Shown: one piece after another, positions 1-59,751 of the stretch | Position numbering within the stretch: position 1 is the stretch's first letter | Layout of the letters: every line of letters begins with the position of its first letter | Assembly: GCA_046724655.1 (NCBI GenBank) | Contig: JBKOWY010000112.1 | Coordinates: forward strand, 1-59,751 | Direction of reading: 5' to 3' | Length of the DNA stretch: 59,751 nucleotides | From: Actinomycetota bacterium | GTDB lineage: Bacteria > Actinomycetota > Acidimicrobiia > IMCC26256 > JACDBD01 | Made by a program: the position numbers and the translations under genes | The notes under the pieces: generated by a model | Told to the model about the DNA's origin: nothing | What the model saw: only the letters and a program-made list of their open reading frames with translations | The model's database searches: none

Positions 1-2763
1 GATCTGGGCGAGGGCGTAGTCGACGGCGCGCTCGTCGTCCATGGCATCGCCGTCGGCGCGTAGTTGGCGCGTGCGTTGATCGCCGAGCGCCGCGGTGAGG
101 ATCCGGGTGGTTTCGCGTCGCATCTCGCCGAAGTACCCGCCGGTGGTCGGGGGGGTGGGCTTCGATTCCGTGGCGACAGGCGTCTTGAGGTTGCGGACGA
201 CGATGCCGCGGGCGGCACCGTGGATGATCGCGGCGGCTTCTGGGCGGGTGGGAGCGAGGGCGCGGGCGACCACGTTCAGGCATGCGAACAGCCAGAAAGG
301 CTGGCGGGCCCAGTGGAGGTAGCGGATGGTGCGCCTGGCGATTTCGAGGGTGGCGGGCGTGTCGTCGAGGCGCGAGGTGAGAAGGGTGGCGAGCGCGACA
401 ACGTCGGCGTTCTCGTAGCCGAGCGCGGCGCTACGGTCGAGACTCTCACCGAGGCAGGCGCGGGCCTGGTCGGGATCGCTGTCGGCGAGTGCGACGCCGA
501 GGACCAGCAGTCCATGGGTGATGGCGTAGGGCATGTCGACCTGGCGGGCGAGGGCAATCGCTTCAGAAGCCAGGGGAACGGCGCCGAGTGCGTCACCGGC
601 ACAGGTGCGTGACCACGCCGCGATGGCAAGGTTCAGCGAGGCGACCGCGAGGTTGCCGTTGGCACGTGCGACATCGGCTGCCTGCATGGAAAACGCGACT
701 GCGTCGGCGAACGCGCCACGCACCAGCGCGCTGTCGGCGCGCGCCTGGCATACCAGGTTCTCGACGCCCGGGTCCGTATGCGCGTGGAAGCGCTGATCGG
801 CCTGGAGGGCCCCGTTGCACCGCTGCTCGACAAGTTCCAGGTCGCCGCGCGAGGCCGCGTCGACCGCAGTGATCGCGAGGGCGAGCGGAAAGTCGGCGTG
901 TTCGGTGGCGCCCCTCAGGGTCAGTGCGACCTCGCCCGGAAGCCCGAGCTGGTAGCCCCCTTCGTGTCCACGGGGCACGCTGCAAAGGATCCGGAACGCG
1001 GTGTCGACGTCGTCGACGTCGATCGCCCACGACCAGGCGGCGAGGAGATTGTCATGCTCGGCGCTGAGGCGGCCGGCCCACAGCACGTGTCCCGGGCCAT
1101 GGAGGTGCTCGAAGCCCTGCTCGGCGAAAGCGGTGTAGTGGCCCGCGTGACGGGCGCGCAGCGAGTCGGCCTCGCCGGTCTCGCCGAGACGTTCCTCGCC
1201 GTACTGTCGGATCGTCTCGAGGAGGCGGTAGCGGCTCTGGGGCCCGTGCTCCTCGGCGACCACCAAGGACCGGGCGACCAGGCTCGCGAGGCACTCGAAC
1301 ACCGCGTCGGGATGGACCCCGTCGCCGCCACAGACCGCTTCGGCGGCGTCGAGGGTGCAGCCGCCGGCGAACACCGCCAGCCGGGCCAAGAGCAGCCGCT
1401 CCGGCTCGTTCAACAGCTCATAGGACCAGTCGATCGCGGCGCGCAGCGTCTGGTGGCGCTCCACGCCACCCCGACGACCTCGTGCCAGGACCTGGAATCG
1501 CCGGTCGAGACGCTGCGCCAGCTCCGCCGGGGTCATCGCGGGGACCCGCGCCGCGGCGAGTTCGATCGCCAGCGGCACCCCGTCCAGGCGGCGACACACC
1601 TGTGCCACCGCGGCCGCGTTCTCGTCTGTGAGCTCGAAGTCGGCTGCGACCGCCGCCGCGCGCTCGACGAACAGGCGCACGGCGTCCGCCTCCACGATCG
1701 CATCGAGAGCGGCGTCCACGGGCGGCGCAGCCAGGGATGGCACCGGAACCAGCCGTTCGCCGTCCACGCCGAGGCCTTCGCGGCTCGTCGCCAACACCAC
1801 CAGCCGCGCACACGACCGCTGCAACGTGCTGACGAGGTGCGCGGCCGACTCCAGGACGTGCTCGCAGTTGTCGAGCACCACCAACAGCTCCTTCTGACGC
1901 AAGAACTCGACCAACGCCTCCTGGACCGTCTGGCCCACCCGCGCCGTTACCGAGAACACCCCGGCGACCGCCTCCGCCACCCCCGCGCGGTCGCGGACAG
2001 GCGCGAGCTCGCACCACCAAGCGCCGTCACGAAATCCGGGTAGCGCCTCGCCCGCCGCCTGCAACGCCAAACGCGTCTTGCCGACACCACCCACCCCGGT
2101 CAAGGTCACCACCCGGGCCTCACCGACCGCGGCAACCGCGCGGGCCAGCTCACTCACGCGGCCGATGAACGAACTCACCGCCAACGGCAAGTTCCCCACA
2201 AACGTGTCCAGCGACCGCAACGGCGCGAACTCGCTCACCAGATCGGGGTGGGTGACCTGGAAAATCGTCTCGGGACGACCCAGGTCCCGCAGGCGATGCT
2301 CCCCCATGTCGACCAGCGAAGACCCCGGTGGCAACGCATCGCGCACCAGCTCTCCAGTCGCGGCCGAGCACAGCACCTGCCCGCCATGACCGGCGCCCAT
2401 GATCCGCGCCGCTCGATTCAATGTCCGACCGAAATAGTCCCCAGCACGCTCCGTCGCAGTCCCCGTGTGAAGCCCCATCCGCACCCGCAACGGCCCCGTC
2501 TCAGCCCACGATTCCGCCGACAAGGCACACTGCGCCGCCACCGCCGCGTCCAGAGCGTCTCCGGCCCCCTCGAATACCGCAACCAGCCCATCGCCCATCG
2601 ACTTCAGCACGTGCCCGCCGTTGTCCTCGATCGCCTTGCCCAGGACCTCGTCGTGGCGCGCCAACGCACCCGGCATCGCGCCCGGATGCTCCTCCCACAG
2701 GCGCGTCGAGCCCTCGACGTCGGTGAAGAGAAAAGTCACCGTGCCGGTCGGCAGATCGCTCAT
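1..2763 (-). CDS. Class III adenylate/guanylate cyclase fused to a P-loop STAND/AAA ATPase and helical (TPR-like) repeats; 3' end runs off the window
   Basis: Absent from the ORF track because there is no stop in the window. ATG at 2763..2761 is followed by MSDLPTGTVTFLFTDVEGSTRLWEEHPGAM (cyclase N-terminus). Further on is VVTLTGVGGVGKTRLALQAAGEAL (Walker A, rc of ~2040-2110). The frame stays open for 921 codons down to base 1. Confidence 0.85.
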   Translation of the reverse strand, partial: MSDLPTGTVTFLFTDVEGSTRLWEEHPGAMPGALARHDEVLGKAIEDNGGHVLKSMGDGLVAVFEGAGDALDAAVAAQCALSAESWAETGPLRVRMGLHTGTATERAGDYFGRTLNRAARIMGAGHGGQVLCSAATGELVRDALPPGSSLVDMGEHRLRDLGRPETIFQVTHPDLVSEFAPLRSLDTFVGNLPLAVSSFIGRVSELARAVAAVGEARVVTLTGVGGVGKTRLALQAAGEALPGFRDGAWWCELAPVRDRAGVAEAVAGVFSVTARVGQTVQEALVEFLRQKELLVVLDNCEHVLESAAHLVSTLQRSCARLVVLATSREGLGVDGERLVPVPSLAAPPVDAALDAIVEADAVRLFVERAAAVAADFELTDENAAAVAQVCRRLDGVPLAIELAAARVPAMTPAELAQRLDRRFQVLARGRRGGVERHQTLRAAIDWSYELLNEPERLLLARLAVFAGGCTLDAAEAVCGGDGVHPDAVFECLASLVARSLVVAEEHGPQSRYRLLETIRQYGEERLGETGEADSLRARHAGHYTAFAEQGFEHLHGPGHVLWAGRLSAEHDNLLAAWSWAIDVDDVDTAFRILCSVPRGHEGGYQLGLPGEVALTLRGATEHADFPLALAITAVDAASRGDLELVEQRCNGALQADQRFHAHTDPGVENLVCQARADSALVRGAFADAVAFSMQAADVARANGNLAVASLNLAIAAWSRTCAGDALGAVPLASEAIALARQVDMPYAITHGLLVLGVALADSDPDQARACLGESLDRSAALGYENADVVALATLLTSRLDDTPATLEIARRTIRYLHWARQPFWLFACLNVVARALAPTRPEAAAIIHGAARGIVVRNLKTPVATESKPTPPTTGGYFGEMRRETTRILTAALGDQRTRQLRADGDAMDDERAVDYALAQI

Positions 2764-3249
2764 CGAAGCAAGGACCGCGTCAGCATTACGGCCCCCGGAT
2801 CGCCGGCCCTTCGGCCCGGGTCCAGAGTGACGCTGGGCTGGAGACGTCAACCTTGCGAGCGACAGCCTCGCTGAGCGCGGCCCCGATCACCGAGCGTTCG
2901 ACGTCGAGAGCGTGGAGCGGTCCGAGCACCAAGAAATTCACGCGCCGCTCCAGAATCCCTGTCCTTCCAAGACGGCGCCAAACGTCGCCTGCGGACGGAG
3001 CTTATGCCGTGCGTTGCAGTGCCGACGACAGCGAAATGACAGGGGAGACAGCGAACCGACAGGCCTCGCGCCCACGGCGGTGGTATCGGACCACGACTCT
3101 GAGGAACACTCCATGATGCCGGGAACGCCGTGCACGGGCGGGAGTAGTGCACCTACACGCAAGCCGGCGGCAGGGCCGCCCGGGTCTCGTTGCTGACCCC
3201 AAGCACCCGGCTCTTGGCTGCACCGCCCATCACATGAACGGAGAGATCG

Positions 3250-4077
3250 ATGGCAAGTGACCCCACGTGGGATTTCCTGAACCCCGCGAGCAAGGGCCGG
3301 GTGCTGGATGTGCTCCAGCGGGAGGTCGGTGAAATGTTCGAGCTCGCGGCCGAGCCCGCGCGCTGGCACACCCCGACGGCGTGCGCGGGCTGGGAGGTCC
3401 GCGACATGGTCGGTCATCTGGTCGCCGAGACCGAGGGCTACCTGCGGGCCTTCGACACCGCACGCCGCGGCGTCGCCCCTGCCGAGGAGCCGGTCGGCGT
3501 GGCGGGGATGGCCAACGCGTCCGACGAGGCAGCCCGCGCGTTCCGCGATGTGCCGCGTGCCGAACTGCTCGAGCGCCTCCGCAACGAGACAGATCGGTTG
3601 ATCCACGAGTTCGAGTCGCTTTCGGACGCCGACTGGTCGGGCCTGATCGTTCCCGAGCGTTACTTGGGCCCACTCCCTGCGATGATCATCGTCGAGGGCC
3701 TGCTCGGCGGATACACAGTGCACGGCTGGGACGTCCGCCATGGTATTGGCGCTCCGCACGCGATCGCCGGGGACGCGGCCGACCTGCTGGTGCCGTTCGT
3801 CTTCCTGCTCTGGCAGGCGACCGCCGAAACCGCCTCCGTCGACGAGCCCTACTCGATAGGCGTACGCACGACCGGTCGGAACGGCGGCGATACCAGAATC
3901 GACATTTCCGACCAAGGCTTGCGGTTCGCACCCGGCGACGTTGACGAATGCGACGCCATCCTCGATTTCGATCCCGGGACACTCGTGCTCACCGCTTACG
4001 GCCGAATAAACGCCGGGACCGTGCGTGGTGACCACCAGCTGGCCACGAGCTTCCGATCCCTGTTCGTATCGATCTGA
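3250..4077 (+). CDS. Maleylpyruvate isomerase-family mycothiol-dependent enzyme (DinB-like fold)
   Basis: ORF track 275 aa. N-terminal motif TPTACAGWEVRDMVGHLV is typical of the TIGR03083/MDMPI_N family. GGAGAG lies upstream of the ATG at 3250. Confidence 0.8.
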   Translation: MASDPTWDFLNPASKGRVLDVLQREVGEMFELAAEPARWHTPTACAGWEVRDMVGHLVAETEGYLRAFDTARRGVAPAEEPVGVAGMANASDEAARAFRDVPRAELLERLRNETDRLIHEFESLSDADWSGLIVPERYLGPLPAMIIVEGLLGGYTVHGWDVRHGIGAPHAIAGDAADLLVPFVFLLWQATAETASVDEPYSIGVRTTGRNGGDTRIDISDQGLRFAPGDVDECDAILDFDPGTLVLTAYGRINAGTVRGDHQLATSFRSLFVSI

Positions 4078-4116
4078 TCGACCGGGCACCGGGTGGCCCC
4101 GGCGACGCGTAGCCGA

Positions 4117-5199
4117 TCAGCGAACCGTCACCGGTACGCGTTGCACGGCGTTATTGGCGTAGCCCTTGACGTTCCACTCGGCCGCGACGGGCTGCTCGTT
4201 GCCGGCGCCGTCGTGCGCCCGGCACCACAGCTCGTAGTCGCCCGGGGCCTCGGGTTGCCAAGTCCAAGACCACGAGCGCCACGCGTATTCGCCGAGATCG
4301 TGGTCCAGTGACGCGTCGTGCCACGATCGCCCCTCGTCCGCGCTGACCTGCACCTGCGTGATCGGGGCGACACCCGACCATGCACGTCCGCGAATGGGGC
4401 ACGGACCGAGTGCGACGAAGCGGCGCCGAGTCATGAAGTCGGGGAAACCGGGCGGGACCATGAGCGCGCGGGGCGCCATCCGCGTGACGGGCTCCCCCGC
4501 ATCGTCGGGATCACGCAGCATGCGGTAGCCCTCTGCCTGTTGAAACCCGGCGAACGGTTCGGCCACCCCGGTGATGCGTGCGAGCCACTTCACGTTCGTC
4601 ATGCCGTACCAGCCCGGGACGACGAGCCGCAGGGGGAACCCGTGCTGCGGCAGCAGCGGCTCTCCGTTCATCTCGTACGCAAGGAGCACGTCGTCGCGCG
4701 ACGCTTCGGCAATGGGCAGGCTGCGCTCGTAGTCCTGTTCGATGCCGCCCTCCATGCCGTGGTCGAGGCCGGTGAACACGACCTCGACCGCGTCATCGAG
4801 CAGCTCGGCCTCCTCAAGCACGAGGCGCAGCGGAGTGCCCGTCCACTCGGCGGTTCCCACCGCTTCGACGAGCCACGGCTGACTGAACGGCCGCGGATCG
4901 AGGCGCGCCCGCCCGTTCCCGGCGCACTCCATCGTGACGGGAACGGTCCGAGCGGGACGTGCGTGGAGCTCGGCGAGCGACAGCGCGAATGGCCTGCGCA
5001 CGCGTCCCCCGATGCGCAGCGACCATGCGGCGCTGTCGACGCGCGGGATGTCGTAATGGATCAGGAGGTAGTGGAGGCCGACGGGAGTGAGGTCCCAGTC
5101 GAGCGCCTCGAGCGGCATGCCGCTGTTGCGAGTGGCGAGTTGGAGCTCCTCGACGCTGATGCCGGGCTCGGGCACTAGCTGCGCCCTCTCTGCCTTCAC
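4117..5199 (-). CDS. Sulfite oxidase-family molybdopterin oxidoreductase
   Basis: ORF track 4117..5301. Motifs VTMECAGNGR, GFPLRLVVPGWYGMTNVKWL and the C-terminal Ig-like dimerisation region match the SUOX/SorA family. Start is uncertain: 5301 lies only 11 nt from the divergent gene, and in-frame GTG at 5199 (or 5175) is more plausible. Confidence 0.8.
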   Translation of the reverse strand: MKAERAQLVPEPGISVEELQLATRNSGMPLEALDWDLTPVGLHYLLIHYDIPRVDSAAWSLRIGGRVRRPFALSLAELHARPARTVPVTMECAGNGRARLDPRPFSQPWLVEAVGTAEWTGTPLRLVLEEAELLDDAVEVVFTGLDHGMEGGIEQDYERSLPIAEASRDDVLLAYEMNGEPLLPQHGFPLRLVVPGWYGMTNVKWLARITGVAEPFAGFQQAEGYRMLRDPDDAGEPVTRMAPRALMVPPGFPDFMTRRRFVALGPCPIRGRAWSGVAPITQVQVSADEGRSWHDASLDHDLGEYAWRSWSWTWQPEAPGDYELWCRAHDGAGNEQPVAAEWNVKGYANNAVQRVPVTVR

Positions 5200-5312
5200 C
5201 GGCTGCACCCTATTCCGGCCGGGACCGTCGGCGCGAGCAAGACAGCGCGAGGGAACACCGATCGTCTCGTGCCCCAAACGCGGATACGAGCGCCCGTACA
5301 CTGCCGAACCTC

Positions 5313-6782
5313 ATGACGTTCCTCGCCTGGCGCGAGCGCTGGTTCGGTACGAAGCAGTTCACTCGTGTGCGAACCGGGGCGCGCCGCCACTGGGTCTTTC
5401 TCACCGTGCTCGGCGCAGGGCTTGGCCTTCGGTTCGTGACACAGCTCGCCTATCGACCGGCGCTCTTGTTCATCGATTCGTACAGCTACCTCGAGAACCT
5501 CCATGGCCTGAGCCCGAACAACGCCCAACCGATCGGCTACGTGATCTTCCTGCTGCGCCCCGTACTGTCGTTCGGGAACCTCGCCACGGTGGCCGCGCTC
5601 CAGCACATCTTGGGGTTGGCAATGGCGGTCGCGATCTATTCCGTCCTCGTCCGGCTCGGGTCGCCCCTGTGGCTTGCGCCGCTCGCCGCCGCGCCGGTTC
5701 TGCTCGACGCCTACCAGCTGCAGATCGAGCAGAACATCATGTCCGACGTCTTGTTCCAGGCTCTGGTGCTCGCTGCCGTCGTGCTGCTGCTCTGGAGCCG
5801 ACCCGTGACCTTGCCTGCGCTCGCGATCGCCGGCGCCCTATTCGGCCTGGCCACGATGGTCCGCACCGTGGGCCTGGTGCTGGTCATGCCCGCCGTCGCG
5901 TTCGCGCTGTTCTCCGGCGGCGGATGGCAGCGACTCACGCGAGCAGGGACCATCGCGCTGGCGTTCGCCGTGCCGGTAGGGGCTTACGCCGGCTATTACT
6001 GGATCGACACGGGAAGCGTTGGCCTCACCCGCGGCGATGCCCTTCTGCTCTACGGTCGGGCCGCGACCATTGTCGACTGCCCTGGGCTCGACATGCCGGA
6101 CTACGAGCGCGTGTTGTGCCCGAAAGAGCCGCGTGGACAGCGGCGGGGCGTCAACGACTACGCCCACCACAGCCCATATCCGGGACGAGTCGTGCCGCCG
6201 CCGGGCAAGAACGTAGACATTGTGCTGCGCGATTTTGCGCGTCGCGTGTTCGTGCACCAGCCGTTGGACTTCTCGAAACATGTCGTCACCGATTTCGGGA
6301 AGGGATTCGCCTGGCCGCGCCGCACGTTTGCCGGTGATGCGACCATCGAGAGGTGGCGGTTCCAGCGCGACTACCCGAACTTCGAACAGGACCCCGCGGC
6401 GACCATCCGGCAGCACGGCGGCGGTGGTGGGCCCGATGTCACGGAGCCTCTCGCGGTTTTCCTGCGCGGATATCAGCTCAGTGCGGGCTACGTACCCGGC
6501 CCTGTCCTTGGGCTCGCATTCGGCGTCGGCTTGATTGCTGCGAGTGGGGTTGGTCGGGCACGTCGATCTGGGTTGCGGGCCGCATGCGCGCTCACGACCC
6601 TCTGCGGGCTGTCCCTCCTCCTCGCTGCCGACGGGTTCCATTTCTCGTGGCGTTACCAGCTTCCTGCGCTCCCGCTCGCTCCCCTCGCCGGCGCCCTAGG
6701 TATCACCGCACTGATGGGATGGGTGAGTACGAGCGCTACCAGTCGCGTAGGGGCCGCCGTTACTGCGGACGGACGCGATTAG
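5313..6782 (+). CDS. Polytopic GT-C fold glycosyltransferase (PMT_2/ArnT-like, phospholipid-carrier dependent)
   Basis: ORF track 489 aa. It has many hydrophobic helices in the first ~250 aa, an acidic first-loop motif FIDSYSYLEN, and a soluble C-terminal part. The 3' end overlaps the convergent sqdB by 23 nt. Confidence 0.7.
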   Translation: MTFLAWRERWFGTKQFTRVRTGARRHWVFLTVLGAGLGLRFVTQLAYRPALLFIDSYSYLENLHGLSPNNAQPIGYVIFLLRPVLSFGNLATVAALQHILGLAMAVAIYSVLVRLGSPLWLAPLAAAPVLLDAYQLQIEQNIMSDVLFQALVLAAVVLLLWSRPVTLPALAIAGALFGLATMVRTVGLVLVMPAVAFALFSGGGWQRLTRAGTIALAFAVPVGAYAGYYWIDTGSVGLTRGDALLLYGRAATIVDCPGLDMPDYERVLCPKEPRGQRRGVNDYAHHSPYPGRVVPPPGKNVDIVLRDFARRVFVHQPLDFSKHVVTDFGKGFAWPRRTFAGDATIERWRFQRDYPNFEQDPAATIRQHGGGGGPDVTEPLAVFLRGYQLSAGYVPGPVLGLAFGVGLIAASGVGRARRSGLRAACALTTLCGLSLLLAADGFHFSWRYQLPALPLAPLAGALGITALMGWVSTSATSRVGAAVTADGRD

Positions 6783-7926
6783 CGGTTCGGCGCCAGTTCA
6801 CGAGTGGGAGCAGTGCGGCACGATCGACGCGGTGCTTGTAGCGCTCCGCGACGTCGAACATCGAGGCGATAAGCGTGTCGGACAAGTAGTGCGGTGTCAG
6901 ACCGAGGTCTACAAGTCCGGTATGGACGACGCTGTAGTAGTGGGCTTCGTCTTCCACACGCGGATTCTGGATGTTCTCGATGGAGACCTCTCCCGGATAC
7001 GTAGTGGCAACCACCTTGGCGATCTCCGTGATCGTCATGGTCTCCGTCATCTGGTTGAAGACGCGGAATTCCCCACGCTGGGCGGGCTGCTCGGAAGTCA
7101 GTCGAAGGCATTCGACCGTGTCGCGGATGTCGATGACGCCTCGTGTCTGACCTCCCTCGCCGTAGATCGTGAGTGGCTCCCCGAGTACGGCTTGGACGAC
7201 GAAGCGGTTCAGGACCGTCCCAAAGATCGCGTCGTAGTCGAACCGAGTCGCGAGCCGATCGTCCAGCGCGGTCTGGGGTGTCTGCTGTCCGTAGACAACC
7301 CCTTGGTTCAAGTCGGTGGCGCGTAGCCCCCAGGCACGGCACGCGAACTCGATGTTGTGGCTGTCGTGCACCTTGGTCAGGTGGTAGAAGGACCCCGGCC
7401 GCTTGGGGTAGAGCACCCGATCGGTGCGACCCTTGTGGTTCAGGTCCAGCCAACCCTCCTCGATGTCGATATTCGGCGTGCCGTACTCCCCCATGGTGCC
7501 GAGCTTGACGAGATGGATGTCGGGGTCGATCTCCTTGATCGCGTAAAGGACGTTCAGCGTCCCGATCACATTGTTGAACTGGGTGTACACGGCGTGCTCG
7601 CGATCGATCATCGAGTAGGGCGCAGCGCGCTGTTCGGCGAAGTGGATGATCGTCTCCGGATGAAACTGCTCGATCATCTCGTAGGTCGCGTGCGCGTCGG
7701 TGAGATCTACGACGAACACGTTGATCAGTCGACCGGTGTGCTCGTACCAGACTCTGGTTCGGATGTGGAGCGGCTCGACCGGGACGAGGCTCTCGACACC
7801 CATCTCGTGGTCGTACTGGCGCCGTACGAAGTTGTCGCCGATCGCGACATCGTGGCCGCACTCGCAGAGATGTAATGCAGTGGGCCAACCGAGGTACCCG
7901 TCGCCTCCCAGGATCAAGATCCGCAC
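6760..7926 (-). CDS. sqdB: UDP-sulfoquinovose synthase
   Basis: Long collinear matches to plant SQD1/bacterial SqdB as I remember them: GGDGYLGW, EQRAAPYSMID, HLVKLGTMGEYGTPNIDIEEG, SFYHLTKVHDSHNI, ATDLNQGVVYG, GGQTRG, NPRVEDEAHYY, PHYLSD. Start set at GTG 7926 because GGAGGAG lies 7 nt upstream. The ORF-track start at 8127 overlaps the upstream gene. Confidence 0.92.
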   Translation of the reverse strand: MRILILGGDGYLGWPTALHLCECGHDVAIGDNFVRRQYDHEMGVESLVPVEPLHIRTRVWYEHTGRLINVFVVDLTDAHATYEMIEQFHPETIIHFAEQRAAPYSMIDREHAVYTQFNNVIGTLNVLYAIKEIDPDIHLVKLGTMGEYGTPNIDIEEGWLDLNHKGRTDRVLYPKRPGSFYHLTKVHDSHNIEFACRAWGLRATDLNQGVVYGQQTPQTALDDRLATRFDYDAIFGTVLNRFVVQAVLGEPLTIYGEGGQTRGVIDIRDTVECLRLTSEQPAQRGEFRVFNQMTETMTITEIAKVVATTYPGEVSIENIQNPRVEDEAHYYSVVHTGLVDLGLTPHYLSDTLIASMFDVAERYKHRVDRAALLPLVNWRRTANRVRPQ

Positions 7927-8059
7927 TCCGGTCTCCTCCGCCGGTAGGCCGCTGAGTTGTGGTCTTACCGTGGGACCATCCGCCGGGCTGGGCCCAACAT
8001 TCTTAGCACGCAACTTCACGCTCTCGGCATCGCCGTCGGCGAGGTAGTCAGGACATATC

Positions 8060-8875
8060 TCACCGTGGCAGTCGAGAATTGGGGATGCGCTTCGTACGGT
8101 GACGCTCACGAAGCCACGTGCCGACAAGCACCCTCGCGTAACGAGGCCCGTAGACGAACCACCACCCTTTCTTGGTCTTCCCGTGCGAGCGTTTCCGCAT
8201 CGTCATCGGGATTTCAACGAACCGAAACCCCTTGGCCAGCGTCTCCATGAGGAGTTCGGACGCTTGGTATTGCGGCTGGCGCAGTGTGACGGATTCCGTG
8301 ACCTCGACGGTCATGGCTCGAAAGCCCGAGGACGTGTCCGTGATGTGCCGACCGGTGAGCAGGCTCGCGAGCAGCGCGAAGAAACGTGACCCGAGCCGGC
8401 GAATTGGATCAGTTGTCTCCTGACGGCCGAGCCACCGCGAGCCGACAACGAAGTCCGCTTCGCCGGCCACGAGCGGCCGCAGGAGGTGGTCGATCTCGCT
8501 GCCGGCGTACTGCCCGTCAGCATCGGTCGTGACGATGAAACGCGCGCCGGCGCGGCGGGCCAGTGAGTAGCCGACGCGGAAAGCTGTCCCCTGACCGCGA
8601 TTCGTCGCGAACGTGCAAACGTACGCGGTGTGGGCGTCGGCCACGGACGCCGTGCCGTCGGTATCGCCGTCCACCACGACGATGCAGCTCAGGGGCAGCC
8701 CGCACGCCTCTGCGGGCAGCTCGTCGAGCACGCCGCCGATAGACGCCTCCTCCTGGTACGCGGCGATCACGACGACCACGGGCGAGAGCTCGACGTCCCC
8801 ATAACGAGCATGGAATGCGCTCATCGCAGCTTGGTCAGCCTCGTCGAGGCCGGGGGCCAACAGCCCTTGTTTCAT
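8060..8875 (-). CDS. GT2 glycosyltransferase of the polyprenyl-phosphate sugar synthase type (DPM1/GtrB/ArnC-like)
   Basis: C-terminal 271 aa of ORF 8060..9331. Features: VVIAAYQEE, VVVDGDTDGT, TTDADGQY (DxD), TDTSSGFRA, and a basic/hydrophobic tail KKGWWFVYGPRYARVLVGTWL. ATG at 8875. The rest of the tracked ORF is antisense to the SDR gene. No obvious SD, so it may be leaderless. Confidence 0.8.
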   Translation of the reverse strand: MKQGLLAPGLDEADQAAMSAFHARYGDVELSPVVVVIAAYQEEASIGGVLDELPAEACGLPLSCIVVVDGDTDGTASVADAHTAYVCTFATNRGQGTAFRVGYSLARRAGARFIVTTDADGQYAGSEIDHLLRPLVAGEADFVVGSRWLGRQETTDPIRRLGSRFFALLASLLTGRHITDTSSGFRAMTVEVTESVTLRQPQYQASELLMETLAKGFRFVEIPMTMRKRSHGKTKKGWWFVYGPRYARVLVGTWLRERHRTKRIPNSRLPR

Positions 8876-8897
8876 CCCGAAAAAGTACGCTGCCGCC

Positions 8898-9674
8898 GTG
8901 CCCGCGCTCGACCCGTTGGCCACGTTCCGCCTTGACGGTCGCGTGGCCATCGTGACGGGCGCGAGCTCGGGACTCGGCGCTCGGTTCGCGCGTGTGCTCG
9001 ACGCTGCCGGCGCCCGAGTCGTGCTCGCGGCCCGCCGGCTCGATCGGCTCGAAGCTCTGGCCGGCGAGCTCTCCGATGTGCTGCCCGTTGCATGCGACCT
9101 GTCCGACGCCGATGCGCCGAGCGCGGTCGTCGACGCCACCCTCGGCCACTTCGGCACGATCGACGTGCTCGTGAACAACGCCGGTGTGGATGCGCTCGCG
9201 CCGGCGCTGGACGAGCCGATCGATACGTTCCGCGGCGTGCTCGAGGTGAACCTGGTTGCGCCGTTCGCGCTCGCCCAGCTCTCGGCCCGCTCGATGGTCG
9301 AGAGCAAGAAGGGCGGGACGATTGTCAACATCGCGTCGCTCTGGGGACTGGTCGGCGTCGGCCAGATCCCGATGGCTAGCTACGCGGCGTCCAAGGGCGG
9401 CCTCGTCAACCTCACACGCGAGCTTGCCGCCCAGTGGGCGCGCCAGAGCGTACGAGTGAACGCGCTCGCGCCCGGCTGGTTCCCGACCGAGATGACCGAA
9501 GGCCGCATGTTCGGGGACGAGCGCTCGGAACGCTGGATCCGCAGCCGGACACCGATGGGGCGCGAGGGCGACGAGCACGAACTCGACGGCGCGCTGCTCT
9601 TCCTGGCCAGCGACGCGAGCAGCTACGTAACCGGCCAGATCCTGAGCGTCGACGGAGGCTGGACGGCGATCTGA
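8898..9674 (+). CDS. Short-chain dehydrogenase/reductase (SDR)
   Basis: 258 aa with VTGASSGLG (TGxxxGxG), NNAG and YAASKGG (YxxxK). GTG start lies 22 nt from the divergent GT2 start. Confidence 0.9.
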   Translation: MPALDPLATFRLDGRVAIVTGASSGLGARFARVLDAAGARVVLAARRLDRLEALAGELSDVLPVACDLSDADAPSAVVDATLGHFGTIDVLVNNAGVDALAPALDEPIDTFRGVLEVNLVAPFALAQLSARSMVESKKGGTIVNIASLWGLVGVGQIPMASYAASKGGLVNLTRELAAQWARQSVRVNALAPGWFPTEMTEGRMFGDERSERWIRSRTPMGREGDEHELDGALLFLASDASSYVTGQILSVDGGWTAI

Positions 9675-9684
9675 GGAGTGACTT

Positions 9685-9725
9685 ATGCGCTCCTGAACCT
9701 CGCGATGCGAAGTTCAGGAGCGCAT
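9685..9725. terminator. Perfect 14-bp inverted repeat between convergent genes (putative bidirectional terminator)
   Basis: ATGCGCTCCTGAAC (9685-9698) and GTTCAGGAGCGCAT (9712-9725) flank a 13-nt loop. It lies between the SDR stop (9674) and the peroxiredoxin stop (9731). Confidence 0.6.
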
Positions 9726-9730
9726 CATCG

Positions 9731-10192
9731 TCAGGCGTTCTGCAGCTCGTACAGGTCGGCCAGCACTTCGGCGGGATGCACGGGAATGTCCGAGACCTCA
9801 TACGACTTGCGGATCACACCCTCGGGATCGATGAGGTAGCTGTAGCGCTTCGAGAAGCTGACCTTGTCGGATCCTGGATCCCGCGTCTCGTACTTCACGC
9901 CGACCTGCTCGTCGTAGTCGGACAACAACCGGAACGGGAAGTCGTGCTTCTCGCGGAACGCCTTGTTGGCCTCGGGCGCGTCGAAGCTGATCCCGAGGAT
10001 CTCGCAGTTCATGCTCTCGTAGTCAGCAGCCTGGTCACGCAGGCCTTTCCCCTCGATCGTTCAGCCTGGGGTGTCGGCCATCGGGTACCACCACAGCAGC
10101 ACCCAGCGGCCGCGCAGATCGGAGAGGGTGACGGCGTTCCCGTCCTGGTCCGGGACCGTGAAGTCCGGAGCTTCCGTACCTGGTTGGAGCAC
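9731..10192 (-). CDS. Bcp-type peroxiredoxin with in-frame TGA (10063..10061) at the peroxidatic Cys position: candidate selenoprotein, alternatively a pseudogene
   Basis: Manual translation from GTG 10192 gives VLQPGTEAPDFTVPDQDGNAVTLSDLRGRWVLLWWYPMADTPG[TGA]TIEGKGLRDQAADYESMNCEILGISFD... This is collinear with E. coli Bcp ...YFYPKAMTPGCTVQACGLRD...VLGIS. The ORF track lists only 9731..10012. Confidence 0.7.
10028..10045 (-). other. Candidate SECIS-like hairpin downstream of the in-frame UGA
   Basis: The mRNA reads UGA-N15-GGCCUG CGUGAC CAGGCU: a 6-bp stem (one G-U) and a 6-nt loop containing G/U. The spacing is compatible with bacterial SECIS rules as I recall them. The stem is modest and has not been scored computationally. 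Confidence 0.3.
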
Positions 10193-10194
10193 GT

Positions 10195-11397
10195 CTAAAC
10201 CGCCGCCTTCTCGAGGACGTGCACCGCGCACGCCGAGCCGAGCCCGATCACGTGCGTCAGCCCGACCTTGGCGCCCTCGATCTGGCGATCGCCGGCCTCG
10301 CCCCGCAGGTGCGTTGCGACCTCGTAGAGATTGGCGACCCCCGTCGCGCCGAGCGGATGTCCCTTGGAAATGAGCCCACCAGACACGTTCACGGGGATCT
10401 CACCGTCACGCCACGGGCCCCGCTCCTCGATGAACTTGCCCGCCTCGCCCGGCTTGCACAGCCCGAGGTTGTCGTAATGGATCAGCTCCGCCGTGGCGAA
10501 GCAGTCGTGCAGCTCGACGAGGTCGAGGTCGGACGGCTCGACGCCGGCGGTCTCGTACGCCTCGTTGGCCGCCTGGCGCGTGAGCGTGTTCACGTCCGGC
10601 TGGACCTGATCCGTCTCGGTCCACGGATCAGAGGTCATCACCGACGCCGAGATCTTCACGGCCCGCTTGCGCTGATCGTCGGACACGGTCTTGAGCTTCT
10701 CCTCCGACACCAGCACGAGCGCGGCGCCACCGTCGCCGGTCGGGCAGCACATCAGCAACGTGTTCGGGTACGCCATCATCTCGGCGCCCATGATCTCGTC
10801 GAGCGAGAACTCCTTCTGGTACTGGGCCAGCGGGTTCAGCGTGGAATGGGCATGGTTCTTCTCGGCGACCTTGGCGAACTGCTCGAACCCGACGCCGCCG
10901 TGCTCGTTCGCGTACTCCATGCCGGCTTGCGCGAACACGCCCGGCATCAGAGTCGTGCCGAGCCGGCCCTCGACGCTCATGACCGAGCCGTAGCGCCCCG
11001 ACGGCTCGAACACCTTCTTGTCGGAGCGGGGCGCGCTCCCGAGCAGCCCGGCCTTCCCCATCTTCTCGAGCCCGACGGCAATGCCCATGTCGGCCTCGCC
11101 GGACTTGATCGCCATGTACGCGCAGCGGACGGCGGTGGCGCCCGTCGCGCACGCATTCGCCACGTTGTAGACGGGAATGCCGTTCTGGCCGACCTGCTTC
11201 TGGATGCGCTGACCAACCCCGGTGCTCGCCTCCACGAGGTTCCCGGCCCCCATGACGTCCATGTCGGCCATCGTGACGCCGGCGTCGTCGAGGGCGCCGA
11301 GTGCCGCTTCGGCACCGAGGTCGATGAGGTCCTTGTCGGGATACCGCGTGAACTTCGTCATCGACGCGCCCAGGATCCAGACGTCGCGCTCAGCCAT
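10195..11397 (-). CDS. Thiolase-fold protein (SCP-x/lipid-transfer type acetyl-CoA acetyltransferase family)
   Basis: 400 aa with NVANACATGATAV (active-site Cys region) and C-terminal GHPLGATG, GLGSACA. Its TAG stop lies 2 nt before the peroxiredoxin GTG. Confidence 0.9.
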   Translation of the reverse strand: MAERDVWILGASMTKFTRYPDKDLIDLGAEAALGALDDAGVTMADMDVMGAGNLVEASTGVGQRIQKQVGQNGIPVYNVANACATGATAVRCAYMAIKSGEADMGIAVGLEKMGKAGLLGSAPRSDKKVFEPSGRYGSVMSVEGRLGTTLMPGVFAQAGMEYANEHGGVGFEQFAKVAEKNHAHSTLNPLAQYQKEFSLDEIMGAEMMAYPNTLLMCCPTGDGGAALVLVSEEKLKTVSDDQRKRAVKISASVMTSDPWTETDQVQPDVNTLTRQAANEAYETAGVEPSDLDLVELHDCFATAELIHYDNLGLCKPGEAGKFIEERGPWRDGEIPVNVSGGLISKGHPLGATGVANLYEVATHLRGEAGDRQIEGAKVGLTHVIGLGSACAVHVLEKAAV

Positions 11398-11409
11398 CGC
11401 TCGCTCCCT

Positions 11410-11808
11410 TCACTTCGGCTCGTAGCCGAATTGGATCGCCTCGGCGCCGTCGTCGTCGACGCCGGCCACCATGGTCGTCAGTCGCACTTGCATGCCGAAC
11501 TGCACGTGGTCGGGGTCCGGCTCCACGTTCAGCAGGTTGGCCTTCACGACGCCGCCGCCCGAGAGGTCGACGATGGCCGACACGTACGGCGTCGGCACGC
11601 CCGGCGCCGCCCGGTGCACGATCGTGAAGCTGCGCACCGTGCCGTCGTCGGACAAGCGCTGCTTCGTAAAGGACCGGCCAGCGCACTTGGCGCACGCGTT
11701 GCGGCGATCGAAGTAGAGCGCACCGCAACTGTCGCACCGATTGGCGACCAGATAAGGCGCGCCGTCGTCGAGTACGAGGTAGTCGACGATAGGAACCTGC
11801 TTGCCCAT
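11410..11808 (-). CDS. DUF35-type Zn-ribbon/OB-fold protein (thiolase partner)
   Basis: 132 aa with a CDSCGALYFDRRNACAKCAG zinc ribbon followed by an OB-fold-like region. It lies 12 nt upstream of the thiolase, a classic pairing. Confidence 0.85.
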   Translation of the reverse strand: MGKQVPIVDYLVLDDGAPYLVANRCDSCGALYFDRRNACAKCAGRSFTKQRLSDDGTVRSFTIVHRAAPGVPTPYVSAIVDLSGGGVVKANLLNVEPDPDHVQFGMQVRLTTMVAGVDDDGAEAIQFGYEPK

Positions 11809-11865
11809 TCCCCCTCCTCCGGTTCCCGCACGCTACCGCAGTACCGTCGTGCGAGACTCAGGCGG

Positions 11866-11952
11866 GCGAGCGTGGCGGAACTGGCATACGCGACGGGTTT
11901 AGGACCCGTTGCCCTTCGGGGCTTGGGGGTTCGAGTCCCTCCGCTCGCACCA
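11866..11952 (+). tRNA. tRNA-Leu (anticodon UAG), CCA encoded
   Basis: Hand fold: acceptor GCGAGCG/CGCTCGC, anticodon stem ACGGG/CCCGT with loop TTTAGGA, long variable arm GCCCTTCGGGGC, T arm GGGGG-TTCGAGT-CCCTC, discriminator A plus CCA. Confidence 0.9.
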
Positions 11953-11977
11953 TCTCGGCGCCACCGAGTCGGTCAGT

Positions 11978-12011
11978 GCTGCGGTGGCTCGTGCAAAGCC
12001 AACGTCGCAGC
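11978..12011. terminator. Hairpin downstream of tRNA-Leu and of the convergent small gene
   Basis: GCTGCG...CGCAGC outer stem with inner TGGCT/AGCCA. The loop region GCAAAGCC and the CGTCGC arm resemble the 3' hairpin module of the interspersed repeat family. Confidence 0.4.
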
Positions 12012-12041
12012 TGAGGGTGCCGCGGGGGGAGGGCTGCCCTC

Positions 12042-12377
12042 TTACCTCTTCTTCTTCCGACGGAACAGGCGCTTCTTGCGGCTCTTCTTCTCGAACTCGG
12101 AGAGAACGTCGGGCGCGGCCATGTTGACGATGTCTTCGGCCTCGTCGAGCACCGAAGCCACGTCTTTGCCCTCGGGCTCTTTTTCGGGCGGCTTCGCCGA
12201 ATCGCCGAGGCTGCCGTACTGCCACCCGGCGTCCCACCGGCGCTTCTCGAACTTGGGACAGTTGTCGGGGCAGCGCCAAGGCGCGTCGGGCGCGAGGTCG
12301 AGCCGGCACTTCCGGACGGTCTCGCCGCCCGGATAGGTGCGGCTCTCGTAGTGACGGCAGTCGGTCCGCATCGGCAT
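12042..12377 (-). CDS. Conserved hypothetical Cys4 protein with acidic middle and polybasic tail
   Basis: ORF track 12042..12386 (TTG). ATG at 12377 or 12371 is more likely. Sequence MPMRTDCRHYESRTYPGGETVRKCRLDLAPDAPWRCPDNCPKFEKRRWD has four Cys. The C-terminus is KKSRKKRLFRRKKKR. Third-position GC is high. Confidence 0.6.
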   Translation of the reverse strand: MPMRTDCRHYESRTYPGGETVRKCRLDLAPDAPWRCPDNCPKFEKRRWDAGWQYGSLGDSAKPPEKEPEGKDVASVLDEAEDIVNMAAPDVLSEFEKKSRKKRLFRRKKKR

Positions 12378-12441
12378 GACCGCCAATCTACCGGAGCGCC
12401 TCTCGAAAGCGGCGCGGCTCGGCGCGCTTCACAGCCAGCTC

Positions 12442-12999
12442 TCAGGACAGCCAGTCGGGCGCGCCGGCGAGCAGGTAGCGACTCACGGCGAGGCAACGTT
12501 CGAGCACGTCGCACGACACCGCGTCGCCGTCTCGGATGTGCAGCAGGGACACCTGCTGGTGGCCGATGATGCGCAGCGAGCGTTCGGGCGCGTCGGTGGC
12601 GGCCGGGATCGAGTCGATGGCCGACACCTCCAGCGGCAGCTCCGGTCCGCCCAGACCGGCGAGCTCGGTCGCCAGCACGAGGAGATCGGGACCGTGAGGC
12701 AGAGGAGGAAGCGCCCACGTGAACGTCATCGGGAACCGAAAGTCGTCGGGGGGATCATCGCTCTCGGGCCGGCCCATCACGGCGTCCTCGAAGCCGAGCA
12801 GGATCCGCGGGTCGACCTCGAGTGACAGGTACAGGTCGACGGGCCCTTCGCACCCCTCCTCGGGGTGCATGTCGACCTCCCAGGTCTGACGGAGCGAGTA
12901 GCTCTCGACGAAGTGCCGCTCGTCGTGCACGTGGAAGCCGTGCTCGACCGCGTGATCCTTCAGGTCGGCGACAAACCCGGCGACGTCGATGACGGCCAT
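12442..12999 (-). CDS. Hypothetical protein
   Basis: 185 aa, ATG start 6 nt after the rdgB stop, coding-like codon bias. I do not recognise a family. Confidence 0.55.
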   Translation of the reverse strand: MAVIDVAGFVADLKDHAVEHGFHVHDERHFVESYSLRQTWEVDMHPEEGCEGPVDLYLSLEVDPRILLGFEDAVMGRPESDDPPDDFRFPMTFTWALPPLPHGPDLLVLATELAGLGGPELPLEVSAIDSIPAATDAPERSLRIIGHQQVSLLHIRDGDAVSCDVLERCLAVSRYLLAGAPDWLS

Positions 13000-13005
13000 C
13001 TCGCC

Positions 13006-13617
13006 CTAACGGTCCTCCGTCTCCTGGATCACGCGCAGCCCCTGGGCCAGCGTCCCGAATGCCCGCGCCCGGTGGGACAGTGCGTGCTTCTCCGCTTCGG
13101 TCATCTCCGCAAAGGTACGACCGTCGCCCTCGAGCGGTACGAAGACGGGGTCGTACCCGAAGCCACCCTGCCCGCGGGTGTCGGTGGCGATGACGCCCTC
13201 GACCTCGCCCAAGGCAGCCACTTCGAGCCCGTCGGGCCAGCGAGCGACGGCGACGGTCGCGAAGCGCGCCGTGCGCCGCTCGACCGGCACACCGGCCAGC
13301 TCGTCGAGGAGCTTCTTGACGTTGTCCGCGTACGTGGCGGCTTCGCCGGCGTATCGCGCCGTGTGCACGCCCGGCCCGCCGTCGAGCGCGTCGACGTGCA
13401 AGCCGGTGTCATCGGCGATGGCCGGGAGGGCGGTCACCGCGGAGAGGGCGACCGCCTTCATGCGCGCGTTGTCCTCGAGGGTGTCGCCGACTTCCGGCAC
13501 GTCGGGGACGTCGGCGGGGCGACCTTCGAGCTCGACGTCGGGCGCCGCGTGGGCAAGGAGCGCGACGATCTCGCGGGCCTTGTCGGGGTTCGCAGTCGCG
13601 AGCACGAATTTGGTCAC
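13006..13617 (-). CDS. rdgB: Non-canonical purine NTP pyrophosphatase (RdgB/HAM1)
   Basis: 203 aa with [48 protein letters not shown]. It overlaps the rph stop by 4 nt. Confidence 0.9.
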
Positions 13618-14366
13618 TGTGTGCGCGACGGACGCGGCGCCGGGGGCTCCGCGAGCGCCGCCTTCTCGAGCTCGAAGAGCTCGAAGATCCCCTTCTCGGC
13701 CAGGGCCAAGAGGTCGTCGAGCTCGGACCGCGAGAAAGGCGTCCCTTCGGCGGTGCCTTGCACCTCGATGAACCGACCGGCCCCCGTCATGACGACGTTC
13801 ATGTCGACCTCGGCCCGCACGTCCTCGGAGTAGTCGAGGTCGAGATGTGGGAGCGCGTCCACGACGCCGACCGAGACCGCGGCGCAGGCCTCTTTGATGG
13901 GATGGGCGGCGATCGTCCCTGCCGCGACCATCCTCGTGAACGCATCATGGAGCGCGACGTACCCGCCGCAGATCGCCGCCGTGCGCGTGCCGCCGTCGGC
14001 TTGGAGGACGTCGCAGTCGACCGTGATCTGGAGCTCGGGAATCATTTCCAGGTCGGTGACGGCGCGCAGCGACCGTCCGATGAGCCGCTGGATCTCCTGG
14101 GTCCGCCCCGACTGACGCCCGCGGGCGGCTTCCCGGTCCGATCGCTCGACGGTCGACCCCGGCAGCATCGAGTACTCGGCGGTCACCCAGCCCCGTCCCG
14201 TGCCCCGTAGCCACGGCGGGACGCGCTCCTCCAATGACGCCGTGCACAACACGCGGGTCTGTCCGAAGTCGACCAGCGTCGAGCCGGTGGCGAAGTCGGT
14301 GAAGTCGCGCACGAACGACACCGGTCGCAGCTCGTTCGGTTCCCGACCGTCCCGTCGAATCCCCAT
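13614..14366 (-). CDS. rph: Ribonuclease PH
   Basis: 250 aa with [51 protein letters not shown]. Confidence 0.95.
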
Positions 14367-14384
14367 CGTCCTCAGAGCGTCTTT

Positions 14385-15119
14385 CTACACGCGCGTCACG
14401 AGGTGCGGTTTTGCGAGCACCGCTGGTTCACCGAACGCCTCGCTGCCCTCGGCCGCCGACAGCGCCGGGTCGAACGTGGGCCAGATGTGCGTCAGCATGA
14501 GCCGGGACGCCTTCGCTTCGCGGGCGGCAAGGCCGGCTTCGCGCGCGGTGAGGTGCCAAGGCACGCCCTTGTGCCCTTCCTGGTAGGTCGCTTCCGACAC
14601 GACGAGGTCGGCGCCGGCGCCGAACGCGTCGACGGTCCATCCGGGACCGGTGTCGGCCGTGTACACGAGGCGTTTGCCGTCGGCGCTGAGCTCGACGGCA
14701 TAGGTGGGCGGCGGATGATCCGTGCGGGCGAAGCGCAGAGCCATGTCCCCGATCTCGACGCCGTCGCCGTCGCCGACGACCTTCCAGTCGAACGCATCGC
14801 CCCAGCTGTCGACGACACCTCCCAGCCGCTCCTCGAGCCCTTCGGGCGCGAACAGCGGGAGGCCGGCGCGCTTCACCCCGTAGCGCATGACGACGTGCAG
14901 CCCATAGATGTCGGCGCAGTGGTCGGGGTGCTGGTGCGTGATCACCAGCGCGTCTACCTCGTCGATCGCGGCGTGCTCCTGCAGATGGGGAAGGGTTCCG
15001 TTGCCGCAGTCGACCCACACGGTCGCTCGCCCGCCGCGCACGAGGTAGCCGCTACAGGCACCGAACGGAGGCGCGCCGTACGAGCCCGAGCAGCCGAGCA
15101 CGGTCAGCTCCACTCCCAC
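14385..15119 (-). CDS. MBL-fold metallo-hydrolase
   Basis: 244 aa with the ITHQHPDHCADI (HxHxDH) motif. GTG at 15119 or 15113. It overlaps the murI 3' end. Confidence 0.85.
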   Translation of the reverse strand: MGVELTVLGCSGSYGAPPFGACSGYLVRGGRATVWVDCGNGTLPHLQEHAAIDEVDALVITHQHPDHCADIYGLHVVMRYGVKRAGLPLFAPEGLEERLGGVVDSWGDAFDWKVVGDGDGVEIGDMALRFARTDHPPPTYAVELSADGKRLVYTADTGPGWTVDAFGAGADLVVSEATYQEGHKGVPWHLTAREAGLAAREAKASRLMLTHIWPTFDPALSAAEGSEAFGEPAVLAKPHLVTRV

Positions 15120-15907
15120 GCCTCCACGGTCTCGACTTCCGGCCCCAGGAACCGTGCTCCCAGGGTGCGGAAGGTCGTGAGATCACCGCTCGTGAGGAAC
15201 ACACGCCGGGGTGGTTCTAATCCACTCGGCCGGGCGTGGCCCGCGCCACCGAGCAACAGGCGTACCTCGAACGCGGTCTCATCGGCGCTCGAGACGAGCA
15301 CGACGTTGCGCCCCATCACGTCGCCAATGGTGCGCGCGAGCAGCGGATAGTGCGTGCACCCCAGGACCAGCGTGTCGACCTCGGCGGCGCGCACCGGAGC
15401 GAGCAGCCGCTCGGCCAGCACGTGCACCTCCTCCGAATCGACGTCGCCGGCCTCGACGAACTCGGCGAAGCCCGGACACGCCGCGCACGTCAGCCTGATC
15501 GCGGCCCCGCTGGCGCCGGCGGCGCGTTGGTACGCACCCGAGGCGATCGTGCCGACCGTGCCGATGACACCAATGCGTCCCAACTCTGTGACCTTCACCG
15601 CCGCGCGCAATCCGGGCTCGATCACGCCGATCACCGGAACGTCGTATGCACGGCGGAGGTCGCCGAGGGCGACCGACGACACACGGTTGCAGGCGACGAC
15701 GAGCATCTTCATGTCCTGGTCGGCGAGGAGATCGGCCATCTCCAGGGCGTACTTCGTGACGTCGCGGTCGGGCTTGGGACCGTACGGGAACCGCCCCGTG
15801 TCGCCGAAGTACACGAAGGGCTCATCGGGCAGGAGATCGATCAGGGCGCGAAGCACCGTGAGACCACCGAGCCCGGAGTCGATCACGGCGATCGGTCGCT
15901 CGCTCAT
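15104..15907 (-). CDS. murI: Glutamate racemase
   Basis: 267 aa with IAVIDSGLGGLTV, FVYFGDTGRFPYGPK, VVACNRVS, VLGCTHYPLL. ATGA overlap with the upstream gene. Confidence 0.95.
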   Translation of the reverse strand: MSERPIAVIDSGLGGLTVLRALIDLLPDEPFVYFGDTGRFPYGPKPDRDVTKYALEMADLLADQDMKMLVVACNRVSSVALGDLRRAYDVPVIGVIEPGLRAAVKVTELGRIGVIGTVGTIASGAYQRAAGASGAAIRLTCAACPGFAEFVEAGDVDSEEVHVLAERLLAPVRAAEVDTLVLGCTHYPLLARTIGDVMGRNVVLVSSADETAFEVRLLLGGAGHARPSGLEPPRRVFLTSGDLTTFRTLGARFLGPEVETVEAWEWS

Positions 15908-16929
15908 GGGCCTCCTCGACCCGCCGCTCGTCGGAGCCGGTCTCGGACGGCGGCGCCGACACCCTCGTCGGGCGGGAGGACCGCGAGCACGACGTCGACC
16001 CCGAGCCGGTCGGCCTCACGGAGCCGCGAATACAGCACCCGCGCGTACTCGTCGATGTTCCCGGGCGCCTCGAGCACGATGGCGTCGCCCGGCAGGGACG
16101 GCAGCCTCCCGGTTGCCAGCACCGCGACCCGCTGGCCTGCCTCGATGCAGCGCTCCGCCCGCAGACCGAGCTCCCGACGGTCGACGAGCAGGACCGTCGC
16201 CTCGGGCGAGTAGTGCGACTTGAGCGTGCCGGGCGCGCGCACGAGGCCGTCACGCCGCACCGGCACCGACTGTTCAGTGATCACTTCGATGCGCTCGCGC
16301 GAGACGCCGCCCGGGCGCAGGATCACCGGCTCGGCGCCGGTGCAGTCCACGATCGTCGACTCCACGCCCACCGAGCACGGCCCGTCGTCGAGCACGACGT
16401 CGACGTCACCGCCGAGGTCGGCGCGCACATCTTCGGCCGTCGTGGGGCTCACGCGTCCGAAGCGGTTCGCCGAGGGCGCCGCGATGCCATGTCCAAAGGC
16501 GCGGAGTAGCGCGAGAGCCACGGGCTGGTCCGGCACCCGCACCCCGACCGTTTCGCCGCCGCCAGTGACGGCATCGGGAACACGCGCGGCGCGCCGCACG
16601 ACGATCGTGAGCGGCCCGGGCCATAGTTCGTCCGCCAGCCGTCGCGCCGCCGGCGGGACTTCGACGGCCCACTCCTCGAGCTGCCGGGGCGTGGCGACGT
16701 GGACGATCGCCGGGTGGTCGCGCGGCCGGCCCTTGACCGCGTACAGGCGAGCGAGCGCGTCGATATTCGTCGCGTCGGCACCGAGCCCGTAGACGGTCTC
16801 GGTGGGGAAAGCCACCAGGCCGCCGCGGCGGAGCGCCTCGACGGCCCGGGCAATGTCGGCGTTGGTCGCCACTGGACAACCATTGTCCCTCAGCTGTGGC
16901 CTCGAAGGGGCGAGGGTGACATCAGGCAC
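15904..16929 (-). CDS. tsaC: L-threonylcarbamoyladenylate synthase (Sua5/TsaC type)
   Basis: ORF track 15904..17043, but that start overlaps cysM. LVAFPTETVYGLGADATN and SANRFGRVSPT (YrdC domain) plus a C-terminal Sua5 domain. GTG at 16929 is the first start after the cysM stop; the start is uncertain. Confidence 0.8.
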   Translation of the reverse strand: MPDVTLAPSRPQLRDNGCPVATNADIARAVEALRRGGLVAFPTETVYGLGADATNIDALARLYAVKGRPRDHPAIVHVATPRQLEEWAVEVPPAARRLADELWPGPLTIVVRRAARVPDAVTGGGETVGVRVPDQPVALALLRAFGHGIAAPSANRFGRVSPTTAEDVRADLGGDVDVVLDDGPCSVGVESTIVDCTGAEPVILRPGGVSRERIEVITEQSVPVRRDGLVRAPGTLKSHYSPEATVLLVDRRELGLRAERCIEAGQRVAVLATGRLPSLPGDAIVLEAPGNIDEYARVLYSRLREADRLGVDVVLAVLPPDEGVGAAVRDRLRRAAGRGGP

Positions 16930-16961
16930 GGTGCAGAGCTTGGACGTCGGCGGCCGCCCGT

Positions 16962-17897
16962 TTACCAGTAATTGATTCGGGTCGCCCGTTCCGTGGCGAC
17001 GTCGATGTCGTCGGTCCAAGCGCCCGAGGAGAGGTACTTCCATCCCGCGTCAGGGACGAGCGTGACGATTGTTCCCGCGTCCATCGTCGCCGCCATCTTC
17101 GCCGCGCCGGCGACGACGGCCCCCGACGAGATGCCGGCGAAGATACTGCACTCGTTGAGCAAGCGGCGCGTCCACTCGATCGACTCGCGCGGTCGAACGA
17201 TGAACTTCCGGTCCAACACCTCCGGATCGAAGATCGGCGGCACGAACCCGTCGTCCAGCGAGCGCAGTCCTTGTACGAGCTCGCCCGCCGGTGGCTCGAC
17301 CGCGACCACGCGTACGCCCGGCTTCTGTTCCTTCAGGTACCTTCCGACGCCCATCAGCGTGCCGCTCGTCCCGAGGCCGGCGACGAACACGTCGACCTCG
17401 GGGCAGTCGCGCAGGATCTCGGGCCCGGTTGTCGCGTAGTGCGCTTCCGGGTTCGCAGGGTTGCCGTACTGGAACAGCATCACGAGCGACGGGTCGTCGG
17501 CGGCGAGCTTCTCGGCCACACGGATCGCGCCGTTGCTGCCCTCCTCCCCCGGCGACCGGATCACCTCTGCGCCGAAGATCTCCAGGAGCTGACGGCGTTC
17601 CTCGGAGACGTTCTCGGGCAGGACGACGCGCAACCGGTAGCCCTTCATCTTGGCGACGAGCGCGAGGCCGATGCCCGTGTTCCCGGAGGACGGCTCCAGG
17701 ATGGTGTCGCCCGGTTTGAGCACGCCTTCCCGCTCGGCCGCGTTCACCATCCACAGCGCGATGCGATCCTTCATCGAGCCGCCCGGGTTCTGGCCTTCGA
17801 GCTTGGTGTAGATGCGCACCGCCGGGTTCGGCGAGAGCGTGTGGATGCCGACGAGAGGCGTGTTGCCGATGCAGTCGAGGATCGACTCGTACCTCAT
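16962..17897 (-). CDS. cysM: Cysteine synthase, CysM-like (sulfur-carrier dependent type by context)
   Basis: 311 aa with NPGGSMKDR (PLP Lys), SSGNTGIGLA, GTSGTLMGVG. It lies downstream of cysO/mec as in M. tuberculosis Rv1334-1336. Confidence 0.88.
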   Translation of the reverse strand: MRYESILDCIGNTPLVGIHTLSPNPAVRIYTKLEGQNPGGSMKDRIALWMVNAAEREGVLKPGDTILEPSSGNTGIGLALVAKMKGYRLRVVLPENVSEERRQLLEIFGAEVIRSPGEEGSNGAIRVAEKLAADDPSLVMLFQYGNPANPEAHYATTGPEILRDCPEVDVFVAGLGTSGTLMGVGRYLKEQKPGVRVVAVEPPAGELVQGLRSLDDGFVPPIFDPEVLDRKFIVRPRESIEWTRRLLNECSIFAGISSGAVVAGAAKMAATMDAGTIVTLVPDAGWKYLSSGAWTDDIDVATERATRINYW

Positions 17898-17904
17898 ATC
17901 ACTG

Positions 17905-17963
17905 GTCGCCGTCGCAGGCTCCGGCTCCTGCGACGACGATCGGCAATGCCGTCCTCGTCGCGG
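17905..17963 (+). repeat. Interspersed structured repeat, copy F (diverged)
   Basis: GTCGCCGTCGCAGGCTCCGGCTCCTGCGACGACGATCGGCAATGCCGTCCTCGTCGCGG. It lies in the cysO-cysM spacer, 7 nt before the cysM start. The 3' hairpin is kept as GCGACGA/TCGTCGC. Confidence 0.75.
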
Positions 17964-17977
17964 CCATCAGGCCCTGC

Positions 17978-18253
17978 CTATCCCCCGGCGACCGCGGGGA
18001 GGATCGAGACGACGTCGCCGTCGGTCAGCTTGGTGTCGAGCTGGTCGAGGTACCGGACGTCGTCGTCGTTGCGGTACACGTTGACGAACTTCCGCAGGCT
18101 GCCCGAGTCGTCGACGAGCTGCTCGGAGATGCCCGGGTAGCGGACCGCGAGCTCGGCGAAGACTTCGCCCACGGTGCCTTCGGGGGCCGTCACCGACGTC
18201 GCGCCACCGGCGAGCGGGCGCAGCTGCGTCGGCAAACGGACTTCGACGGGCAC
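17978..18253 (-). CDS. cysO: MoaD/ThiS-family sulfur carrier protein (CysO-like), C-terminal GG
   Basis: 91 aa ending ...ILPAVAGG. GTG start. It sits between the JAMM protease and cysM. Confidence 0.85.
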   Translation of the reverse strand: MPVEVRLPTQLRPLAGGATSVTAPEGTVGEVFAELAVRYPGISEQLVDDSGSLRKFVNVYRNDDDVRYLDQLDTKLTDGDVVSILPAVAGG

Positions 18254-18304
18254 GCCGTCAGTCTACAAGTCGACCTGTACGGTCCGGATTTCCGCGGCTT
18301 CCCA

Positions 18305-18736
18305 TCATGAGACGACGACCTGGCACTCGGCGATGTCGCCGTCTCGGATGCGGTACGCGCGCAGCACAGGCTCGGCGTCGCGCAGGCTCACGAGCACATA
18401 GACCCACTCGGGGTACCACGCGGCTTGGGCGACGTCGGTCGCCGACGGGTATGCGTCGGTGTGGGTGTGGCTGTGCCAGCAACCTACGATCTCTTCGCCT
18501 CGCTGCTCAGCCGCACGCATCGCCGCGATCTGGTCGCGGCCGTCGATCCGGTACGTCAGCGCGGACGCGTCCTCGTTGCGGCACGGTCGCACCTCGGTGA
18601 CGACACCCGACGGCTCCCGGTCGGAAACCGGGCCGATGAGCAGCCCGCACGCCTCGTAGGGCAGCCCGTCGTAGGAGTGGCCGATGATCGTGCGGTAATG
18701 CTCGTCCGTGAGCCGGAGCGATGTCGCGAAGCCCAT
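18305..18736 (-). CDS. mec: JAMM/MPN+ metalloprotease (Mec-like)
   Basis: 143 aa with EACGLLIG and WHSHTHTDAYPSATD (HxHx7Sx2D). Confidence 0.85.
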   Translation of the reverse strand: MGFATSLRLTDEHYRTIIGHSYDGLPYEACGLLIGPVSDREPSGVVTEVRPCRNEDASALTYRIDGRDQIAAMRAAEQRGEEIVGCWHSHTHTDAYPSATDVAQAAWYPEWVYVLVSLRDAEPVLRAYRIRDGDIAECQVVVS

Positions 18737-18742
18737 CGGGTG

Positions 18743-21046
18743 TCAGCGGGGCGGCGAGGCGGCGTCGCGGATGGCCCGCCACACCCGCTCGGACGTGAGC
18801 GGCATGTCCAGGTGGCGAATCCCGTAAATCGACAGCGCGTCGACGACCGCGTTCTGCGCCGCCGGCGTCGAGCCGATCGTGCCCGCCTCACCGATGCCCT
18901 TGGCGCCGAGCGGGTTCAGCGGCGTCGGCGTCTCGGTGTTCGACGCCTCGAAGCTCGGCAGCTCGGCAGCGCTCGGCATCGCATAGTCCATGAGGTTGGC
19001 CGTTTGCGGGTTGCCGTCCTCGTCGTAGGCGACGCCCTCGTACAGTGCCTGGGCCACGCCCTGCGCGATGCCACCGTGCTGCTGCCCGCGGACGAGGAGC
19101 GGGTTGATGACGCGGCCGCAGTCGTCGACGGCCACGTGGCGTAGGAGCTCAACGTGACCCGTCTCGGTGTCGACCTCGACCACTGCGATGTGCGCGCCGA
19201 ACGGATAGGTGGCCTCTCCCTGGTTGTAGTCGAGATCGGCCCGCAGGCCCTCCTCGAAGTCGGGCGGCCGCTTGGCTTCGTCGGACGCGGCCAGAGCGAG
19301 CTCCGCCCACGACAGCGAGGTGGCGGGGGCGCCGACCACGCCGATCCGGCCGTCGTCGTGCACGACGATGTCGGTGATGTCGGCCTCGAGCAGGTGCGCG
19401 GCCAGTCGCTTGGCCTTGTCGAGCACGAGCTCGCTCGTCTTGTACAGTGCGCTGCCGCCGATTTGCATCGAGCGCGATCCCATCGTGCCCATCCCGCGCG
19501 GAACGAGCGCGGTGTCGGATTGCACGACGCGCACGTTGTCGAGCGACATCCCGAGCAGTTCGGCGACGATCATCTTGAACGCCGTCTCGAGACCCTGCCC
19601 GTGTGCTGATGTGCCTACCGTCGCGGTGACGGTGCCGTCGGTGTGGACCTCGACCGCGCCATACTCCTGGAAGAGTCCGCCCGCGGTCACCTCCGTGTAG
19701 ACGGAAATGCCGATCCCGAGCTGCTTCACGTCGCCGCGCTCACGCCGCTCCGCTTGATCGCGGCGCAGCTCCTCGTACCCCGCGACGCGACAGGCCTCGT
19801 CCAGAGCTTTGGCGTAGTCCGCGGAGTCGTAGTTGGCGCCGGTCACCGTGGTGAGCGGGAACTCTTCGGGACGGAGAAAGTTCTGCTTCCGAAGGTCGAC
19901 CGGATCGCGGCCCAACTCCAGGGCGGCCATGTCGACGATGCGCTCGAGCAGCGCGGCCGCCTCCGGGCGGCCGGCGCCCCGGTACGCGCTCGTCGGCGTC
20001 GTGTTCGTGATCGCGCTCTTCGAGTTCATCTGGATCTTGGGGATGCGGTACACGCCCTGACTCATCGACCGGGTGAGGTACGGCAGGAACGAGCCGATCC
20101 CGGGATACGCGCCGCCGTCGCACACGATCTGTCCCCGCAGGCCGGTAAAGGTGCCGTCGCGCTCGAGGCCGAACTCGATGTGCTGGATCTGCCCGCGGCC
20201 GTGGGTCATCGCCGTCATGTTCTCGGATCGGGTCTCCGCCCACTTCAACGGCCGCCCGAGCTTCCGGGCCGCAGTGGCGACCACGGCGAACTCCGGGTAC
20301 AGGCCCGCCTTGGCACCGAAGCCACCGCCGACAGCCGCCGCCACCACCCGAACCCGCTCCTCCTCCAGCCCGACGACGCCGGCGAGTGGGTCGCGCACAC
20401 CGTGCGGGTTCTGGGTCGGGACATGGAGGGTGAGACCGTCCTCGCCGTCGAGCTCGACGAGGATGCCGTTCGGCTCCATCGGCACGGGCGCGAGGCGCTG
20501 GTTCACGAAGCGTCCCTGCACGACGACGTCGGCGTCGTCGAGGATCGCCGGGTCGTCCCCGAAGTTGAACTGGATGGCGAGGTTCGAACCGTGCTCGGGG
20601 AAGACGAGGGGCGCGTCATCCGAGAGCGCGGCCTCGGGGTCGATCACGGTGGGCAGCGGGTCGTAGTCGACGATCACCATCTCGGCGGCGTCGACCGCCT
20701 GGGCGCGCGTCTCGGCGACGACGGTCGCCACCATGTCGCCCACGAAACGCACGACGCCACGCGCGAGCGGCGGCCGCGCCAACGAAGCGGGAACCATCGC
20801 AAACCCCTGGAGAGGCTCGAGGCCGAGGTCGTCGGCCGTGTACACAGCGACGACGCCCGGCATCGCGACCGCATCGCTCGTGTCGATCGACTCGACTCGA
20901 GCGTGCGCCATCGTCGACCGCACGAACGCGACGTGGAGCAAACCCTCGACCTCGATGTCGTCGAAGTACTCCGCGTCCCCCCGCAGGATGCGAGGGTCCT
21001 CGGTGCGCTTGACCGGATTACCGAGAATGGAGCCGGAGGTGGTCAT
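18743..21046 (-). CDS. Molybdopterin-binding large subunit of the xanthine dehydrogenase/CoxL family (form II-like AYRGAGR motif)
   Basis: ORF track 18743..21169. True start is ATG 21046 (MTTSGSILGNPVKRTEDPRILRG) with AGGAG upstream. AYRGAGRPEA is present. The stop lies 6 nt before the mec start. No CoxM/CoxS-type genes are in the window. Confidence 0.85.
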   Translation of the reverse strand: MTTSGSILGNPVKRTEDPRILRGDAEYFDDIEVEGLLHVAFVRSTMAHARVESIDTSDAVAMPGVVAVYTADDLGLEPLQGFAMVPASLARPPLARGVVRFVGDMVATVVAETRAQAVDAAEMVIVDYDPLPTVIDPEAALSDDAPLVFPEHGSNLAIQFNFGDDPAILDDADVVVQGRFVNQRLAPVPMEPNGILVELDGEDGLTLHVPTQNPHGVRDPLAGVVGLEEERVRVVAAAVGGGFGAKAGLYPEFAVVATAARKLGRPLKWAETRSENMTAMTHGRGQIQHIEFGLERDGTFTGLRGQIVCDGGAYPGIGSFLPYLTRSMSQGVYRIPKIQMNSKSAITNTTPTSAYRGAGRPEAAALLERIVDMAALELGRDPVDLRKQNFLRPEEFPLTTVTGANYDSADYAKALDEACRVAGYEELRRDQAERRERGDVKQLGIGISVYTEVTAGGLFQEYGAVEVHTDGTVTATVGTSAHGQGLETAFKMIVAELLGMSLDNVRVVQSDTALVPRGMGTMGSRSMQIGGSALYKTSELVLDKAKRLAAHLLEADITDIVVHDDGRIGVVGAPATSLSWAELALAASDEAKRPPDFEEGLRADLDYNQGEATYPFGAHIAVVEVDTETGHVELLRHVAVDDCGRVINPLLVRGQQHGGIAQGVAQALYEGVAYDEDGNPQTANLMDYAMPSAAELPSFEASNTETPTPLNPLGAKGIGEAGTIGSTPAAQNAVVDALSIYGIRHLDMPLTSERVWRAIRDAASPPR

Positions 21047-21056
21047 GAACACTCCT

Positions 21057-21112
21057 GTCGCCGTCGCAAGCTCCGGCTTTGTGGCGACGGTCAGCGAAGC
21101 CGCCGTCGCCGC
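21057..21112 (+). repeat. Interspersed structured repeat, copy A
   Basis: GTCGCCGTCGCAAGCTCCGGCTTTGTGGCGACGGTCAGCGAAGCCGCCGTCGCCGC. It lies 10 nt upstream of the coxL-like start and 22 nt before the smpB start. An AT-rich TATAGATTTCG box lies just beyond it. Confidence 0.85.
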
Positions 21113-21134
21113 ACGAAATCTATACAGTCCGGTC

Positions 21135-21596
21135 GTGGGCCGTCGCGGCGACGCCGTCGCCATCCGCAACCGGCGCGCCCGGTACGACTACCACGTGCTC
21201 GATTCGTTCGAGTGCGGGATCGTCCTGGCGGGATCGGAGGTGAAGTCGATCCGTGACGGGCGCGCCAACCTCCAGGACGCGTACGCCCGGGTCGAGGACG
21301 GCGAGGTGTGGCTCCACGGGATGCACATCGCGCCGTACGAGTTCTCCCGGGCCGAGCTCGAGCCGACGCGTCGCAGGAAGCTGCTCCTGCACCGTAAGCA
21401 GATCGAGACCCTGACCCGCGCCACAGGCGAGAAGGGGGTGACCCTGGTGCCGTTGCGCCTCTACTTCAAGGACGGACGAGCGAAGGTCGAGCTGGCCGTG
21501 GCCAAGGGGAAGCGCGCCTACGACAAGCGACGCGCCATCGCCGAGCGCGATGCCAAGCGGGAGACCGAGCGGGCGATGAAAGGTCTGCGCGACTGA
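21135..21596 (+). CDS. smpB: SsrA-binding protein
   Basis: C-terminal 153 aa of ORF 20733..21596: IRNRRARYDYHVLDSFECGIVLAGSEVKSIR...LLLHRKQI...GKRAYDKRR. GTG 21135 is the first start outside the antisense coxL-like gene. Confidence 0.9.
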   Translation: MGRRGDAVAIRNRRARYDYHVLDSFECGIVLAGSEVKSIRDGRANLQDAYARVEDGEVWLHGMHIAPYEFSRAELEPTRRRKLLLHRKQIETLTRATGEKGVTLVPLRLYFKDGRAKVELAVAKGKRAYDKRRAIAERDAKRETERAMKGLRD

Positions 21597-21600
21597 GGGG

Positions 21601-22734
21601 TCAGCCCGGCCCCGGCGTTGGCGCAGTACTGCGCGCCCGCTCGAGATCCGTCGGCGTGACGATGCCGACGAGCCGGTCGCCGTCGAAGACGAGGATCGAC
21701 TGGGACGGTCCCCGCGCCGGACGCACAGCAACGTCTGACAGCTTGTCGTCGCGCTGCGCGGTGCGGATCAACGGCATCTGCACCGTGTAGTCGGAGACGC
21801 GCCGGGTCGCGGCCTCGGTCGGTGGCACCGACCTCAGCTGCTCCACGTTCGCGAGCCCGGCGATGCCGCCGTCATAGCGCTCGACCGGCACGACAGGGTC
21901 GTGCATGCGCGGCGCGTCGTCACGAAGGAACTCACCCACGGTGAGCCAACCACGCGCCCGGGGAGGATCGGGTGTCATCACGTCGCCCACGCGCACGTCG
22001 CCGAATGCTCGGCGGCTGCGCGCCACCTCTCGCTCCGCCCGCGCCGCGCTGATCACGAACCAGCCGATCAGCGCCGTCCACAGCCCGCCGAACCCGAGGC
22101 CGACGAGCCACCCTAGCGCGCCGGCGCCCACGAGGAGCCAACCGAAGACCACACCCACCTGGGCCGCGCTCTCTATGGCTTGGTCGCGGTCACCGCGGAC
22201 GGCCCACAGCAGGGATGCCAGGATGCGGCCGCCGTCGAGCGGCGCGGCCGGAATGAGGTTGAAGACCGCCAGGATTGCGTTGATCACGGCAAGCCACGCC
22301 AACGCCGAACCGAGCAGGCCTGGTCCGCCGAGCGCGCTGATCGCGGCCGCGCCCACACCGAACACCCCTCCGAGCAGCAGGCTTGTCCCGGGACCGGCGG
22401 CGGCGATGAGGAACTCGGCCCGGGGGGCCGGCGCCTCGCCCTCGAGCCGGGCGACCCCGCCGAGCATCCAGAGGGTGATGCTGTCGACGCGGATGCCGTG
22501 CCGCTGCGCGACGACCGAATGGGCGAGCTCGTGGGCGAGCACCGACGCGAAGAAGATGGCCGAGGTGAGGATGCCCACGACCCAGTAGGAGCCGGCGGGA
22601 GCGTCGGGGAACTCCATCGGGTAGCGATCGCCGGCGAGGCTCACGGTGAGCAGGGCGGCGATGACGAGAAGCGTCCAGTCGATCGTGACCGGTATCCCGA
22701 GGATCCGTCCCAGCCGAATGCCGCCGCGTCCCAT
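21601..22734 (-). CDS. Site-2 protease family (M50) membrane metalloprotease with C-terminal CBS pair
   Basis: ORF track 21601..22845. ATG 22734 (MGRGGIRLGRILGIPVTIDW) is more plausible. Contains LAHELAHSVVA (HExxH), NLIPAAPLDGGR, and CBS-like repeats at the C-terminus. Confidence 0.85.
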   Translation of the reverse strand: MGRGGIRLGRILGIPVTIDWTLLVIAALLTVSLAGDRYPMEFPDAPAGSYWVVGILTSAIFFASVLAHELAHSVVAQRHGIRVDSITLWMLGGVARLEGEAPAPRAEFLIAAAGPGTSLLLGGVFGVGAAAISALGGPGLLGSALAWLAVINAILAVFNLIPAAPLDGGRILASLLWAVRGDRDQAIESAAQVGVVFGWLLVGAGALGWLVGLGFGGLWTALIGWFVISAARAEREVARSRRAFGDVRVGDVMTPDPPRARGWLTVGEFLRDDAPRMHDPVVPVERYDGGIAGLANVEQLRSVPPTEAATRRVSDYTVQMPLIRTAQRDDKLSDVAVRPARGPSQSILVFDGDRLVGIVTPTDLERARSTAPTPGPG

Positions 22735-22777
22735 CACGAAGAAGAACGTCGCCCGGAACCGCTGTGTTCCTTCATCT

Positions 22778-22890
22778 GGCGCCCTCGCAAGCTCGGGCTC
22801 TGTCCTTTTGGTCGCATGCTCCCGCTCTGCAACGGCAGTCGGCAAAGCCGCTGCCGTTGCGGGCGACGGTCAGCAAAGCCGCCGTCGCCA
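22778..22890 (+). repeat. Interspersed structured repeat, copy B (composite: 5' arm plus two 3'-hairpin modules)
   Basis: GGCGCCCTCGCAAGCTCGGGCTCTG / TCCTTTTGGTCGCATGCTCCCGCTCTGCAACGGCAGTCGGCAAAGCCGCTGCCGTTGC / GGGCGACGGTCAGCAAAGCCGCCGTCGCCA. The inner stem is GCAACGGCAG (22829-38) with CTGCCGTTGC (22851-60). Confidence 0.8.
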
Positions 22891-22936
22891 CGACTACCTC
22901 GCGAAATCTCCCCGGTAGAATGGGCCGATACACCGA

Positions 22937-23294
22937 GGGGGTGACTGGCTTCGATTCTGAGGACCAAAACGGGTGAAGCGAGCCGACGTCCCCGGATCGT
23001 CGCTAAAGAGCCGGGAACACCAATAAATGCCGAGGACAAGAACCTCGCACTCGCTGCTTAATAACTAAGTAGCGCGTCCACTCCGGCCCAGCCGCTCGGC
23101 CGGACACCGGGCGTCATGCAGAGCGGCTCACCGCCGGGACGGGCCTCGCGGCCCGGCGGGACACCACAGCGAGGCTGGGGTCGCCGGACGCCGCCGGTGA
23201 GCGGCGGCGGCCCGAGAACTCCTCACCGGCTGCGCTCGGAGAAGCCCCGCTGAGGACTCGGAAGACGCGGGTTCGATTCCCGCCACCTCCACCA
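22937..23294 (+). ncRNA. ssrA: tmRNA (SsrA)
   Basis: The 5' GGGGGTG pairs with the 3' CACCTCC-A-CCA (G3-U identity pair). T-arm-like GGTTCGATTCCCGCC is present. Tag reading frame is GCC GAG GAC AAG AAC CTC GCA CTC GCT GCT TAA TAA (23029-23064), encoding AEDKNLALAA. Confidence 0.92.
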
Positions 23295-23317
23295 CCGCCG
23301 CCAACCGCTCGAGTGCC

Positions 23318-24337
23318 TCAGGTGGTCGTGCCGAGCGCGAGGTCGGCGGCGACGACGACGTCGCGGGTGGTGTCTCTGAGGGCGTTCGCCGTCGCAAGGT
23401 CGGGGAGGCCCTCGCCGAAAGCGGGAACGTCGAGCACGGTTTCGAGCACGCCGGGCTCGGCGAAGTCCATGCGTGCGCCGGCGCGACGAAGTACCGCCCG
23501 CATGGCCGCGTTGTCGGAGAGCAAGCGAGCCCGGAAGCGTCGGACGCCGTTCTCTCGCGCCGCGACCGCCAGCGCGCCCAGCAAGAGCGTGCCGAGCCCG
23601 CGGCCCTGGTAGTCGTCGACGACGGCGAACGCGACCTCGGCGGTATCGCGGGCGTCCCGCTCGCGGATGTAGCGGGCGGATGCGACTCCGGGCTCACGGG
23701 GGTCGGCTGCGGCCAGCACAGCCCAGGCGAAGTGATCGACGTAGTCGACGTCGATCAGGTACTCGATGACCTTGTCGGTGAGCGGCGGGGCGCTGAAGAA
23801 CCTCCGATAGTGCGACTCCCGCGAGAACCCCGGTTGCGTGTCGGCGAGCTTCCCGCGGTCGCTCGGAAGCACGGGTCGGATCCACAGCCGGGTGCCATCG
23901 GCCAGCGTGATCTCGACCGGGCGGGTGTTCGCGGCCAGACGCTGTCGCGCCGTGCGCCCGATCCGTTCGGCCACGCCCGGTACGTGCAAAAGCGTCATGA
24001 AGGCGCGCGCGTCGCCCGCGTAACCGGTGAGGGGGCCGCTGGCGATGACGGTGGCCGAGCGCGGCGCCGCCCGCAGGACGCTCAGCTCACCGACGATGGA
24101 GCCCGGGCCGACCGCGCCGACCTGGCGTTCGCCGTCGCCGTCGTCACGGGCAACGACGGCTGCTCCTGTGACAACAAGGAGGAATGAGTGTGCGACTTCG
24201 CCTTGCCGGGCCAGCACCTCACCTGGCTGTGCGTCAGCCGACGTCAGCATCGAAGCCAGCGCCAACAGCTGTGACTGTTCGGACGCGCGGAACAGCTCCA
24301 GACGAGAGAGATCCGCCACCACCGCGCCGATGTCCAC
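23318..24337 (-). CDS. Cyclic-nucleotide-binding domain fused to GNAT acetyltransferase (Pat/Rv0998-like protein acetyltransferase)
   Basis: 339 aa. N-terminal cNMP fold (GEVLARQGEVAHSFLLVVTG...GSIVGELSVL...RSATV). C-terminal GNAT (AFAVVDDYQGRGLGTLLL). Confidence 0.82.
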   Translation of the reverse strand: MDIGAVVADLSRLELFRASEQSQLLALASMLTSADAQPGEVLARQGEVAHSFLLVVTGAAVVARDDGDGERQVGAVGPGSIVGELSVLRAAPRSATVIASGPLTGYAGDARAFMTLLHVPGVAERIGRTARQRLAANTRPVEITLADGTRLWIRPVLPSDRGKLADTQPGFSRESHYRRFFSAPPLTDKVIEYLIDVDYVDHFAWAVLAAADPREPGVASARYIRERDARDTAEVAFAVVDDYQGRGLGTLLLGALAVAARENGVRRFRARLLSDNAAMRAVLRRAGARMDFAEPGVLETVLDVPAFGEGLPDLATANALRDTTRDVVVAADLALGTTT

Positions 24338-24402
24338 TGCGCCAGTTCAGCGCGGCGACATCGCTGCCGCACCTCGCCATGTGCTCGTAACCTCGTCGGC
24401 GC

Positions 24403-24699
24403 ATGAATTACTTCGTCTACAAGCTCATCCCTCCCCGACCGACCTTCGACGCCGACATGAACGACGAGGAAGCGGCCACCATGGGGCGTCACGCCGAGTA
24501 CTGGCAGGCCTTGCTTGCCGATGGGTACGTCGTCGTCTACGGGCCCGTCAGCGAACCGTCAGGTACGTGGGGGCTGGCCGTCTTCGAAGCCGAGGACGAG
24601 GAGAAGGCTCGGGCGATCGGCGCGGGCGATCCAGCGGTGCAGTCCGGTATGTGCACGTTCGACGTCTTCCCGATGGCCGCCGCGATCGTCCGCTCCTGA
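24403..24699 (+). CDS. YciI-like small protein
   Basis: 98 aa, MNYFVYKLIPPRPTF...GYVVVYGPV...DPAV. ATG at 24403. Confidence 0.75.
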   Translation: MNYFVYKLIPPRPTFDADMNDEEAATMGRHAEYWQALLADGYVVVYGPVSEPSGTWGLAVFEAEDEEKARAIGAGDPAVQSGMCTFDVFPMAAAIVRS

Positions 24700-24763
24700 G
24701 GAAGCTGTCGATTCTGCGCATTCCCGTTCGTCGTACGGGTGTCCGAGACGACGAGGAGGAGTC

Positions 24764-25111
24764 ATGCGATACGCGTTGATGATCTGCACCGACGAGCGCA
24801 ACGAGGTGGCACGAAGCCCCGAAGAGGATTCGGCGCTGCTGGCCGAGTACGGGGCCTTCGGCGAGGAGATGGGGCGCCGGGGCGTGCTCCAGGACGGCAA
24901 CCGCCTCCGTCCGACGACCGACGCCACGACGGTCCGGGTGCGCGACGGCGAGGTCCTCACATCCGACGGTCCCTTCGCCGAGACCAAGGAACAGATCGGG
25001 GGCTACTACGTCGTCGACTGCAAGGACCTCGACGAGGCCATCGAGGTCGCGTCCAAGATCCCGAGCGCCAAGGAAGGAACGATCGAAGTGAGGCCGATCT
25101 GGGAGATGTAG
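24764..25111 (+). CDS. YciI-family (DGPF-motif) protein
   Basis: C-terminal 115 aa of ORF 24515..25111: [11 protein letters not shown]...[42 protein letters not shown] lies upstream of ATG 24764. Confidence 0.85.
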
Positions 25112-26349
25112 CAACGGACGTCCAGGCAGAGGTCGCCGATGTCTTCCGCGACGAGTGGGGACGCGTCGTCGCCACGCTGATCCGGACGACCGGCGACTGG
25201 GATGTCGCCGAGGAATGCGCGCAGGACGCCTTCGCGCTGGCGCTCGAGCGGTGGCGGCGCGACGGCGTTCCGCGCAACCCCGGTGCCTGGCTCACTACGA
25301 CGGCGCGCAATCGCGCGATCGACCGGCTGCGCCGAGATGCGACCGGGGCGGCAAAGTTGCAGGAGGTCGCGGTGCTGTCCGCCGATGAGCCGAGCAACGG
25401 TGACGAGAGCGTCGTCCGGGACGATCGGCTGCGTCTCATCTTCACGTGCTGTCACCCGGCACTGTCCATGGACGCACAGGTCGCGCTCACGCTCCGAACG
25501 CTCTCGGGCCTCACAACCCCGGAGATCGCGCGGGCGTTCCTGGTTTCCGAAGCGACGATGGCGCAGCGTCTCGTGCGCGCGAAGCGCAAGATCCGCAACG
25601 CAGGCATCCCCTACCGGGTGCCGCCAGACCACTTGCTGCCGGAGCGGACGAGCGCGGTGCTGGCGGTGCTGTACCTGCTCTTCAACGAGGGTTACGCGGC
25701 GACAGAAGGCGCCGATCTCGTGCGCCGGGGACTGTGCACCGACGCGATCCGCCTCGCGCGCACGCTCGTGCAGCTGATGCCGGACGAGCCCGAGGCAGTC
25801 GGCCTGCTCGCGCTCATGCTGTTGCACGACGCCCGCCGTGACGCTCGGGTCGACGACGCCGGCGACCTCGTCCCCCTCGAGGAACAGGACCGCACCCGCT
25901 GGGACCGAGCAGTGATCGACGAGGGGGTCACGCTTCTCGACATGGCGCTGCGACGCAGCCGCCCCGGGCCGTACCAGGTGCAGGCGGCCATTGCCGCGTG
26001 TCACGGGACGGCGGCGGACCCCGCCGCGACCGACTGGGCCCAGATCGCCGTTCTCTACGGCGAACTGGCTCGCATGACGCGCTCCCCCGTTGTGCAGCTG
26101 AACCGGGCGGTCGCGGTCGCGATGGCCGAGGGCCCCCAAGCAGGATTACGGCTGGTCGACGAGCTCGCCGCGTCCGGGACGTTGCGCGGCTACCACCTCC
26201 TTCCCGCCACGCGTGCTGACCTGCTCCGCCGGCTCGAGCGCCACACCGAAGCCGCTGCCGCCTACCGTGAAGCGCTCGAGCTGGCGACCACAGACGCCGA
26301 GCGCCGCTACATCACTCGCCGGCTGGCGGAGAGCTCGCGATCCAACTGA
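25099..26349 (+). CDS. ECF-type sigma-70 factor with long C-terminal helical domain (YciI-associated class)
   Basis: [31 protein letters not shown]...[19 protein letters not shown] (region 2) and [31 protein letters not shown] (region 4), then ~250 aa of helical repeats. Start unresolved: no in-frame ATG/GTG/TTG near the conserved N-terminus. CTG 25099 is used as a placeholder. Confidence 0.8.
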
Positions 26350-26358
26350 CCGATCCGC

Positions 26359-27009
26359 CTACCGGCGTGCGTCCTCGGCGAGCTCGGACGGGCCGACGCG
26401 CTTCTGAAGCCACTCGTTCATCGGCTGCGACGCGCGTAGGAACTGGACGACACGGTCCTTCGCCTTGCGCGTGCCCAGCCACGCTCCGACCGGCCAGTGC
26501 TTCCAGCTGATCAGTCCCTTCTGCCGGAGCAACTCGATGCGCGGATGGTCCTTCGGGTAGCCCTTGGGAGCCGTCTTCAGCACGTCGTGCGCGCTGACCT
26601 CGATGCCGCGCTGGCGGAGCTTGTCGACGATCTCGACGATCTCTCGACCCTTGCGCTCGTCGGCTACGGCGCGTCGGTACCGGTCGAGCTGATCGGGCGC
26701 CATCATGTACATCCCGCACCCCGTGCCCAGGCCGTCGGCCGCGAAGTGGATGTAGCCGCCACTCGCCAACGTGGCCGCGATCGCCGTCTTGTACGGCGAC
26801 TTGTCCTTGCTGAAGCGGACGTCACGGTACGGGCGGAAGATCCGGCCCTCGCCGAACTCGGGCGCGAGCTCGGTGAGCAGCTCGTCCATCGGCCCGCGCA
26901 CGATCTCCTCGTACACGGCCTTGTTCTCCTGCCAGTACGTCCTCGAGTTGTCGGCCTCGAGGCCCTCGTAGAATTCGATCGCCTCGGCCGGCCACCCTCG
27001 GAACGCCAT
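26359..27009 (-). CDS. DUF2461 (TIGR02453) family protein
   Basis: 216 aa with EFYEGLEADNSRTYWQ, RIFRPYRDVRFSKDKSPYKT, KGYPKDHPRIELLR. Confidence 0.85.
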   Translation of the reverse strand: MAFRGWPAEAIEFYEGLEADNSRTYWQENKAVYEEIVRGPMDELLTELAPEFGEGRIFRPYRDVRFSKDKSPYKTAIAATLASGGYIHFAADGLGTGCGMYMMAPDQLDRYRRAVADERKGREIVEIVDKLRQRGIEVSAHDVLKTAPKGYPKDHPRIELLRQKGLISWKHWPVGAWLGTRKAKDRVVQFLRASQPMNEWLQKRVGPSELAEDARR

Positions 27010-27057
27010 CGTCTGCTCCCCCTGTCAACCGTCGCCACGGAGGCTATCGAGCGCTCG

Positions 27058-27636
27058 TTACCCGAGACCGTCGAGGACCGCCCGCCCCCGGGGCGAGAGG
27101 CGGTACCCCACGTCGAGGCTCTCGGTGAGGCCGAGCTCCTTCAGCTTTCGTACGTCCCGCTTGAACGACAGCCGCTCGCGGCCGACGGCGGCGGCGAGAT
27201 TGCCGGCCCGAACGGCGGGGTGGTCGCGGATCAGCCGCAGGGCCTGAATCGTCCAGGGGCCGTGGCGGCTCGCGGCGTCGAGCCGTTCGAGACGGCTCCG
27301 CACCTCGGCCAGCTCGTCCGACGTCAGCGCGTCGCGCTCGCGCAGCACGGCGCGTGGGTCGCTACCGGCGAGGTGCAACGCGACCCGGTACACGGAGCCG
27401 TCGGTACGCGACGCGAGCTCGTCCAGCAGGTCGACCCGCGACGAGAAGCCGGCGCGGCGAGCGTCCTTCTCGCTGATCTCAGCGATGTCCACCTCGTCCA
27501 CGGCGTCGACGGCAAGGACCCCGATCGCCGTCCGCAGCTGACTCCCCGCTCGAACGCGCGGACGCACCCAGCGCCGGAAGGCGAGGCTGACCGTCCCGCC
27601 GGCAATGCCGTCGAGGACGTGCCGCTTGAACAGCAA
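27058..27636 (-). CDS. ASCH-like domain protein with C-terminal winged-helix
   Basis: 192 aa. TTG start abuts the upstream stop. N-terminal FKRHVLDGIAGGTVSLAFRRW resembles ASCH. The C-terminal KRDVRKLKELGLTESL is wHTH-like. Family call is tentative. Confidence 0.5.
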   Translation of the reverse strand: MLFKRHVLDGIAGGTVSLAFRRWVRPRVRAGSQLRTAIGVLAVDAVDEVDIAEISEKDARRAGFSSRVDLLDELASRTDGSVYRVALHLAGSDPRAVLRERDALTSDELAEVRSRLERLDAASRHGPWTIQALRLIRDHPAVRAGNLAAAVGRERLSFKRDVRKLKELGLTESLDVGYRLSPRGRAVLDGLG

Positions 27637-28062
27637 CTACGCGCGCACCTCGGTGAGGCCGCCGGCGCCCTGCTCGAAGCCCTTTCCGGTCGGCTGCATG
27701 AACCCCCATTCGTAGCCCTCGGGGTCGGTGACGCCGAAGCTCCGCACGCCGTAGGGCTTGTCCTCGGGCGGCTTTACGTCGAGGCCGGCGGCCTTGACGC
27801 GCTCGTAGTGGGCGTCGACGTCGTCTACCCAGATCAGCGTGAGCTGCTCGGGGCCTCGTCCCTTGTCCTCCCAGTAGCCAGGATCACGACCCGAGAGCCA
27901 GAGCTGGCTCTCGCCGACGAGCATCTCTGCCTCGCGCACCCGGCGGTCGCCGTCGACGTAACGCGAGATCTCCTCGAACCCGAAGACGCGCGCCAGCCAG
28001 TCGAGCGCTGCCGCCGCGTCCTCGTAGTGCACGTAGGGCGTGATGCCATCGAACTTCACCAT
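27637..28062 (-). CDS. VOC/glyoxalase-family protein
   Basis: C-terminal 141 aa of ORF 27637..28701: MVKFDGITPYVHYEDAAAALDWLARVFGFEE...PYGVRSFGVTDPEGYEWGF. AGGAGACGAG lies before ATG 28062. Confidence 0.85.
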   Translation of the reverse strand: MVKFDGITPYVHYEDAAAALDWLARVFGFEEISRYVDGDRRVREAEMLVGESQLWLSGRDPGYWEDKGRGPEQLTLIWVDDVDAHYERVKAAGLDVKPPEDKPYGVRSFGVTDPEGYEWGFMQPTGKGFEQGAGGLTEVRA

Positions 28063-28520
28063 CTCGTCTCCTTTTTCATGTGCTCCTCGTACCAGCGCAG
28101 CGTCGTCTGCCAGCCGTACATCCGCTTCTGCGCCGCGACGTCGGGGGACAATCCGTCGAGGCCGCGGTGCTCGAGCGTCACCCGGGTGCCATTGCCGGCG
28201 GCCTCGAAGCGCACCTCGACCTCGGTGAGCGCATCGGGCGGCGCGCTCGAGACGAGATCGGCGAACACGAGGCGAGCGCCCGGCTCCCAGGCGAGCACCT
28301 TGCCGAACGCGAAACCCTCGCCGGTCTCCCGGTCGTGCACCTCGAGCAACCGCCCGCCGACATACGGCTCGAACCGGATGCCCACTGCACGGTCCGGGAA
28401 CCTCCAGCTGTGCGGACCACGCTGGTACCAGCTGTCGATCTCGCCGGTGAACACCTCGAACGCAGTGTCGGGGTCCACAGCCACGTCGATGCTGACGGTT
28501 ACGGAATCGGTCCGGCTCAC
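28056..28520 (-). CDS. SRPBCC/AHSA1-like protein
   Basis: 154 aa. GTGA overlap with the arsR-type gene. DPDTAFEVFTGEIDSWY. ArsR-AHSA1 pairing is common. Confidence 0.8.
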   Translation of the reverse strand: MSRTDSVTVSIDVAVDPDTAFEVFTGEIDSWYQRGPHSWRFPDRAVGIRFEPYVGGRLLEVHDRETGEGFAFGKVLAWEPGARLVFADLVSSAPPDALTEVEVRFEAAGNGTRVTLEHRGLDGLSPDVAAQKRMYGWQTTLRWYEEHMKKETRW

Positions 28521-28855
28521 GAGCGTTTGCCCTTCCGTGTGCGCTCGACATGCTTCTTGAAGGCGCCGAGCTGCTCATCCCAGAACGCCTCGATCTGATC
28601 GAGCCATGCTTGGAGCGCGACGAACGGCTCGGGACGCAGCCGGTAGACACGCAGGCGGGCGTCGTCCAGATCGCCTCCTGCCTCGACCAGGCCGCTCGCA
28701 CGGAGCACCCGTAGGTGCCGGCTCATCACCGGCGCGCTGGTCTGTGCCGTGGCCGCGAGCTCTCCGGCCCGGCGCGGCCCGTCGCGCAGCAGGTCGATGA
28801 CTTGCCGCCGTGTCGGGTCGGCCAGAGCTGCCAGCGTTGCATCGAGGTCGTTCAT
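28517..28855 (-). CDS. ArsR/SmtB-family transcriptional regulator
   Basis: 112 aa with LAALADPTRRQVIDLL...AGELA...SAPVMSRHLRVLRASGLV. Confidence 0.9.
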   Translation of the reverse strand: MNDLDATLAALADPTRRQVIDLLRDGPRRAGELAATAQTSAPVMSRHLRVLRASGLVEAGGDLDDARLRVYRLRPEPFVALQAWLDQIEAFWDEQLGAFKKHVERTRKGKRS

Positions 28856-28873
28856 GTACGGCTCGGCGTTCGC

Positions 28874-29278
28874 CTAGCGCGGTCGGTGCCGGGTCCCGGC
28901 GCCCCGCGTGATGTGCAGCGTGTCGCCGGGTGTGTGAACGATCGCGGAATGCCAGACGCCGCGCGGCACGATGCACGTGGCGCCCGGTCGCAGCTCGATG
29001 GTCCGCTCGCCGTCCTCCTCGTCGAGCACGACGTCGATAGCGCCCGACAACAGGCACACGATCTCGTCCCCAGCGGGATGCATCTCCCAGATGTCCCAGT
29101 CGGCCGCGTTGTGAAACGTGCCGACGAGCCGCCCGCCATGCAGGCCGGGGCGGTTCTCGATGTTGTCCCAGAAGTCCTCGTCGACCTCGATCGCCAGCGC
29201 GGACGGTCCGTCTTCGAGCTGCACGTAGGTCTGGGCGAGGTCGAAGGCCCCGTCGGCCCGTTTCTCGGTGGTGTTCAT
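28874..29278 (-). CDS. Cupin-domain protein
   Basis: 134 aa with WEMHPAGDEIVCLLSGAIDV...IVPRGVWH. Confidence 0.8.
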   Translation of the reverse strand: MNTTEKRADGAFDLAQTYVQLEDGPSALAIEVDEDFWDNIENRPGLHGGRLVGTFHNAADWDIWEMHPAGDEIVCLLSGAIDVVLDEEDGERTIELRPGATCIVPRGVWHSAIVHTPGDTLHITRGAGTRHRPR

Positions 29279-29287
29279 CTCTGGCCT

Positions 29288-29346
29288 TCCCGCTCGTTGC
29301 TTCCGGCTCGTTGTTGTCTCCGGCTCATTATTGCATAAATCAATAA
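29288..29346. promoter_or_regulatory. Divergent control region: three tandem ~15-nt direct repeats followed by an AT-rich palindrome
   Basis: TCCCGCTCGTTGCT / TCCGGCTCGTTGTTG / TCTCCGGCTCATTATTG, then TTATTG-cataaat-CAATAA (29328-29346) inside an AT-rich stretch (~29325-29358). It lies between the cupin-arsR operon start (29278) and yqgE (29411). Confidence 0.45.
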
Positions 29347-29410
29347 CTATTTTCTATCAGGTGAAGAACCTGCGCGCAAGCCCGGGTCGGGCGCGGGGCA
29401 TGATCGGAAC

Positions 29411-29965
29411 GTGAGCGATTCGCTCCGGGGTCGGCTGCTCGTCGCCACGCCCGCCCTCTACGACCCCAACTTCTTCCGTACGGTCGTGCTCGTGCTCGAG
29501 CACGGCCAGGACGGCGCGATCGGCGTTGTGCTGAACCGGCCGAGCGATACCCCGGTCAACGAGAAGCTGCCCGACTGGGACCCGGTGGCGTCCGGCCCTG
29601 GCGTCGTCTTCGTCGGAGGCCCCGTCTCCCCCGACGCCGCTATCGGGCTCGCCCGCTCCGACACGCCCGAGGGCGCCGACGGCTGGGCGCCGCTGTTCGG
29701 CCACCTGGGAACCGTCGACCTCGGCCGGGCGCCGGTTGCGCTCCCCGTCGCGGTCCAGAACCTGCGTGTGTTCGCCGGTTATGCGGGCTGGTCCGGTGGT
29801 CAGCTGGACGGTGAGGTCGACTCGGGCGGATGGTTCGTCCTCGACGCGGCGGCGGACGACGTGTTCACCTCCGCGCCCCGCGCCCTGTGGGCGTCTGTCC
29901 TGCGACGCCAGGGGGGCCGGCTCGCGATGTTCGCCACGGCGCCGGCGCATCCTTCGCTGAACTGA
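29411..29965 (+). CDS. YqgE/AlgH-family protein (UPF0301)
   Basis: 184 aa, GRLLVATPALYDPNFFRTVVLVLEHGQDGAIGVVLNRP. GTG start. Confidence 0.85.
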   Translation: MSDSLRGRLLVATPALYDPNFFRTVVLVLEHGQDGAIGVVLNRPSDTPVNEKLPDWDPVASGPGVVFVGGPVSPDAAIGLARSDTPEGADGWAPLFGHLGTVDLGRAPVALPVAVQNLRVFAGYAGWSGGQLDGEVDSGGWFVLDAAADDVFTSAPRALWASVLRRQGGRLAMFATAPAHPSLN

Positions 29966-29973
29966 TGTAGGCG

Positions 29974-30366
29974 ATGACCCGCTTCGTCGTCGACGGCATG
30001 AACGTGATCGGCGCCCAAGCCGACGGCTGGTGGCGCGACCGCGACGCCGCGGTGCGGCGACTGCTCGCCCGCCTGCAACACGCCGCCCGCCGCTCCGATG
30101 ACGAAATCAGCCTCGTGCTCGACGGCCGTCCTCTCGCCGACCTTCCGGAGGGCATGCACCGTGGTGTGACAGTGCGCTACGCGCGCCGCCCCGGCCGCGA
30201 TGCCGCTGACGACCGCATCGTCGAGCTCGTCGACACGGACGACAACGCGGGCGAGCTGCGCGTGGTCACGTCGGACCGCGCCCTCGCGGATCGCGTGACG
30301 GCGAACGGCGCGACAACCGAAGGCGCAGGCTCGTTCCTCCGCCGCGTTCAGCGGCTCGGCGCCTGA
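29974..30366 (+). CDS. NYN/YacP-like predicted RNA-binding nuclease domain protein
   Basis: 130 aa with FVVDGMNVIG...DDRIVELV...VVTSDRAL. It lies 8 nt after the yqgE stop. Confidence 0.65.
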   Translation: MTRFVVDGMNVIGAQADGWWRDRDAAVRRLLARLQHAARRSDDEISLVLDGRPLADLPEGMHRGVTVRYARRPGRDAADDRIVELVDTDDNAGELRVVTSDRALADRVTANGATTEGAGSFLRRVQRLGA

Positions 30367-30391
30367 CCTCGCGTCCGTCGTCAGTCGCTGG

Positions 30392-31317
30392 TCAGCCGCC
30401 GGCCAGCGGCAGGCAGGCCTGCTCGTCCTGGAAGAAGCCCAGGCGGAACGCCTCCATCCGCTCGAACGCCGTCCCGCGCGTCGCTTCTTTCGCCTCAGCG
30501 GGATCGCCGAACACGAGGAACGCCTGCACGACCTCGTCGAGGTCTCCGGGTGAGAGCGCGAACGCGGCCTCGCGCGTCTCGGGAAGGCCGCGCGCTTGGA
30601 CGGTGCACTCCTGGTCCACGGGGACGCTGCCCACCCACGCGCCGGTGAAGCAGTCGGCCTGCAAGCCGACCTCCTTCCGCTCCACGGTGATGGCGAGACG
30701 GGACTGCATGGCCGAGGCCCACGCGTTCCCGATGAGGGTCGCGACACCGAAGTCGCCGATGTCGTTGTAGACGCCCCGGATGAGGTCACGGTCGTACGCG
30801 ACGAAGTCTTCGTCCTCGCAATAGAAGATCGAGTCCTTGTAGTCGCTGGCTTTGAAGTTCAGGCTCGGGAACCTCGGCAGCGACTTCTTCTCCTTCGGGT
30901 TGTAGGAGATCACGTCGCTCACGCTCTTGTAGGTCTCTCCCCCGAAGGAACGAAGTCCCGAACTCCTTGCACAGGCGCGGGAAGAGGTCGCCGTTGTCGT
31001 AGTTCACGCTGCCATCAAGCCGGCAGAAGAACGCGTTGCCCCGGAAGTCCTTGTACGTCCGGCCCGTCGCACGAGCGCACTTCGTCATCTCCTTCATGTT
31101 GGTGCTCGCGTCGTACGCGTGGATCTTGCTGTTCGGGATCCGCTCGTACGGCTTGCCGTAGACCGCCGGCATCTCCGTCTCCCAGAAGTCCTGGATGTCC
31201 TCGATGGCCGTCTTGAGTCCTTGTCGTACGGCTTTGCTGCCGGCCGATCCGCCACCGCCGTGCCGACCCCCACCCGCTGACCGCCGCAACCACCACGGCG
31301 CTGACGAACGGCCCCAT
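30392..31317 (-). pseudogene. Membrane-anchored protein gene interrupted by two +1 frameshifts (possible neutral Zn-metallopeptidase-like family)
   Basis: AGGAGG-ATG 31317 gives MGPFVSAVVVAAVSGW (TM anchor). The coding signal moves to a second frame after the G5 tract at 31271..31267 (…GGGGSAGSKAVRQGLKTAIEDIQDFWETEMPAVYGKPYE…CKEFG). It moves to a third frame after the G5 tract at 30943..30939 (…GETYKSVSDVISYNPKEKK…GLQADCFTGAW…). Third-position GC bias follows these switches. Confidence 0.6.
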
Positions 31318-31431
31318 GCACCTCCTGAGCACCCGGAACCCCTCACTCGTCCCCGCCCGCTACCGGGGAAGGGCCGCTGGTCTGGCAAATCGGCGGCGGT
31401 CCCGCGAACAGTCACTTGCTGTACTGGAGTC

Positions 31432-32412
31432 ATGGCCGATCCGTTGCCGGTCGTCGTCGAACGCGGTGACCTCGACGAGCTCGTGCGTCTCGTCGACACC
31501 CTGTGCGGGTCGCGCGAGTGGGATCGCGTCATGGAGCTACGCGATCGGTGCGTGCACGCGATCGAACGAGGCCGGCAGCTCTGGCCCGTCGCGGCCCACG
31601 CCGAATATCGACTGGCGCTCGAGGCACCGGGTCGCTGGGCGGCGCGGATGCTCGTCGAAGGCGCCGGTCGCTTCGCGCCAGGTCCACTGTCCGAGGTGGC
31701 GGCGTCGACGCACGAGTGGGCCGAGCTCGCGCCGCATGCCTCACCGGGACCGCTGGCAGTGGTGACCGCGCACGAACGCGTGCTCCGCGGTGAGGATCTC
31801 ACCGGGGAGTCGCTGCCGGGCCCGGCGGTGCTCGATCTTCCGCTGCGCCTGGCCGAATGGGAGCCCGACTACTTCCTGGCGCACTACCGCCCCGACGGCG
31901 CCGACTTCCCCGGGCCCTCGCCCGCCGCGCTCCACCGCGCCGAGGTCCCGTCGCGCGTGGCTGACGGAACGCGCGACGCGGCGACCGAGGCGCTCGTTGA
32001 CGCGGTACGGCCCTGGACCGAGGGCTCGGAGGGGCGCGCCGAGGCGATCGCGGTCCGCGGCGACGCCCTCGACGCGATCGCTGCGCTCGGACGTGATCGA
32101 GTGCGGATGGTGGAGCTCGATCTCTCCGCCGCTCTGCGCCTACTGGCCTGGGCAGGCGCGAGCGGCGGCGCGCACGCGCGCCGTCCAGGCGCGGCCGTAG
32201 GACGCTTCGCCGCGTGGTGGACGGGCGCCGCGCTCGCCGGGCTCCTGGACCGGTGGCCGGTCGACGCCGACGAGCTCGGAGACGCGCTGGCGGGGTTGGC
32301 GTGGTACGCCTGGGACGCCGGCGGACCCGCGACCGGCTGGCGACTCCACCTTGCGATCGAGGACCGGGGCTCGACGCGCGCCTGGGCAGTCGCCGCCGTC
32401 GACCTCGGGTGA
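31432..32412 (+). CDS. Hypothetical protein
   Basis: C-terminal 326 aa of ORF 31195..32412, from ATG 31432 (MADPLPVVVERGDLDELVRLVD...). Coding-like bias. No family recognised. Confidence 0.55.
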   Translation: MADPLPVVVERGDLDELVRLVDTLCGSREWDRVMELRDRCVHAIERGRQLWPVAAHAEYRLALEAPGRWAARMLVEGAGRFAPGPLSEVAASTHEWAELAPHASPGPLAVVTAHERVLRGEDLTGESLPGPAVLDLPLRLAEWEPDYFLAHYRPDGADFPGPSPAALHRAEVPSRVADGTRDAATEALVDAVRPWTEGSEGRAEAIAVRGDALDAIAALGRDRVRMVELDLSAALRLLAWAGASGGAHARRPGAAVGRFAAWWTGAALAGLLDRWPVDADELGDALAGLAWYAWDAGGPATGWRLHLAIEDRGSTRAWAVAAVDLG

Positions 32413-32436
32413 CCACGCCGAGCGCGGCCCTAGATT

Positions 32437-33300
32437 GTGCCCGTGGACGCACTTCGGTTCTTCGGGCTCGCGCGCACTGAAGATCCCGACGACTGGCAGC
32501 TGCCCGTGGTACCCCAGCTTTGCTCGGGACGAGGCACGCTGTTCGGCGGTTGCGGCCTCGGCGCCGCCATCGAGGCGCTCGAGCGCACAACCGATCGACC
32601 GCTCGTGTGGGCGAGCGCGCAGTACCTCTCGTACGCGCGGCCGCCGTCGATCGTCGAGATCGAGATCGACGAGGTCGTGCGTGGTCATCGCTCGTCCCAG
32701 GCGCGCGCGGTTGCGCGCGTCGACGGCGAGGAGATCTTCACCGTGAACGCCGCGCTGGGTTTCCGCGACCTGCCGTTGTCGGGGTCGTGGGCCGTCCGGC
32801 CCGACGTGCCGCCGCCCGACGCGAGCCCACCCCGCGAGACGCTGCCGCGCCACCGGGGAACGATCATGGACCGCCTCGAGACGCGCATCGCCGCCGGGCG
32901 TCCGATCCACGAGCTGCCGGGTCCGCCCGGTGACGGCCGCGCGGCTCTGTGGGTGCATCTCCCGTCTCTCGAGATGTCGGCGGCGGCGCTCGCGATCGTC
33001 GGTGACTTCGTCCCGTTCGGGGTGGGCCAGGCATTGGGCGAGCGCGCCGGCGGCAACAGCCTGGACAACACGCTGCGGGTCGTGACCCGTCACCCGACCG
33101 AGTGGATCCTGGCCGACGTGCGCGTGCACGCCATCGCCGGAGGTTTCGGGCACGGGCTCGTGCATCTGTGGGCCGAGGACGGCACGCTGCTCGGCACCGC
33201 GAGCCAGTCGGCGATCGTGCGCAAGCACCGTGACTGGGAGGAGGATGAGGCGGCCGGCGAAAGCGGCTCCGAGACCCGAGCGGAGGGAGGCACCGCATGA
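32437..33300 (+). CDS. Acyl-CoA thioesterase II-like (double hot-dog)
   Basis: 287 aa with LFGGCGLGAAIEAL in the N-terminal half, a second hot-dog half, and an acidic tail. GTG start. Confidence 0.75.
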   Translation: MPVDALRFFGLARTEDPDDWQLPVVPQLCSGRGTLFGGCGLGAAIEALERTTDRPLVWASAQYLSYARPPSIVEIEIDEVVRGHRSSQARAVARVDGEEIFTVNAALGFRDLPLSGSWAVRPDVPPPDASPPRETLPRHRGTIMDRLETRIAAGRPIHELPGPPGDGRAALWVHLPSLEMSAAALAIVGDFVPFGVGQALGERAGGNSLDNTLRVVTRHPTEWILADVRVHAIAGGFGHGLVHLWAEDGTLLGTASQSAIVRKHRDWEEDEAAGESGSETRAEGGTA

Positions 33301-34262
33301 GCGTCCCGCAACGTCACGGCATCACCGTGCCGTTCGAGGGGGTGCCGCTGCACGCGCACCGAGAGTGGTTCGAAGAGATCGCGGCTCTGGGCTACACGGA
33401 CTTGTGGTCGGCCGAGTCGGGCGGCGCCGATGCGTTCACCCCTCTCGCGCTAGCCGCGGCATGGACGCCGTCGCTGCGGCTCGGCACCGCGATCGTGCCC
33501 GCCTTCACGCGGGGCGCGGCGACGCTCGCCGAGACCGTCGCGAGCATGGCGCAGGCCGCGCCGGGACGTTTCGCGCTCGGCATCGGGGCATCCTCGAACG
33601 TGATCGTCGAGAACTGGAACGGCATCCCCTTCGACGAGCCGTACCGGCGCGTCCGGGACACGATCAGGTTCCTCCGTGCGTCGCTCGCAGGCGAGAAGGT
33701 CACGCACGAATACGACACATTCAGCGTGAGGGGGTTCCGCCTCGGGATCCGGATCGACGAGATGCCTCCCATCCTCGTCGCCGCCCTCCGCCCGGGCATG
33801 CTGCGCCTCGGCGGCCGAGAGGGCGACGGCGCGATCATCAACTGGCTGTCGGCGGAGGACGTGAAGACCGTCGTGCCGTACGTGGGTGACGACAAGGAGA
33901 TCGTGGCCCGGATCTTCGTGCTCCCGACTGACGATCAGGACACGGTGCGGTTCATCGGGAAGCGGGCGATCGCCGCCTACCTCAACGTTCCCGTGTACGC
34001 GGCGTTCCACGCGTGGTTGGGGCGGGGTGAGACGCTCGAGCCCATGTGGCAGGCGTGGAGCGCGGGTGACCGCGAAGCAGCAACGGCCGCGATCCCCGAT
34101 GAGCTTGTGGACGCGCTCATCGTGCACGGGACGCCGGCGGAGATCCGGGAGCACCTGGCGCGATACGCGGCGAACGGGGTGACGACCCCGGCGCCGGCCT
34201 ACCTCGCCGGCCCTGATGACACTCGCCGAGCGCTGCGCGAGCAAGCCCCCAGAGCGCGCTGA
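33297..34262 (+). CDS. LLM-class (luciferase-like) flavin/F420-dependent oxidoreductase
   Basis: 321 aa with GYTDLWSAES, RLGTAIVPAFTR, GRFALGIGAS. ATGA overlap with the upstream gene. Confidence 0.85.
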   Translation: MSVPQRHGITVPFEGVPLHAHREWFEEIAALGYTDLWSAESGGADAFTPLALAAAWTPSLRLGTAIVPAFTRGAATLAETVASMAQAAPGRFALGIGASSNVIVENWNGIPFDEPYRRVRDTIRFLRASLAGEKVTHEYDTFSVRGFRLGIRIDEMPPILVAALRPGMLRLGGREGDGAIINWLSAEDVKTVVPYVGDDKEIVARIFVLPTDDQDTVRFIGKRAIAAYLNVPVYAAFHAWLGRGETLEPMWQAWSAGDREAATAAIPDELVDALIVHGTPAEIREHLARYAANGVTTPAPAYLAGPDDTRRALREQAPRAR

Positions 34263-34273
34263 GGCCGTGCCGG

Positions 34274-35005
34274 CTACGCGACCTGCTTGAGCTTCACCTC
34301 CTCGTGGCGAAGGCTCGCCTGCCGGCACGCAAGGAGGCCACGTATCGCCCACCAGCCGGGGTCCACCTCGCGACGTCCGAGCGCGAACCGTGCAGACGTC
34401 GGCGCCGCGTGGTGGTTGTTGTGCAGTCCCTCGCCCGCCGTGAGCCACGCCAGCCACTGCGAATTGCCAGCCGGATTGTCGTGCGGACGGCGGCCGCGCA
34501 TGTGACCTACCGCATTGATCGCTCCGCTCAGCATCAAGTAGCTCACGGCGTGGATGCCCGAAGCCAGCAAACCCGTCTGCCAACCAAGCGTCACGCACAG
34601 GATCCCGATCCCGATCGCGAGCCCCAGCAGACCGTGGTCGAAGAACCAGCGGTCGAGCCGGTCGGGCGCGAGATCCCGCGCGTACCTGCGCACGGTGAGC
34701 CGATCGCGAGCTACACGCCGGTACAACCCGGCGTTGGCAAGCTGCACACGCCAGAAGCCGAGGATGCGCGGGCTGTGCGGATCGGCCGGCGTGTCGGACG
34801 TCGCATGATGGCGGCGATGCACCGCCACCCACTCGCGCGGTCGCATGCCGGTGGTGATCCATAGGAGGACGCGACATGCGAGCGTCGGTAGTCCACGCAT
34901 GCTCAACGCTCGATGGGCCAGCGTGCGGTGCAGGTACACCGTGGTCACGATGACCGAGAGCTGCGTGACAAGGAACCCGGCAAGCAACGCGAGCGGCACG
35001 TTCAC
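34274..35005 (-). CDS. Membrane fatty-acid (acyl-CoA/acyl-lipid) desaturase
   Basis: 243 aa with three His boxes: HRTLAH, HRRHH, HNNHH. N-terminal TM helices. GTG start. Confidence 0.85.
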   Translation of the reverse strand: MNVPLALLAGFLVTQLSVIVTTVYLHRTLAHRALSMRGLPTLACRVLLWITTGMRPREWVAVHRRHHATSDTPADPHSPRILGFWRVQLANAGLYRRVARDRLTVRRYARDLAPDRLDRWFFDHGLLGLAIGIGILCVTLGWQTGLLASGIHAVSYLMLSGAINAVGHMRGRRPHDNPAGNSQWLAWLTAGEGLHNNHHAAPTSARFALGRREVDPGWWAIRGLLACRQASLRHEEVKLKQVA

Positions 35006-35050
35006 GAATGAGTCTCCTCGCTCGGAGCGGACGGTTGGGTGGTCCGGACG

Positions 35051-35073
35051 CTACTCTACCGACCAGTAGGTAG
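35051..35073. promoter_or_regulatory. Imperfect inverted repeat in the desaturase/TetR divergent region (candidate TetR operator)
   Basis: CTAC(T)CTAC-cgacca-GTAGGTAG: 8-bp arms with one extra T, between starts at 35005 (-) and 35111 (+). Confidence 0.4.
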
Positions 35074-35110
35074 GCACACGCGCCACGACTGCTCGGGGCT
35101 CGAGGACCGC

Positions 35111-35731
35111 ATGGGAACCACGACCGACGCCCAGGCGCACGGCACGAGGACCCTCATTCTCGACGCCGCCCTGCGCCGATTCGCCGAGCACGGATACCAC
35201 GGGACCAGCCTCAACGACATCGCCGACGCCGTCGGCATCCGCCGGCCGAGCCTCCTCCACCACTTCCCGTCCAAGGAAGCGCTCTACCGCGCCGTGCTGC
35301 TGGACGCGTTCGCAGACTGGTTCGCGCTCGTCGACGAGGCGATCGCGACTCCGCAAAAGAAGGGGTGGCCCCAGGTGGAGCGCGTCCTACGGGCGGCATT
35401 CCGTTTCTTCGAAGAGCACCCCGACTTCGTCCGGCTCGCCCGGTGGGAGGCGTTGGAGGGCGGCCCGATGCTGTCGGAGGAGCTGGGCGCGATGTTGCGG
35501 CCGCTGTTCGAGCGCGCGACCGAGTTCCTCGAGCGCGAGATGAGCGCGGGCCGGCTGCGTCGCTACGACGCGGGCCAGCTTCTGCTCACGGGTTATGGCG
35601 CCGTGCTCTCGTATCTGTCGGATGCGCCGTTGATCAACTCCTTGCTCGGCGCCGATCCGCTTGGTCCCGCGATGCTCGCCAAGCGGCGGGAGCACGTCAT
35701 CGACGTGCTCCGCAACGCGCTCGAATCGTAG
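35111..35731 (+). CDS. TetR-family transcriptional regulator
   Basis: From ATG 35111 in ORF 35039..35731: [47 protein letters not shown]. Confidence 0.9.
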
Positions 35732-35735
35732 ACGC

Positions 35736-35791
35736 GCGGCGACGGCGGCTTTGCCACCGTCGCCGCAGGAGCCGGAGCTTGCGACGGCGAC
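35736..35791 (-). repeat. Interspersed structured repeat, copy C (inverted in window coordinates)
   Basis: The rc reads GTCGCCGTCGCAAGCTCCGGCTCCTGCGGCGACGGTGGCAAAGCCGCCGTCGCCGC. It lies 4 nt after the tetR stop and 10 nt after the convergent gene's stop, so it is in sense for the tetR transcript. Confidence 0.85.
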
Positions 35792-35801
35792 CAATGAATC
35801 C

Positions 35802-36521
35802 TTAGAACTTCGCCTGCTCGCGAAACCGCTCGAACAGCGCCGCGTCGCCGAAGATGTCGACCTCGTTCGTGGGTTTGCGCCCGTAGAGCACCAGCAGCAG
35901 ATCGGATGCCGGCCCCCGCACCGCGACATCACCTTTGGCGTGCTCATGCGTCACGTGCATCGCGTCGCCGTCGAATCGAATCAACCACTCCCCCGGGGCG
36001 TCGGTGGAGTGGAGATGGGCGGAACCCGAGTCGGGAAAGCGGCGGCCCGGGAAGGACGGCACGAGAGTGAGGTACTCGTCGACGCCGTCCACTGCGAGCG
36101 GGCCGTCAATGGCATCTTCGGCCCCGCCGGTGTGCTGGGCATCCCAGCGATGCATGGCCGTCTCCTGGGCCGTGCGACGGGCCCAGAACCCGACGCTGTG
36201 ATCGAACGGGACCCATGTCCAGCAGGGCGCCGCGGGATCTTTCGCTTCGAGCTTGGTTGCGAGGGTCTCGGCGCCGGCCTGCAGCCACTCGTCCGCCGCG
36301 CCGTCGGGCGCGTGCGCAAACCGCTCGAACATCTCACCATCCGGGGGACGATCAAGGTTTCCCGCCACCCATCGGTGGTGCGAGCCGAGGTGACGGACAA
36401 GGTCGTGCAGCGTCCACTCGGGGCACGACGGCACGATCGTGTCCGCCGGGGTGTCACGGACGGCCCGGGCCGCCCCAGCCGCATTCGCTCGCAGCGCGGC
36501 GATGTACTCGTCGTACTCCAC
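35802..36521 (-). CDS. Maleylpyruvate isomerase-family mycothiol-dependent enzyme (DinB-like), second paralogue
   Basis: C-terminal 239 aa of ORF 35802..36779: VEYDEYIAALRANAAG...CPEWTLHDLVRHLGSHHRW. GTG 36521 shares its G with the TAG of the upstream SRAP gene (CTAGTG). Confidence 0.8.
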   Translation of the reverse strand: MEYDEYIAALRANAAGAARAVRDTPADTIVPSCPEWTLHDLVRHLGSHHRWVAGNLDRPPDGEMFERFAHAPDGAADEWLQAGAETLATKLEAKDPAAPCWTWVPFDHSVGFWARRTAQETAMHRWDAQHTGGAEDAIDGPLAVDGVDEYLTLVPSFPGRRFPDSGSAHLHSTDAPGEWLIRFDGDAMHVTHEHAKGDVAVRGPASDLLLVLYGRKPTNEVDIFGDAALFERFREQAKF

Positions 36522-37300
36522 TAGAGATCCAACGTAGCTTCGAGCGCCACCCGCTCCACGAGGTCGGGTCCGTCGTTGTCGGCGCTGTTGACCCGGGTGC
36601 CTACGGGATACGCGACGAGCAGATCGTCGGCTGCCGGCGTCAGCATCCGACCGAGCGCGTCGGTCTCGGTGGCGATCGGGTCGAGCCATCGATCCCAGTC
36701 GCGCTCCTCGAGCACGACCGGCATCCGATCGTGGAGCGGGGCAATCGTGTCGTTGGCGTTCGTCGTGACGATCGCGCACGAGCGCAGCCAGTCACCATCG
36801 GGCTCGCCCTCGTACCGCTCCTCCTTGTCGCCGTCGCAAGCTCCGGCTTTCCGGCGAGGATCGGCAAAGCCGCCCTCGCCGCGCCACGCCGCCCACAGGC
36901 CGGCGAGCGCCATTGGCTCGCCATCTCGGCGGTGAATGAACATCGGCTGCTTCCGGCCCCCGCGTCGCTGCCACTCGTAGAAGCCCTCCGCGGGCACGAG
37001 GCAGCGGTGCTTCTGGAACGCGCGCTGGTAGGCAGGCTTGTCCGCCAGCGACTCGGCGCGGGCGTTGATCATGCGGTCCCCGCTTCTCGGGTCCTTTGCC
37101 CACGACGGGACCAGGCCCCACCGCAGCTCCGAGAGATACCGGCGACGATCGTCGTCAACGGTCCGGTCCCGGACTGCGTACACGGTTGCCCGGGGCGCCA
37201 CGTTCCAGCTCGGCTCGTGGTGCGGGGTCGCCACCTCGTGGACGCCGAACCGTTCCACCAGGAGGTCGGGCGACGAGACCTGCACGAAGCGGCCGCACAT
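36521..37300 (-). CDS. SOS-response associated peptidase (SRAP/YedK/HMCES family)
   Basis: 259 aa with MCGRF (catalytic Cys2), WNVAPR, INARAES, CLVPAEGFYEW, HDRMPVVL. It contains an extra loop encoded by repeat copy D. Confidence 0.9.
   Translation of the reverse strand: MCGRFVQVSSPDLLVERFGVHEVATPHHEPSWNVAPRATVYAVRDRTVDDDRRRYLSELRWGLVPSWAKDPRSGDRMINARAESLADKPAYQRAFQKHRCLVPAEGFYEWQRRGGRKQPMFIHRRDGEPMALAGLWAAWRGEGGFADPRRKAGACDGDKEERYEGEPDGDWLRSCAIVTTNANDTIAPLHDRMPVVLEERDWDRWLDPIATETDALGRMLTPAADDLLVAYPVGTRVNSADNDGPDLVERVALEATLDL
36827..36882 (+). repeat. Interspersed structured repeat, copy D, inside the SRAP coding sequence
   Basis: GTCGCCGTCGCAAGCTCCGGCTTTCCGGCGAGGATCGGCAAAGCCGCCCTCGCCGC. 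On the coding strand it translates in frame as ...RGEGGFADPRRKAGACDGDK... The stem is kept as CGGCGAGG/CCTCGCCG. Confidence 0.85.
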
Positions 37301-37315
37301 GCAGGCGATCCTACG

Positions 37316-37371
37316 GTCGCCCTCGCAAGCTCGGGCTTTGCGGCGACGGTCGGCAAAGCCGCTGTCGCCGC
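37316..37371 (+). repeat. Interspersed structured repeat, copy E
   Basis: GTCGCCCTCGCAAGCTCGGGCTTTGCGGCGACGGTCGGCAAAGCCGCTGTCGCCGC. It lies 15 nt upstream of the SRAP ATG (37300). A TATAC box lies immediately beyond it on the mRNA-sense side. Confidence 0.85.
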
Positions 37372-37446
37372 GGGTATAGGAGGCCCGTCCCGCAGGCCGC
37401 CGTGCCCCAGGTCACGTTGCCATCCGGCGCTCCGCCGCTCATAATC

Positions 37447-37464
37447 AGACCGAACGGTCGGTTT
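37447..37464. promoter_or_regulatory. Imperfect palindrome upstream of tetR (candidate operator)
   Basis: AGACCGA-ACGG-TCGGTTT, about 19 nt before ATG 37483, preceded by ATAATC. Confidence 0.4.
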
Positions 37465-37482
37465 CAAAGGAAGGGGCCCGAG

Positions 37483-38121
37483 ATGGCAGCCACGACCCAG
37501 CCCCGGAAAGGGGAGGTCACACGGCGCCTGATCCTCGAGCGGGCCGCTCCCGTGTTCAACAAGCGCGGCTACGCGGGCACGTCCATGAGTGAGATCGTCG
37601 AGGCCACCGGTCTCGAGAAGGGCGGCATCTACAACCACTTCGGCAGCAAGGACGAGCTGGCGCTCGAGTCCTTTGCCCACTCGATCTCCCTGATGACGGA
37701 CGCGTTCGTCGTCGCCCAGGAAGGCAAGGTCGGCCTCGATCGCCTCGTCGGCATCATCGAGGCGTTCGGCGAGTGGGCGGACGACCCGTTGATCGCAGGC
37801 GGCTGCCCGATCATGAACACCGCCATCGAGTCCGACGACACCCACCCTGCGCTGGCGGCCCGGGCTCGCGACGCGATGGATTCGTGGCATCGCCTGATCG
37901 GATCGATCGTGAAGGAGGCGAAGGCGCGCGGCGAGATCGACGCCGACGTCGATCCCTACCAGCTCGCCACGCTCATCACTTCCACCCTCGAAGGCTCGCT
38001 CATGCTCAGCAAGCTGTTCCACGACCCCACCCACGAGCACCGGGCGGTCGCGTCGCTCACCAGTCACGTCGAGAGCCTGCGCAAGACGCGCGGGAAAGGG
38101 AAAGGGAGGGCAAACAGATGA
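37483..38121 (+). CDS. TetR-family transcriptional regulator
   Basis: From ATG 37483 in ORF 37096..38121: RRLILERAAPVFNKRGYAGTSMSEIVEATGLEKGGIYNHFGSKDEL. Confidence 0.9.
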   Translation: MAATTQPRKGEVTRRLILERAAPVFNKRGYAGTSMSEIVEATGLEKGGIYNHFGSKDELALESFAHSISLMTDAFVVAQEGKVGLDRLVGIIEAFGEWADDPLIAGGCPIMNTAIESDDTHPALAARARDAMDSWHRLIGSIVKEAKARGEIDADVDPYQLATLITSTLEGSLMLSKLFHDPTHEHRAVASLTSHVESLRKTRGKGKGRANR

Positions 38122-38645
38122 CCACAATCGAAGAACGCAGCCGCGTCGTCACCTGGGACGACCCGATCGCGAGTCTGAAGGACGCGCGGGACCTCGGTGG
38201 GATCGACGTCCTCCGAGCCATCCAGGGCGGCGAGCTGCCGCCCCCACCGGTCGCGCGTCTGCTCGGCCTCGAGGTCGAGCAGATCAGCGAAGGCCTTGTC
38301 ACGTTCGCCTTCGATCCCGCCGAGTACCACTACAACCCGCTCGGCACCGTGCACGGCGGGATCCTCACGACCGTGCTCGACAGCGCCATGGGATGCGCGG
38401 TGCACAGCAAGCTGCGCGCCGGGCTCACGTACAGCACACTCGAGCTGAAGGTGAACTTCCTCCGCCCGGTGCGAATGACGACGGGCCGCGTACGAGCCGA
38501 GGGAAAGGTGGTGCACCTGGGCGGCCGCGTGGCCACCGCCGAGGCTCATCTCGTCGACGAGAACGGCGCGCTGTACGCCCACGCGACGAGCACGTGCCTC
38601 ATCTCCTCCTCGGGCTCCGACGCCGCCGGCGCAGGAGCTGCGTGA
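38118..38645 (+). CDS. PaaI-family hot-dog thioesterase
   Basis: From ATG 38118 (ATGA overlap with the tetR stop; GGGAAAGGGAGGG upstream): NPLGTVHGGILTTVLDSAMGCAV...VHLGGRVATAEAHL. Confidence 0.85.
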   Translation: MTTIEERSRVVTWDDPIASLKDARDLGGIDVLRAIQGGELPPPPVARLLGLEVEQISEGLVTFAFDPAEYHYNPLGTVHGGILTTVLDSAMGCAVHSKLRAGLTYSTLELKVNFLRPVRMTTGRVRAEGKVVHLGGRVATAEAHLVDENGALYAHATSTCLISSSGSDAAGAGAA

Positions 38646-39199
38646 TGGCCGCCGTCGAGCAGATGTCGATCACGCCGCGGCCGCTCACCGGCGACGCCGT
38701 CGAGCTCGGCGACGGATCGCACGTCACGATCCGCAGCATCCAGGCGGCCGACGCGTACCCCCTCCTGCGTATGTTCGACCGACTCTCGCCGGAGTCGATC
38801 TACCACCGCTTCTTCTCCCCGATGCCCCAGCCCCGACGCGCCGCGCTCCTGCACCTCGCCGGGCTCGACAACCAGCTCCACGAGGCGATGGTCGCCGAGG
38901 CGGACGGCGAGATCGTCGGGGTCGCGCGCTACGACGGCCGCCCCGACGAGGACGACGCCGAGGTGGCCGTGATCGTCGAGGACGCCTGGCAGGACCGGGG
39001 TCTCGGGACGCAGCTGCTCCACCATCTGGCCCGTGTCGGAGCTCGGCGCGGACTCGTGGCCTTTCGGGCCGTCATCCTCGGCGAGAACCGCCGGGCGCTG
39101 CCGTTCCTGCGCCGCCTCTCCCCCGAGGCCGACGTCCGCTTTGAGGACGGCGAGTACCAGGTCTATGCGCCCTTCCGGGTGCGGAGCGTGGTCCCGTGA
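38645..39199 (+). CDS. GNAT-family acetyltransferase (Pat-like GNAT core, no sensor domain)
   Basis: From ATG 38645 (TGATG overlap): IYHRFFSPMP...AVIVEDAWQDRGLGTQLLHHL. It resembles the C-terminal half of the cNMP-GNAT protein at 23318-24337. Confidence 0.78.
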   Translation: MAAVEQMSITPRPLTGDAVELGDGSHVTIRSIQAADAYPLLRMFDRLSPESIYHRFFSPMPQPRRAALLHLAGLDNQLHEAMVAEADGEIVGVARYDGRPDEDDAEVAVIVEDAWQDRGLGTQLLHHLARVGARRGLVAFRAVILGENRRALPFLRRLSPEADVRFEDGEYQVYAPFRVRSVVP

Positions 39200-39204
39200 G
39201 GGAC

Positions 39205-39235
39205 GGTCGCCCGGCTCGGAAATCCCGACCTTTTT
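39205..39235 (+). terminator. Possible intrinsic terminator after the tetR-paaI-GNAT operon
   Basis: GGTCG...CGACC stem followed by TTTTT (39231-35). A second T5 run follows 10 nt later. The stem is weak. Confidence 0.35.
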
Positions 39236-39307
39236 ACTCCCCTTTTTGCCGGACCCTGGTACCGTGAGGGCGCACAAGGCCAACGGCACGAACCAGAGGA
39301 GAGAGTC

Positions 39308-39943
39308 ATGGCACTTCGCTTGGGGGACACGGCTCCCGACTTCACCACGGAGACCACCGAGGGCAAGCTGAACTTCTACGACTACCTCGGCGACAGCTGG
39401 GGCCTCCTCTTCTCGCACCCGAAGGACTTCACACCGGTATGCACGACCGAGCTCGGCGCGATCGCGAAGCGCAAGTCCGAGTTCGACCAGCGCAACGTGA
39501 AGCTGATGGGCATCAGCGTCGACCCGCTGGACGCACACGAGGGCTGGTCTAAGGACATCGAGGAGACGCAGGGGGCGGCGCCGAACTTCCCGATGATCGC
39601 CGACCCCGACCGCAAGGTCGCTGACCTTTACGACATGATCCACCCGAACGCGAGTGACACCGTGACGGTCCGCTCCGTGTTCGTCATCGGACCGGACAAG
39701 AAGGTCAAGCTGACGATCACGTACCCGCAGAGCACCGGACGCAACGTCGACGAGCTCCTGCGGGTGATCGACTCGGTGCAGCTGACTGCCGGCTACCAGG
39801 TCTCGACGCCGGTCGACTGGCAACAGGGCGATGACGTGATCATCATCCCGGCCGTCTCGGACGACGAGGCGAAGGGCAAGTTCCCGAAGGGCTGGAAGGC
39901 CCTCAAGCCCTACCTCCGCGTCACGCCCCAGCCCGACAAGTAA
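39308..39943 (+). CDS. 1-Cys peroxiredoxin (Prx6 type)
   Basis: 211 aa with LFSHPKDFTPVCTTELG, VKLMGISVD, HPNASDTVTVRSVFVIGPDKK. GAGGAGAGAG RBS. Confidence 0.95.
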   Translation: MALRLGDTAPDFTTETTEGKLNFYDYLGDSWGLLFSHPKDFTPVCTTELGAIAKRKSEFDQRNVKLMGISVDPLDAHEGWSKDIEETQGAAPNFPMIADPDRKVADLYDMIHPNASDTVTVRSVFVIGPDKKVKLTITYPQSTGRNVDELLRVIDSVQLTAGYQVSTPVDWQQGDDVIIIPAVSDDEAKGKFPKGWKALKPYLRVTPQPDK

Positions 39944-39954
39944 CCACCCGTTTG

Positions 39955-39995
39955 TTGCGTCAACTAGGCCCCTTATGCGTGCCTAGTTGACGCAA
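39955..39995. terminator. Perfect 15-bp inverted repeat between convergent genes (putative bidirectional terminator)
   Basis: TTGCGTCAACTAGGC (39955-69) and GCCTAGTTGACGCAA (39981-95) flank an 11-nt loop, between stops at 39943 (+) and 40003 (-). Confidence 0.6.
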
Positions 39996-40002
39996 GAACG
40001 GT

Positions 40003-41196
40003 TTAGAGCCAGTTCATCGGGTTGACCGGGTTACCGTTCACGCGCACCTCGAAGTGGAGGTGGGGGCCCGTCGACGCTCCCGTCGAGCCGACGCGCCCGA
40101 TCACCTCGCCCTTGCTGACGTGCTGCCCCACCCTCACGCCGATCGAAGACTGGTGCGCGTACCCGGTCGCGAGCCCGCCACCGTGGTCGATCAACGTCCA
40201 ATTGCCGTAGCCGCCGTTCGAGCCCGCCATCTTGACGACGCCGTCGTCACAGGCCTTGATCGGTGTGCCTGACGAGCCCGCGATGTCGACCCCGTTGTGC
40301 ATTCGGCTGCTGCCGTGGATCGGGTGGACGCGCGGGCCGAAGCCGCTCGTGACCGCGCCGTTCACGGGCGAGATGAAGCGGCCGTTGCCCTGCGCGGGAT
40401 TGCCCCGGCTCACGGCGGCCGCGATCTGAGCGTTGATCTGTTCCTGGACCGCGGCGTACTCCGACTCGAACTCCGCCTTCCGGGCGCGGAGGCCTTCGAC
40501 GATTTGCTGCTCCTGCGCCTCCGCGGCGGCGACCTGCTCGCGCTCGCTGTCGGCCTGGGCACGTAGCTGCGTGACGCGATCGCGCTCCGCTGCCGCGACC
40601 CGCTGCGCTTCCTGCGCCTTCGCCTCTTCCTTCCTGAGGTCTTGCTGGGCGTCGTCGAGCTGGTCCTTGAGGCTTCCTTGCCTCCGGATCTCTCGGTCGA
40701 ATTGTCGCGAGTTCTCCCCGAGGTACTTGCTCCCGGCGATCACCTCGTGGGCGTTGCCCTCGTGCGACAGCATCGTGAAGGAGCTGTCGCTGCCGTTCCC
40801 GGACCTCTTGTAGAGAGCAGCCGCCGACTCGTTGAACCGCGCTTTCGAGAGCTCGATCTCGAGCTTGATCCGATCGATCTCGCGCTGGACCGTCTCGATC
40901 TGGGCGGTGATACGCGCGATCTCGGCCTCGGCCGCTTCCACCTGCCGGGTCGCTTCGGCGATCTGGCCGTTGAGCGTCGCCACCTGCCCTTCGAGCACCT
41001 GCCGTTTCGCGGTCGCGTCTTGGAGCTCGTTGATCGCCGTGAGCTCGGCGGCCGACGCATCCTCGATGGCGGCTGAGAGCTCGTTGCGGCGCGCCAGGGA
41101 GTCCGGCGATGGCTGGCCGCCGGCGGTCGGGGGCGAGACGAGACCGAGCAGGAGCGCGATCGCGACGAAGCCCAGAAGCAGGCGCTGGGCTTTCAT
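40003..41196 (-). CDS. Secreted coiled-coil M23/LytM peptidoglycan endopeptidase (EnvC/RipC-like position after ftsEX)
   Basis: ORF track 40003..41235. ATG 41196 gives the signal peptide MKAQRLLLGFVAIALLLGLVSP. Long heptad-rich region. C-terminal HNGVD (HxxxD) and HLHFEV (HxH) are intact. Confidence 0.85.
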   Translation of the reverse strand: MKAQRLLLGFVAIALLLGLVSPPTAGGQPSPDSLARRNELSAAIEDASAAELTAINELQDATAKRQVLEGQVATLNGQIAEATRQVEAAEAEIARITAQIETVQREIDRIKLEIELSKARFNESAAALYKRSGNGSDSSFTMLSHEGNAHEVIAGSKYLGENSRQFDREIRRQGSLKDQLDDAQQDLRKEEAKAQEAQRVAAAERDRVTQLRAQADSEREQVAAAEAQEQQIVEGLRARKAEFESEYAAVQEQINAQIAAAVSRGNPAQGNGRFISPVNGAVTSGFGPRVHPIHGSSRMHNGVDIAGSSGTPIKACDDGVVKMAGSNGGYGNWTLIDHGGGLATGYAHQSSIGVRVGQHVSKGEVIGRVGSTGASTGPHLHFEVRVNGNPVNPMNWL

Positions 41197-41213
41197 GGGC
41201 AGCTGAAGCCTAC

Positions 41214-41241
41214 GCAACAGTAGCCCCAGAGGCAACAGTAG
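41214..41241. repeat. 10-bp direct repeat x2 just upstream of the M23 gene start
   Basis: GCAACAGTAG at 41214-41223 and at 41232-41241 (8-nt spacer). Confidence 0.6.
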
Positions 41242-41341
41242 GTGTCAAACTACCCACTCCGCCCTTTGGCCACGCGCGTGTCGGCAGGGACGACTGGCCT
41301 TGATGCCCTGGCCCTAAAGGGGGCGTGGAGGCGGAGTCGGC

Positions 41342-42226
41342 TCAGACCCGCAAGAAGCGGCGGATGCCGACGCCGGCCCCGACGGAACCGATGACGGCGC
41401 CGCCGAACAGCAGCCCGATGCTGATGACGGCGGCGTCGCCGGAGGTCACGAAGTAACCCCGGAAGAAGTTGCCCTGCGACGTATCGACCTGGCTGAGCAG
41501 GTATTGGAGAGCGAACACGCCGCTGACCGCGAGCCCGGCTCCGACCGCGCCCTGCGCAAGCCCCTCGAACATGAACGGGATGCGCACGAACCAGTTCGAC
41601 GCGCCGACGAGCTTCATCACCTCGATCTCGCGGCGCCGGGCGAAGGTGGCGAGCCGGATCGTGTTGACGATCAGGAACAGCGACGAGGCGATCAGGATCG
41701 TGGAGATCGCGATGAACAGGTAACGCAGGAAGTTCGTGATGTCGATGAGCTGCTTGATCGCCTTGTCGGCGGTCTGCGACTCATCGACACCCGGACGCGT
41801 GTTGTACTTCTCGGCGAGCTGCTTCGTCTGCTTGACGTCCTTGGGAGCGACGCGGAACGACGCCGGGAGTGCGCTGGCGTCGACCGACGTCACCAGGTCG
41901 GGCTTGTCCCTGAAGATCCGCTTGAACTCCTCGTACGCGTCGTCCTTCGACAGGAACTTCGCTGATCTCACCTGACGGTCGTGATCGAGATCGCCTCGGA
42001 CGGCGTCGATCTGCTGCTGCGTCGCGTCGGGCTTCATGAAGACCTCGAACTCGACTCCGTGCTTCCACTTCTCGGTGCCGTGGTCGACCCACTGCTGGAA
42101 CAGCAGGATTCCGCCCAGCAGGAGCAGCGACACCGTGACGGTGAGGATCCCGGCCACCGTCATGAGGAGGTTGCGGCGTAGTGAGATGAGCGTCTCGCGC
42201 GCGAAGTAGCCGAGCTGGCGGAACAT
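41342..42226 (-). CDS. ftsX: Cell-division ABC transporter permease FtsX
   Basis: 294 aa: N-terminal TM, periplasmic domain, three C-terminal TMs. It follows ftsE by 3 nt. Confidence 0.9.
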   Translation of the reverse strand: MFRQLGYFARETLISLRRNLLMTVAGILTVTVSLLLLGGILLFQQWVDHGTEKWKHGVEFEVFMKPDATQQQIDAVRGDLDHDRQVRSAKFLSKDDAYEEFKRIFRDKPDLVTSVDASALPASFRVAPKDVKQTKQLAEKYNTRPGVDESQTADKAIKQLIDITNFLRYLFIAISTILIASSLFLIVNTIRLATFARRREIEVMKLVGASNWFVRIPFMFEGLAQGAVGAGLAVSGVFALQYLLSQVDTSQGNFFRGYFVTSGDAAVISIGLLFGGAVIGSVGAGVGIRRFLRV

Positions 42227-42229
42227 CGA

Positions 42230-42916
42230 TCAGCTCCCGACGCCGTAGACGCCGCGCGACTGGTCTCGCACCATGTGGCCGCGATCCAGCTCGACGACGC
42301 GGCGGCGCATCGCGTCGACGATGCGTTGATCGTGGGTCGCCATGACCACCGTGGTGCCGGTGCGGTTGATGCGATCGAGGAGGCGCATGATGCCAACCGT
42401 GGTCGCGGGGTCGAGGTTGCCGGTCGGCTCGTCGGCAAGGAGGATCAGCGGACGGTTCACGAACGCCCGCGCCATCGACACTCGTTGCTGCTCTCCACCC
42501 GAGAGCTCGTTCGGGAAGCGGTTGGCCTTCTTGCTGAGCCCGACGAGGTCGATGATCTGCGGCACCTGGGAATGCACGATGTGCCGGGGCCGACCGATGA
42601 CCTCCTGGGCGAAGGCGACGTTCTCGTACACGGTCTTGTTGGGAAGCAGCTTGTAGTCCTGGAAGATGCAGCCGATGTTGCGCCGCAGCTGCGGAACCTT
42701 CCACGAGCTGAGCCGCGAGATGTCTCTACCGGCGACGATGATCCGACCCGACGTCGGCGCCTCTTCGCGTAGCAGTAGGCGCAGGGCGGTCGACTTCCCG
42801 GAGCCGGACGGGCCGACGATGAAGACGAACTCACCCTTGTTGACGTTGATGCTGACGTCGCGCAGCGCGACGACGTCGCCCTTGTAGATCTTGGTTACGC
42901 CCTCGAAACGAATCAT
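42230..42916 (-). CDS. ftsE: Cell-division ATP-binding protein FtsE
   Basis: From ATG 42916 ([13 protein letters not shown]). Walker [10 protein letters not shown], signature LSGGEQQR, Walker B LLADEPTG. Confidence 0.95.
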
Positions 42917-43106
42917 CGAGTCCCGGCAGCAAAAGAATCGGGAGCTGGAGGGCCGCCTCCCTTCAGCCACACGTTCCGCCGCAGGCTAGCAGCCTGGCCC
43001 CGCCGGAACCCGAATGGCCCCAGCGGGCTCACAGATTCCTGTGCATCACGCTCGGCAGTCGCGAGGGCGGGCTCTCCCGCGTCGATCGGCGACAGCAGCG
43101 CGGCCA

Positions 43107-44246
43107 CTAACAGGCCGGTCCGGAAGGCGGCACCGGCGGTGTGCTGCCGTTCTGCTGCCGGTGCCACTGGAGGTACTCCTCGATGAAGGAGTCGAACTCG
43201 CCGTCGAGCACGGCGCGTACGTTGCCGGTCTCGTAACGGGTCCGCTCGTCCTTGACGAGCTGGAATGGCGCGAGCGTGTACGTCCGGATCTGATTCCCGA
43301 ACGCGACCTCGCGCTTCTCCCCTGAGAGGGCTTCGAGCTCGTGTTGACGTTCGACGCGTTGACGCTCCGCGAGTCGTGCGGCGAGAATCTGCATCGCCTT
43401 CGCGCGGTTCTGGATCTGAGAACGTTCGTTCTGGACCGATACCACGATGCCGGTAGGGATGTGCGTGACGCGCACGGCGGAATCCGTGACGTTCACATGC
43501 TGGCCGCCCGCGCCCGACGACCGGTATGTGTCGATGCGCAGCTCGCTGGGGTCGATTTCCGGTTCTTCGGCTTGGTCGAGTGCGGGGACGGCATCGAAGG
43601 ACGCGAAGGCGGTGTGACGACGGGCGTTGGCGTCGAACGGTGAGATGCGAATGAGCCTGTGCACGCCCTTCTCGCCCCGAAGCAATCCGTACGCGTACCG
43701 CCCCTTGACGATGAACGTCGCGGAGGTGATGCCCGCCTCCGTGCCACCTTGGACCTCGTCGAGCTCGACGTCGAACCCTCGACGTTCCGCCCAGCGCAGA
43801 TACATGCGCAGCAACATCTCCGCCCAGTCCTGGGCGTCGGTGCCCCCGGCGCCCGAGTGGATCTCGCAGATCGCATCGCGCTCGTCGTGCTCCCCCGTGA
43901 ACAATGCCCGCAGCTCGAGCCGGTCGAGATCCGCGGCCAGAGCGTCGATGCCGGAGACGATCTCCGATTCGACCGAGTCGTCGTCCTCCTCGCGGCCTAG
44001 CTCGAAGAGCGTCTCGAGCTCCGACTGGCGTTCCTCGAGGCCGTCGACCAGCGCCAGGTCGTCGCGCACCTGGGCCAGCTCGGTCGTGACCTTGCGCGCT
44101 TGGTCCTGGTCGTTCCACAAGTCCGGCTTGCTGGCCTCCTCCTCGAGCTCGGCCAGACGGGCGCGTGCAGCGTCGATCTGCAGGTAGGCGCGCGCGTCAT
44201 CGACGCGGCGGCGGAGATCGGCCAGGGGTTCGGTGTGATCGCGCAT
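43107..44246 (-). CDS. prfB: Peptide chain release factor 2 (single uninterrupted frame)
   Basis: 379 aa with the SPF motif (RISPFDANARRHT) and GGQ (SSGAGGQHVN). The N-terminus is contiguous, so there is no programmed frameshift site. Confidence 0.95.
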   Translation of the reverse strand: MRDHTEPLADLRRRVDDARAYLQIDAARARLAELEEEASKPDLWNDQDQARKVTTELAQVRDDLALVDGLEERQSELETLFELGREEDDDSVESEIVSGIDALAADLDRLELRALFTGEHDERDAICEIHSGAGGTDAQDWAEMLLRMYLRWAERRGFDVELDEVQGGTEAGITSATFIVKGRYAYGLLRGEKGVHRLIRISPFDANARRHTAFASFDAVPALDQAEEPEIDPSELRIDTYRSSGAGGQHVNVTDSAVRVTHIPTGIVVSVQNERSQIQNRAKAMQILAARLAERQRVERQHELEALSGEKREVAFGNQIRTYTLAPFQLVKDERTRYETGNVRAVLDGEFDSFIEEYLQWHRQQNGSTPPVPPSGPAC

Positions 44247-44276
44247 CGCAGTGCGAGCGGTTGGACAGACCGCGGT

Positions 44277-47036
<2,760 letters not shown>

Positions 47037-47064
47037 ATGGCGATCGAGTGTACCGGCGGGCCCC

Positions 47065-49230
47065 TCAGCCTCTCCCTCGCCGAAAGAGAGCATCGACAGC
47101 AGGGCGGTACCAATCGCCGTCGTCCCGTGAGGAGAGCACGGCCTGGTCGTACTCAGCCTGGGGCGAGGCGCGGAACGCCGCGACCGCGTCGTCCAGGCGT
47201 CCGGCGTCGGCGAATGCGCCGATGTTGCGCAGCACGCTGCGCGTGACGTACTGGCATGACCATGCGACGGGGGTCCGGCACCGGGCGAGCTCCCGTCGGA
47301 CGATCGCGGGGTCGGGGTGGGCGGCGAGGCGCCGGCTGAGGCCAACCTCCGAGTTCGCGTCGACGAGGTCGGTGCGCACCCAGATGCCGCCTTCGAGTGG
47401 GTCGACGGCGGGGCAGCCCCGGGGGCCCCAGGCGCGCGTGGAGCCGTCGTCCCAGACCTTCTGGTACCGGGCGCGAAAGTCGGGCGACGTCCACCACATG
47501 GCGTAGATGCAGCTCCACTCGCTGTGGAGCTCGACAACATCGGGAGTCGCGTAGTGGTTCAGGTAGTCGACGACGACCTCCGGGCGCCCCGAATCGATGG
47601 CGCGGCGCCAGACCCGAGCGAACAGCGGATCGCCGAGGAAGCCGACGTCGGTGACATTGACGCGCTTCGGGATCGAGACCAATCCGAGGTCGGGGTTGGA
47701 GACCGACACGATCGGTAGGCCGGTCCGCGCCTTGAGCGTTGCCGCCTGCGCCAGCAGCGGATCGACCGTGGGTGACACGTCGCAGCACAGCACCTGGCGC
47801 TCCGCCCAGGTGCGATGGGCCGCGATCGCGCCACCGACTGCGCCGGCCACGAGCGCCGCCGCGGCAACGCATCGCGCGGTCGTGACAGCCCGCGGCGCCG
47901 ATCCCAACAGCACACGCGGCGGCTCCAGCCTGAGCGCGAACGCCGCCGCGAGACATACGAGCGGGACCAGCACGAATGTGACCACGCGCTCTTCCGCGAG
48001 ACGCGCGGGACCGAAGACGAGCAGGTGGCAGGCCCCGGTGACGACGAGCGTGATCAGGAGCGCCTCGATCACCCCGAGGCGCGGGCGCACGAGCAGGGCC
48101 AGACCGAGCACGAGCGGGACCCACCACCACAAGCCGAGCACGCGGGCCGAGTCGACGAGCGCGTCGATGCCCGGGAGGTTGTCGTCGGCGTGGGCGCGCC
48201 CGGCGAGGAGCGCCGCCCCCGCCACGCCGATCGCGGCCACCGCCCCGAAGAGCGGGCTGCGGGCCAAGGTCGCGAGGCGGGCCGAGCGTCGCCGAAGGAG
48301 GTGAAACGCCGCGTAGCCGGCGGGCAACAGCAGCGGCCACAGGACTTTGGCCCACGCCCGCACGTTGTCGGCGGGAGAGATTCCCTGCGCCTCGGCGGTG
48401 TTGGGGAACCAATCGCCGAAGTACCAGAGACGAACGGCGAAGACGGCGACCCAGATTCCGACGGCCGGCGCGATGAGGAGCCCGAGCAGGCGCCAGCGCT
48501 CCCCTGCCGGGCTCTTGAAGGCGAGTACGGCCCCCACGACGACCAGCAGCGGCAGGGCATGGAACGCGAACTCGACGCGAGTGAGCGCGAACGACGCGAC
48601 GACGACACCCGCGATGGAAAGCATCCGCGGGTGGCGAACGGCGAACGCGAGCGAGGCCATTGTCGCAGCCACCAACGCGTTCGTGATCGAGTTCTCCATG
48701 CCGGACGAGTGCCATCCGAAGAAGGAGTACGTCCCAAAGAGCGCAACCGCGACCGGAAGTGTGACCAGCGCGGTCGTAACAGGCTTGCGGCGCGGCACAG
48801 CGATCCGGAGGAGCGCGAAAACCGACACGCCGAGCAGCATCGTGGTGACGACGACCTGCGTGTCCAGGAACATTCGAAACCCGTCGCCGCCGAGCTCGTA
48901 GAAGGCGGCGGCCACCCCGAACTGGAGCGGCGTCGAATACCCTTCCACGCGTGAACCGGAGACGCTCACGCTGACCGTCCCGACGTCGGCCAGTCCGCGG
49001 GCGTGACTCAGCGTGACGAGGGCGTCGTCCCGATACCGGTAGGCGGGGCCGACCGCGGTGTCGTCGGGGTACACGTACGTGAACAGCACGTGGACGCCGA
49101 CCCATACGCCCGCCACGAACGCGCCGAGGAGCATGACGCGCACGGCCGGTGCCACCCTCGACGTTTTGGCGTCGCTGCGCCGGGTTATGGGCGGTGCAGC
49201 GACGCCAGAATCAGACAGCCCGTCACTCAA
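47065..49230 (-). CDS. Large polytopic membrane protein with C-terminal soluble domain (possible GT-C type transferase)
   Basis: 721 aa with about 12 hydrophobic segments in the first 470 aa, including a [10 protein letters not shown] loop, then a Cys/Trp-rich soluble domain. The start overlaps the response-regulator stop by 8 nt (the start may be at the internal M33). Confidence 0.55.
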
Positions 49231-49894
49231 CGTCCAGAAGCTTCTCGCGCATCGCGTAGACGACCGCCTCCATGCGTGAGTGCAGATGCAGCTTCTCGAG
49301 AATGTTGCGCACGTGGTTCTTGACGGTGTTCTCCGAGATGTACAGCTCCTCGGAGATCTCCCGGTTGCTCAAGCCCTTCGCGACGAGCTTCAGCACGTCG
49401 AGCTCGCGCTCCGTGAGGCTCGGCAGCAACGAACGATGCCGTTCCTCCGCCTGCTGCACGAGGACGTTGAACTCGCTGAGGAGCTTGGACGCCATGGAAG
49501 GCGAGATCAAGCTGTGGCCTCGGGCGACGGCGCGGACGGCGTCGGCGAGCTCCTCGATGGAGATCTCCTTCAGGAGGTAGCCGCTCGCGCCCGCCTTCAC
49601 GGCTGCGTACAGGTCCTCCTCGTTCTCGGAGACCGTGAGCATGATCACCTTGGTGTCAGGCAGGCGCTCGCGGATGCGGCGTGTGGCCTCGATGCCGGTC
49701 GAACGCGGCATACGCACGTCCATGAGAACGACGTCGGGCGTCATCTCCTCGGCCCGGTGGACCGCTTCGATGCCGTCGGCAGCTTCGCCGACGACCTTGA
49801 TGTCCGGTTCTTCGGAGAGAACGAAATCGAGCCCGCGCCGCCAGAGCGCGTGGTCGTCGACGATGACGACCCGGATCGTCTCCCCGTCGCTCAT
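49223..49894 (-). CDS. NarL/LuxR-family two-component response regulator (no kinase gene nearby)
   Basis: 223 aa. Receiver domain (VVIVDDH...VVLMDVRMP...MLTV...KAGASGYLLK) plus LuxR HTH (LTERELDVLKLVAKGLSNREISEELYISENTVKNHV). Confidence 0.9.
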   Translation of the reverse strand: MSDGETIRVVIVDDHALWRRGLDFVLSEEPDIKVVGEAADGIEAVHRAEEMTPDVVLMDVRMPRSTGIEATRRIRERLPDTKVIMLTVSENEEDLYAAVKAGASGYLLKEISIEELADAVRAVARGHSLISPSMASKLLSEFNVLVQQAEERHRSLLPSLTERELDVLKLVAKGLSNREISEELYISENTVKNHVRNILEKLHLHSRMEAVVYAMREKLLDVE

Positions 49895-49913
49895 GCTCGT
49901 GCCCGTCCGGGCT

Positions 49914-50495
49914 TCACCCGCTCGTCTCGATCAGGCCGAGGTTGCCGTCTCGACGTCGGTAGATGACGGCGGCGTGGCCGTTCTCGGCGTTCGTGAAGAG
50001 AAAGAAGTCGTGCCCGAGCAGCTCCATCTGCAGCGCGGCTTCCTCCGGCCCCATCGGCTTCATCGTGAACCGCTTCGTCTTCACGATGCGGTCGGCGGGG
50101 AGGTCGTCGTCCTCGTTGTCGCCATCGGACGCGGCTTCTGGTGAGCGTGCCCCGCCCGCGTCCGTTGCGCCCCGTTGACGACGCCCTGCGTGCGATCGCG
50201 TGACGCGCTTCTCCTTGATTCGCGCGACCTGGTGCTCGACCTTGTCGATGACGAGGTCGAGGGCGGCGGCGGGTTCGCTGGCAGAGGCGTGTGCTTTCAC
50301 GAAGTTTCGTTTCAGGTGCACGATCACGTCGCACACCTGGTTGGCGGCGACGCGACGGTTGCGTAGCTCGGAGAAGTCAACCTCCACGCGTCCGGCGTCG
50401 TGGGTGAAGCGGGAGATCTTGGTGAGCTTCTCGCGGGCGAGCTTGCGAAGCCGGGGCGAGACGTCGACGTTCTTTCCTCGCACCACGATGTCCAT
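49914..50495 (-). CDS. hpf: Ribosome hibernation promoting factor, long form
   Basis: 193 aa. N-terminal S30AE/YfiA fold (MDIVVRGKNVDVSPRLR) and C-terminal dimerisation domain (KRFTMKPMGPEEAALQMELLGHDFFLF). Confidence 0.9.
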   Translation of the reverse strand: MDIVVRGKNVDVSPRLRKLAREKLTKISRFTHDAGRVEVDFSELRNRRVAANQVCDVIVHLKRNFVKAHASASEPAAALDLVIDKVEHQVARIKEKRVTRSHAGRRQRGATDAGGARSPEAASDGDNEDDDLPADRIVKTKRFTMKPMGPEEAALQMELLGHDFFLFTNAENGHAAVIYRRRDGNLGLIETSG

Positions 50496-51172
50496 CAGTG
50501 GCGGCCATCATACGCGGGCCGCGGCAGCACGGCTCGGGGAGAGACCCCGCCTGGCTGTGGTGTACGCGCCGCGGTTACGGCCACCACCCTCGCCGCGCCG
50601 TGGCGACGCAGCGCGTCGGCGGCGGCCGCGAGAGTGGCGCCTGTCGTCGCGACATCGTCGACGAGCAGCACGCGGGGCGGTACACGGGTGCGGCGGGTGT
50701 CGAAGCGCGGACCGACATGACGGGCGGCCGCGGGCTGACCGGTCTGCGGCGGACCCGGATGTCGACGAAGCGCGGGACGGGCGCGGAGGTCGAGCGTGCG
50801 GGCAATGGCACGCGCGAGGAGCTCGGCGTGGTCGAAGCCACGGGCATGGCGGCGTGAGGTCGTCGTTGGCGCCCAGGTGACGATGTCGGGGCGTGGGTCC
50901 TCGCCCGCGAGCGTGACGAGCGCGGCCATGCGCTCCGCCAGCCAGGGCACGGTCGCCCGCGTGCGCCAGTACTTGACTCGGGCGATCAGCTCCCGCGCCA
51001 CCCCCTCGTATGCGAACAGCGCAAGCCAGCGGTCGACGCCTCGCGGCGGTGGATGCGGAGGGGGCGACCGCAGCGTGCGCGCGCACGCCTCGCACACAGG
51101 CTCCGCCGGCCGGCCGCAGCCCGGACAGCGAGCCGGGAAGGCAGCTTCCACGAACGCACGCCACAAGTTCAC
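50495..51172 (-). CDS. ComF-family phosphoribosyltransferase-domain protein
   Basis: 225 aa. N-terminal CPGCG...CEAC zinc finger and the PRT motif VLLVDDVATTGATL. TGATG overlap with hpf. Confidence 0.8.
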   Translation of the reverse strand: MNLWRAFVEAAFPARCPGCGRPAEPVCEACARTLRSPPPHPPPRGVDRWLALFAYEGVARELIARVKYWRTRATVPWLAERMAALVTLAGEDPRPDIVTWAPTTTSRRHARGFDHAELLARAIARTLDLRARPALRRHPGPPQTGQPAAARHVGPRFDTRRTRVPPRVLLVDDVATTGATLAAAADALRRHGAARVVAVTAARTPQPGGVSPRAVLPRPAYDGRH

Positions 51173-51183
51173 GGCCGCGGACG

Positions 51184-52200
51184 CTACCGACGAGGTACGA
51201 CACCTACGTCGCGGAGTGCGTCGTCGAAGGGGGCGCGCAGCACCCCCTTCTCCGTGACGATCGCGGTAACAAGCCGTGCCGGTGTGACGTCGAACGCGCG
51301 GTTCGCCACCGAGACTCCCGGCGGAACGGTGCGCTCGCTCCCGACGACGACGACCTCGTCGACGGCGCGCTCCTCGACCGGGATGGCCGAGCCGTCGGGT
51401 GTGTCGAGGTCGATGGTCGAGGTCGGCGCGGCGACGATGAACGGGACGCCGTGTTCACGCGCGAGCACCGCGAGGGTATACGTGCCGATCTTATTGGCGA
51501 CGTCGCCGTTGGCGGCGATCCGGTCGGCGCCGACGACGACGAGGTCCACGTCCCCCGATGCCATCAGCGATCCTGCCATTGCGTCTGCGATCACGGTGAC
51601 CGGGATGCCGAGTCGGTCGAGCTCCCAGGCGGTCAGGCGCGCGCCCTGCAGCACCGGTCGGGTCTCGCCGACCCAGACGCGCGGCCGCCTCCCGGCCTCG
51701 TGCGCGGCGCGGACGACGCCGAGCGCGGTGCCGTAGCCGACGGTCGCCAGCGATCCGGCGTTGCAGTGCGTGAGAACGCGGGCTTCGTCGGGCACGAGCT
51801 CGGCGCCGAGCACGCCGAGGGCACGGTTTGCTGCCACGTCGGCGGCGGCGATGCGCTCCGCCTCGGCGAGCGCGGCTTCCGCGCCGCCGCGCTCCCACGC
51901 GTCCATCGCTCGACCCACGCCCCACGCGAGGTTGACCGCCGTCGGCCTCGTGCCGGCGAGGCGGCGCGCCGCCGCCCGCACTTCGTCATCGGTGCCGAGC
52001 GTGCGCGCCGCCAGCGCGACACCGAACGCGCCGGTGGCGCCGAGCGCCGGCGCGCCCCGCACGGCCATCGAACCGATCGCGTCGCAGAGCTCGGCGACCG
52101 TCGCGCAGTCGACGAACCGGAGCTCGCCCGGCAACGCCCGCTGGTCGATCAGCCGCACCCTCCACCGCCGCCACTCGACGGTAGGCGGGATCGGGTCCAC
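51184..52200 (-). CDS. mtnA: S-methyl-5-thioribose-1-phosphate isomerase
   Basis: 338 aa with [65 protein letters not shown] start. Confidence 0.88.
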
Positions 52201-52207
52201 TCGATCA

Positions 52208-52254
52208 TTTTGGCGTCGCTGAACCGGCTATATCCCGGAGCAGCGACGCCAAAA
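52208..52254 (-). terminator. Perfect 14-bp stem hairpin between ahcY and mtnA
   Basis: TTTTGGCGTCGCTG (52208-21) and CAGCGACGCCAAAA (52241-54). The 19-nt loop contains an inner CCGG/CCGG pair. It starts 3 nt after the ahcY stop and ends 7 nt before the mtnA GTG. Confidence 0.5.
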
Positions 52255-52257
52255 CTT

Positions 52258-53706
52258 TCAGTACCGGTAGTGGTCGGACTTGTACGGGCCCTCGACCGGG
52301 ATGCCCAGGTAGGTCGACTGCTCTTCGGTGAGCCTGGTGAGCTTCGCTCCGAGCTTGTCGAGGTGCAGGCGCGCCACCTCCTCGTCCAGGTGCTTGGGCA
52401 GCGTGTACACCCGACGCTCGTAGAAGTCGTGGTGGCCGTACAGCTCCATCTGGGCGATGACCTGGTTCGTAAAGCTGTTCGACATCACGAAGCTCGGATG
52501 CCCGGTCGCGTTCCCGAGGTTCAGCAGCCGCCCTTCGGACAGCACGATGATCGCGTGGCCGTCGGGGAACACCCACTCGTCGACCTGCGGCTTGATGTTC
52601 ACGCGCTTGATCCCGGGGGCGGCGGCGAGTCCGGCCATGTCGATCTCGTCGTCGAAGTGGCCGATGTTCCCAACGATCGCGTTGTGCTTCATCCGCGACA
52701 TGTGGTCGACCGTGATGACCCTCGTGTCGCCGGTGGCGGTGATGAAGATGTCGGCTGTCGCGACGACGTCTTCGACGGTCACGACCTCGTGGCCCTCCAT
52801 GGCCGCCTGCAGCGCGCAAATGGGATCGATCTCGGTGATCACGACGCGGGCGCCCTGGCCGCGCAGTGCCTGAGCGGAGCCTTTGCCGACGTCCCCGTAG
52901 CCGCAGACGACCGCGAGTTTGCCGGCGAGCATCACGTCGGTCGCGCGGCAGATCCCGTCCACCAGTGAGTGCCGGACCCCGTAGAGGTTGTCGAACTTCG
53001 ACTTCGTCACCGAGTCGTTCACGTTGATGGCCGGGAACAGCAGGGTGCCGCCCTCCATCATCTGATAGAGGCGATGGACACCGGTGGTCGTCTCCTCGGT
53101 CACGCCCCTGACCTGTTCTGCGATGCGGTGCCAGCGCCGGTTGTCTTCGGCTTGGACACGGGCAAGCAGCGCGAGGACGACCTTCCACTCCTGCGAGTCG
53201 GCGTCGCCCGGCTCGGGCACGCTGCCAGCGCGTTCGTACTCGACACCTTTGTGCACGAGCAGTGTGGCGTCACCGCCGTCGTCGAGGATCATGTTGGGCC
53301 CGTCGCCGTTGGGCCAGCGGAGCGCCTGATCGGTGCACCACCAGTACTCCTCGAGCGTCTCGCCCTTCCACGCGAACACAGGAACTCCTCGGGCGGCGAT
53401 CGCAGCCGCCGCGTGGTCCTGGGTCGAGAAGATGTTGCACGACGCCCAGCGCACCTGTGCGCCGAGCTCGAGCAGGGTTTCGATGAGCACCGCGGTCTGG
53501 ATCGTCATGTGCAACGACCCGGTGATCTTCGCCCCGCGCAGCGGCTTCTCGGCGCCGTACCTGTTGCGCAGCACCATGAGGCCGGGCATCTCGTGCTCGG
53601 CCAGGTCGATCTCCTTGCGACCGAAGTCGGCCAGCGAGAGATCGGCGACCTTGAAGTCGGGGGCGCCGGAGTCGGCGTCCGCCGGCCTGTCCGTGGTCGT
53701 GGTCAT
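52258..53706 (-). CDS. ahcY: Adenosylhomocysteinase
   Basis: From ATG 53706 (GAGGAG RBS): [27 protein letters not shown]...GYGDVGKG...[10 protein letters not shown]...SDHYRY. Confidence 0.95.
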
Positions 53707-53823
53707 CGGGACTCCTCGTGTCGGGCGCGCACGAACGCGCACGGGATTTCAGGGAGTCGGCCCAGATCACTGGATGACAGCCGCAGACGGCCCGACCGAC
53801 TCACAGAATACCGCGGCACGGCC

Positions 53824-54870
53824 TCACACGCCCCGCGCCAGGGCGTCCTTGAGCTGGACGATGGCGTCGATCGGGCCGGGGTCCACGTCGTGGTCGAGCG
53901 CCAGATAGCAGCTGGCCCAGTCGCCCGTGTACATGAGGTCGAGGAGTTGGGCGAGCCTCCCCTCGCCGGCGGCGCGCACCTCGAGCACCTGGACCAGCGT
54001 CTCTTCGATGAGACCGCGAGTGAGGGCGAAGCGCCGGTCGAGCTCCTCGTGCTCGAAGTCGTGGCGCAGCTCGACCAGCGTGAAGACCTGACGTGTGACG
54101 TCGCCGTGCTGACCCCAACCACAGATCTCGTTGTGGTCCAGCTCGGGATAGGCGTTCCAGAACGCGGGCGCTTTGGCGTTCTCGTTCACGTCTGACTTCC
54201 ACCGCAGCGCCGCGACGGCCCCGAGCGCCCCGCCGCCGTAGAAGATCGGAATCGTCGTCCCGATCTTGCGTGCGATCTCGCGCGCCGGGTTGGCGGGCGC
54301 GGGGACCTCGGGGCGGCACTTGTCCCGTCGCGCCGTCAGTTGGTGCTGCGCCTGGTCGAGCCAGACGCTCCCATCCGGCAGCAGTCCGATCCGCTCGAGG
54401 CCCACGATCAGAGGTGCAACGAGCGCGCCGAGCGCGGCGCGTGGGAGATACCCGCCGGGACATTCGACGTGCAGGCTCCCTCGTGAACGCACCAACTCCG
54501 ACAGAGCCCCGCCGTGACTGACAGCGACGACGCGCGCGCCGGCGTCAAGGGCGCCGGTTGCCATCTGCAGGGTCTCGTCGGTGTCACCGGAGTACGACAC
54601 CGCGAACACGAGCGTGCGCGGCCCGATGAAGTGTGGTGTCCGCAGCTGCTTCAGTACGACGACAGGCACCGGCAACGTCGCGTTGCCGGCAGCGGCGAGA
54701 GCGTCACCCGCGATCCCCGAGCCGCCCATGCCGAGCACGACGATGTTGTCGATCTCTTCGGCCGTCGGGAGCGACGCCTCGTCCAGCGCGTCGCGCGCGC
54801 TCTTGTGCGCGTCGGCGAGTTGCTCTGGCAACCCGCCGACGGCTTCGAGGAACCTCAGCGAGTCGGGCAC
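53824..54870 (-). CDS. SIS-domain bifunctional phosphoglucose/phosphomannose isomerase-like protein
   Basis: 348 aa with VVLGMGGSGIAGD, AVSYSGDTDET, and C-terminal WNAYPELDHNE. Confidence 0.82.
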   Translation of the reverse strand: MPDSLRFLEAVGGLPEQLADAHKSARDALDEASLPTAEEIDNIVVLGMGGSGIAGDALAAAGNATLPVPVVVLKQLRTPHFIGPRTLVFAVSYSGDTDETLQMATGALDAGARVVAVSHGGALSELVRSRGSLHVECPGGYLPRAALGALVAPLIVGLERIGLLPDGSVWLDQAQHQLTARRDKCRPEVPAPANPAREIARKIGTTIPIFYGGGALGAVAALRWKSDVNENAKAPAFWNAYPELDHNEICGWGQHGDVTRQVFTLVELRHDFEHEELDRRFALTRGLIEETLVQVLEVRAAGEGRLAQLLDLMYTGDWASCYLALDHDVDPGPIDAIVQLKDALARGV

Positions 54871-54873
54871 GGA

Positions 54874-55110
54874 CTACGCCTCGAACGTCGGTTTGATGCC
54901 TTCGCGCTCGGCCTTCTGCAGGAGGCGATCGTGCTCGGCGTCATCGACACTCTCGGCTTCGTCGATGAGCATGATGGGGATGTCGTCCCGGACGGCGTAG
55001 CGCCGCTTGAGGCGCGGGTTGTACAGAGCGCTCTCGTCCTCGAAATACAGCAGGGGGCCCTTGTCCTCGGGGCAGGCGAGGATCTCGAGCAGCTTGGGGT
55101 CCAGGGCCAC
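54874..55110 (-). CDS. Trm112-family small protein
   Basis: 78 aa with LLEILACPEDKGPL...YAVRDDIPIMLIDEA. AGGAGG RBS, GTG start. Confidence 0.85.
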   Translation of the reverse strand: MALDPKLLEILACPEDKGPLLYFEDESALYNPRLKRRYAVRDDIPIMLIDEAESVDDAEHDRLLQKAEREGIKPTFEA

Positions 55111-55163
55111 GGGGCCTCCTTTGGGCTTCTCGTCGCTCGCGTTGCCGCGGGCAGGCGGTGAAC

Positions 55164-56513
55164 CTATTCCCCGCGGATCAGCGCGAGCACCTCGGCCGTG
55201 TGCTTCTCACACGAGGGGGCGTCCGGGGCCTCCAGGTTTAGTCGCAGCAACGGCTCGGTGTTGCTCGGGCGCAGGTTGAACCACCAGTCGCCGAGGTCGA
55301 CGGTCAAGCCGTCGAGTCGATCCTGGTGAGCATCGGAGTAGGCGGCGGCGACACGCTCGATGACGGCCTGGGGGTCGTCGACGCGCGTGTTGATTTCGCC
55401 CGACTGCACGTAGCGCTCGAACGGACGACGCAGCTCGGAGAGCGGCTTGTTGGCCCGCGACAGCTGCTCGAGCATCATCAGACCGGCGATGACGCCGGAG
55501 TCGGCCCGGAAGTTGTCGCGGAAGTAGAAGTGCGCCGAGTGCTCGCCGCCGAAGATGGCGCCGGTCTCGGCCATGACCTGCTTGATGAACGAGTGACCGA
55601 CCCGCGAGCGCACGGGCGTGCCGCCCATCTCGCGGATGACCTCGGGCACGGCCTTGGAGCAGATGAGGTTGTACACGATCGTCTCGCCGGGGTGTTTCTC
55701 GAGGATCGCCTTGGCGAGCATGGCGGTGGTGATCGAGCCGGAGACCGGCTGCGCCTGGTCGTCGACGAGGACCATGCGGTCGGCGTCCCCGTCGAATGCC
55801 AGCCCGACCTCGGCGCCGGAGTCGAGGATCGCGCGCTGGAGGTCCTTGAGGTTCTCGGGCTGGGTCGGGTCGGCGGGATGGTTGGGGAACGTGCCGTCGA
55901 GCTCGGGAAACAGGATCGACAACTCGAACGGCAGGTCGGCGAAGACCGCAGGGACGACCACCCCGCCCATCCCGTTGGCGGTGTCGGCCACGACGCGCAA
56001 CGGACGCAAGGCGTCCATGTCCACAAAGGAATGGACGTGGTGCACGTAGTCGGGCAGGAGGTCGCGCTGCTCGACGCGGCCCCGCTCTTCGGCCCGTTCG
56101 AGCAAACCGCTCGCGACCATCGCCTTGATGTCGTTCAAGCCCGTGTCCTGACCGACCGGCGCGGCGCCGGGGCGACACAGCTTGATGCCGTTGTACTGCG
56201 CCGGGTTGTGGCTGGCCGTGAACATCGCCGCGGGAGCGTCGAGCTTCCCTGACGCGAAGTAGACGAGGTCGGTGGAGATGAGCCCGAGCTCCACCACGTC
56301 GGCGCCGGCCAGGGTGGCGCCGTCGGCGAAGGCGGCGGCGAGCGGCTCCGAAGACGGGCGCATGTCGCGTCCGACGAGCACGACCGCCGGCTGCGTGAAG
56401 GCCACGAAGGCGTTGCCGACCCGGCGAGCGATGTCGTCGTTCAGCTCGTCCGGATAGACGCCGCGGATGTCGTACGCCTTGAAGATCGTGTCGAGGCGCT
56501 GGTCGTCGCTCAC
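55164..56513 (-). CDS. manB: Phosphomannomutase/phosphoglucomutase
   Basis: 449 aa with FTASHNPAQYNGIK (phosphoserine loop), GLAFDGDADR, GGEHSAHFYF. GTGA overlap with the upstream gene. Confidence 0.9.
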   Translation of the reverse strand: MSDDQRLDTIFKAYDIRGVYPDELNDDIARRVGNAFVAFTQPAVVLVGRDMRPSSEPLAAAFADGATLAGADVVELGLISTDLVYFASGKLDAPAAMFTASHNPAQYNGIKLCRPGAAPVGQDTGLNDIKAMVASGLLERAEERGRVEQRDLLPDYVHHVHSFVDMDALRPLRVVADTANGMGGVVVPAVFADLPFELSILFPELDGTFPNHPADPTQPENLKDLQRAILDSGAEVGLAFDGDADRMVLVDDQAQPVSGSITTAMLAKAILEKHPGETIVYNLICSKAVPEVIREMGGTPVRSRVGHSFIKQVMAETGAIFGGEHSAHFYFRDNFRADSGVIAGLMMLEQLSRANKPLSELRRPFERYVQSGEINTRVDDPQAVIERVAAAYSDAHQDRLDGLTVDLGDWWFNLRPSNTEPLLRLNLEAPDAPSCEKHTAEVLALIRGE

Positions 56514-59071
56514 TCCGCGGCAGGGTACCCGCCGGCCGGCACGCTCCTACCCGGCGCGTCACCCCGTTCGCTCCGCCGCTTGCGCCACCATGGCCACACC
56601 GCCAACCCGGCCACGCCCAGGAGACCGGCCGCGGTGCCGGCCCGACCCAGGTTCTCGGCGGTCGTCGTCGAGTACTCGAGCCGTACGTCACGCGCGGTCG
56701 GGACGACGACCATGAAGTTGGGGGTCGCTCGCCACGGCCCGTCCGCGCCGTGGGCGGACCAATTCGGGAAGTACGAGGTCTTCACCATCACCGGCACCCC
56801 GGTGCGCGACACGCGAAACGACACGGAGTGGTCCGTGGTGCGGATGTTCGTCACGTCGACGGTCGGCAGCGAACGCTTGGGCACCGTGCTCGCGGCCGGA
56901 AGCTCGGGGTCCGGCGAGTCGGCCCGTGACACACCGGGCGGTCGCGCCCGCGCCCAGCTCGACGGGCCGTCCGCGACCAGCGGACGGTCGAGGAGCGACA
57001 GGTCGCGCGCGTCGACTGCGGTGCGCGCGGGCGCGTCCCACCACGGCACCGCTACGTGGTCCTGCCAGCTTCGGACCGAGACTCCCGGGACGACTACCGG
57101 CTGCTCGGCGAGCGCCTCGACGACCGGCGCGTCGCGCACCTCGTAGATCGCCCAGCCGCGTGGCTGCTGCCCGTCCCGGTCGGGCGACGTCGCCACCTCG
57201 ACGAGCGCAGCCGACTTCGACGCTTGCTCCTTCGCCGGGTCGGACTGGGCGACGTAGTAGCGCACCCCCAGCTTCTGCAGATAACGGACGCCGACATCGA
57301 AGTCGGCGATCGACCGGTACGGCAGCCCGCGTTGCGGATTACTCGCGTTGCCGGGTCCGGCGAGTGTCGCGACGGTCATGAAGTGGTACGGCGTCGTCGC
57401 CGACGACTCGTAGTACAACCCCTCCATCGACGCGATGCGACCGTCCGTCCAGTACGGCAACATCATCAGCGCCAACGGTGTGCCGTAGACACCGACATCG
57501 GAGCCTCCTTCCCACATGGCGCGCCCGGCCGGCAGCCGGTCGAGCTCGTCGATGAGCGCCCGGTACTCCGGGTACGTCTTCGCGTCCGCGTCGCGGCCGA
57601 CATGCTCGTAACCGCTGTAGTTCCACCGGGCCCAGAACGTGAGGAAGCCCGTCGTCTCGTACGCACGCCAGATGGCCACACCGGCGACGAGCGCCGTCAC
57701 GAGGGCGATCGTCACTGCGCGCACGATGGCGTTCTCGCGCACTCGATCATGCGATGACGACGCGGCGACGGCAGACTGGGCACCGGGGAGCGCGCCAGGC
57801 GCCGGCTCGTCGCCGGCTGAGGCGGCCGGCCCGCGGAACAGCGGCTCCCAGAAGGGCTGCCGTCCGCGCACCGCGAGCGCGGCGGCACCATGTGCGAGCT
57901 CGGCGGCGCCGAGCATGGCGAGCAAGATCAGACCGAGGTACCAGAACGGCAGGAGCCGGAGGTTCCACACCGGCGTGCTGCTGACGAGGTCGGTCAGGCT
58001 CTCCCAGAGGCAAAAGGCGATGCCCATCACGGCCGTGAGCGCGGCGACCTCGAGCGTCACGCGACGGCGGAAGCGAATCCCGGCGACGATGGCGACGACG
58101 ATGAGTGGAACCATCCACAGCACGTACGCCGGGTACCAGGGGAACATGTACGCGCGGAACTCGCGGATCGGCTCGTAGCCCATGTCGGTCGTGTAACCGA
58201 GGGTGGAGAGGAGCGGGAGCGTCCACACCGCGGTGAGCAGCCCGCCCACGCCCCCGATTGCGACCAGGAGCCCGATGTTTCGGGGAGGGCGCCGTACCAG
58301 CCACACGATGACCGCGCCGACGACCGCGAACATGCCGACCACGAGGTGGCTCATCACAGTGGCGCCGAGCAGGACCGCCGGGAGCCAGAGCCGGCGCTGG
58401 TGGCCGAGGGCGTACGCGAGCGCGCCGAGGAAGCACAGCGCGAGCGTCAGCGCCAACAGGAAGGAGAACTCCCCCGCGAAGTTGCTGGCGAGGTTGCCGC
58501 CCATGATGTGCTGGTTGCCGGCGACACGCGTCGCCCCGACACTCGTGCCGGGGTCGCCTTTGAAGAAGAGGAAGATCGTCGCTCCGACCGCAAAGAGTGC
58601 CGGAGCGGGGTTCGGGGCGCGCAGGCCGCGCCCGAAGAGGTAGGCGGCAGCCGGCAGCCCGATCGCGCCCAGCGCTGATACGAGCTTGAACGCGATGCTG
58701 TACGGCAGGAGCGTGTCGAGCGCGACGATCAACAGCGCCGGGAACGGGAAGTAGAACTGCCCGGCGGGAAAGCCCGCGTACCAGTCGGGCGCCCAGCCCG
58801 CGATGCGTCCCTGTGAGAGCAGGTGATCGCGCAAGAACGCCGGCCACCACACATGCGCGCCGGTGTCGCCGCCCGCGGGCGTCGTGTTCCGGAGCAACAG
58901 GTCGGGCTGGAGCTGGAACAGCACGAACAGACAGCACGCGGCGACGACGCCCACGCCCACCCACGTTTCGAGCTGATCCCACCAGGGCCGGCGGCGACGC
59001 GCCGTCGGCCGCGCCCGATGGACGGCGTCTTCGGCGGGCGCGTCGGTCGGCGCGGGGCGCGTCGCGACCAT
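56510..59071 (-). CDS. Large polytopic membrane protein with C-terminal extracytoplasmic domain (possible GT-C type transferase)
   Basis: 853 aa with GGDTGAHVWWPAFLRDHL...WAPDWYAGFPAGQFYFPFPALL, then about 12 TM segments, then a ~400-aa soluble domain and a final TM. Translationally coupled to manB. Confidence 0.55.
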   Translation of the reverse strand: MVATRPAPTDAPAEDAVHRARPTARRRRPWWDQLETWVGVGVVAACCLFVLFQLQPDLLLRNTTPAGGDTGAHVWWPAFLRDHLLSQGRIAGWAPDWYAGFPAGQFYFPFPALLIVALDTLLPYSIAFKLVSALGAIGLPAAAYLFGRGLRAPNPAPALFAVGATIFLFFKGDPGTSVGATRVAGNQHIMGGNLASNFAGEFSFLLALTLALCFLGALAYALGHQRRLWLPAVLLGATVMSHLVVGMFAVVGAVIVWLVRRPPRNIGLLVAIGGVGGLLTAVWTLPLLSTLGYTTDMGYEPIREFRAYMFPWYPAYVLWMVPLIVVAIVAGIRFRRRVTLEVAALTAVMGIAFCLWESLTDLVSSTPVWNLRLLPFWYLGLILLAMLGAAELAHGAAALAVRGRQPFWEPLFRGPAASAGDEPAPGALPGAQSAVAASSSHDRVRENAIVRAVTIALVTALVAGVAIWRAYETTGFLTFWARWNYSGYEHVGRDADAKTYPEYRALIDELDRLPAGRAMWEGGSDVGVYGTPLALMMLPYWTDGRIASMEGLYYESSATTPYHFMTVATLAGPGNASNPQRGLPYRSIADFDVGVRYLQKLGVRYYVAQSDPAKEQASKSAALVEVATSPDRDGQQPRGWAIYEVRDAPVVEALAEQPVVVPGVSVRSWQDHVAVPWWDAPARTAVDARDLSLLDRPLVADGPSSWARARPPGVSRADSPDPELPAASTVPKRSLPTVDVTNIRTTDHSVSFRVSRTGVPVMVKTSYFPNWSAHGADGPWRATPNFMVVVPTARDVRLEYSTTTAENLGRAGTAAGLLGVAGLAVWPWWRKRRSERGDAPGRSVPAGGYPAAE

Positions 59072-59285
59072 GAGCGTCAGACTAGGTTTCCGGGGTTCCC
59101 TCGCTGCGGCAGGGCCTGCTCACGCGCCGCGGACCAACTCGAGCAGGTCTCCCAACGGGCTCACCTTCGGACGTCGCCCAGGTCTGCGAATCGCAGTGAG
59201 CACAGCGCATCCCTGCCCCCGACGCCATCCCGGCTTCCGGTGTATCGGCCGGTCAGACACAGACCTTGAGCCTCGGATGGGCGCG

Positions 59286-59751
59286 TCAGCGGCCGGCGAG
59301 CACCGAGATCGCGGTGAGCAGGTTGAATCCGGCGTGGAGGAGGATCGACGCCGACAGGTTCCCCGTTCTGAGGGCGAGCCCGGCCGAGACCAGCCCGAGC
59401 AGGAACAGACCTGGCACCGCGATCACAGAGCCGATCGTCGGGCTCGACAGCGGATGGACGGCGGCAAACGCGAGCGCCGAGAGCAACGCCGCCCACGCCG
59501 GCGTGGTCCTGCGCAGCAGTGCCCGGAGGAGCGCGCCCCGGAACAGCAGCTCTTCGGAGAGCGGCGCGATGGTGACGACAAGTACCGCGAACGTCACCAG
59601 CGTGACTCCGCGCGACCGCTCGAACTCCTGGACGACCTCCTGGGTCTCGACCTTCCCGTGCACGTTCACCAGCACTTGGAGGAACGGCAGGATGGCCAGC
59701 TGGAGACCCGCACCGGCGAGGAGCCATCCGGCCGCCGCCGCCCAGCTGTCT
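59286..59751 (-). CDS. CPBP-family intramembrane glutamic protease (CAAX/Abi), 5' end outside the window
   Basis: SEELLFRG (EExxxR), FAAVH and HAGFN motifs. The frame stays open upstream of the tracked start to the window edge (...DSWAAAAGWLLAGAGLQLAILPFLQ). Confidence 0.75.
   Translation of the reverse strand, partial: DSWAAAAGWLLAGAGLQLAILPFLQVLVNVHGKVETQEVVQEFERSRGVTLVTFAVLVVTIAPLSEELLFRGALLRALLRRTTPAWAALLSALAFAAVHPLSSPTIGSVIAVPGLFLLGLVSAGLALRTGNLSASILLHAGFNLLTAISVLAGR

Follow-up and report, generated by a model that had tools for sequence, protein, structure and literature searches.

In bacteria, the only established fate of UDP-sulfoquinovose (UDP-SQ) is the glycerolipid SQDG (PMC13436972). 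The locus analysed here raises the question of whether an actinobacterium might use UDP-SQ for something else. The window, a 59.7-kb actinobacterial stretch of DNA, holds genes for a sulfite-oxidase-like Mo-enzyme, a GT-C-like membrane protein, the UDP-SQ synthase SqdB and a GT2 glycosyltransferase. A preliminary description of this DNA proposed that sqdB is wired to the GT2 and GT-C genes, and that the Mo-enzyme gene may reflect sulfite handling.

The locus and its UDP-sulfoquinovose synthase

The open reading frames of the window (4117–5301 (−), 5313–6782 (+), 6760–8127 (−) and 8060–9331 (−)) place all four genes, and the 23-nucleotide convergent overlap of sqdB and the GT-C gene, where the preliminary description had put them (Table 1). 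Within these frames, the inner start given earlier for the Mo-enzyme, 5199, corresponds to the GTG of codon 35, the SQD1-collinear start of sqdB is the GTG at 7926, and the GT2 domain begins after the ATG at 8875. An identical GT-C protein is encoded on a JGI metagenome contig, for which an independent gene caller gives products of 394, 489, 388 and 271 amino acids in the gene order and on the strands seen in the window. The GT2 and sqdB genes are separated by 133 nucleotides that contain a GGAGGAG ribosome-binding site. A convergent layout in which sqdB and the GT-C gene overlap or abut also occurs in the close relatives L001/L081, L089 and L105, with an overlap of 41 nucleotides between the L001 frames as called. 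The GT-C gene of the window runs towards GT2–sqdB instead of being co-transcribed with them, which counts against a common pathway.

Table 1. Positions of the main features in the window
Feature	Position	Strand	Basis
GT2 glycosyltransferase, polyisoprenyl-phosphate sugar synthase type, 271 aa	8060..8875	−	profiles, PDB matches, linkage
Ribosome-binding site GGAGGAG, 6 nt before sqdB GTG 7926	7933..7939	−	read from sequence
SqdB/SQD1-type UDP-sulfoquinovose synthase, 388 aa	6760..7926	−	SQD1 identity, PDB 1qrr, UDPsulfquin_syn
Convergent 3′ ends of sqdB and GT-C gene, 23-nt overlap	6760..6782		ORF coordinates
Remote GT-C/PMT-like polytopic membrane protein, 489 aa	5313..6782	+	family profiles, fold, fusions

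The sqdB assignment made earlier is confirmed by 57% identity to Arabidopsis SQD1 over 382 amino acids and by the match to PDB 1qrr (E = 2e-152), in which Thr145, Tyr182, His183 and Lys186 are kept. In Pfam and NCBIfam, the protein is an Epimerase/UDPsulfquin_syn match of 457.8 bits, below the cut-off of 575. Actinobacterial SqdB sequences form clusters separate from those of cyanobacteria and Acidobacteriota. The actinobacterial sequences include a deep split, and a subgroup only 59–61% identical to the window SqdB still has the full gene cluster.

Two predicted glycosyltransferases

The GT2 matches Pfam PF00535 (Glycos_transf_2; 2e-17), and its top NCBIfam matches are polyprenyl-phosphate sugar synthases throughout, all scoring below their equivalog cut-offs: AglJ (97.6 bits), Dol-P-hexose transferase (95.4) and PpgS (83.5, against a cut-off of 370). 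When compared with the PDB, the family profile (A2) gives near full-length alignments with PfDPMS (5mlz, 1.8e-19), ArnC (about 1e-15) and GtrB (2e-8), with the motif TTDADGQY falling on the DAD (DXD motif) of DPMS. This comparison groups the enzyme with DPMS, ArnC and GtrB and not with SQDG synthases, as the preliminary description had it. The protein lacks C-terminal transmembrane helices and is soluble or peripheral. It is a predicted polyprenyl-phosphate-SQ synthase for which the enzyme class is supported, whereas we infer the UDP-SQ donor from gene linkage only; no feature of the sequence ties the enzyme to a sulfonated sugar.

For the membrane protein, the earlier label ‘GT-C/PMT_2-like’ is weak when the window sequence is taken alone (only PMT_2, E = 0.019, below the Pfam threshold) and holds at the level of family and fold. 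Among 38 family members, 25 match PF02366 (PMT; best 9.5e-7) and 10 match PMT_2. With an AF2 model (pLDDT 79, pTM 0.82) as query, the first 14 Foldseek matches are all GT-C-fold proteins (Pmt4, AglB, Pmt1/2, PimE, PIG-U, ArnT and STT3), at TM-scores of 0.26–0.43, that is, below 0.5, and at 13–16% identity. The protein has about 10 predicted transmembrane helices and a 164-amino-acid outer loop. Every invariant loop residue, including Asp55 in the first outer loop, lies on the predicted outer side, and the outer loops also carry a conserved Cys pair. The predicted topology is N-in/C-in, which would leave a GT2 fused to the C terminus in the cytoplasm. These profiles and the model mark the protein as a distant GT-C/PMT group member; it is the predicted polyprenyl-phosphate-SQ-dependent transferase.

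Conservation of the cluster and competing readings

Linkage was assessed in 80 SqdB-seeded and 78 GT-C-seeded actinobacterial loci, with 80 SqdB loci from cyanobacteria and Acidobacteriota serving as controls. The co-conservation in relatives that the preliminary description had put forward as a check is evident in both directions. A GT2 ortholog adjoins SqdB in 69 of the 80 SqdB-seeded loci, 69 carry a gene for a GtrA-type flippase (PF04138, 8.7e-11), and 38 have a GT-C-like gene, either of the window type (25) or encoding a GT87-like membrane protein (13). Reciprocally, GT-C-seeded loci contain GT2 (66/78), SqdB (59/78) and GtrA (59/78); those lacking these partners are mostly truncated contigs. 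Counting against the pathway, about 12 of the GT-C homologs are paralogs that stand alone. In about 150 related genomes SqdB is accompanied by these two lipid-carrier enzymes, which are often fused to each other. Nonomuraea jiangxiensis, Kribbella sindirgiensis, Actinopolyspora mortivallis and Saccharopolyspora taberi are among the carriers in culture. GT-C and GT2 share one in-frame reading frame in 66 loci (62 distinct contigs), and such fusions also occur among database proteins (P0100, P0103 and P0111). None of the 80 control loci has GT2, GtrA or GT-C partners. The GtrA gene common to most relatives’ clusters could not have been seen from the window, where, as in its closest relatives, no GtrA gene lies within reach.

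Ordinary SQDG synthesis would require either that the GT2 act on diacylglycerol or that an SqdX/SqdD-type enzyme come from another part of the genome, and would make the GT-C gene an unrelated neighbour. These data make such a role of the locus very improbable. SQDG has precedent in its favour, and a transferase gene could lie outside the 59.7-kb window. Within it, however, no SqdX-like GT4 is detectable (tblastn, best E = 1.9), consistent with the earlier statement that a GT4 SQDG synthase is missing here. The only conserved GT4 near the actinobacterial loci is the glgA_Coryne glycogen synthase of Pseudonocardiaceae (579 bits), besides one unclassified GT4 in L005. The GT2 aligns over its full length with polyprenyl-phosphate glycosyltransferases rather than with GT4 or GT8 SQDG enzymes, and chance adjacency of the GT-C gene is ruled out because of the fusions and the reciprocal co-conservation. 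The SqdX pattern is instead that of the cyanobacterial controls, which account for all 28–29 of the 80 control loci with an SqdX-like GT4.

Most relatives also conserve SDR2, a further nucleotide-sugar epimerase/dehydratase that could provide or modify the GT2 donor. GT2, GtrA and GT-C might then carry another sugar, such as a hexose or HexNAc from SDR2, on the pattern of the mycobacterial PpgS/Rv3632/Rv3779 galactosamine system, while SqdB serves a separate transferase acting on the same polymer or lipid, so that clustering would reflect one shared product. PpgS is among the best NCBIfam matches of the GT2, and the epimerase–GT2–GtrA arrangement of most relatives resembles the pairing of PpgS (Rv3631), a GT2, with the small membrane protein Rv3632 (PMC3485146). 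The lack of any sulfonated-sugar signature in the GT2 also fits such a reading. Yet SDR2 is absent from the window lineage and from L001, L002, L089 and L105, all of which retain GT2, SqdB and GT-C. That the window lineage keeps these three genes without SDR2 or GtrA argues that the product of SqdB, not that of the epimerase, is the GT2 donor. Moreover, the GT-C-seeded set contains no full-length SDR2–GT2–GT-C locus without SqdB, and the actinobacterial neighbourhoods hold no other conserved glycosyltransferase able to use UDP-SQ. Transport of a different sugar therefore appears rather unlikely.

In about 33 SqdB-seeded loci out of 80, most of them from Streptosporangiaceae MAGs, the order is SDR2–GT2–GtrA–SqdB and no GT-C gene is recognisable within 8 kb, which counts against the pathway. 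The GT2 could instead make the end product itself: lipid-linked SQ, either polyprenyl-phosphate-SQ or a different SQ-lipid, would serve the membrane as an anionic glycolipid that spares phosphate, and the GT-C protein would mainly anchor or activate the GT2 rather than act as a transferase. In Mycobacterium tuberculosis Ppm1, the D1 domain is a membrane anchor or activator for Ppm1-D2. The GT2, which has no transmembrane segment and is fused to a membrane protein in 62 contigs, formally resembles this D1–D2 arrangement, and one-third of the loci lack a nearby GT-C gene. Invariant residues on predicted outer loops (the loop-1 Asp and the conserved Cys pair) would not be expected of a mere anchor, however; the fold matches are catalytic GT-C enzymes, and the co-conserved GtrA flippase gene implies that the lipid-linked sugar is put to use at the outer face. 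We accordingly regard a purely lipid-linked end product as improbable.

The sulfite-oxidase-like gene (Pfam Oxidored_molyb and Mo-co_dimer) is a lineage-local neighbour outside the system. It is missing from all 80 SqdB-seeded loci and from 77 of the 78 GT-C-seeded loci. The lone recurrence, L105, is a related MAG in which the enzyme is 68% identical, its gene is again adjacent and divergent, and the whole local synteny is shared. The close relatives L001/L081, L002 and L089 lack the gene, though they share the remaining synteny. SqdB consumes sulfite (PMC4388408), and the adjacency in two genomes might suggest that the Mo-enzyme buffers or supplies it, but a sulfite oxidase would remove the SqdB substrate instead of supplying it, and we give functional coupling hardly any credence. 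Of the preliminary proposal, then, the connection of sqdB to GT2 and GT-C is supported, through co-conservation, the 62-contig fusions, GtrA and the partner-free controls, and the sulfite-handling link is not.

A candidate sulfoquinovosylation route

On balance, we think it probable from sequence and gene linkage that the three genes specify a lipid-carrier-dependent sulfoquinovosylation route. SqdB would make UDP-SQ, a step that homology supports well. The DPMS/ArnC/GtrB/PpgS-like GT2 would move SQ from UDP-SQ to polyprenyl monophosphate at the inner membrane face, and the loaded carrier would be flipped, in most relatives by the cluster-encoded GtrA-family protein. In the window lineage, a flippase may be encoded elsewhere in the genome or be unneeded. 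The GT-C protein, with its outward-facing conserved residues, including the loop-1 Asp, would then pass SQ to an extracytoplasmic acceptor; candidate classes are a cell-wall polymer, a lipoglycan and a secreted protein.

This proposed logic of loading, flipping and transfer outside is that of three-component (multi-component transmembrane) glycosylation of the GtrA/GtrB/GtrC type, known from O-antigen glucosylation and from CsbB/GtcA/YfhO of Firmicutes (PMC8035078, PMC11127046). As there, genes for a GT2 polyprenyl-phosphate sugar synthase and a polytopic GT-C-fold protein lie together, joined in most relatives by one for a small membrane protein of the GtrA family. The present clusters differ in having their own UDP-SQ synthase and a predicted sulfonated 6-deoxyhexose, the cargo of no known such system. 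In addition, the GT2 lacks the C-terminal transmembrane hairpin of GtrB and is often fused to the GT-C C terminus, and the window lineage has no GtrA. The actinobacterial PpgS/Rv3632/Rv3779 system of M. tuberculosis, which modifies arabinogalactan with galactosamine (PMC3485146), likewise combines a short GT2 making a polyprenyl-phosphate sugar with a small membrane partner and a GT-C protein (the likeness to Rv3779 being one of class). Unlike that system, the clusters encode SqdB rather than a GalNAc-supplying epimerase, the window GT2 scores far below the PpgS cut-off, and their hosts are non-mycolate actinomycetes and Acidimicrobiia.

ArnC and ArnT act in undecaprenyl-phosphate-L-Ara4FN synthesis and lipid A modification, and Ppm1 and Pmt in polyprenyl-phosphate-mannose synthesis and protein O-mannosylation. 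Among solved structures, those of ArnC rank second in similarity to the GT2, and the GT-C protein resembles PMTs in its best structural and Pfam matches and in the large outer loop that separates TM7 from TM8. It departs from ArnT and Pmt in its low identity and in having about 10 predicted transmembrane helices rather than 11–13, and the loop is helical, without the MIR domain of Pmt. The predicted sugar also differs, and the acceptor may. With the SqdB/SqdX (plant SQD1/SQD2) and SqdBDC/SqdA systems, the clusters share the first enzyme with its catalytic residues; in place of a GT4 SqdX/SQD2 or GT8 SqdD partner they have lipid-carrier enzymes.

Outside glycerolipids, UDP-SQ has just one established fate, in SQ-containing N-glycans of archaea, such as the Agl3-dependent glycan of Sulfolobus acidocaldarius (PMC4388408) and, on the S-layer glycoprotein of Haloferax volcanii, SQ-Hex repeats (PMC4343526). 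Like the product proposed here, these are surface glycoconjugates built on a polyisoprenoid carrier, and in NCBIfam the GT2 scores best against Dol-P-hexose synthases from haloarchaea (AglJ). In these archaea, SQ joins a growing dolichol-linked oligosaccharide that the oligosaccharyltransferase AglB transfers en bloc. The route proposed for these bacteria would instead deliver a monosaccharide from a polyprenyl-phosphate donor to a PMT/ArnT-like GT-C protein. No description of such a sulfoquinovosylation route was found in the searchable literature. If the proposal is correct, it would give a known three-component system a new sugar, and the actinobacterial envelope a phosphate-free anionic sulfonate decoration.

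SqdB and the organization of its locus

The sqdB gene of the window encodes a predicted synthase of UDP-sulfoquinovose (UDP-SQ; SQD1/SqdB/Agl3, EC 3.13.1.1), an assignment that is secure by homology. The protein matches Arabidopsis SQD1 (57% identity, 382 aa) and PDB entry 1qrr (E=2e-152, residues 2-382 covered), and it conserves Thr145, Tyr182 and Lys186 of SQD1 together with the SQD1-specific His183 (YHxxK). Furthermore, the motifs GTMGEYG, FYHLTK and GGDGYLG, the last forming the N-terminal GxxGxxG NAD site, align to their SQD1 positions. The score against NCBIfam model NF041015 lies below the equivalog cut-off (457.8 bits versus 575) and is about ten times that of the next-best model (42 bits). 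As no other model comes close to NF041015, its seed set is a likelier cause of the shortfall than a difference in function. The sqdB call of the preliminary description is thus upheld by full-length, collinear SQD1 homology with retained catalytic residues. In average-linkage clustering on identity, which gives a grouping and not a phylogeny, the first split sets 138 actinobacterial SqdB proteins apart from the 74 controls.

Two ORFs of the cluster extend upstream of the probable gene starts (see table). SqdB homology begins at the inner GTG, which GGAGGAG precedes at 6-nt spacing. Likewise, the GT2 domain starts just after the inner ATG, as does every alignment with an ortholog, and the upstream part of this ORF overlaps a genuine divergent SDR gene. 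A JGI metagenome contig that encodes an identical GT-C protein was annotated by an independent gene caller with the same five genes (products of 394, 489, 388, 271 and 258 aa). The sqdB and GT-C genes are convergent and overlap by 23 nt (6760-6782), which confirms the overlap first proposed.

Coordinates of features in the window and in loci from related or control genomes (L-numbers)
Locus	Feature	Coordinates	Strand	Remark
Window	Guanylate_cyc + HTH_77 regulator gene	1-2763	-	JGI calls; 932 aa, extends into the left end
L239	rve_3 transposase fragment	78-305		Near-identical contig
Window	GC3-based ORF call	613-2043	+	
Window	SUOX-like ORF	4117-5301	-	ORF table
Window	GT-C-like ORF	5313-6782	+	ORF table
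Window	SqdB ORF	6760-8127	-	ORF table; inner start GTG 7926 fits preliminary description
Window	GT2 ORF	8060-9331	-	ORF table; inner start ATG 8875 fits preliminary description
Window	SDR gene	8898-9674		
Window	AhpC/TSA-like ORF	9731-10060	-	109 aa
L025	GT-C::GT2 fusion	6996-9335		
L030	SDR2	7296-8219		
L014	SDR2	5851-6933		
L019	Class I SAM methyltransferase	11175-11909		
L035	Polytopic protein, weak GT87 match	14408-15691		
L041	Glycogen-synthase GT4	11250-11909		
L097	Glycogen-synthase GT4	14091-14834		
L189	Acidobacteriota cluster example	6224-7381		
L227	Acidobacteriota cluster example	9297-11174		
L230	Acidobacteriota cluster example	1319-3010		

The flanking genes are unrelated housekeeping genes, encoding a thiolase with a ChsH2-like OB-fold protein, RNase PH and glutamate racemase. 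The sqdB region (window 7001-8000) has a G+C content of 0.62, compared with 0.65-0.72 around it, and the third-position GC of sqdB is under the 0.78 threshold that most genes nearby pass; strong amino-acid constraint or foreign origin could account for this. At the left end, the GC3-based call on the + strand is probably an antisense shadow of the regulator gene, and beyond that end contig L239 carries an rve_3 transposase fragment. The AhpC/TSA-like ORF covers Pfam profile positions 44-123, the C-terminal two thirds only, and looks N-terminally short by this alignment; it is kept at 87-91% identity in L081, L089 and L105.

Two putative glycosyltransferases and their fusions

The 271-aa GT2 protein matches PF00535, and its best three NCBIfam matches are AglJ, a haloarchaeal Dol-P-hexose transferase and mycobacterial PpgS, all families that make polyprenyl- or dolichyl-phosphate sugars. 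The scores (83-98 bits against cut-offs of 325-375) give no equivalog-level match to a named member, and by this measure the predicted enzyme is an equivalog of none and forms a separate subfamily. When a profile of 15 orthologs was compared with the PDB, Pyrococcus DPMS ranked first (1.8e-19), followed by three ArnC entries (around 1e-15) and GtrB (2e-8). The profile-PDB alignment is nearly full length (positions ~20-238 of 248) and places TTDADGQY on the DAD of DPMS. These matches, which span the GT-A catalytic domain with its DXD motif and the interface region after it, put the putative enzyme among the polyisoprenyl-phosphate glycosyltransferases (PI-GTs: DPMS, GtrB, ArnC, PpgS and AglJ), and the rankings are in keeping with the DPM1/GtrB/ArnC kind named at the outset. 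The protein has no C-terminal transmembrane (TM) anchor, ending instead in a basic tail without a hydrophobic segment. Such an anchor is present in GtrB, ArnC and PfDPMS and absent in Ppm1-D2, PpgS and human DPM1; it does not define the family as a whole. That the GT2 acceptor is polyprenyl phosphate and its donor UDP-SQ we infer from gene linkage only.

The 489-aa membrane protein is more remote. On its own, the sequence reaches PMT_2 at E=0.019 (15.6 bits versus a cut-off of 26.1), and Pfam and NCBIfam return nothing significant; for this reason its assignment required a scan of 38 orthologs, an AF2 model and Foldseek. PF02366 (Pfam PMT) is found in 25 of the 38 orthologs (best 9.5e-7) and PMT_2 in 10, the family profile reaches Pmt1 in the PDB at E=0.11, and some homologs carry the database name 'phospholipid carrier-dependent glycosyltransferase'. 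The AF2 model (pLDDT 79, pTM 0.82) gives 14 leading Foldseek PDB matches that all have the GT-C fold, including Pmt4, AglB, Pmt1/2, PimE, PIG-U, ArnT and STT3, with probabilities of 0.84-1.0 but E values of 1.4e-3 to 5e-2 and TM-scores of only 0.26-0.43. A hydropathy and helix model predicts about ten TM helices; the N- and C-termini would lie inside, and TM7 and TM8 would be joined by an outer loop of 164 residues. In this predicted topology the protein is polytopic with a conserved acidic residue in its first extracytoplasmic loop, Asp55 (IDSY), which follows TM1 and is invariant in the 38 sequences. The invariant loop residues (Asp55, the YQxQIE motif, WRY and a Cys pair) are all predicted to lie outside. 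We conclude that the protein is probably a distant GT-C group member that resembles PMT and ArnT and belongs to no named family.

The GT-C and GT2 domains form a single, uninterrupted in-frame ORF in 66 loci on 62 distinct contigs (L003, L025, L037, L061, L064, L092, L109 and 59 others). GT-C is N-terminal and GT2 C-terminal in these ORFs of ~740-870 aa, and fusion proteins of 740-759 aa are present in the protein database. The hosts include Gandjariella, Amycolatopsis, Saccharomonospora, many Kribbella and Micromonosporaceae. To our knowledge, no natural fusion of these two enzyme classes has been described. The predicted C-in topology of GT-C would leave the fused GT2 in the cytoplasm, and in the 62 contigs GT-C supplies the TM anchor that GT2 lacks. 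It is conceivable that the GT-C-like protein is only such an anchor and that lipid-linked SQ is the end product; we consider this decidedly unlikely for a protein whose conserved face is predicted to lie outside. The in-frame fusion to a PI-GT indirectly supports the predicted use of a polyprenyl-P-sugar donor by the GT-C-like protein.

Lone GT-C paralogs occur in about 12 loci (including L083, L084, L087, L099, L104, L132, L153-L155 and L157); SqdB, GT2 and GtrA are all missing within 10 kb of these. In Saccharopolyspora montiporae one copy is clustered (L042) and another stands alone (L104), and the family may therefore also use other donors.

Conservation of the gene neighbourhood

Neighbours within 8 kb were compared around the best 80 of more than 590 SqdB relatives from a scan with one genome per GTDB species; all 80 loci are from Actinomycetota save one MAG labelled Melainabacteria. 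Neighbour clusters were built from non-overlapping ORFs chosen by GC3-GC2 selection, to guard against the antisense ORFs typical of high-GC DNA. A GT2 ortholog lies near SqdB in 69 of the 80 loci, as does a gene of the flippase-type GtrA family (PF04138, 8.7e-11). A second extended-SDR epimerase/dehydratase (SDR2) accompanies 55, the window-type GT-C 25, a SAM methyltransferase 14 and a different, GT87-like polytopic protein (Pfam 2e-4) 13; loci without these partners are mostly on short contigs. In the reciprocal direction, 78 further loci seeded with the GT-C family contain GT2 (66), SDR2 (62), SqdB (59) and GtrA (59). The full cluster is still present around an Acidimicrobiia SqdB subgroup that is only 59-61% identical to the window protein. 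The control was a set of 80 loci from cyanobacteria and Acidobacteriota seeded with Arabidopsis SQD1, none of which has GtrA, a window-type GT-C or an orthologous GT2.

Given this two-way co-conservation, which the preliminary description had proposed as a test, together with the fusions and the absence from control clades, comparative genomics shows that SqdB, GT2 and GT-C, usually with the GtrA flippase, form one functional unit. The window lineage (the window with L001/L081, L002, L089 and L105) has a reduced layout, GT2>SqdB><GT-C, that is free of GtrA and SDR2. Neither tblastn nor a purpose-built HMM found GtrA in the window, L001, L002, L081, L089 or L105; PI-GT, GtrA and GT-C do not occur together in the window and its nearest relatives and do so in the wider family. 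Some 33 Streptosporangiaceae-type loci have no GT-C nearby.

Several variations accompany the cluster. SDR2, of the nucleotide-sugar epimerase/dehydratase type, usually abuts or slightly overlaps the GT-C/GT2 gene and scores below every NCBIfam cut-off; it might be a 4-epimerase whose substrate is UDP-Glc/Gal or even UDP-SQ. About 21 relative loci have a class I SAM methyltransferase. The window has neither gene; their products might epimerize or methylate SQ. In Nonomuraea, Microtetraspora, Streptosporangium and Actinomadura (L004-L015, L021, L035), a rearranged cluster, SqdB-MT-GtrA><GT2-SDR2, carries no window-type GT-C but instead another polytopic protein, which matches GT87 weakly (PF09594, E=2e-4). 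Matches to SqdB, GT2, GT-C, SDR and thiolase are split over several frames in L089 and L105, both Microflora Danica MAGs, most likely by long-read indel errors rather than as pseudogenes.

We regard ordinary SQDG synthesis as very improbable here. A cyanobacterial SqdX query retrieves nothing from the window (E=1.9) and, from the actinobacterial loci, only glycogen synthases (glgA_Coryne) and, in L005, a single GT4 that is unclassified; the same query gives 28 matches in the control loci, where a GT4 SqdX-like gene stands beside SqdB in 28-29 cyanobacterial cases. SqdD (GT8), SqdA and SqdC are not represented among the families of the conserved neighbour clusters. By the SqdX query and these clusters, the locus shows neither the SqdX/SQD2 GT4 nor the SqdD/SqdA/SqdC partner that marks an SQDG locus. 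The one conserved GT4 near SqdB, found in ~17 Pseudonocardiaceae loci, was considered as SqdX and rejected as a Corynebacterium-type glycogen synthase (TIGR02149, 579 bits). In L041, L097 and about 15 other loci it is convergent with SqdB and directly downstream, a position that could lead to confusion with sqdX.

The sulfite-oxidase-family Mo-enzyme (SUOX-like) gene next to GT-C had suggested a role in sulfite handling. Its SUOX-fold domains were confirmed (SorA 228 bits versus a cut-off of 600), but a SUOX-like gene adjoins the cluster in none of the 80 SqdB-seeded loci and one of the 78 GT-C-seeded loci (1 of 158 overall). This sole case, L105, comes from a close relative and shares the overall synteny, and the gene is absent from the equally close L001/L081, L002 and L089. 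We treat it as a lineage-local neighbour; since the linkage is not conserved, the proposed link to sqdB was rejected, and functional coupling is now hardly credible.

Within the control set (L159-L238), Acidobacteriota SqdB proteins are 67-71% identical to plant SQD1 and are flanked by a GT21-family membrane GT2 (PF13506 2e-33, 34 loci), a 626-aa ArnT/PMT_2-type GT-C (PF13231 1.2e-18, 31 loci) and, in 29 loci, an asparagine-synthase-like gene. SqdB and GT-C are thus associated a second time, apparently independently, in another phylum, and the cluster of SqdB, ArnT-like GT-C and GT21 is a hint that the principle may not be confined to a single phylum.

A candidate lipid-carrier route for sulfoquinovose

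In the route that we propose, SqdB would make UDP-SQ, as its homology indicates; GT2 would use UDP-SQ to form polyprenyl-P-SQ; the lipid-linked SQ would be flipped; and GT-C would transfer SQ to an extracytoplasmic acceptor. By analogy with PpgS, the GT2/GtrA/GT-C module might carry a different sugar, which we judge unlikely. The window lineage keeps exactly GT2, SqdB and GT-C without SDR2, which argues that the SqdB product is the GT2 donor. On the present sequence evidence we lean towards the full lipid-carrier mechanism for SQ. The SqdB, GT2 and GT-C order of the preliminary description is substantially strengthened by co-conservation, fusions and control loci, and only its side idea of sulfite handling is given up. 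The wider proposal, that many soil Actinomycetota (Acidimicrobiia, Pseudonocardiales, Streptosporangiales, Kribbella and Micromonosporaceae) make polyprenyl-P-SQ and that a dedicated, often bifunctional GT-C::GT2 puts SQ on an envelope polymer or proteins, stands at an even chance.

SQ production is attributed almost entirely to phototroph sulfolipid and a few archaeal N-glycans. UDP-SQ is known to be used for SQDG (PMC13436972) and for archaeal N-glycans, in Sulfolobus (PMC4388408) and as SQ-Hex repeats in Haloferax (PMC4343526). The candidate system would work similarly to Gtr-type three-component (multi-component transmembrane) glycosylation systems (PMC8035078, PMC11127046) and, within Actinomycetota, resembles PpgS/Rv3632/Rv3779 (PMC3485146); ArnC/ArnT and Ppm1/Pmt are also alike. 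It differs in that its sugar-nucleotide gene is SqdB, its GT-C and GT2 are frequently fused and both transferases fall in their own subfamilies. Full-text searches, whose coverage leaves out most subscription journals, returned no description of a bacterial SQ lipid-carrier system, and a 2026 SQ review does not mention a bacterial system of SqdB, GT2 and GT-C. An Actinoplanes gsf GtrA cluster (PMC13390465) proved unrelated to SqdB. The candidate system would be a new form of three-component, lipid-carrier glycosylation, one reserved for a sulfonated sugar.

Because several cultured carriers exist, the SQ hypothesis is directly testable; they include Nonomuraea jiangxiensis CGMCC 4.6533, Kribbella sindirgiensis DSM 27082, Actinopolyspora mortivallis, Saccharopolyspora taberi JCM 9383, Amycolatopsis alkalitolerans and Gandjariella thermophila. 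If true, it would provide the first bacterial SQ glycoconjugate outside glycerolipids and the first lipid-P-SQ donor in any organism. The enzymology would be new, with a polyprenyl-P glycosyltransferase specific for a sulfonated sugar and a GT-C that uses its product, and structural studies would gain an attractive target in the natural GT-C::GT2 fusion. A further consequence would be that not every metagenomic sqdB (K06118) should be taken as evidence of sulfolipid remodelling. For Gram-positive actinomycetes, a phosphate-free anionic surface modification would bear on phosphate limitation, phage and antibiotic interactions and chemotaxonomy. In soils, these bacteria would constitute a non-phototrophic source of SQ, widening the SQ/sulfoglycolysis branch of the sulfur cycle by a new producer class and substrate type.

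Follow-up and report, generated by a model that had tools for sequence, protein, structure and literature searches.

A conserved in-frame TGA as a probable selenocysteine codon in a Bcp-type peroxiredoxin gene from soil Acidimicrobiia

Known Sec-peroxiredoxins and the gene in the window

Peroxiredoxins that carry selenocysteine (Sec) in a PxxxTxxU motif form an established family (Zhang et al. 2006, PMC1794560; 2026 review, PMC13188914). Among the 25 bacterial selenoprotein families in the 2006 tabulation, it ranked fifth by number of members (Zhang et al. 2006, PMC1794560). Only PrxU of Eubacterium acidaminophilum (Sohling et al. 2001) is listed as experimentally verified. The gene described here shares with this family the AhpC/TSA fold, a predicted Sec in place of the peroxidatic Cys within P-x3-T-x2-U, a UGA followed by an in-frame stem-loop that fits the bacterial SECIS (bSECIS) model, and the widespread occurrence of Cys homologues. 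It differs in its source and type: the members counted in 2006 were mainly from anaerobic Deltaproteobacteria and Clostridia, whereas the present clade comes from metagenome-assembled genomes (MAGs) of soil Acidimicrobiia, is of the Bcp/PrxQ type and has no dedicated NCBIfam model. A literature search of incomplete coverage returned nothing specific on a Sec-containing Bcp/PrxQ protein. The gene represents an unannotated, Bcp-type, mainly acidimicrobial clade of the already known Sec-peroxiredoxins.

The gene lies in a 59,751-nt stretch of DNA from an Actinomycetota bacterium, referred to here as the window. In the program-made list of open reading frames (ORFs), it appeared solely as two ORFs of 56 and 93 aa, and in the public gene calls for contig JBKPFX010000052.1 (103 kb; MAG GCA_046729035.1), where the window corresponds to positions 8738-68488, it was split into products of 43 and 93 aa. 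The features of the full-length reading are as follows.

9731..10192, minus strand: predicted Sec-peroxiredoxin gene, Bcp/PrxQ-like, 153 codons plus stop, with a GTG start at 10192..10190 and a terminal TGA at 9733..9731.
10061..10063, minus strand: putative Sec codon UGA (codon 44), which occupies the peroxidatic site within the motif P37-x3-T41-x2-U44.
9844..9846, minus strand: codon for Arg116, the conserved active-site arginine of peroxiredoxins (in KRYSYLID), which aligns with the Arg of 'ERSTFLID' in structure 5enu.
9731..10012, minus strand: 93-aa ORF from Met61 as reported by gene callers, not an independent gene.

The preliminary description, made from the window alone, had proposed a 153-codon Bcp homologue read from the GTG at 10192, a TGA at the peroxidatic site, a Lys in place of the usual resolving Cys five residues later and an intact reading frame with peroxiredoxin motifs downstream. 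Retranslation of the minus strand reproduced all of this exactly. Codon 44 is preceded by WWYPMADTPG and followed by TIEGKGLRD, it aligns with the catalytic Cys of the Bcp structures 5enu and 2ywn, the +5 residue is Lys49, and the motifs ILGISFD, FPFRLLSD and YLIDPEG are all found in the translation downstream of the TGA. With Cys placed at position 44, the protein matched the Pfam AhpC-TSA profile end to end (PF00578; residues 4-129 on profile positions 1-123 of 124; E=1.1e-34; 119.5 bits against a 26-bit cutoff). The active-site pattern of peroxiredoxins, P-x3-T/S-x2-C(U) together with Arg, was found as Pro37, Thr41, U44 and Arg116, all four being invariant in the 53 TGA-carrying genes that were compared (see below). 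A search of the PDB identified 22 solved peroxiredoxin chains at E<=1e-10, the best of which were 5enu, 2ywn and 2cx3 (E of about 1e-23 to 1e-20).

Based on the NCBIfam and PDB comparisons, the window protein is classed as Bcp/PrxQ-like, this being its nearest subfamily, and not as an equivalog. The Bcp equivalog model NF006960 gave 105.2 bits (cutoff, 140) and the PrxQ model NF053650 gave 91.5 bits (cutoff, 260). With the Bcp/PrxQ proteins (E. coli Bcp, NF006960; structures 5enu, 2ywn/4g2e and 2cx3), the window protein has in common a size of about 155 aa, the YP-x3-TPG-C/U-T motif and the conserved Arg. It differs in the predicted Sec for Cys and in Lys49, which occupies the place of the +5 resolving Cys of many Bcps, the residue that marks the atypical 2-Cys Bcp arrangement. 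The comparison with PrxU made in the preliminary description stands as an analogy, the peroxidatic residue of PrxU being likewise Sec, but it does not extend to family membership. PrxU belongs to another peroxiredoxin subfamily, and filing of the 153-aa window protein under PrxU was rejected because its score with the NCBIfam model NF040737 was far below cutoff (57.3 against 270 bits, over profile positions 36-178 of 233).

The window encodes a second peroxiredoxin at 39308-39943 (plus strand), a Cys-containing protein of 211 aa and of the 1-Cys/Prx6 type (AhpC-TSA and 1-cysPrx_C domains).

Conservation of the TGA and its possible readings

When one genome per GTDB species was scanned, 60 loci related to the window gene were obtained. 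In all 52 of the closest (L001-L052; protein identity from 96% down to 47%), TGA was present at exactly codon 44, and TGC or TGT was found at this position solely in six more distant homologues. Recurrence of the same TGA in 52 of 52 relatives is far beyond chance. The 52 loci were mostly from Acidimicrobiia MAGs, with one each labelled Acidobacteriota, Neomarinimicrobiota and Burkholderiales; the last of these (L020) has an Acidimicrobiia-like gene at 77% identity and is probably misbinned. The possibility that the 52 loci are copies of one contaminant was ruled out by the 47-96% spread in identity.

Together with the window gene, these loci make up the set of 53 TGA-carrying genes. Each of the 53 contains exactly one in-frame stop. 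No frameshifts were observed, there were no indels upstream of codon 61, and variation at third codon positions was about twofold higher in each of three segments, codons 2-43, 45-60 and 61-153, so that a coding pattern is seen on both sides of the TGA. The start position and the gene length were conserved across the 52 relatives. About half of the 120 best matches in the protein database were proteins of 93-94 aa (74-94% identity) confined to the region downstream of the TGA, and the full-length proteins among the same 120 matches reached at most 74% identity. Other in-frame TGAs in the window were confined to junctions between adjacent genes, and no second selenoprotein candidate was found.

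From this conservation, the existence of Cys/Sec pairs among relatives and a covarying downstream hairpin that agrees with the bSECIS model, the in-frame TGA is very probably a genuine Sec codon at the active site of a Bcp-type peroxiredoxin, as the preliminary description had suggested.

Of the other readings, the one that survives best, while still improbable, is translation of the UGA without Sec, whether by near-cognate insertion of Trp, Cys or Arg, by a local change of the code or by Cys carried on tRNASec, with the hairpin as a mere stimulator of read-through. It would be in keeping with the result that no selA, selB, selC (tRNA-Sec) or selD was found in the window or at contig positions 1,987-58,680 (Pfam/precomputed annotation, ARAGORN and Rfam). 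It would also account for six full-length JGI proteins annotated as 'peroxiredoxin Q/BCP' (P0001-P0003, P0007, P0008 and P0010), in which the motif reads TPGW with Trp at the catalytic position. These Trp calls are, however, most simply explained as TGA read as Trp by a gene caller under an alternative code. In the window, TGA terminates 31 of the 50 genes as an ordinary stop, which indicates the standard genetic code. Codon 44 is moreover the residue that needs a redox-active chalcogen, and homologues have Cys there; with Trp or Arg the enzyme would lose its activity, yet no variation is seen in its catalytic Pro, Thr and Arg. The hairpin itself has SelB-type features, namely GU in the loop and a 21-nt spacing.

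Less probable again is the production of two separate polypeptides, an N-terminal peptide of 43 residues and a C-terminal protein of 93 residues starting at Met61. This matches the output of the ORF callers. Against it, Met61 was present in only 24 of the 53 sequences, and codons 45-60, which would then be non-coding, were free of indels and showed the third-position bias described above. The 93-aa piece would also be without the entire P-T-U active-site motif.

The remaining two readings have next to no probability. The first, raised as the alternative in the preliminary description, is a TGC-to-TGA nonsense mutation in a decaying pseudogene of the window strain; it is the default reading of an in-frame stop and fits the split public annotation, but it is contradicted by the TGA in 52 of 52 relatives, the single stop per gene, the lack of frameshifts, the invariant catalytic residues and the coding pattern across the TGA. 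The second, a sequencing or assembly error, might be entertained for a metagenome-assembled genome, but was excluded since three assemblies (L061-L063), namely the NCBI MAG and two independent JGI metagenome assemblies (L062 and L063), agree at every base of the gene, including the TGA, and since the TGA is conserved across species.

A SECIS-like hairpin downstream of the UGA

The region immediately downstream of codon 44 contains the following element.

10028..10045, minus strand: SECIS-like hairpin with the 5' arm GGCCUG at 10045-10040, the loop CGUGAC at 10039-10034 and the 3' arm CAGGCU at 10033-10028.

This is exactly the hairpin named in the preliminary description, its stem beginning 15 nt past the UGA. 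It spans codons 50-55 (G-L-R-D-Q-A) and thus occupies the positions 15-32 nt downstream, with the loop 21 nt after the UGA. The published bSECIS criteria call for a loop of 3-9 nt, a stem of 4-16 bp, a G within the first two bases of the loop (G or U being the usual next base), a spacing of 16-37 nt between the UGA and the loop, and a minimum free energy (MFE) of -7.5 kcal/mol or lower. The values found were a loop of 6 nt (CGUGAC), a stem of 6 bp (6-8 bp in relatives), a spacing of 21 nt and an MFE of -8.3 to -12.7 kcal/mol, in agreement with all four published criteria. The element resembles the E. coli fdhF-type SECIS and the bSECISearch model in being a stem-loop within the coding region 3' of the UGA, in having G and then U early in the loop, and in its spacing (within 16-37 nt) and MFE (<= -7.5 kcal/mol). 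It differs from the E. coli SECIS elements in that it has no sequence similarity to them and that no bulged U was identified. A search of Rfam over the SECIS region at E<=10 gave no match. Bacterial SECIS elements are poorly represented in Rfam.

Taken alone, the window hairpin is of unremarkable stability (z=-1.25 against shuffles), and the support for it therefore comes from the comparison with relatives. In all relatives but one (L051), the last base of the 5' arm lies 23 nt past the U of the UGA. Where the common hairpin is present, the loop starts with CGUGA, or with CGGGA in L028 and L030. For 45 sequences aligned in the common register, 92.5% of cells were paired compared with 12-56% in slid registers, three of the seven pairs had changed on both sides, and none of 500 shuffles reached the observed covariation score. 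Among the compensated variants were CUC/GAG in L034, in which Gln has become Glu and the Leu codon has changed synonymously to match, CGGCC/GGCCG in the L024 group, and GAGCC/GGCUC in both L039 and L048. L044-L052 formed a class that is shifted in register and has a loop of 5 nt (GGCUCUG/CAGGGCC and GGCACUG/CAGUGCC).

Codon usage gave a corresponding picture. The synonymous sites of codons 50-52 and 54-55 were nearly frozen, and the codon for Arg52 was CGT in 94% of the sequences, a codon that accounts for only 12% of the Arg codons of the window genes. The class with a 5-nt loop has the rare codons AGG or AGT where the stem requires them, Arg54 being AGG in L044-L049. Rare codons occur at those positions where the pairing or the loop calls for them.

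Locus L051 (2215-2262), from a Neomarinimicrobiota MAG, was the exception. It has a different stem-loop, CCGCA-GUU-UGCGG, at a compatible position with the loop 16 nt after the UGA, and its SECIS appears to have been replaced rather than inherited.

Some of the pairing may be a by-product of the peptide G-L-x-x-Q-A being encoded in GC-rich codons. This is conceivable because GGCCUG is the reverse complement of CAGGCC and because a hairpin is retained in the two nearest Cys forms that encode GKGLRDQA, namely L149 (285-332; 7 bp, loop CGCGAC, in which the loop U has been lost) and L150 (1130-1177; 6 bp). Alternatively, Sec may have been converted to Cys recently in L149 and L150, leaving a fossil SECIS behind, or the hairpin may be older than Sec. 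In a neighbour-joining (NJ) tree, both were placed beside the Sec forms L043 and L048, which favours, without proving, a fossil SECIS over a by-product of the peptide. No hairpin was found in distant Cys forms.

Cys forms, Sec machinery and predicted function

The search among relatives for Cys/Sec pairs was successful. Four proteins with 66-71% identity (P0004, P0005, P0006 and P0009) have the motif TPGCTIEGC, with both the peroxidatic Cys and the resolving Cys at +5. In P0011, P0012, P0017 and P0018, the motif is TPGCT(L/M)(E/Q)G(K/Q), with the peroxidatic Cys and no +5 Cys, and many further Cys forms were found at 48-60% identity. Of these proteins, P0004 (L152:6001-6462) is the positional orthologue of the window Sec-peroxiredoxin because its neighbourhood has the same order, consisting of a ChsH2-like OB protein, a thiolase, the peroxiredoxin and a convergent SDR gene. 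In this syntenic Cys form, which has either kept or regained the +5 Cys, the hairpin has decayed to two Watson-Crick and four G-U pairs, which are not used in the MFE fold.

The +5 residue separates the two groups. It was Cys in about 15 of the 52 Cys forms compared with none of the 53 TGA-carrying genes, in which it was K, Q, I, N or R. No second Cys is conserved across these 53 genes, and 11 of them encode no Cys at all. In the NJ tree, which was calculated without bootstrap, the Sec and Cys forms were interleaved, pointing to several exchanges between them. Recurrent Cys/Sec exchange is a pattern already described for the peroxiredoxin phylogeny (Zhang et al. 2006, PMC1794560). A broader proposal, which we put forward tentatively and consider possible rather than likely, is that the Sec forms constitute a large unannotated 1-Sec, Bcp-type clade typical of soil Acidimicrobiia that are probably aerobic. 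Sec and the +5 Cys would seemingly be mutually exclusive in this clade, one group with both peroxidatic and resolving Cys would be nested within it, and repeated switches between Sec and Cys would have gone hand in hand with changes in the resolving Cys (lost or gained) and with the fate of the SECIS (decayed or retained). If this were true, the family would amount to a natural experiment on what favours Sec over Cys.

Genes for Sec biosynthesis and insertion were sought beyond the annotation of the window and contig. When the window was analysed with ARAGORN and Rfam, only a tRNA-Leu, the tmRNA gene and a doubtful 90-nt 'tRNA-Phe' were reported. The tmRNA gene (22937-23294, plus strand) encodes the tag AEDKNLALAA, and smpB was called just upstream. 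The 'tRNA-Phe (gaa)' of ARAGORN, at 27217-27306 (plus strand), lies within an ORF-rich stretch where Rfam at E<=10 found no tRNA or tRNA-Sec, and it is probably a false positive rather than a hidden tRNA-Sec. Searching the window and about 0.5 Mb of Acidimicrobiia loci by tblastn with SelA, SelB and SelD of E. coli and Tsukamurella produced no matches. The metagenome scan with an alignment of E. coli and Aquifex SelA returned Proteobacteria-like loci only, and in the search for homologues of Tsukamurella SelA, the matches listed were saturated by Mycobacteriales.

In soil Actinomycetota MAGs, selA-selB operons, one of them with selD, were found at L155-L163; no connection could be made between these operons and either the window MAG or the 52 Sec-peroxiredoxin genomes. 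At one of these loci (L159, 355-13137; a soil Actinomycetota long-read MAG), selD-selA-selB adjoin a glycine-reductase cluster containing grdA, an ORF with a GRDB domain and a thioredoxin. Gene calling divided this grdA into ORFs of 41 and 107 aa, and it provides a positive control, as a classical selenoprotein gene with the same split signature as the peroxiredoxin gene. According to a 2026 preprint, selA, selB, selC and selD are present in all 84 complete genomes of Actinomarina, which belongs to another order of the class Acidimicrobiia.

Two features next to the peroxiredoxin gene bear on its transcription.

10195..11397, minus strand: thiolase-like gene upstream of the peroxiredoxin gene, with its TAG stop (10197..10195) ending 2 nt before the peroxiredoxin GTG.
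9685..9725, minus strand: perfect 19-bp hairpin past the peroxiredoxin stop, between the convergent peroxiredoxin and SDR genes (-40.2 kcal/mol, z=-8.95), with no U-tract.

Because only 2 nt separate the thiolase stop from the GTG, these two genes are probably co-transcribed, and the order of ChsH2-like OB protein, thiolase and peroxiredoxin is conserved, including in the Cys orthologue at L152. The 19-bp hairpin was not called in a simple terminator scan; it is likely to be a bidirectional terminator of the actinobacterial type. The 2-nt gap and the position of this hairpin after the peroxiredoxin stop together suggest that the operon ends here.

Two further observations concern other parts of the window. 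A class-I release factor gene (Pfam PCRF and RF-1, 379 aa) is located at 43107-44246 (minus strand), with an 84-aa ORF overlapping its 5' side. A cluster at about 16960-21170 (minus strand) encodes a molybdenum hydroxylase (Ald_Xan_dh_C/MoCoBD, 808 aa), a JAB peptidase, ThiS and a PALP enzyme, and resembles the CysO-Mec-CysM sulfur-carrier route to cysteine of Mycobacterium.

The following mechanism is proposed. The 153-residue Bcp/PrxQ-type peroxiredoxin would be encoded on one mRNA, probably in common with the ChsH2-like and thiolase genes upstream. With the ribosome at UGA44, the complex of SelB, GTP and Sec-tRNASec would bind the hairpin through its apical loop CGUGAC, and Sec would be inserted in place of termination. 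The predicted active site of the product consists of Pro37, Thr41, Sec44 and Arg116. Its selenolate would attack the peroxide, giving a selenenic acid. With no internal resolving Cys involved, an external thiol reductant, for example a thioredoxin-type protein, would then reduce this acid directly. Such a 1-Sec cycle is suggested by the lack of a +5 Cys in all 53 TGA-carrying genes and of any Cys in 11 of them. What we infer here is decoding by SelB and tRNASec in the window organism, together with the nature of the reductant and of the peroxides used as substrates.

The finding leaves the knowledge of how selenoproteins work unchanged, and its consequences are for annotation and for the biology of the group. 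Gene callers routinely cut selenoprotein genes of such known types in two, and no NCBIfam model covers this Bcp-type clade. A predicted functional antioxidant enzyme in at least 52 species-level genomes is recorded as truncated "redoxin" fragments of 93-94 aa, as a pair of 43 and 93 aa or as Trp read-throughs. The reading favoured here, that of a Sec codon, would imply that these soil Acidimicrobiia use selenocysteine, and the Sec-peroxiredoxins would gain a Bcp-type member without a resolving Cys. The interleaved Sec forms, the hairpin-bearing Cys forms and the syntenic Cys form whose hairpin has decayed would together offer a compact system for the study of Sec/Cys exchange and of the birth and decay of SECIS elements.

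Follow-up and report, generated by a model that had tools for sequence, protein, structure and literature searches.

A mobile 56-nt repeat with two covarying hairpins as a candidate 5' mRNA leader in soil Acidimicrobiia

We describe a 56-nt repeat found at at least 112 loci in about 20 MAGs of uncultured soil Acidimicrobiia. On its working strand the repeat forms two covarying hairpins, HP1 and HP2, and it shows insertion polymorphisms between genomes that are about 82% identical. We lean towards the view that it is a small non-autonomous mobile repeat that provides its host with ready-made 5' leaders for mRNAs.

A repeat family with two covarying hairpins

The repeat was noticed in a contig of 59,751 nucleotides (hereafter the window), where the initial annotation had claimed six repeat loci. 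All six are present, and the distances to genes that it had given for copies A to F are correct. When the two halves of the consensus were searched separately with at most three mismatches, each gave four matches, while 0.00 were expected (100 shuffles). A covariance-model scan returned exactly the six loci from the 59.7-kb window; nhmmer agrees, and nothing else was significant. The repeat family is genuine, and chance accounts for none of the six window loci. Among SmpB-based relatives, the element is found in the closest genome (L113) only and is absent from the other approximately 30 Acidimicrobiia loci scanned, so the family looks restricted to a narrow clade. Carriers of the repeat include the complete long-read MAGs MFD02159.bin.2.15, MFD04944.bin.2.34 and.40, and MFD05176.bin.2.14. 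At the gathering threshold, Rfam identified only the tmRNA and one tRNA in the window, leaving the repeat without a curated match, and at a permissive E-value the best hits around copy B were to unrelated families (best E-value 0.25). No match to the repeat was found in viral contigs. Full-text literature searches for its core sequence in both orientations found no paper, and keyword searches on such repeats returned general reviews only.

As for the structure, the working-strand consensus is 5'-GCGGCGACGGCGGCUUUGCCGACCGUCGCCGC-A(A/GG)A-GCCGGAGCUUGCGACGGC-GAC-3'. The polarity relative to the local gene is uniform in the six window copies, as had been claimed, but the transcript strand is the reverse complement of the consensus written in the initial annotation. 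HP1 is a 14-bp stem, the pairing of which is kept while its sequence drifts. HP2 combines a covarying 4-bp stem (GCCG/CGGC, GCCC/GGGC, or GCGG/CCGC) with a near-invariant GAGCUUGCGA loop region, folding into the stem, a tandem G.A/A.G step, and a G-C pair that closes a CUUG tetraloop. The long hairpin with compensatory changes recognized by the annotation stands, 10 of its 14 pairs being doubly changed with none of 500 shuffles reaching its score, but the second covarying hairpin had been missed. When HP1 and HP2 are taken together, double changes are seen in 12 of 19 pairs, and the true register has 95.6% of its cells paired. None of 500 shuffles reaches these values, and controls slid out of register are only 21-64% paired. 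The two hairpins thus show compensatory changes beyond controls, the generic mark of a structured RNA. The MFE structure of the consensus consists of exactly HP1 and HP2 (z = -4.9), with HP2 ending 3 nt upstream of the Shine-Dalgarno (SD) region. On the gene-sense strand, there are 59 G.U versus 17 A.C pairs (p = 1.4e-6), an asymmetry that by itself cannot separate RNA from single-stranded DNA, since G.T pairs are tolerated in the latter too. The element starts with GCGGCGACGG and ends with GCGACGGCGAC, which are direct, not inverted, repeats; its inverted repeat is internal (HP1), and there are no terminal inverted repeats matching an IS element.

The two hairpins differ in conservation. In the subset of copies recovered independently of their own sequence, the loop of HP2 deviates from the consensus at 2.6% of positions versus 16.6% for the outer stem of HP1, i.e., it is about six times better conserved in the same copies. 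Pairs of orthologs diverge by 1.9% in HP2 versus 10.5% in HP1, figures in which the invariance of HP2 is inflated, as it is throughout alignment A2, since an exact 22-mer from inside HP2 served to retrieve the loci. In a comparison with the same bias, the quality of HP1 and HP2 did not differ between copies adjacent to start codons and other copies. Compensatory pair changes distinguish orthologous copies, as in L041 versus L088. A pattern resembling purifying selection could also result from gene conversion among copies.

Position, insertion sites and mobility

Most copies had been described as lying in sense just upstream of start codons, which is borne out in the family at large, examined in 8-kb blocks surrounding the copies. 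For 75 of 102 copies, a GC3-supported gene start is found in sense at most 60 nt downstream, 37 of these 75 at 9-13 nt, versus 36 of 97 with no peak in the antisense control. An SD-like 4-mer precedes the start in 53 of the 75, and a same-strand gene lies downstream of 70 of 93 copies. About a quarter of the copies are outside 5' leaders, at gene 3' ends, in gaps between convergent genes, antisense, or within a CDS. The statement that copies are always in sense holds in the window but not family-wide, where tandem-gene contexts comprise 30 sense and 7 antisense copies (p = 2e-4; 0.005 against a 60:40 expectation). With this bias and the covariation, the view of the repeat as a structured, orientation-biased element, not debris, is upheld. 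The downstream genes are unrelated (105 Pfam families in 75 proteins, none with more than four members), so any role would be general rather than pathway-specific.

A scan for two-hexamer sigma-70 promoters was uninformative, with no matches near the copies, and the position of TANNNT was analyzed instead. Counting perfect TANNNT only, a -10 box ends 1-5 nt upstream of the element in 28 of 99 copies (28%), against a background of about 0.25 per position, its end tending to fall 4-5 nt upstream. TANNNT-N6-8-ATG/GTG is in itself a strong signal in element-bearing genomes, with 130 cases versus about five for each other spacing. Transferred to the element, this spacing would put the transcription start at approximately element positions 1-4.

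The window copies (Table 1) illustrate most of these contexts. Copy A is located between cysO (ThiS family, 17981-18253) and cysM (PALP, 16965-17897). It is present in L113 and absent in L114, L115, and L117. It has no clear SD. Upstream of cysO, the window has an empty site, and L113 carries at that position the element followed by aaggagagcga and ATG (L113 6781-6837). At copy B, a 66-nt block (21047..21112) ends immediately before the ATG (21046) of a coxL-like, molybdopterin-binding gene, with the element itself lying 10 nt from the gene start. This block is missing entirely in L113 and L114, and the TATAGA box lies 8 nt before the ATG in L113, a leaderless-type geometry. The GATTTCG and TATAG motifs, which had been listed as repeat-associated, are host promoter sequence: "tatagatttcg" persists at the empty site in L113.

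In copy C, a complete inner unit (22807-22860), whose stems are orthogonal (GCAACGGCAG/CUGCCGUUGC and GCGG/CCGC), is nested between an outer HP1 (22862-22889) and an outer HP2 (22778-22804). The composite lies 43 nt from the start of an M50 protease gene, is followed by a 13-codon uORF with a stop overlapping that start, and points away from the tmRNA (22937-23294, + strand). Only a degenerate HP2 is found at this site in L113. Copy D sits between the convergent genes tetR (stop 35729-35731) and MDMPI (stop 35802-35804), and its flanks, GAATCgTAGA and GAATCctTAGA, are a probable target-site duplication. L084 has no element here, and its tetR and MDMPI stop codons overlap. Copy E, which is conserved in L084, falls in a surface loop of SRAP that exceeds its counterpart in solved homologues by about 24 residues. 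Copy F has the GCCC/GGGC variant of the HP2 stem.

Table 1. Repeat copies and associated sites in the window
Feature	Position	Strand	Context	Covariance model (CM)
Copy A	17905..17961	-	Full element, 7 nt upstream of cysM ATG	72.8 bits
Copy B	21057-21112	-	Element, with SD/spacer aggagtgttc at 21047-21056	77.4 bits
Host -10 box (putative, from sequence)	21119..21124	-	TATAGA, 6 nt upstream of copy B	
Copy C	22778..22889	-	Nested composite	Hits
Copy D	35736..35791	+	Starts 4 nt past tetR stop	74.9 bits
Copy E	36827..36882	-	Inside SRAP CDS, in-frame translation GEGGFADPRRKAGACDGD	
Copy F	37316..37371	-	SRAP 5' leader, 15 nt before ATG at 37300	80.9 bits
Empty site	18254..18304	-	Leaderless-type cysO promoter, TAGACT, gacggc, GTG; unoccupied	

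Comparison of orthologous sites with and without the element makes its mobility evident. In five independent cases, the empty genome displays a -10 box, 6-8 nt, and a start codon, which is a leaderless-type geometry. In the filled genome, the -10 box is kept 4-6 nt before the element, which is followed by an SD, a spacer, and the start codon. About 10 copies located at gene 3' ends are directly flanked by clean target-site duplications of 8-10 bp. When all copies were considered, only a minority had a duplication, and the five polymorphic sites immediately before start codons showed none. The element also inserts into other copies and into a CDS. Nesting arises by insertion, since one site holds a composite in L080 versus a simple copy in L072, and the inner and outer parts of nested copies keep orthogonal stems.

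A candidate portable leader and its alternatives

The reading that we favor is that transcription would begin at the start of the element or a few bases into it, and that the RNA would start with HP1, a very stable 14-bp hairpin that may shield the 5' end from 5'-end-dependent RNases. HP2 would be the recognition site of a specific factor because its sequence is almost invariant, and it would directly precede an unpaired SD and the start codon. Insertion between a -10 box and a start codon would then convert a leaderless gene into a leadered, SD-dependent one. It is from sequence and predicted folding that we infer the transcription start, the effects on mRNA stabilization and translation, and a partner for HP2. 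How such copies arise is a separate matter. Junctions at the five sites coincide with the putative transcription start on the left and the start codon on the right, the SD is new, and there is no target duplication; the signature of ordinary transposition, the 8-10-bp duplications, is restricted to gene 3' ends. Addition of "element + SD" by a process sensing transcript 5' ends, although improbable in our judgment, would explain both junctions and the new SD without duplication. One route might be cDNA or template-switch copying that adds this unit 5' to a leaderless mRNA, with the product then recombining into the chromosome; this would be a DNA-level analogue of spliced-leader addition.

A portable leader has to be weighed against a purely selfish MITE- or REP-like DNA element with no host function, the position and orientation of which would merely reflect insertions tolerated in very compact genomes since the -10 box is kept and an SD supplied. 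Recent mobility between genomes about 82% identical, the duplications at gene 3' ends, the insertions into other copies and a CDS, and the lack of relatedness among downstream genes are all consistent with this. We nevertheless regard it as rather unlikely, because it leaves unaccounted for an HP2 loop conserved about sixfold better than the HP1 stem in the same copies, the compensatory changes between orthologous copies, the G.U excess on the mRNA-sense strand, the orthogonal stems kept in nested copies, and the very precise register of -10 box, element, SD, and start codon. That near-invariant GAGCUUGCGA loop beside a drifting HP1, ending 3 nt before the SD region, would also suit a cis-acting site at which one global regulator (protein, small RNA, or ligand) acts post-transcriptionally by reading HP2 near the SD, the 100 or more leader-bearing genes forming a single regulon. 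Moreover, a GGA/GGAG in HP2 lies about 17 nt upstream of the GGA in the SD, a distance at which CsrA and other dimeric regulators that bind GGA operate; we take this as a lead. CsrA is not known in Actinobacteria. A single regulon is unlikely, considering that the downstream genes have no common function, the SD is free in the predicted fold, and Rfam provides no match.

The remaining alternatives concern what the hairpins themselves do. Both are palindromic, and some copies follow stop codons or lie between convergent genes, as might be expected if the repeat acted as DNA, either as an operator over the transcription start or as a terminator/attenuator hairpin. Operators conserve sequence, whereas the arms of HP1 covary freely and different variants of the HP2 stem occur in one genome (B versus F). 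A terminator is hard to reconcile with most copies being at 5' ends and with the consensus, which has no T-run (U-tract in RNA) after HP1 or HP2, and a terminator scan of 17800-23000 and 35500-37600 found no terminator-like sites. Action as DNA is therefore very unlikely. An RNA switch with two mutually exclusive hairpins, in which the middle arm pairs with either the 5' arm or a third 8-mer, had been put forward in the initial annotation, and the consensus indeed contains a 7-nt complementarity, CCGUCGC/GCGACGG. This alternative helix scores 0.081 versus a shuffled mean of 0.088, and 495 of 500 shuffles reach its score. Its central pair is broken in 31 of 93 sequences, the third 8-mer that it requires forms the 3' arm of HP2, itself a covarying hairpin, and HP1 and HP2 together represent 81% of the predicted ensemble. 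We rejected the switch because the alternative pairing does not covary, and we find it scarcely credible.

Comparison with known repeats and implications

The closest parallels to a mobile leader are other small repeats that act in RNA. Correia elements (CREE/NEMIS) of Neisseria are small, dispersed, and non-autonomous; they are often transcribed together with the unrelated genes in whose 5' regions they lie, they produce target-site duplications, and their RNA hairpin affects the stability of the adjacent mRNA (PMC2229807). Our repeat is likewise small, dispersed, non-autonomous, and 5' of unrelated genes. However, Correia elements are 100-155 bp long, have promoters of their own and an IHF site, and are bounded by terminal inverted repeats and a TA duplication, whereas the repeat is 56 nt long and G+C-rich, lacks terminal inverted repeats, uses a host -10 box, stands in a fixed register from the putative transcription start to the SD, and has 8-10-bp duplications at its 3'-end sites only. 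The enterobacterial ERIC/IRU and YPAL/RU-2 are transcribed intergenic repeats with orientation-dependent effects on mRNA stability; YPAL is not A+T-rich, has internal inverted repeats and variable target duplications, and is mobile as judged by filled and empty sites (PMC2229807). The repeat resembles YPAL in its internal inverted repeat and in the filled/empty comparison that reveals its mobility, but ERIC/IRU and YPAL/RU-2 are 127-168 bp long, lie mostly between or after genes and not at transcription starts, neither supply nor abut an SD, and have no conserved GA/CUUG hairpin. In putative mobile promoters (PMPs), highly similar upstream sequences are shared by unrelated genes within and between genomes; they are defined at -150 to -50 from the start codon, occur mostly as pairs, move by means that are not known, and may in some cases be RNA elements (Matus-Garcia, Nijveen, van Passel 2012; PMC3575422). 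Here, unlike in PMPs, the repeated part is the leader, from the putative transcription start to the SD, and the promoter itself is not repeated.

HP1 is a short G+C-rich imperfect palindrome, as in REP/BIME/REPIN sequences. REPs occur in hundreds of copies, mainly 3' of genes and often as inverted doublets (REPINs), can stabilize mRNA through their hairpin, and are mobilized without target duplication by the RAYT gene that they flank. The repeat departs from them in that 75% of its copies are 5' and single, it includes a further conserved module that is not palindromic, and target duplications flank some copies. It had been called MIRU-like, and it does share with MIRUs an actinobacterial host, an operon orientation bias, and some intercistronic copies (copy A, cysO-cysM). 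MIRUs are 46-101-bp units, often in tandem arrays, the small ORFs of which overlap neighboring stop and start codons, and a hairpin is not their defining feature. The label does not fit, since the repeat is hairpin-based, usually at the putative transcription start within promoter regions and not between cistrons, single except for one tandem pair in L062, and devoid of a start codon on its sense strand. As in the E. coli ompA and B. subtilis aprE/ermC leaders, where a 5'-terminal stem-loop blocks 5'-end-dependent attack by RNase E/J, a stable stem-loop would occupy the very 5' end with no single-stranded overhang, if the -10 box is a guide to its position. Those hairpins are each confined to a single gene; they are not dispersed, mobile, or multi-species, and have no conserved second hairpin. 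Finally, copy E in SRAP recalls the Rickettsia palindromic elements (RPEs) in its in-frame CDS insertion tolerated in a surface loop, but RPEs are 100-150 bp long and mostly intragenic, while an in-CDS copy is the exception here.

Although small dispersed repeats acting in RNA are known, we found no description of a complete portable leader extending from transcription start to SD. For expression in high-G+C hosts, the 56-nt cassette is a candidate for use as a standard 5' UTR part. It bears on the recognition of an invariant GA/CUUG hairpin, on the respective contributions of leaders and leaderless starts in Actinobacteria, and on the effect of 5'-terminal hairpins on mRNA decay in the same phylum. 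If our reading holds, insertion of the repeat would be a simple bacterial route for switching genes between leaderless and SD-led initiation, and it would explain how one 5' end structure came to be common to dozens to hundreds of unrelated genes.

Structure and strand of the element

The six repeat loci reported by the initial annotation all lie in the window where it placed them, and scans with a covariance model and a profile HMM recovered exactly these, with nothing more above noise. Each half of the consensus is found in four copies at ≤3 mismatches, against 0.00 expected from shuffles. Copy C is indeed composite, nested and on the minus strand throughout, and the gene assignments hold as well (PALP/cysM, ThiS/cysO, JAB/mec, a molybdopterin-binding coxL-like subunit, SmpB, M50 peptidase, TetR, MDMPI and SRAP). 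The strand of the original consensus has to be revised, the informative strand, found by orienting copies by their flanks, being its reverse complement. Read this way, the element is 5'-GCGGCGACGGCGGCUUUGCCGACCGUCGCCGC-A(A/GG)A-GCCGGAGCUUGCGACGGC-GAC-3'. Its 5' hairpin, HP1, has 14 bp with a single bulged A and is capped by a UUU loop. HP2 (GCCG-GA-G[CUUG]C-GA-CGGC) follows on the 3' side; its sequence gives a stem of 4 bp, a symmetric GA/GA step and a CUUG tetraloop closed by a G-C pair. By analogy with known RNA motifs, the GA/GA step would form tandem sheared G.A pairs. RNAfold of the consensus gives exactly HP1 and HP2 with a free Shine-Dalgarno (SD) sequence (-37.9 kcal/mol, z = -4.9, 81% of the ensemble).

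Coordinates of the element copies, compared sites and other features (L numbers are loci from related genomes, L113 being the closest relative)
Feature	Position	Strand	Remarks
Copy A	from 17905		
Copy B	from 21057		
Copy C, outer HP2	22778-22804	-	covariance model
Copy C, complete inner copy	22807-22860	-	covariance model
Copy C, outer HP1	22862-22889	-	covariance model
Copy D	from 35736		
Copy E	36827-36882	-	in SRAP CDS 36521-37300
Copy F	from 37316		
13-codon uORF (MKEHSGSGRRSSS)	22734-22775	-	begins 2 nt 3' of composite copy C
tmRNA	22937-23294		
49-nt palindromic hairpins	49163-49211 and 52207-52255		inverted to each other, 88% complementary
Site B			filled in window; empty in L113, L114
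Site cysO	18254-18304 (window, empty)		filled in L113
Third site			filled in L006; empty in L022, L067
Fourth site			filled in L102; empty in L025
Fifth site			filled in L108, L007; empty in L040

Covariation was measured on 97 copies (alignment A2) with five measures and 500 shuffles, none of which equaled the observed value on any measure. In A2, 95.6% of cells are paired, falling to 21-64% in slid-partner controls, and 12 of the 19 pairs of HP1 and HP2 have changed on both sides, which upholds the proposal of compensatory changes; the HP2 stem, for instance, occurs as GCCG/CGGC, GCCC/GGGC and GCGG/CCGC. The informative strand has 59 G.U pairs against 17 A.C mismatches (p = 1.4e-6), which argues that the selected structure is formed on the strand with the sense of the downstream gene.

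Since a 22-mer from within HP2 served to fetch the loci, the invariance of HP2 in A2 is biased, as is the divergence between orthologous pairs (HP2 1.9%, HP1 10.5%, flanks 13.5%). We therefore turned to 50 copies included independently of their own sequence. Their mismatch to the consensus is 2.6% in the HP2 loop, 4.8% in its stem (mostly covarying), 7.5%, 12.7% and 16.6% in the HP1 inner stem, loop and outer stem, and 14.7% in the tail. Orthologous copies in L041 and L088 differ by double compensatory changes in HP1. The pattern suggests that HP1 must pair, in whatever sequence, and that HP2 must keep its sequence. A subfamily of the element whose HP1 has a symmetric GGA/GGA internal loop (GCGGAGGCGGCGGC...GCCGACCGCCGGAGC; L002, L013, L015, L016, L077, L111) recurs across several genomes.

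Position between promoter and start codon

As initially proposed, the element lies mostly just upstream of start codons. A GC3-supported ORF starts ≤60 nt downstream, in sense, for 75 of 102 copies (within 20 nt for 56), with a modal distance of 9-13 nt (37 copies) and no peak in the antisense control. Purines dominate the 7 nt 3' of the element, (A)AGGAG(A), and 53 of these 75 copies have an SD-like 4-mer. In tandem-gene contexts 30 copies are sense and 7 antisense (p = 2e-4), and divergent intergenic regions with an element outnumber convergent ones (30 to 11). On the upstream side, a -10 box (TANNNT) ends 1-5 nt before 28 of 99 copies, peaking at 4-5 nt, against ~0.25 per position elsewhere, with many more examples among divergent copies.

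In L001-L113 and the window (~0.87 Mb), TANNNT-N6-8-ATG/GTG opens a long high-GC3 ORF in 130 cases, compared with ~5 for each other spacing. Leaderless mRNAs thus appear to be very widely used in the clade, with transcription starting 6-8 nt after the -10 box. Such spacing would put the transcription start at element positions 1-4, making HP1 the 5'-terminal hairpin.

Two window copies have further coding contexts. At copy C, the uORF stop and the M50 protease start overlap in TGATG, which points to translational coupling, and the start region is kept in L113. Copy E encodes in frame ~18 residues (GEGGFADPRRKAGACDGD) of SRAP, an SOS-response-associated peptidase, in a loop ~24 aa longer than in solved PDB homologues; this insertion is also conserved in L084.

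Insertion sites and spread

Window positions 11.8-35.4 kb have a syntenic counterpart in L113 (~82% identity), and flank comparison across all loci yielded many orthologous filled/empty pairs. Five independent sites follow one pattern: where the element is absent, 6-8 nt separate the -10 box from the start codon, and where it is present, that box is kept 4-6 nt before the element, which is followed by SD, spacer and start codon. The start codon differs in three of the five, and no target duplication was found at any of them. Since outgroups are empty at sites A (L114, L115, L117) and B, and several are at cysO, insertion is the parsimonious direction. At ~27022-27031, the window is empty, at a gene whose own leader already contains an SD; L063 has a copy before the ortholog. 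Some empty sites in L042, L055 and L017 keep a short GCGAC or ACGGCGCC-like remnant, which would fit excision of the element through recombination of its terminal 9-nt direct repeats (GCGACGGCG).

Copies at gene 3' ends are directly abutted on both sides by direct repeats of 8-10 bp, which share a T(C/T)AG core and often take in the neighbor's stop codon, as in L017 (AAATCAGGC), L039, L062, L065 and L079 (CGGTTAGGC), L082, L085, L090, L068 and copy D. The copy D site is empty in L084, where two stop codons overlap. A simple copy in L072 is orthologous to a composite in L080, which shows that the HP1-HP2 linker was the point of insertion; in nested copies, inner stems are orthogonal to outer ones.

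An exact 22-mer of the element matched at least 112 eight-kb blocks, the listed matches coming from ~20 soil MAGs labeled Acidimicrobiia, Actinomycetes or Actinomycetota, and nhmmer found 154 matches (103 full length) in fetched blocks. No element was found in the viral contigs searched or, among SmpB-linked loci, in more distant Acidimicrobiia, only L113 having it. A Chloroflexia-labeled MAG has an HP2-like 22-mer without HP1 (L095, 4810-4851, 30.8 bits), which could be a remnant, transfer, binning error or chance. Density is ~1 copy per 10-20 kb (6 sites in 59.7 kb of window, 2 copies in the 20-kb L113 locus, chosen independently of the element, and ~30-40 further copies across 0.7-0.8 Mb of blocks), which, extrapolated from partial sequence, would amount to roughly a hundred copies or more in each genome.

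The window holds two other features. The 49-nt hairpins (GGCGTCGCTGC...GCAGCGACGCC), distinct from the element and flanked by T/A runs, look like a second small repeat or a pair of bidirectional terminators bracketing ~3 kb; none was found in 192 fetched loci. A 90-nt tRNA-Phe(gaa), called by ARAGORN at 27217-27306 and not by Rfam at gathering threshold, is probably false or unusual.

A proposed portable 5' leader and its alternatives

The best-supported reading, which we favor with some reserve, is that the element is structured, mobile and used as a portable 5' leader. HP1 would protect the 5' end, HP2 would be a specific recognition hairpin beside a free SD, and insertion would turn leaderless genes into leadered ones. 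A purely selfish element, its positions filtered by selection, is a less probable account. Somewhat less probable still is one global regulon controlled through HP2; the genes downstream of the element bear no relation to one another, their 75 proteins spanning 105 Pfam families. That the copies before start codons were inserted by an RNA-end-templated route seems improbable. An operator is disfavored by the covariation of the stems and a terminator by scans of 17800-23000 and 35500-37600, which gave no terminator-like site. The mutually exclusive hairpin of the initial annotation shows no covariation, which disfavors an RNA switch.

Rfam and literature searches found no description of the element, which we place among the small dispersed structured repeats, a known kind of element. 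It lacks the defining features of riboswitches and of MIRUs, to which it had been likened, as well as the terminal inverted repeats that define MITEs, and differs from REP/REPIN in location and in being singletons. In function its nearest counterparts are Correia, ERIC and YPAL elements, together with 5' stabilizer hairpins. What is unusual is the fixed register from putative transcription start to SD, together with the conversion of leaderless genes that insertion would bring about.
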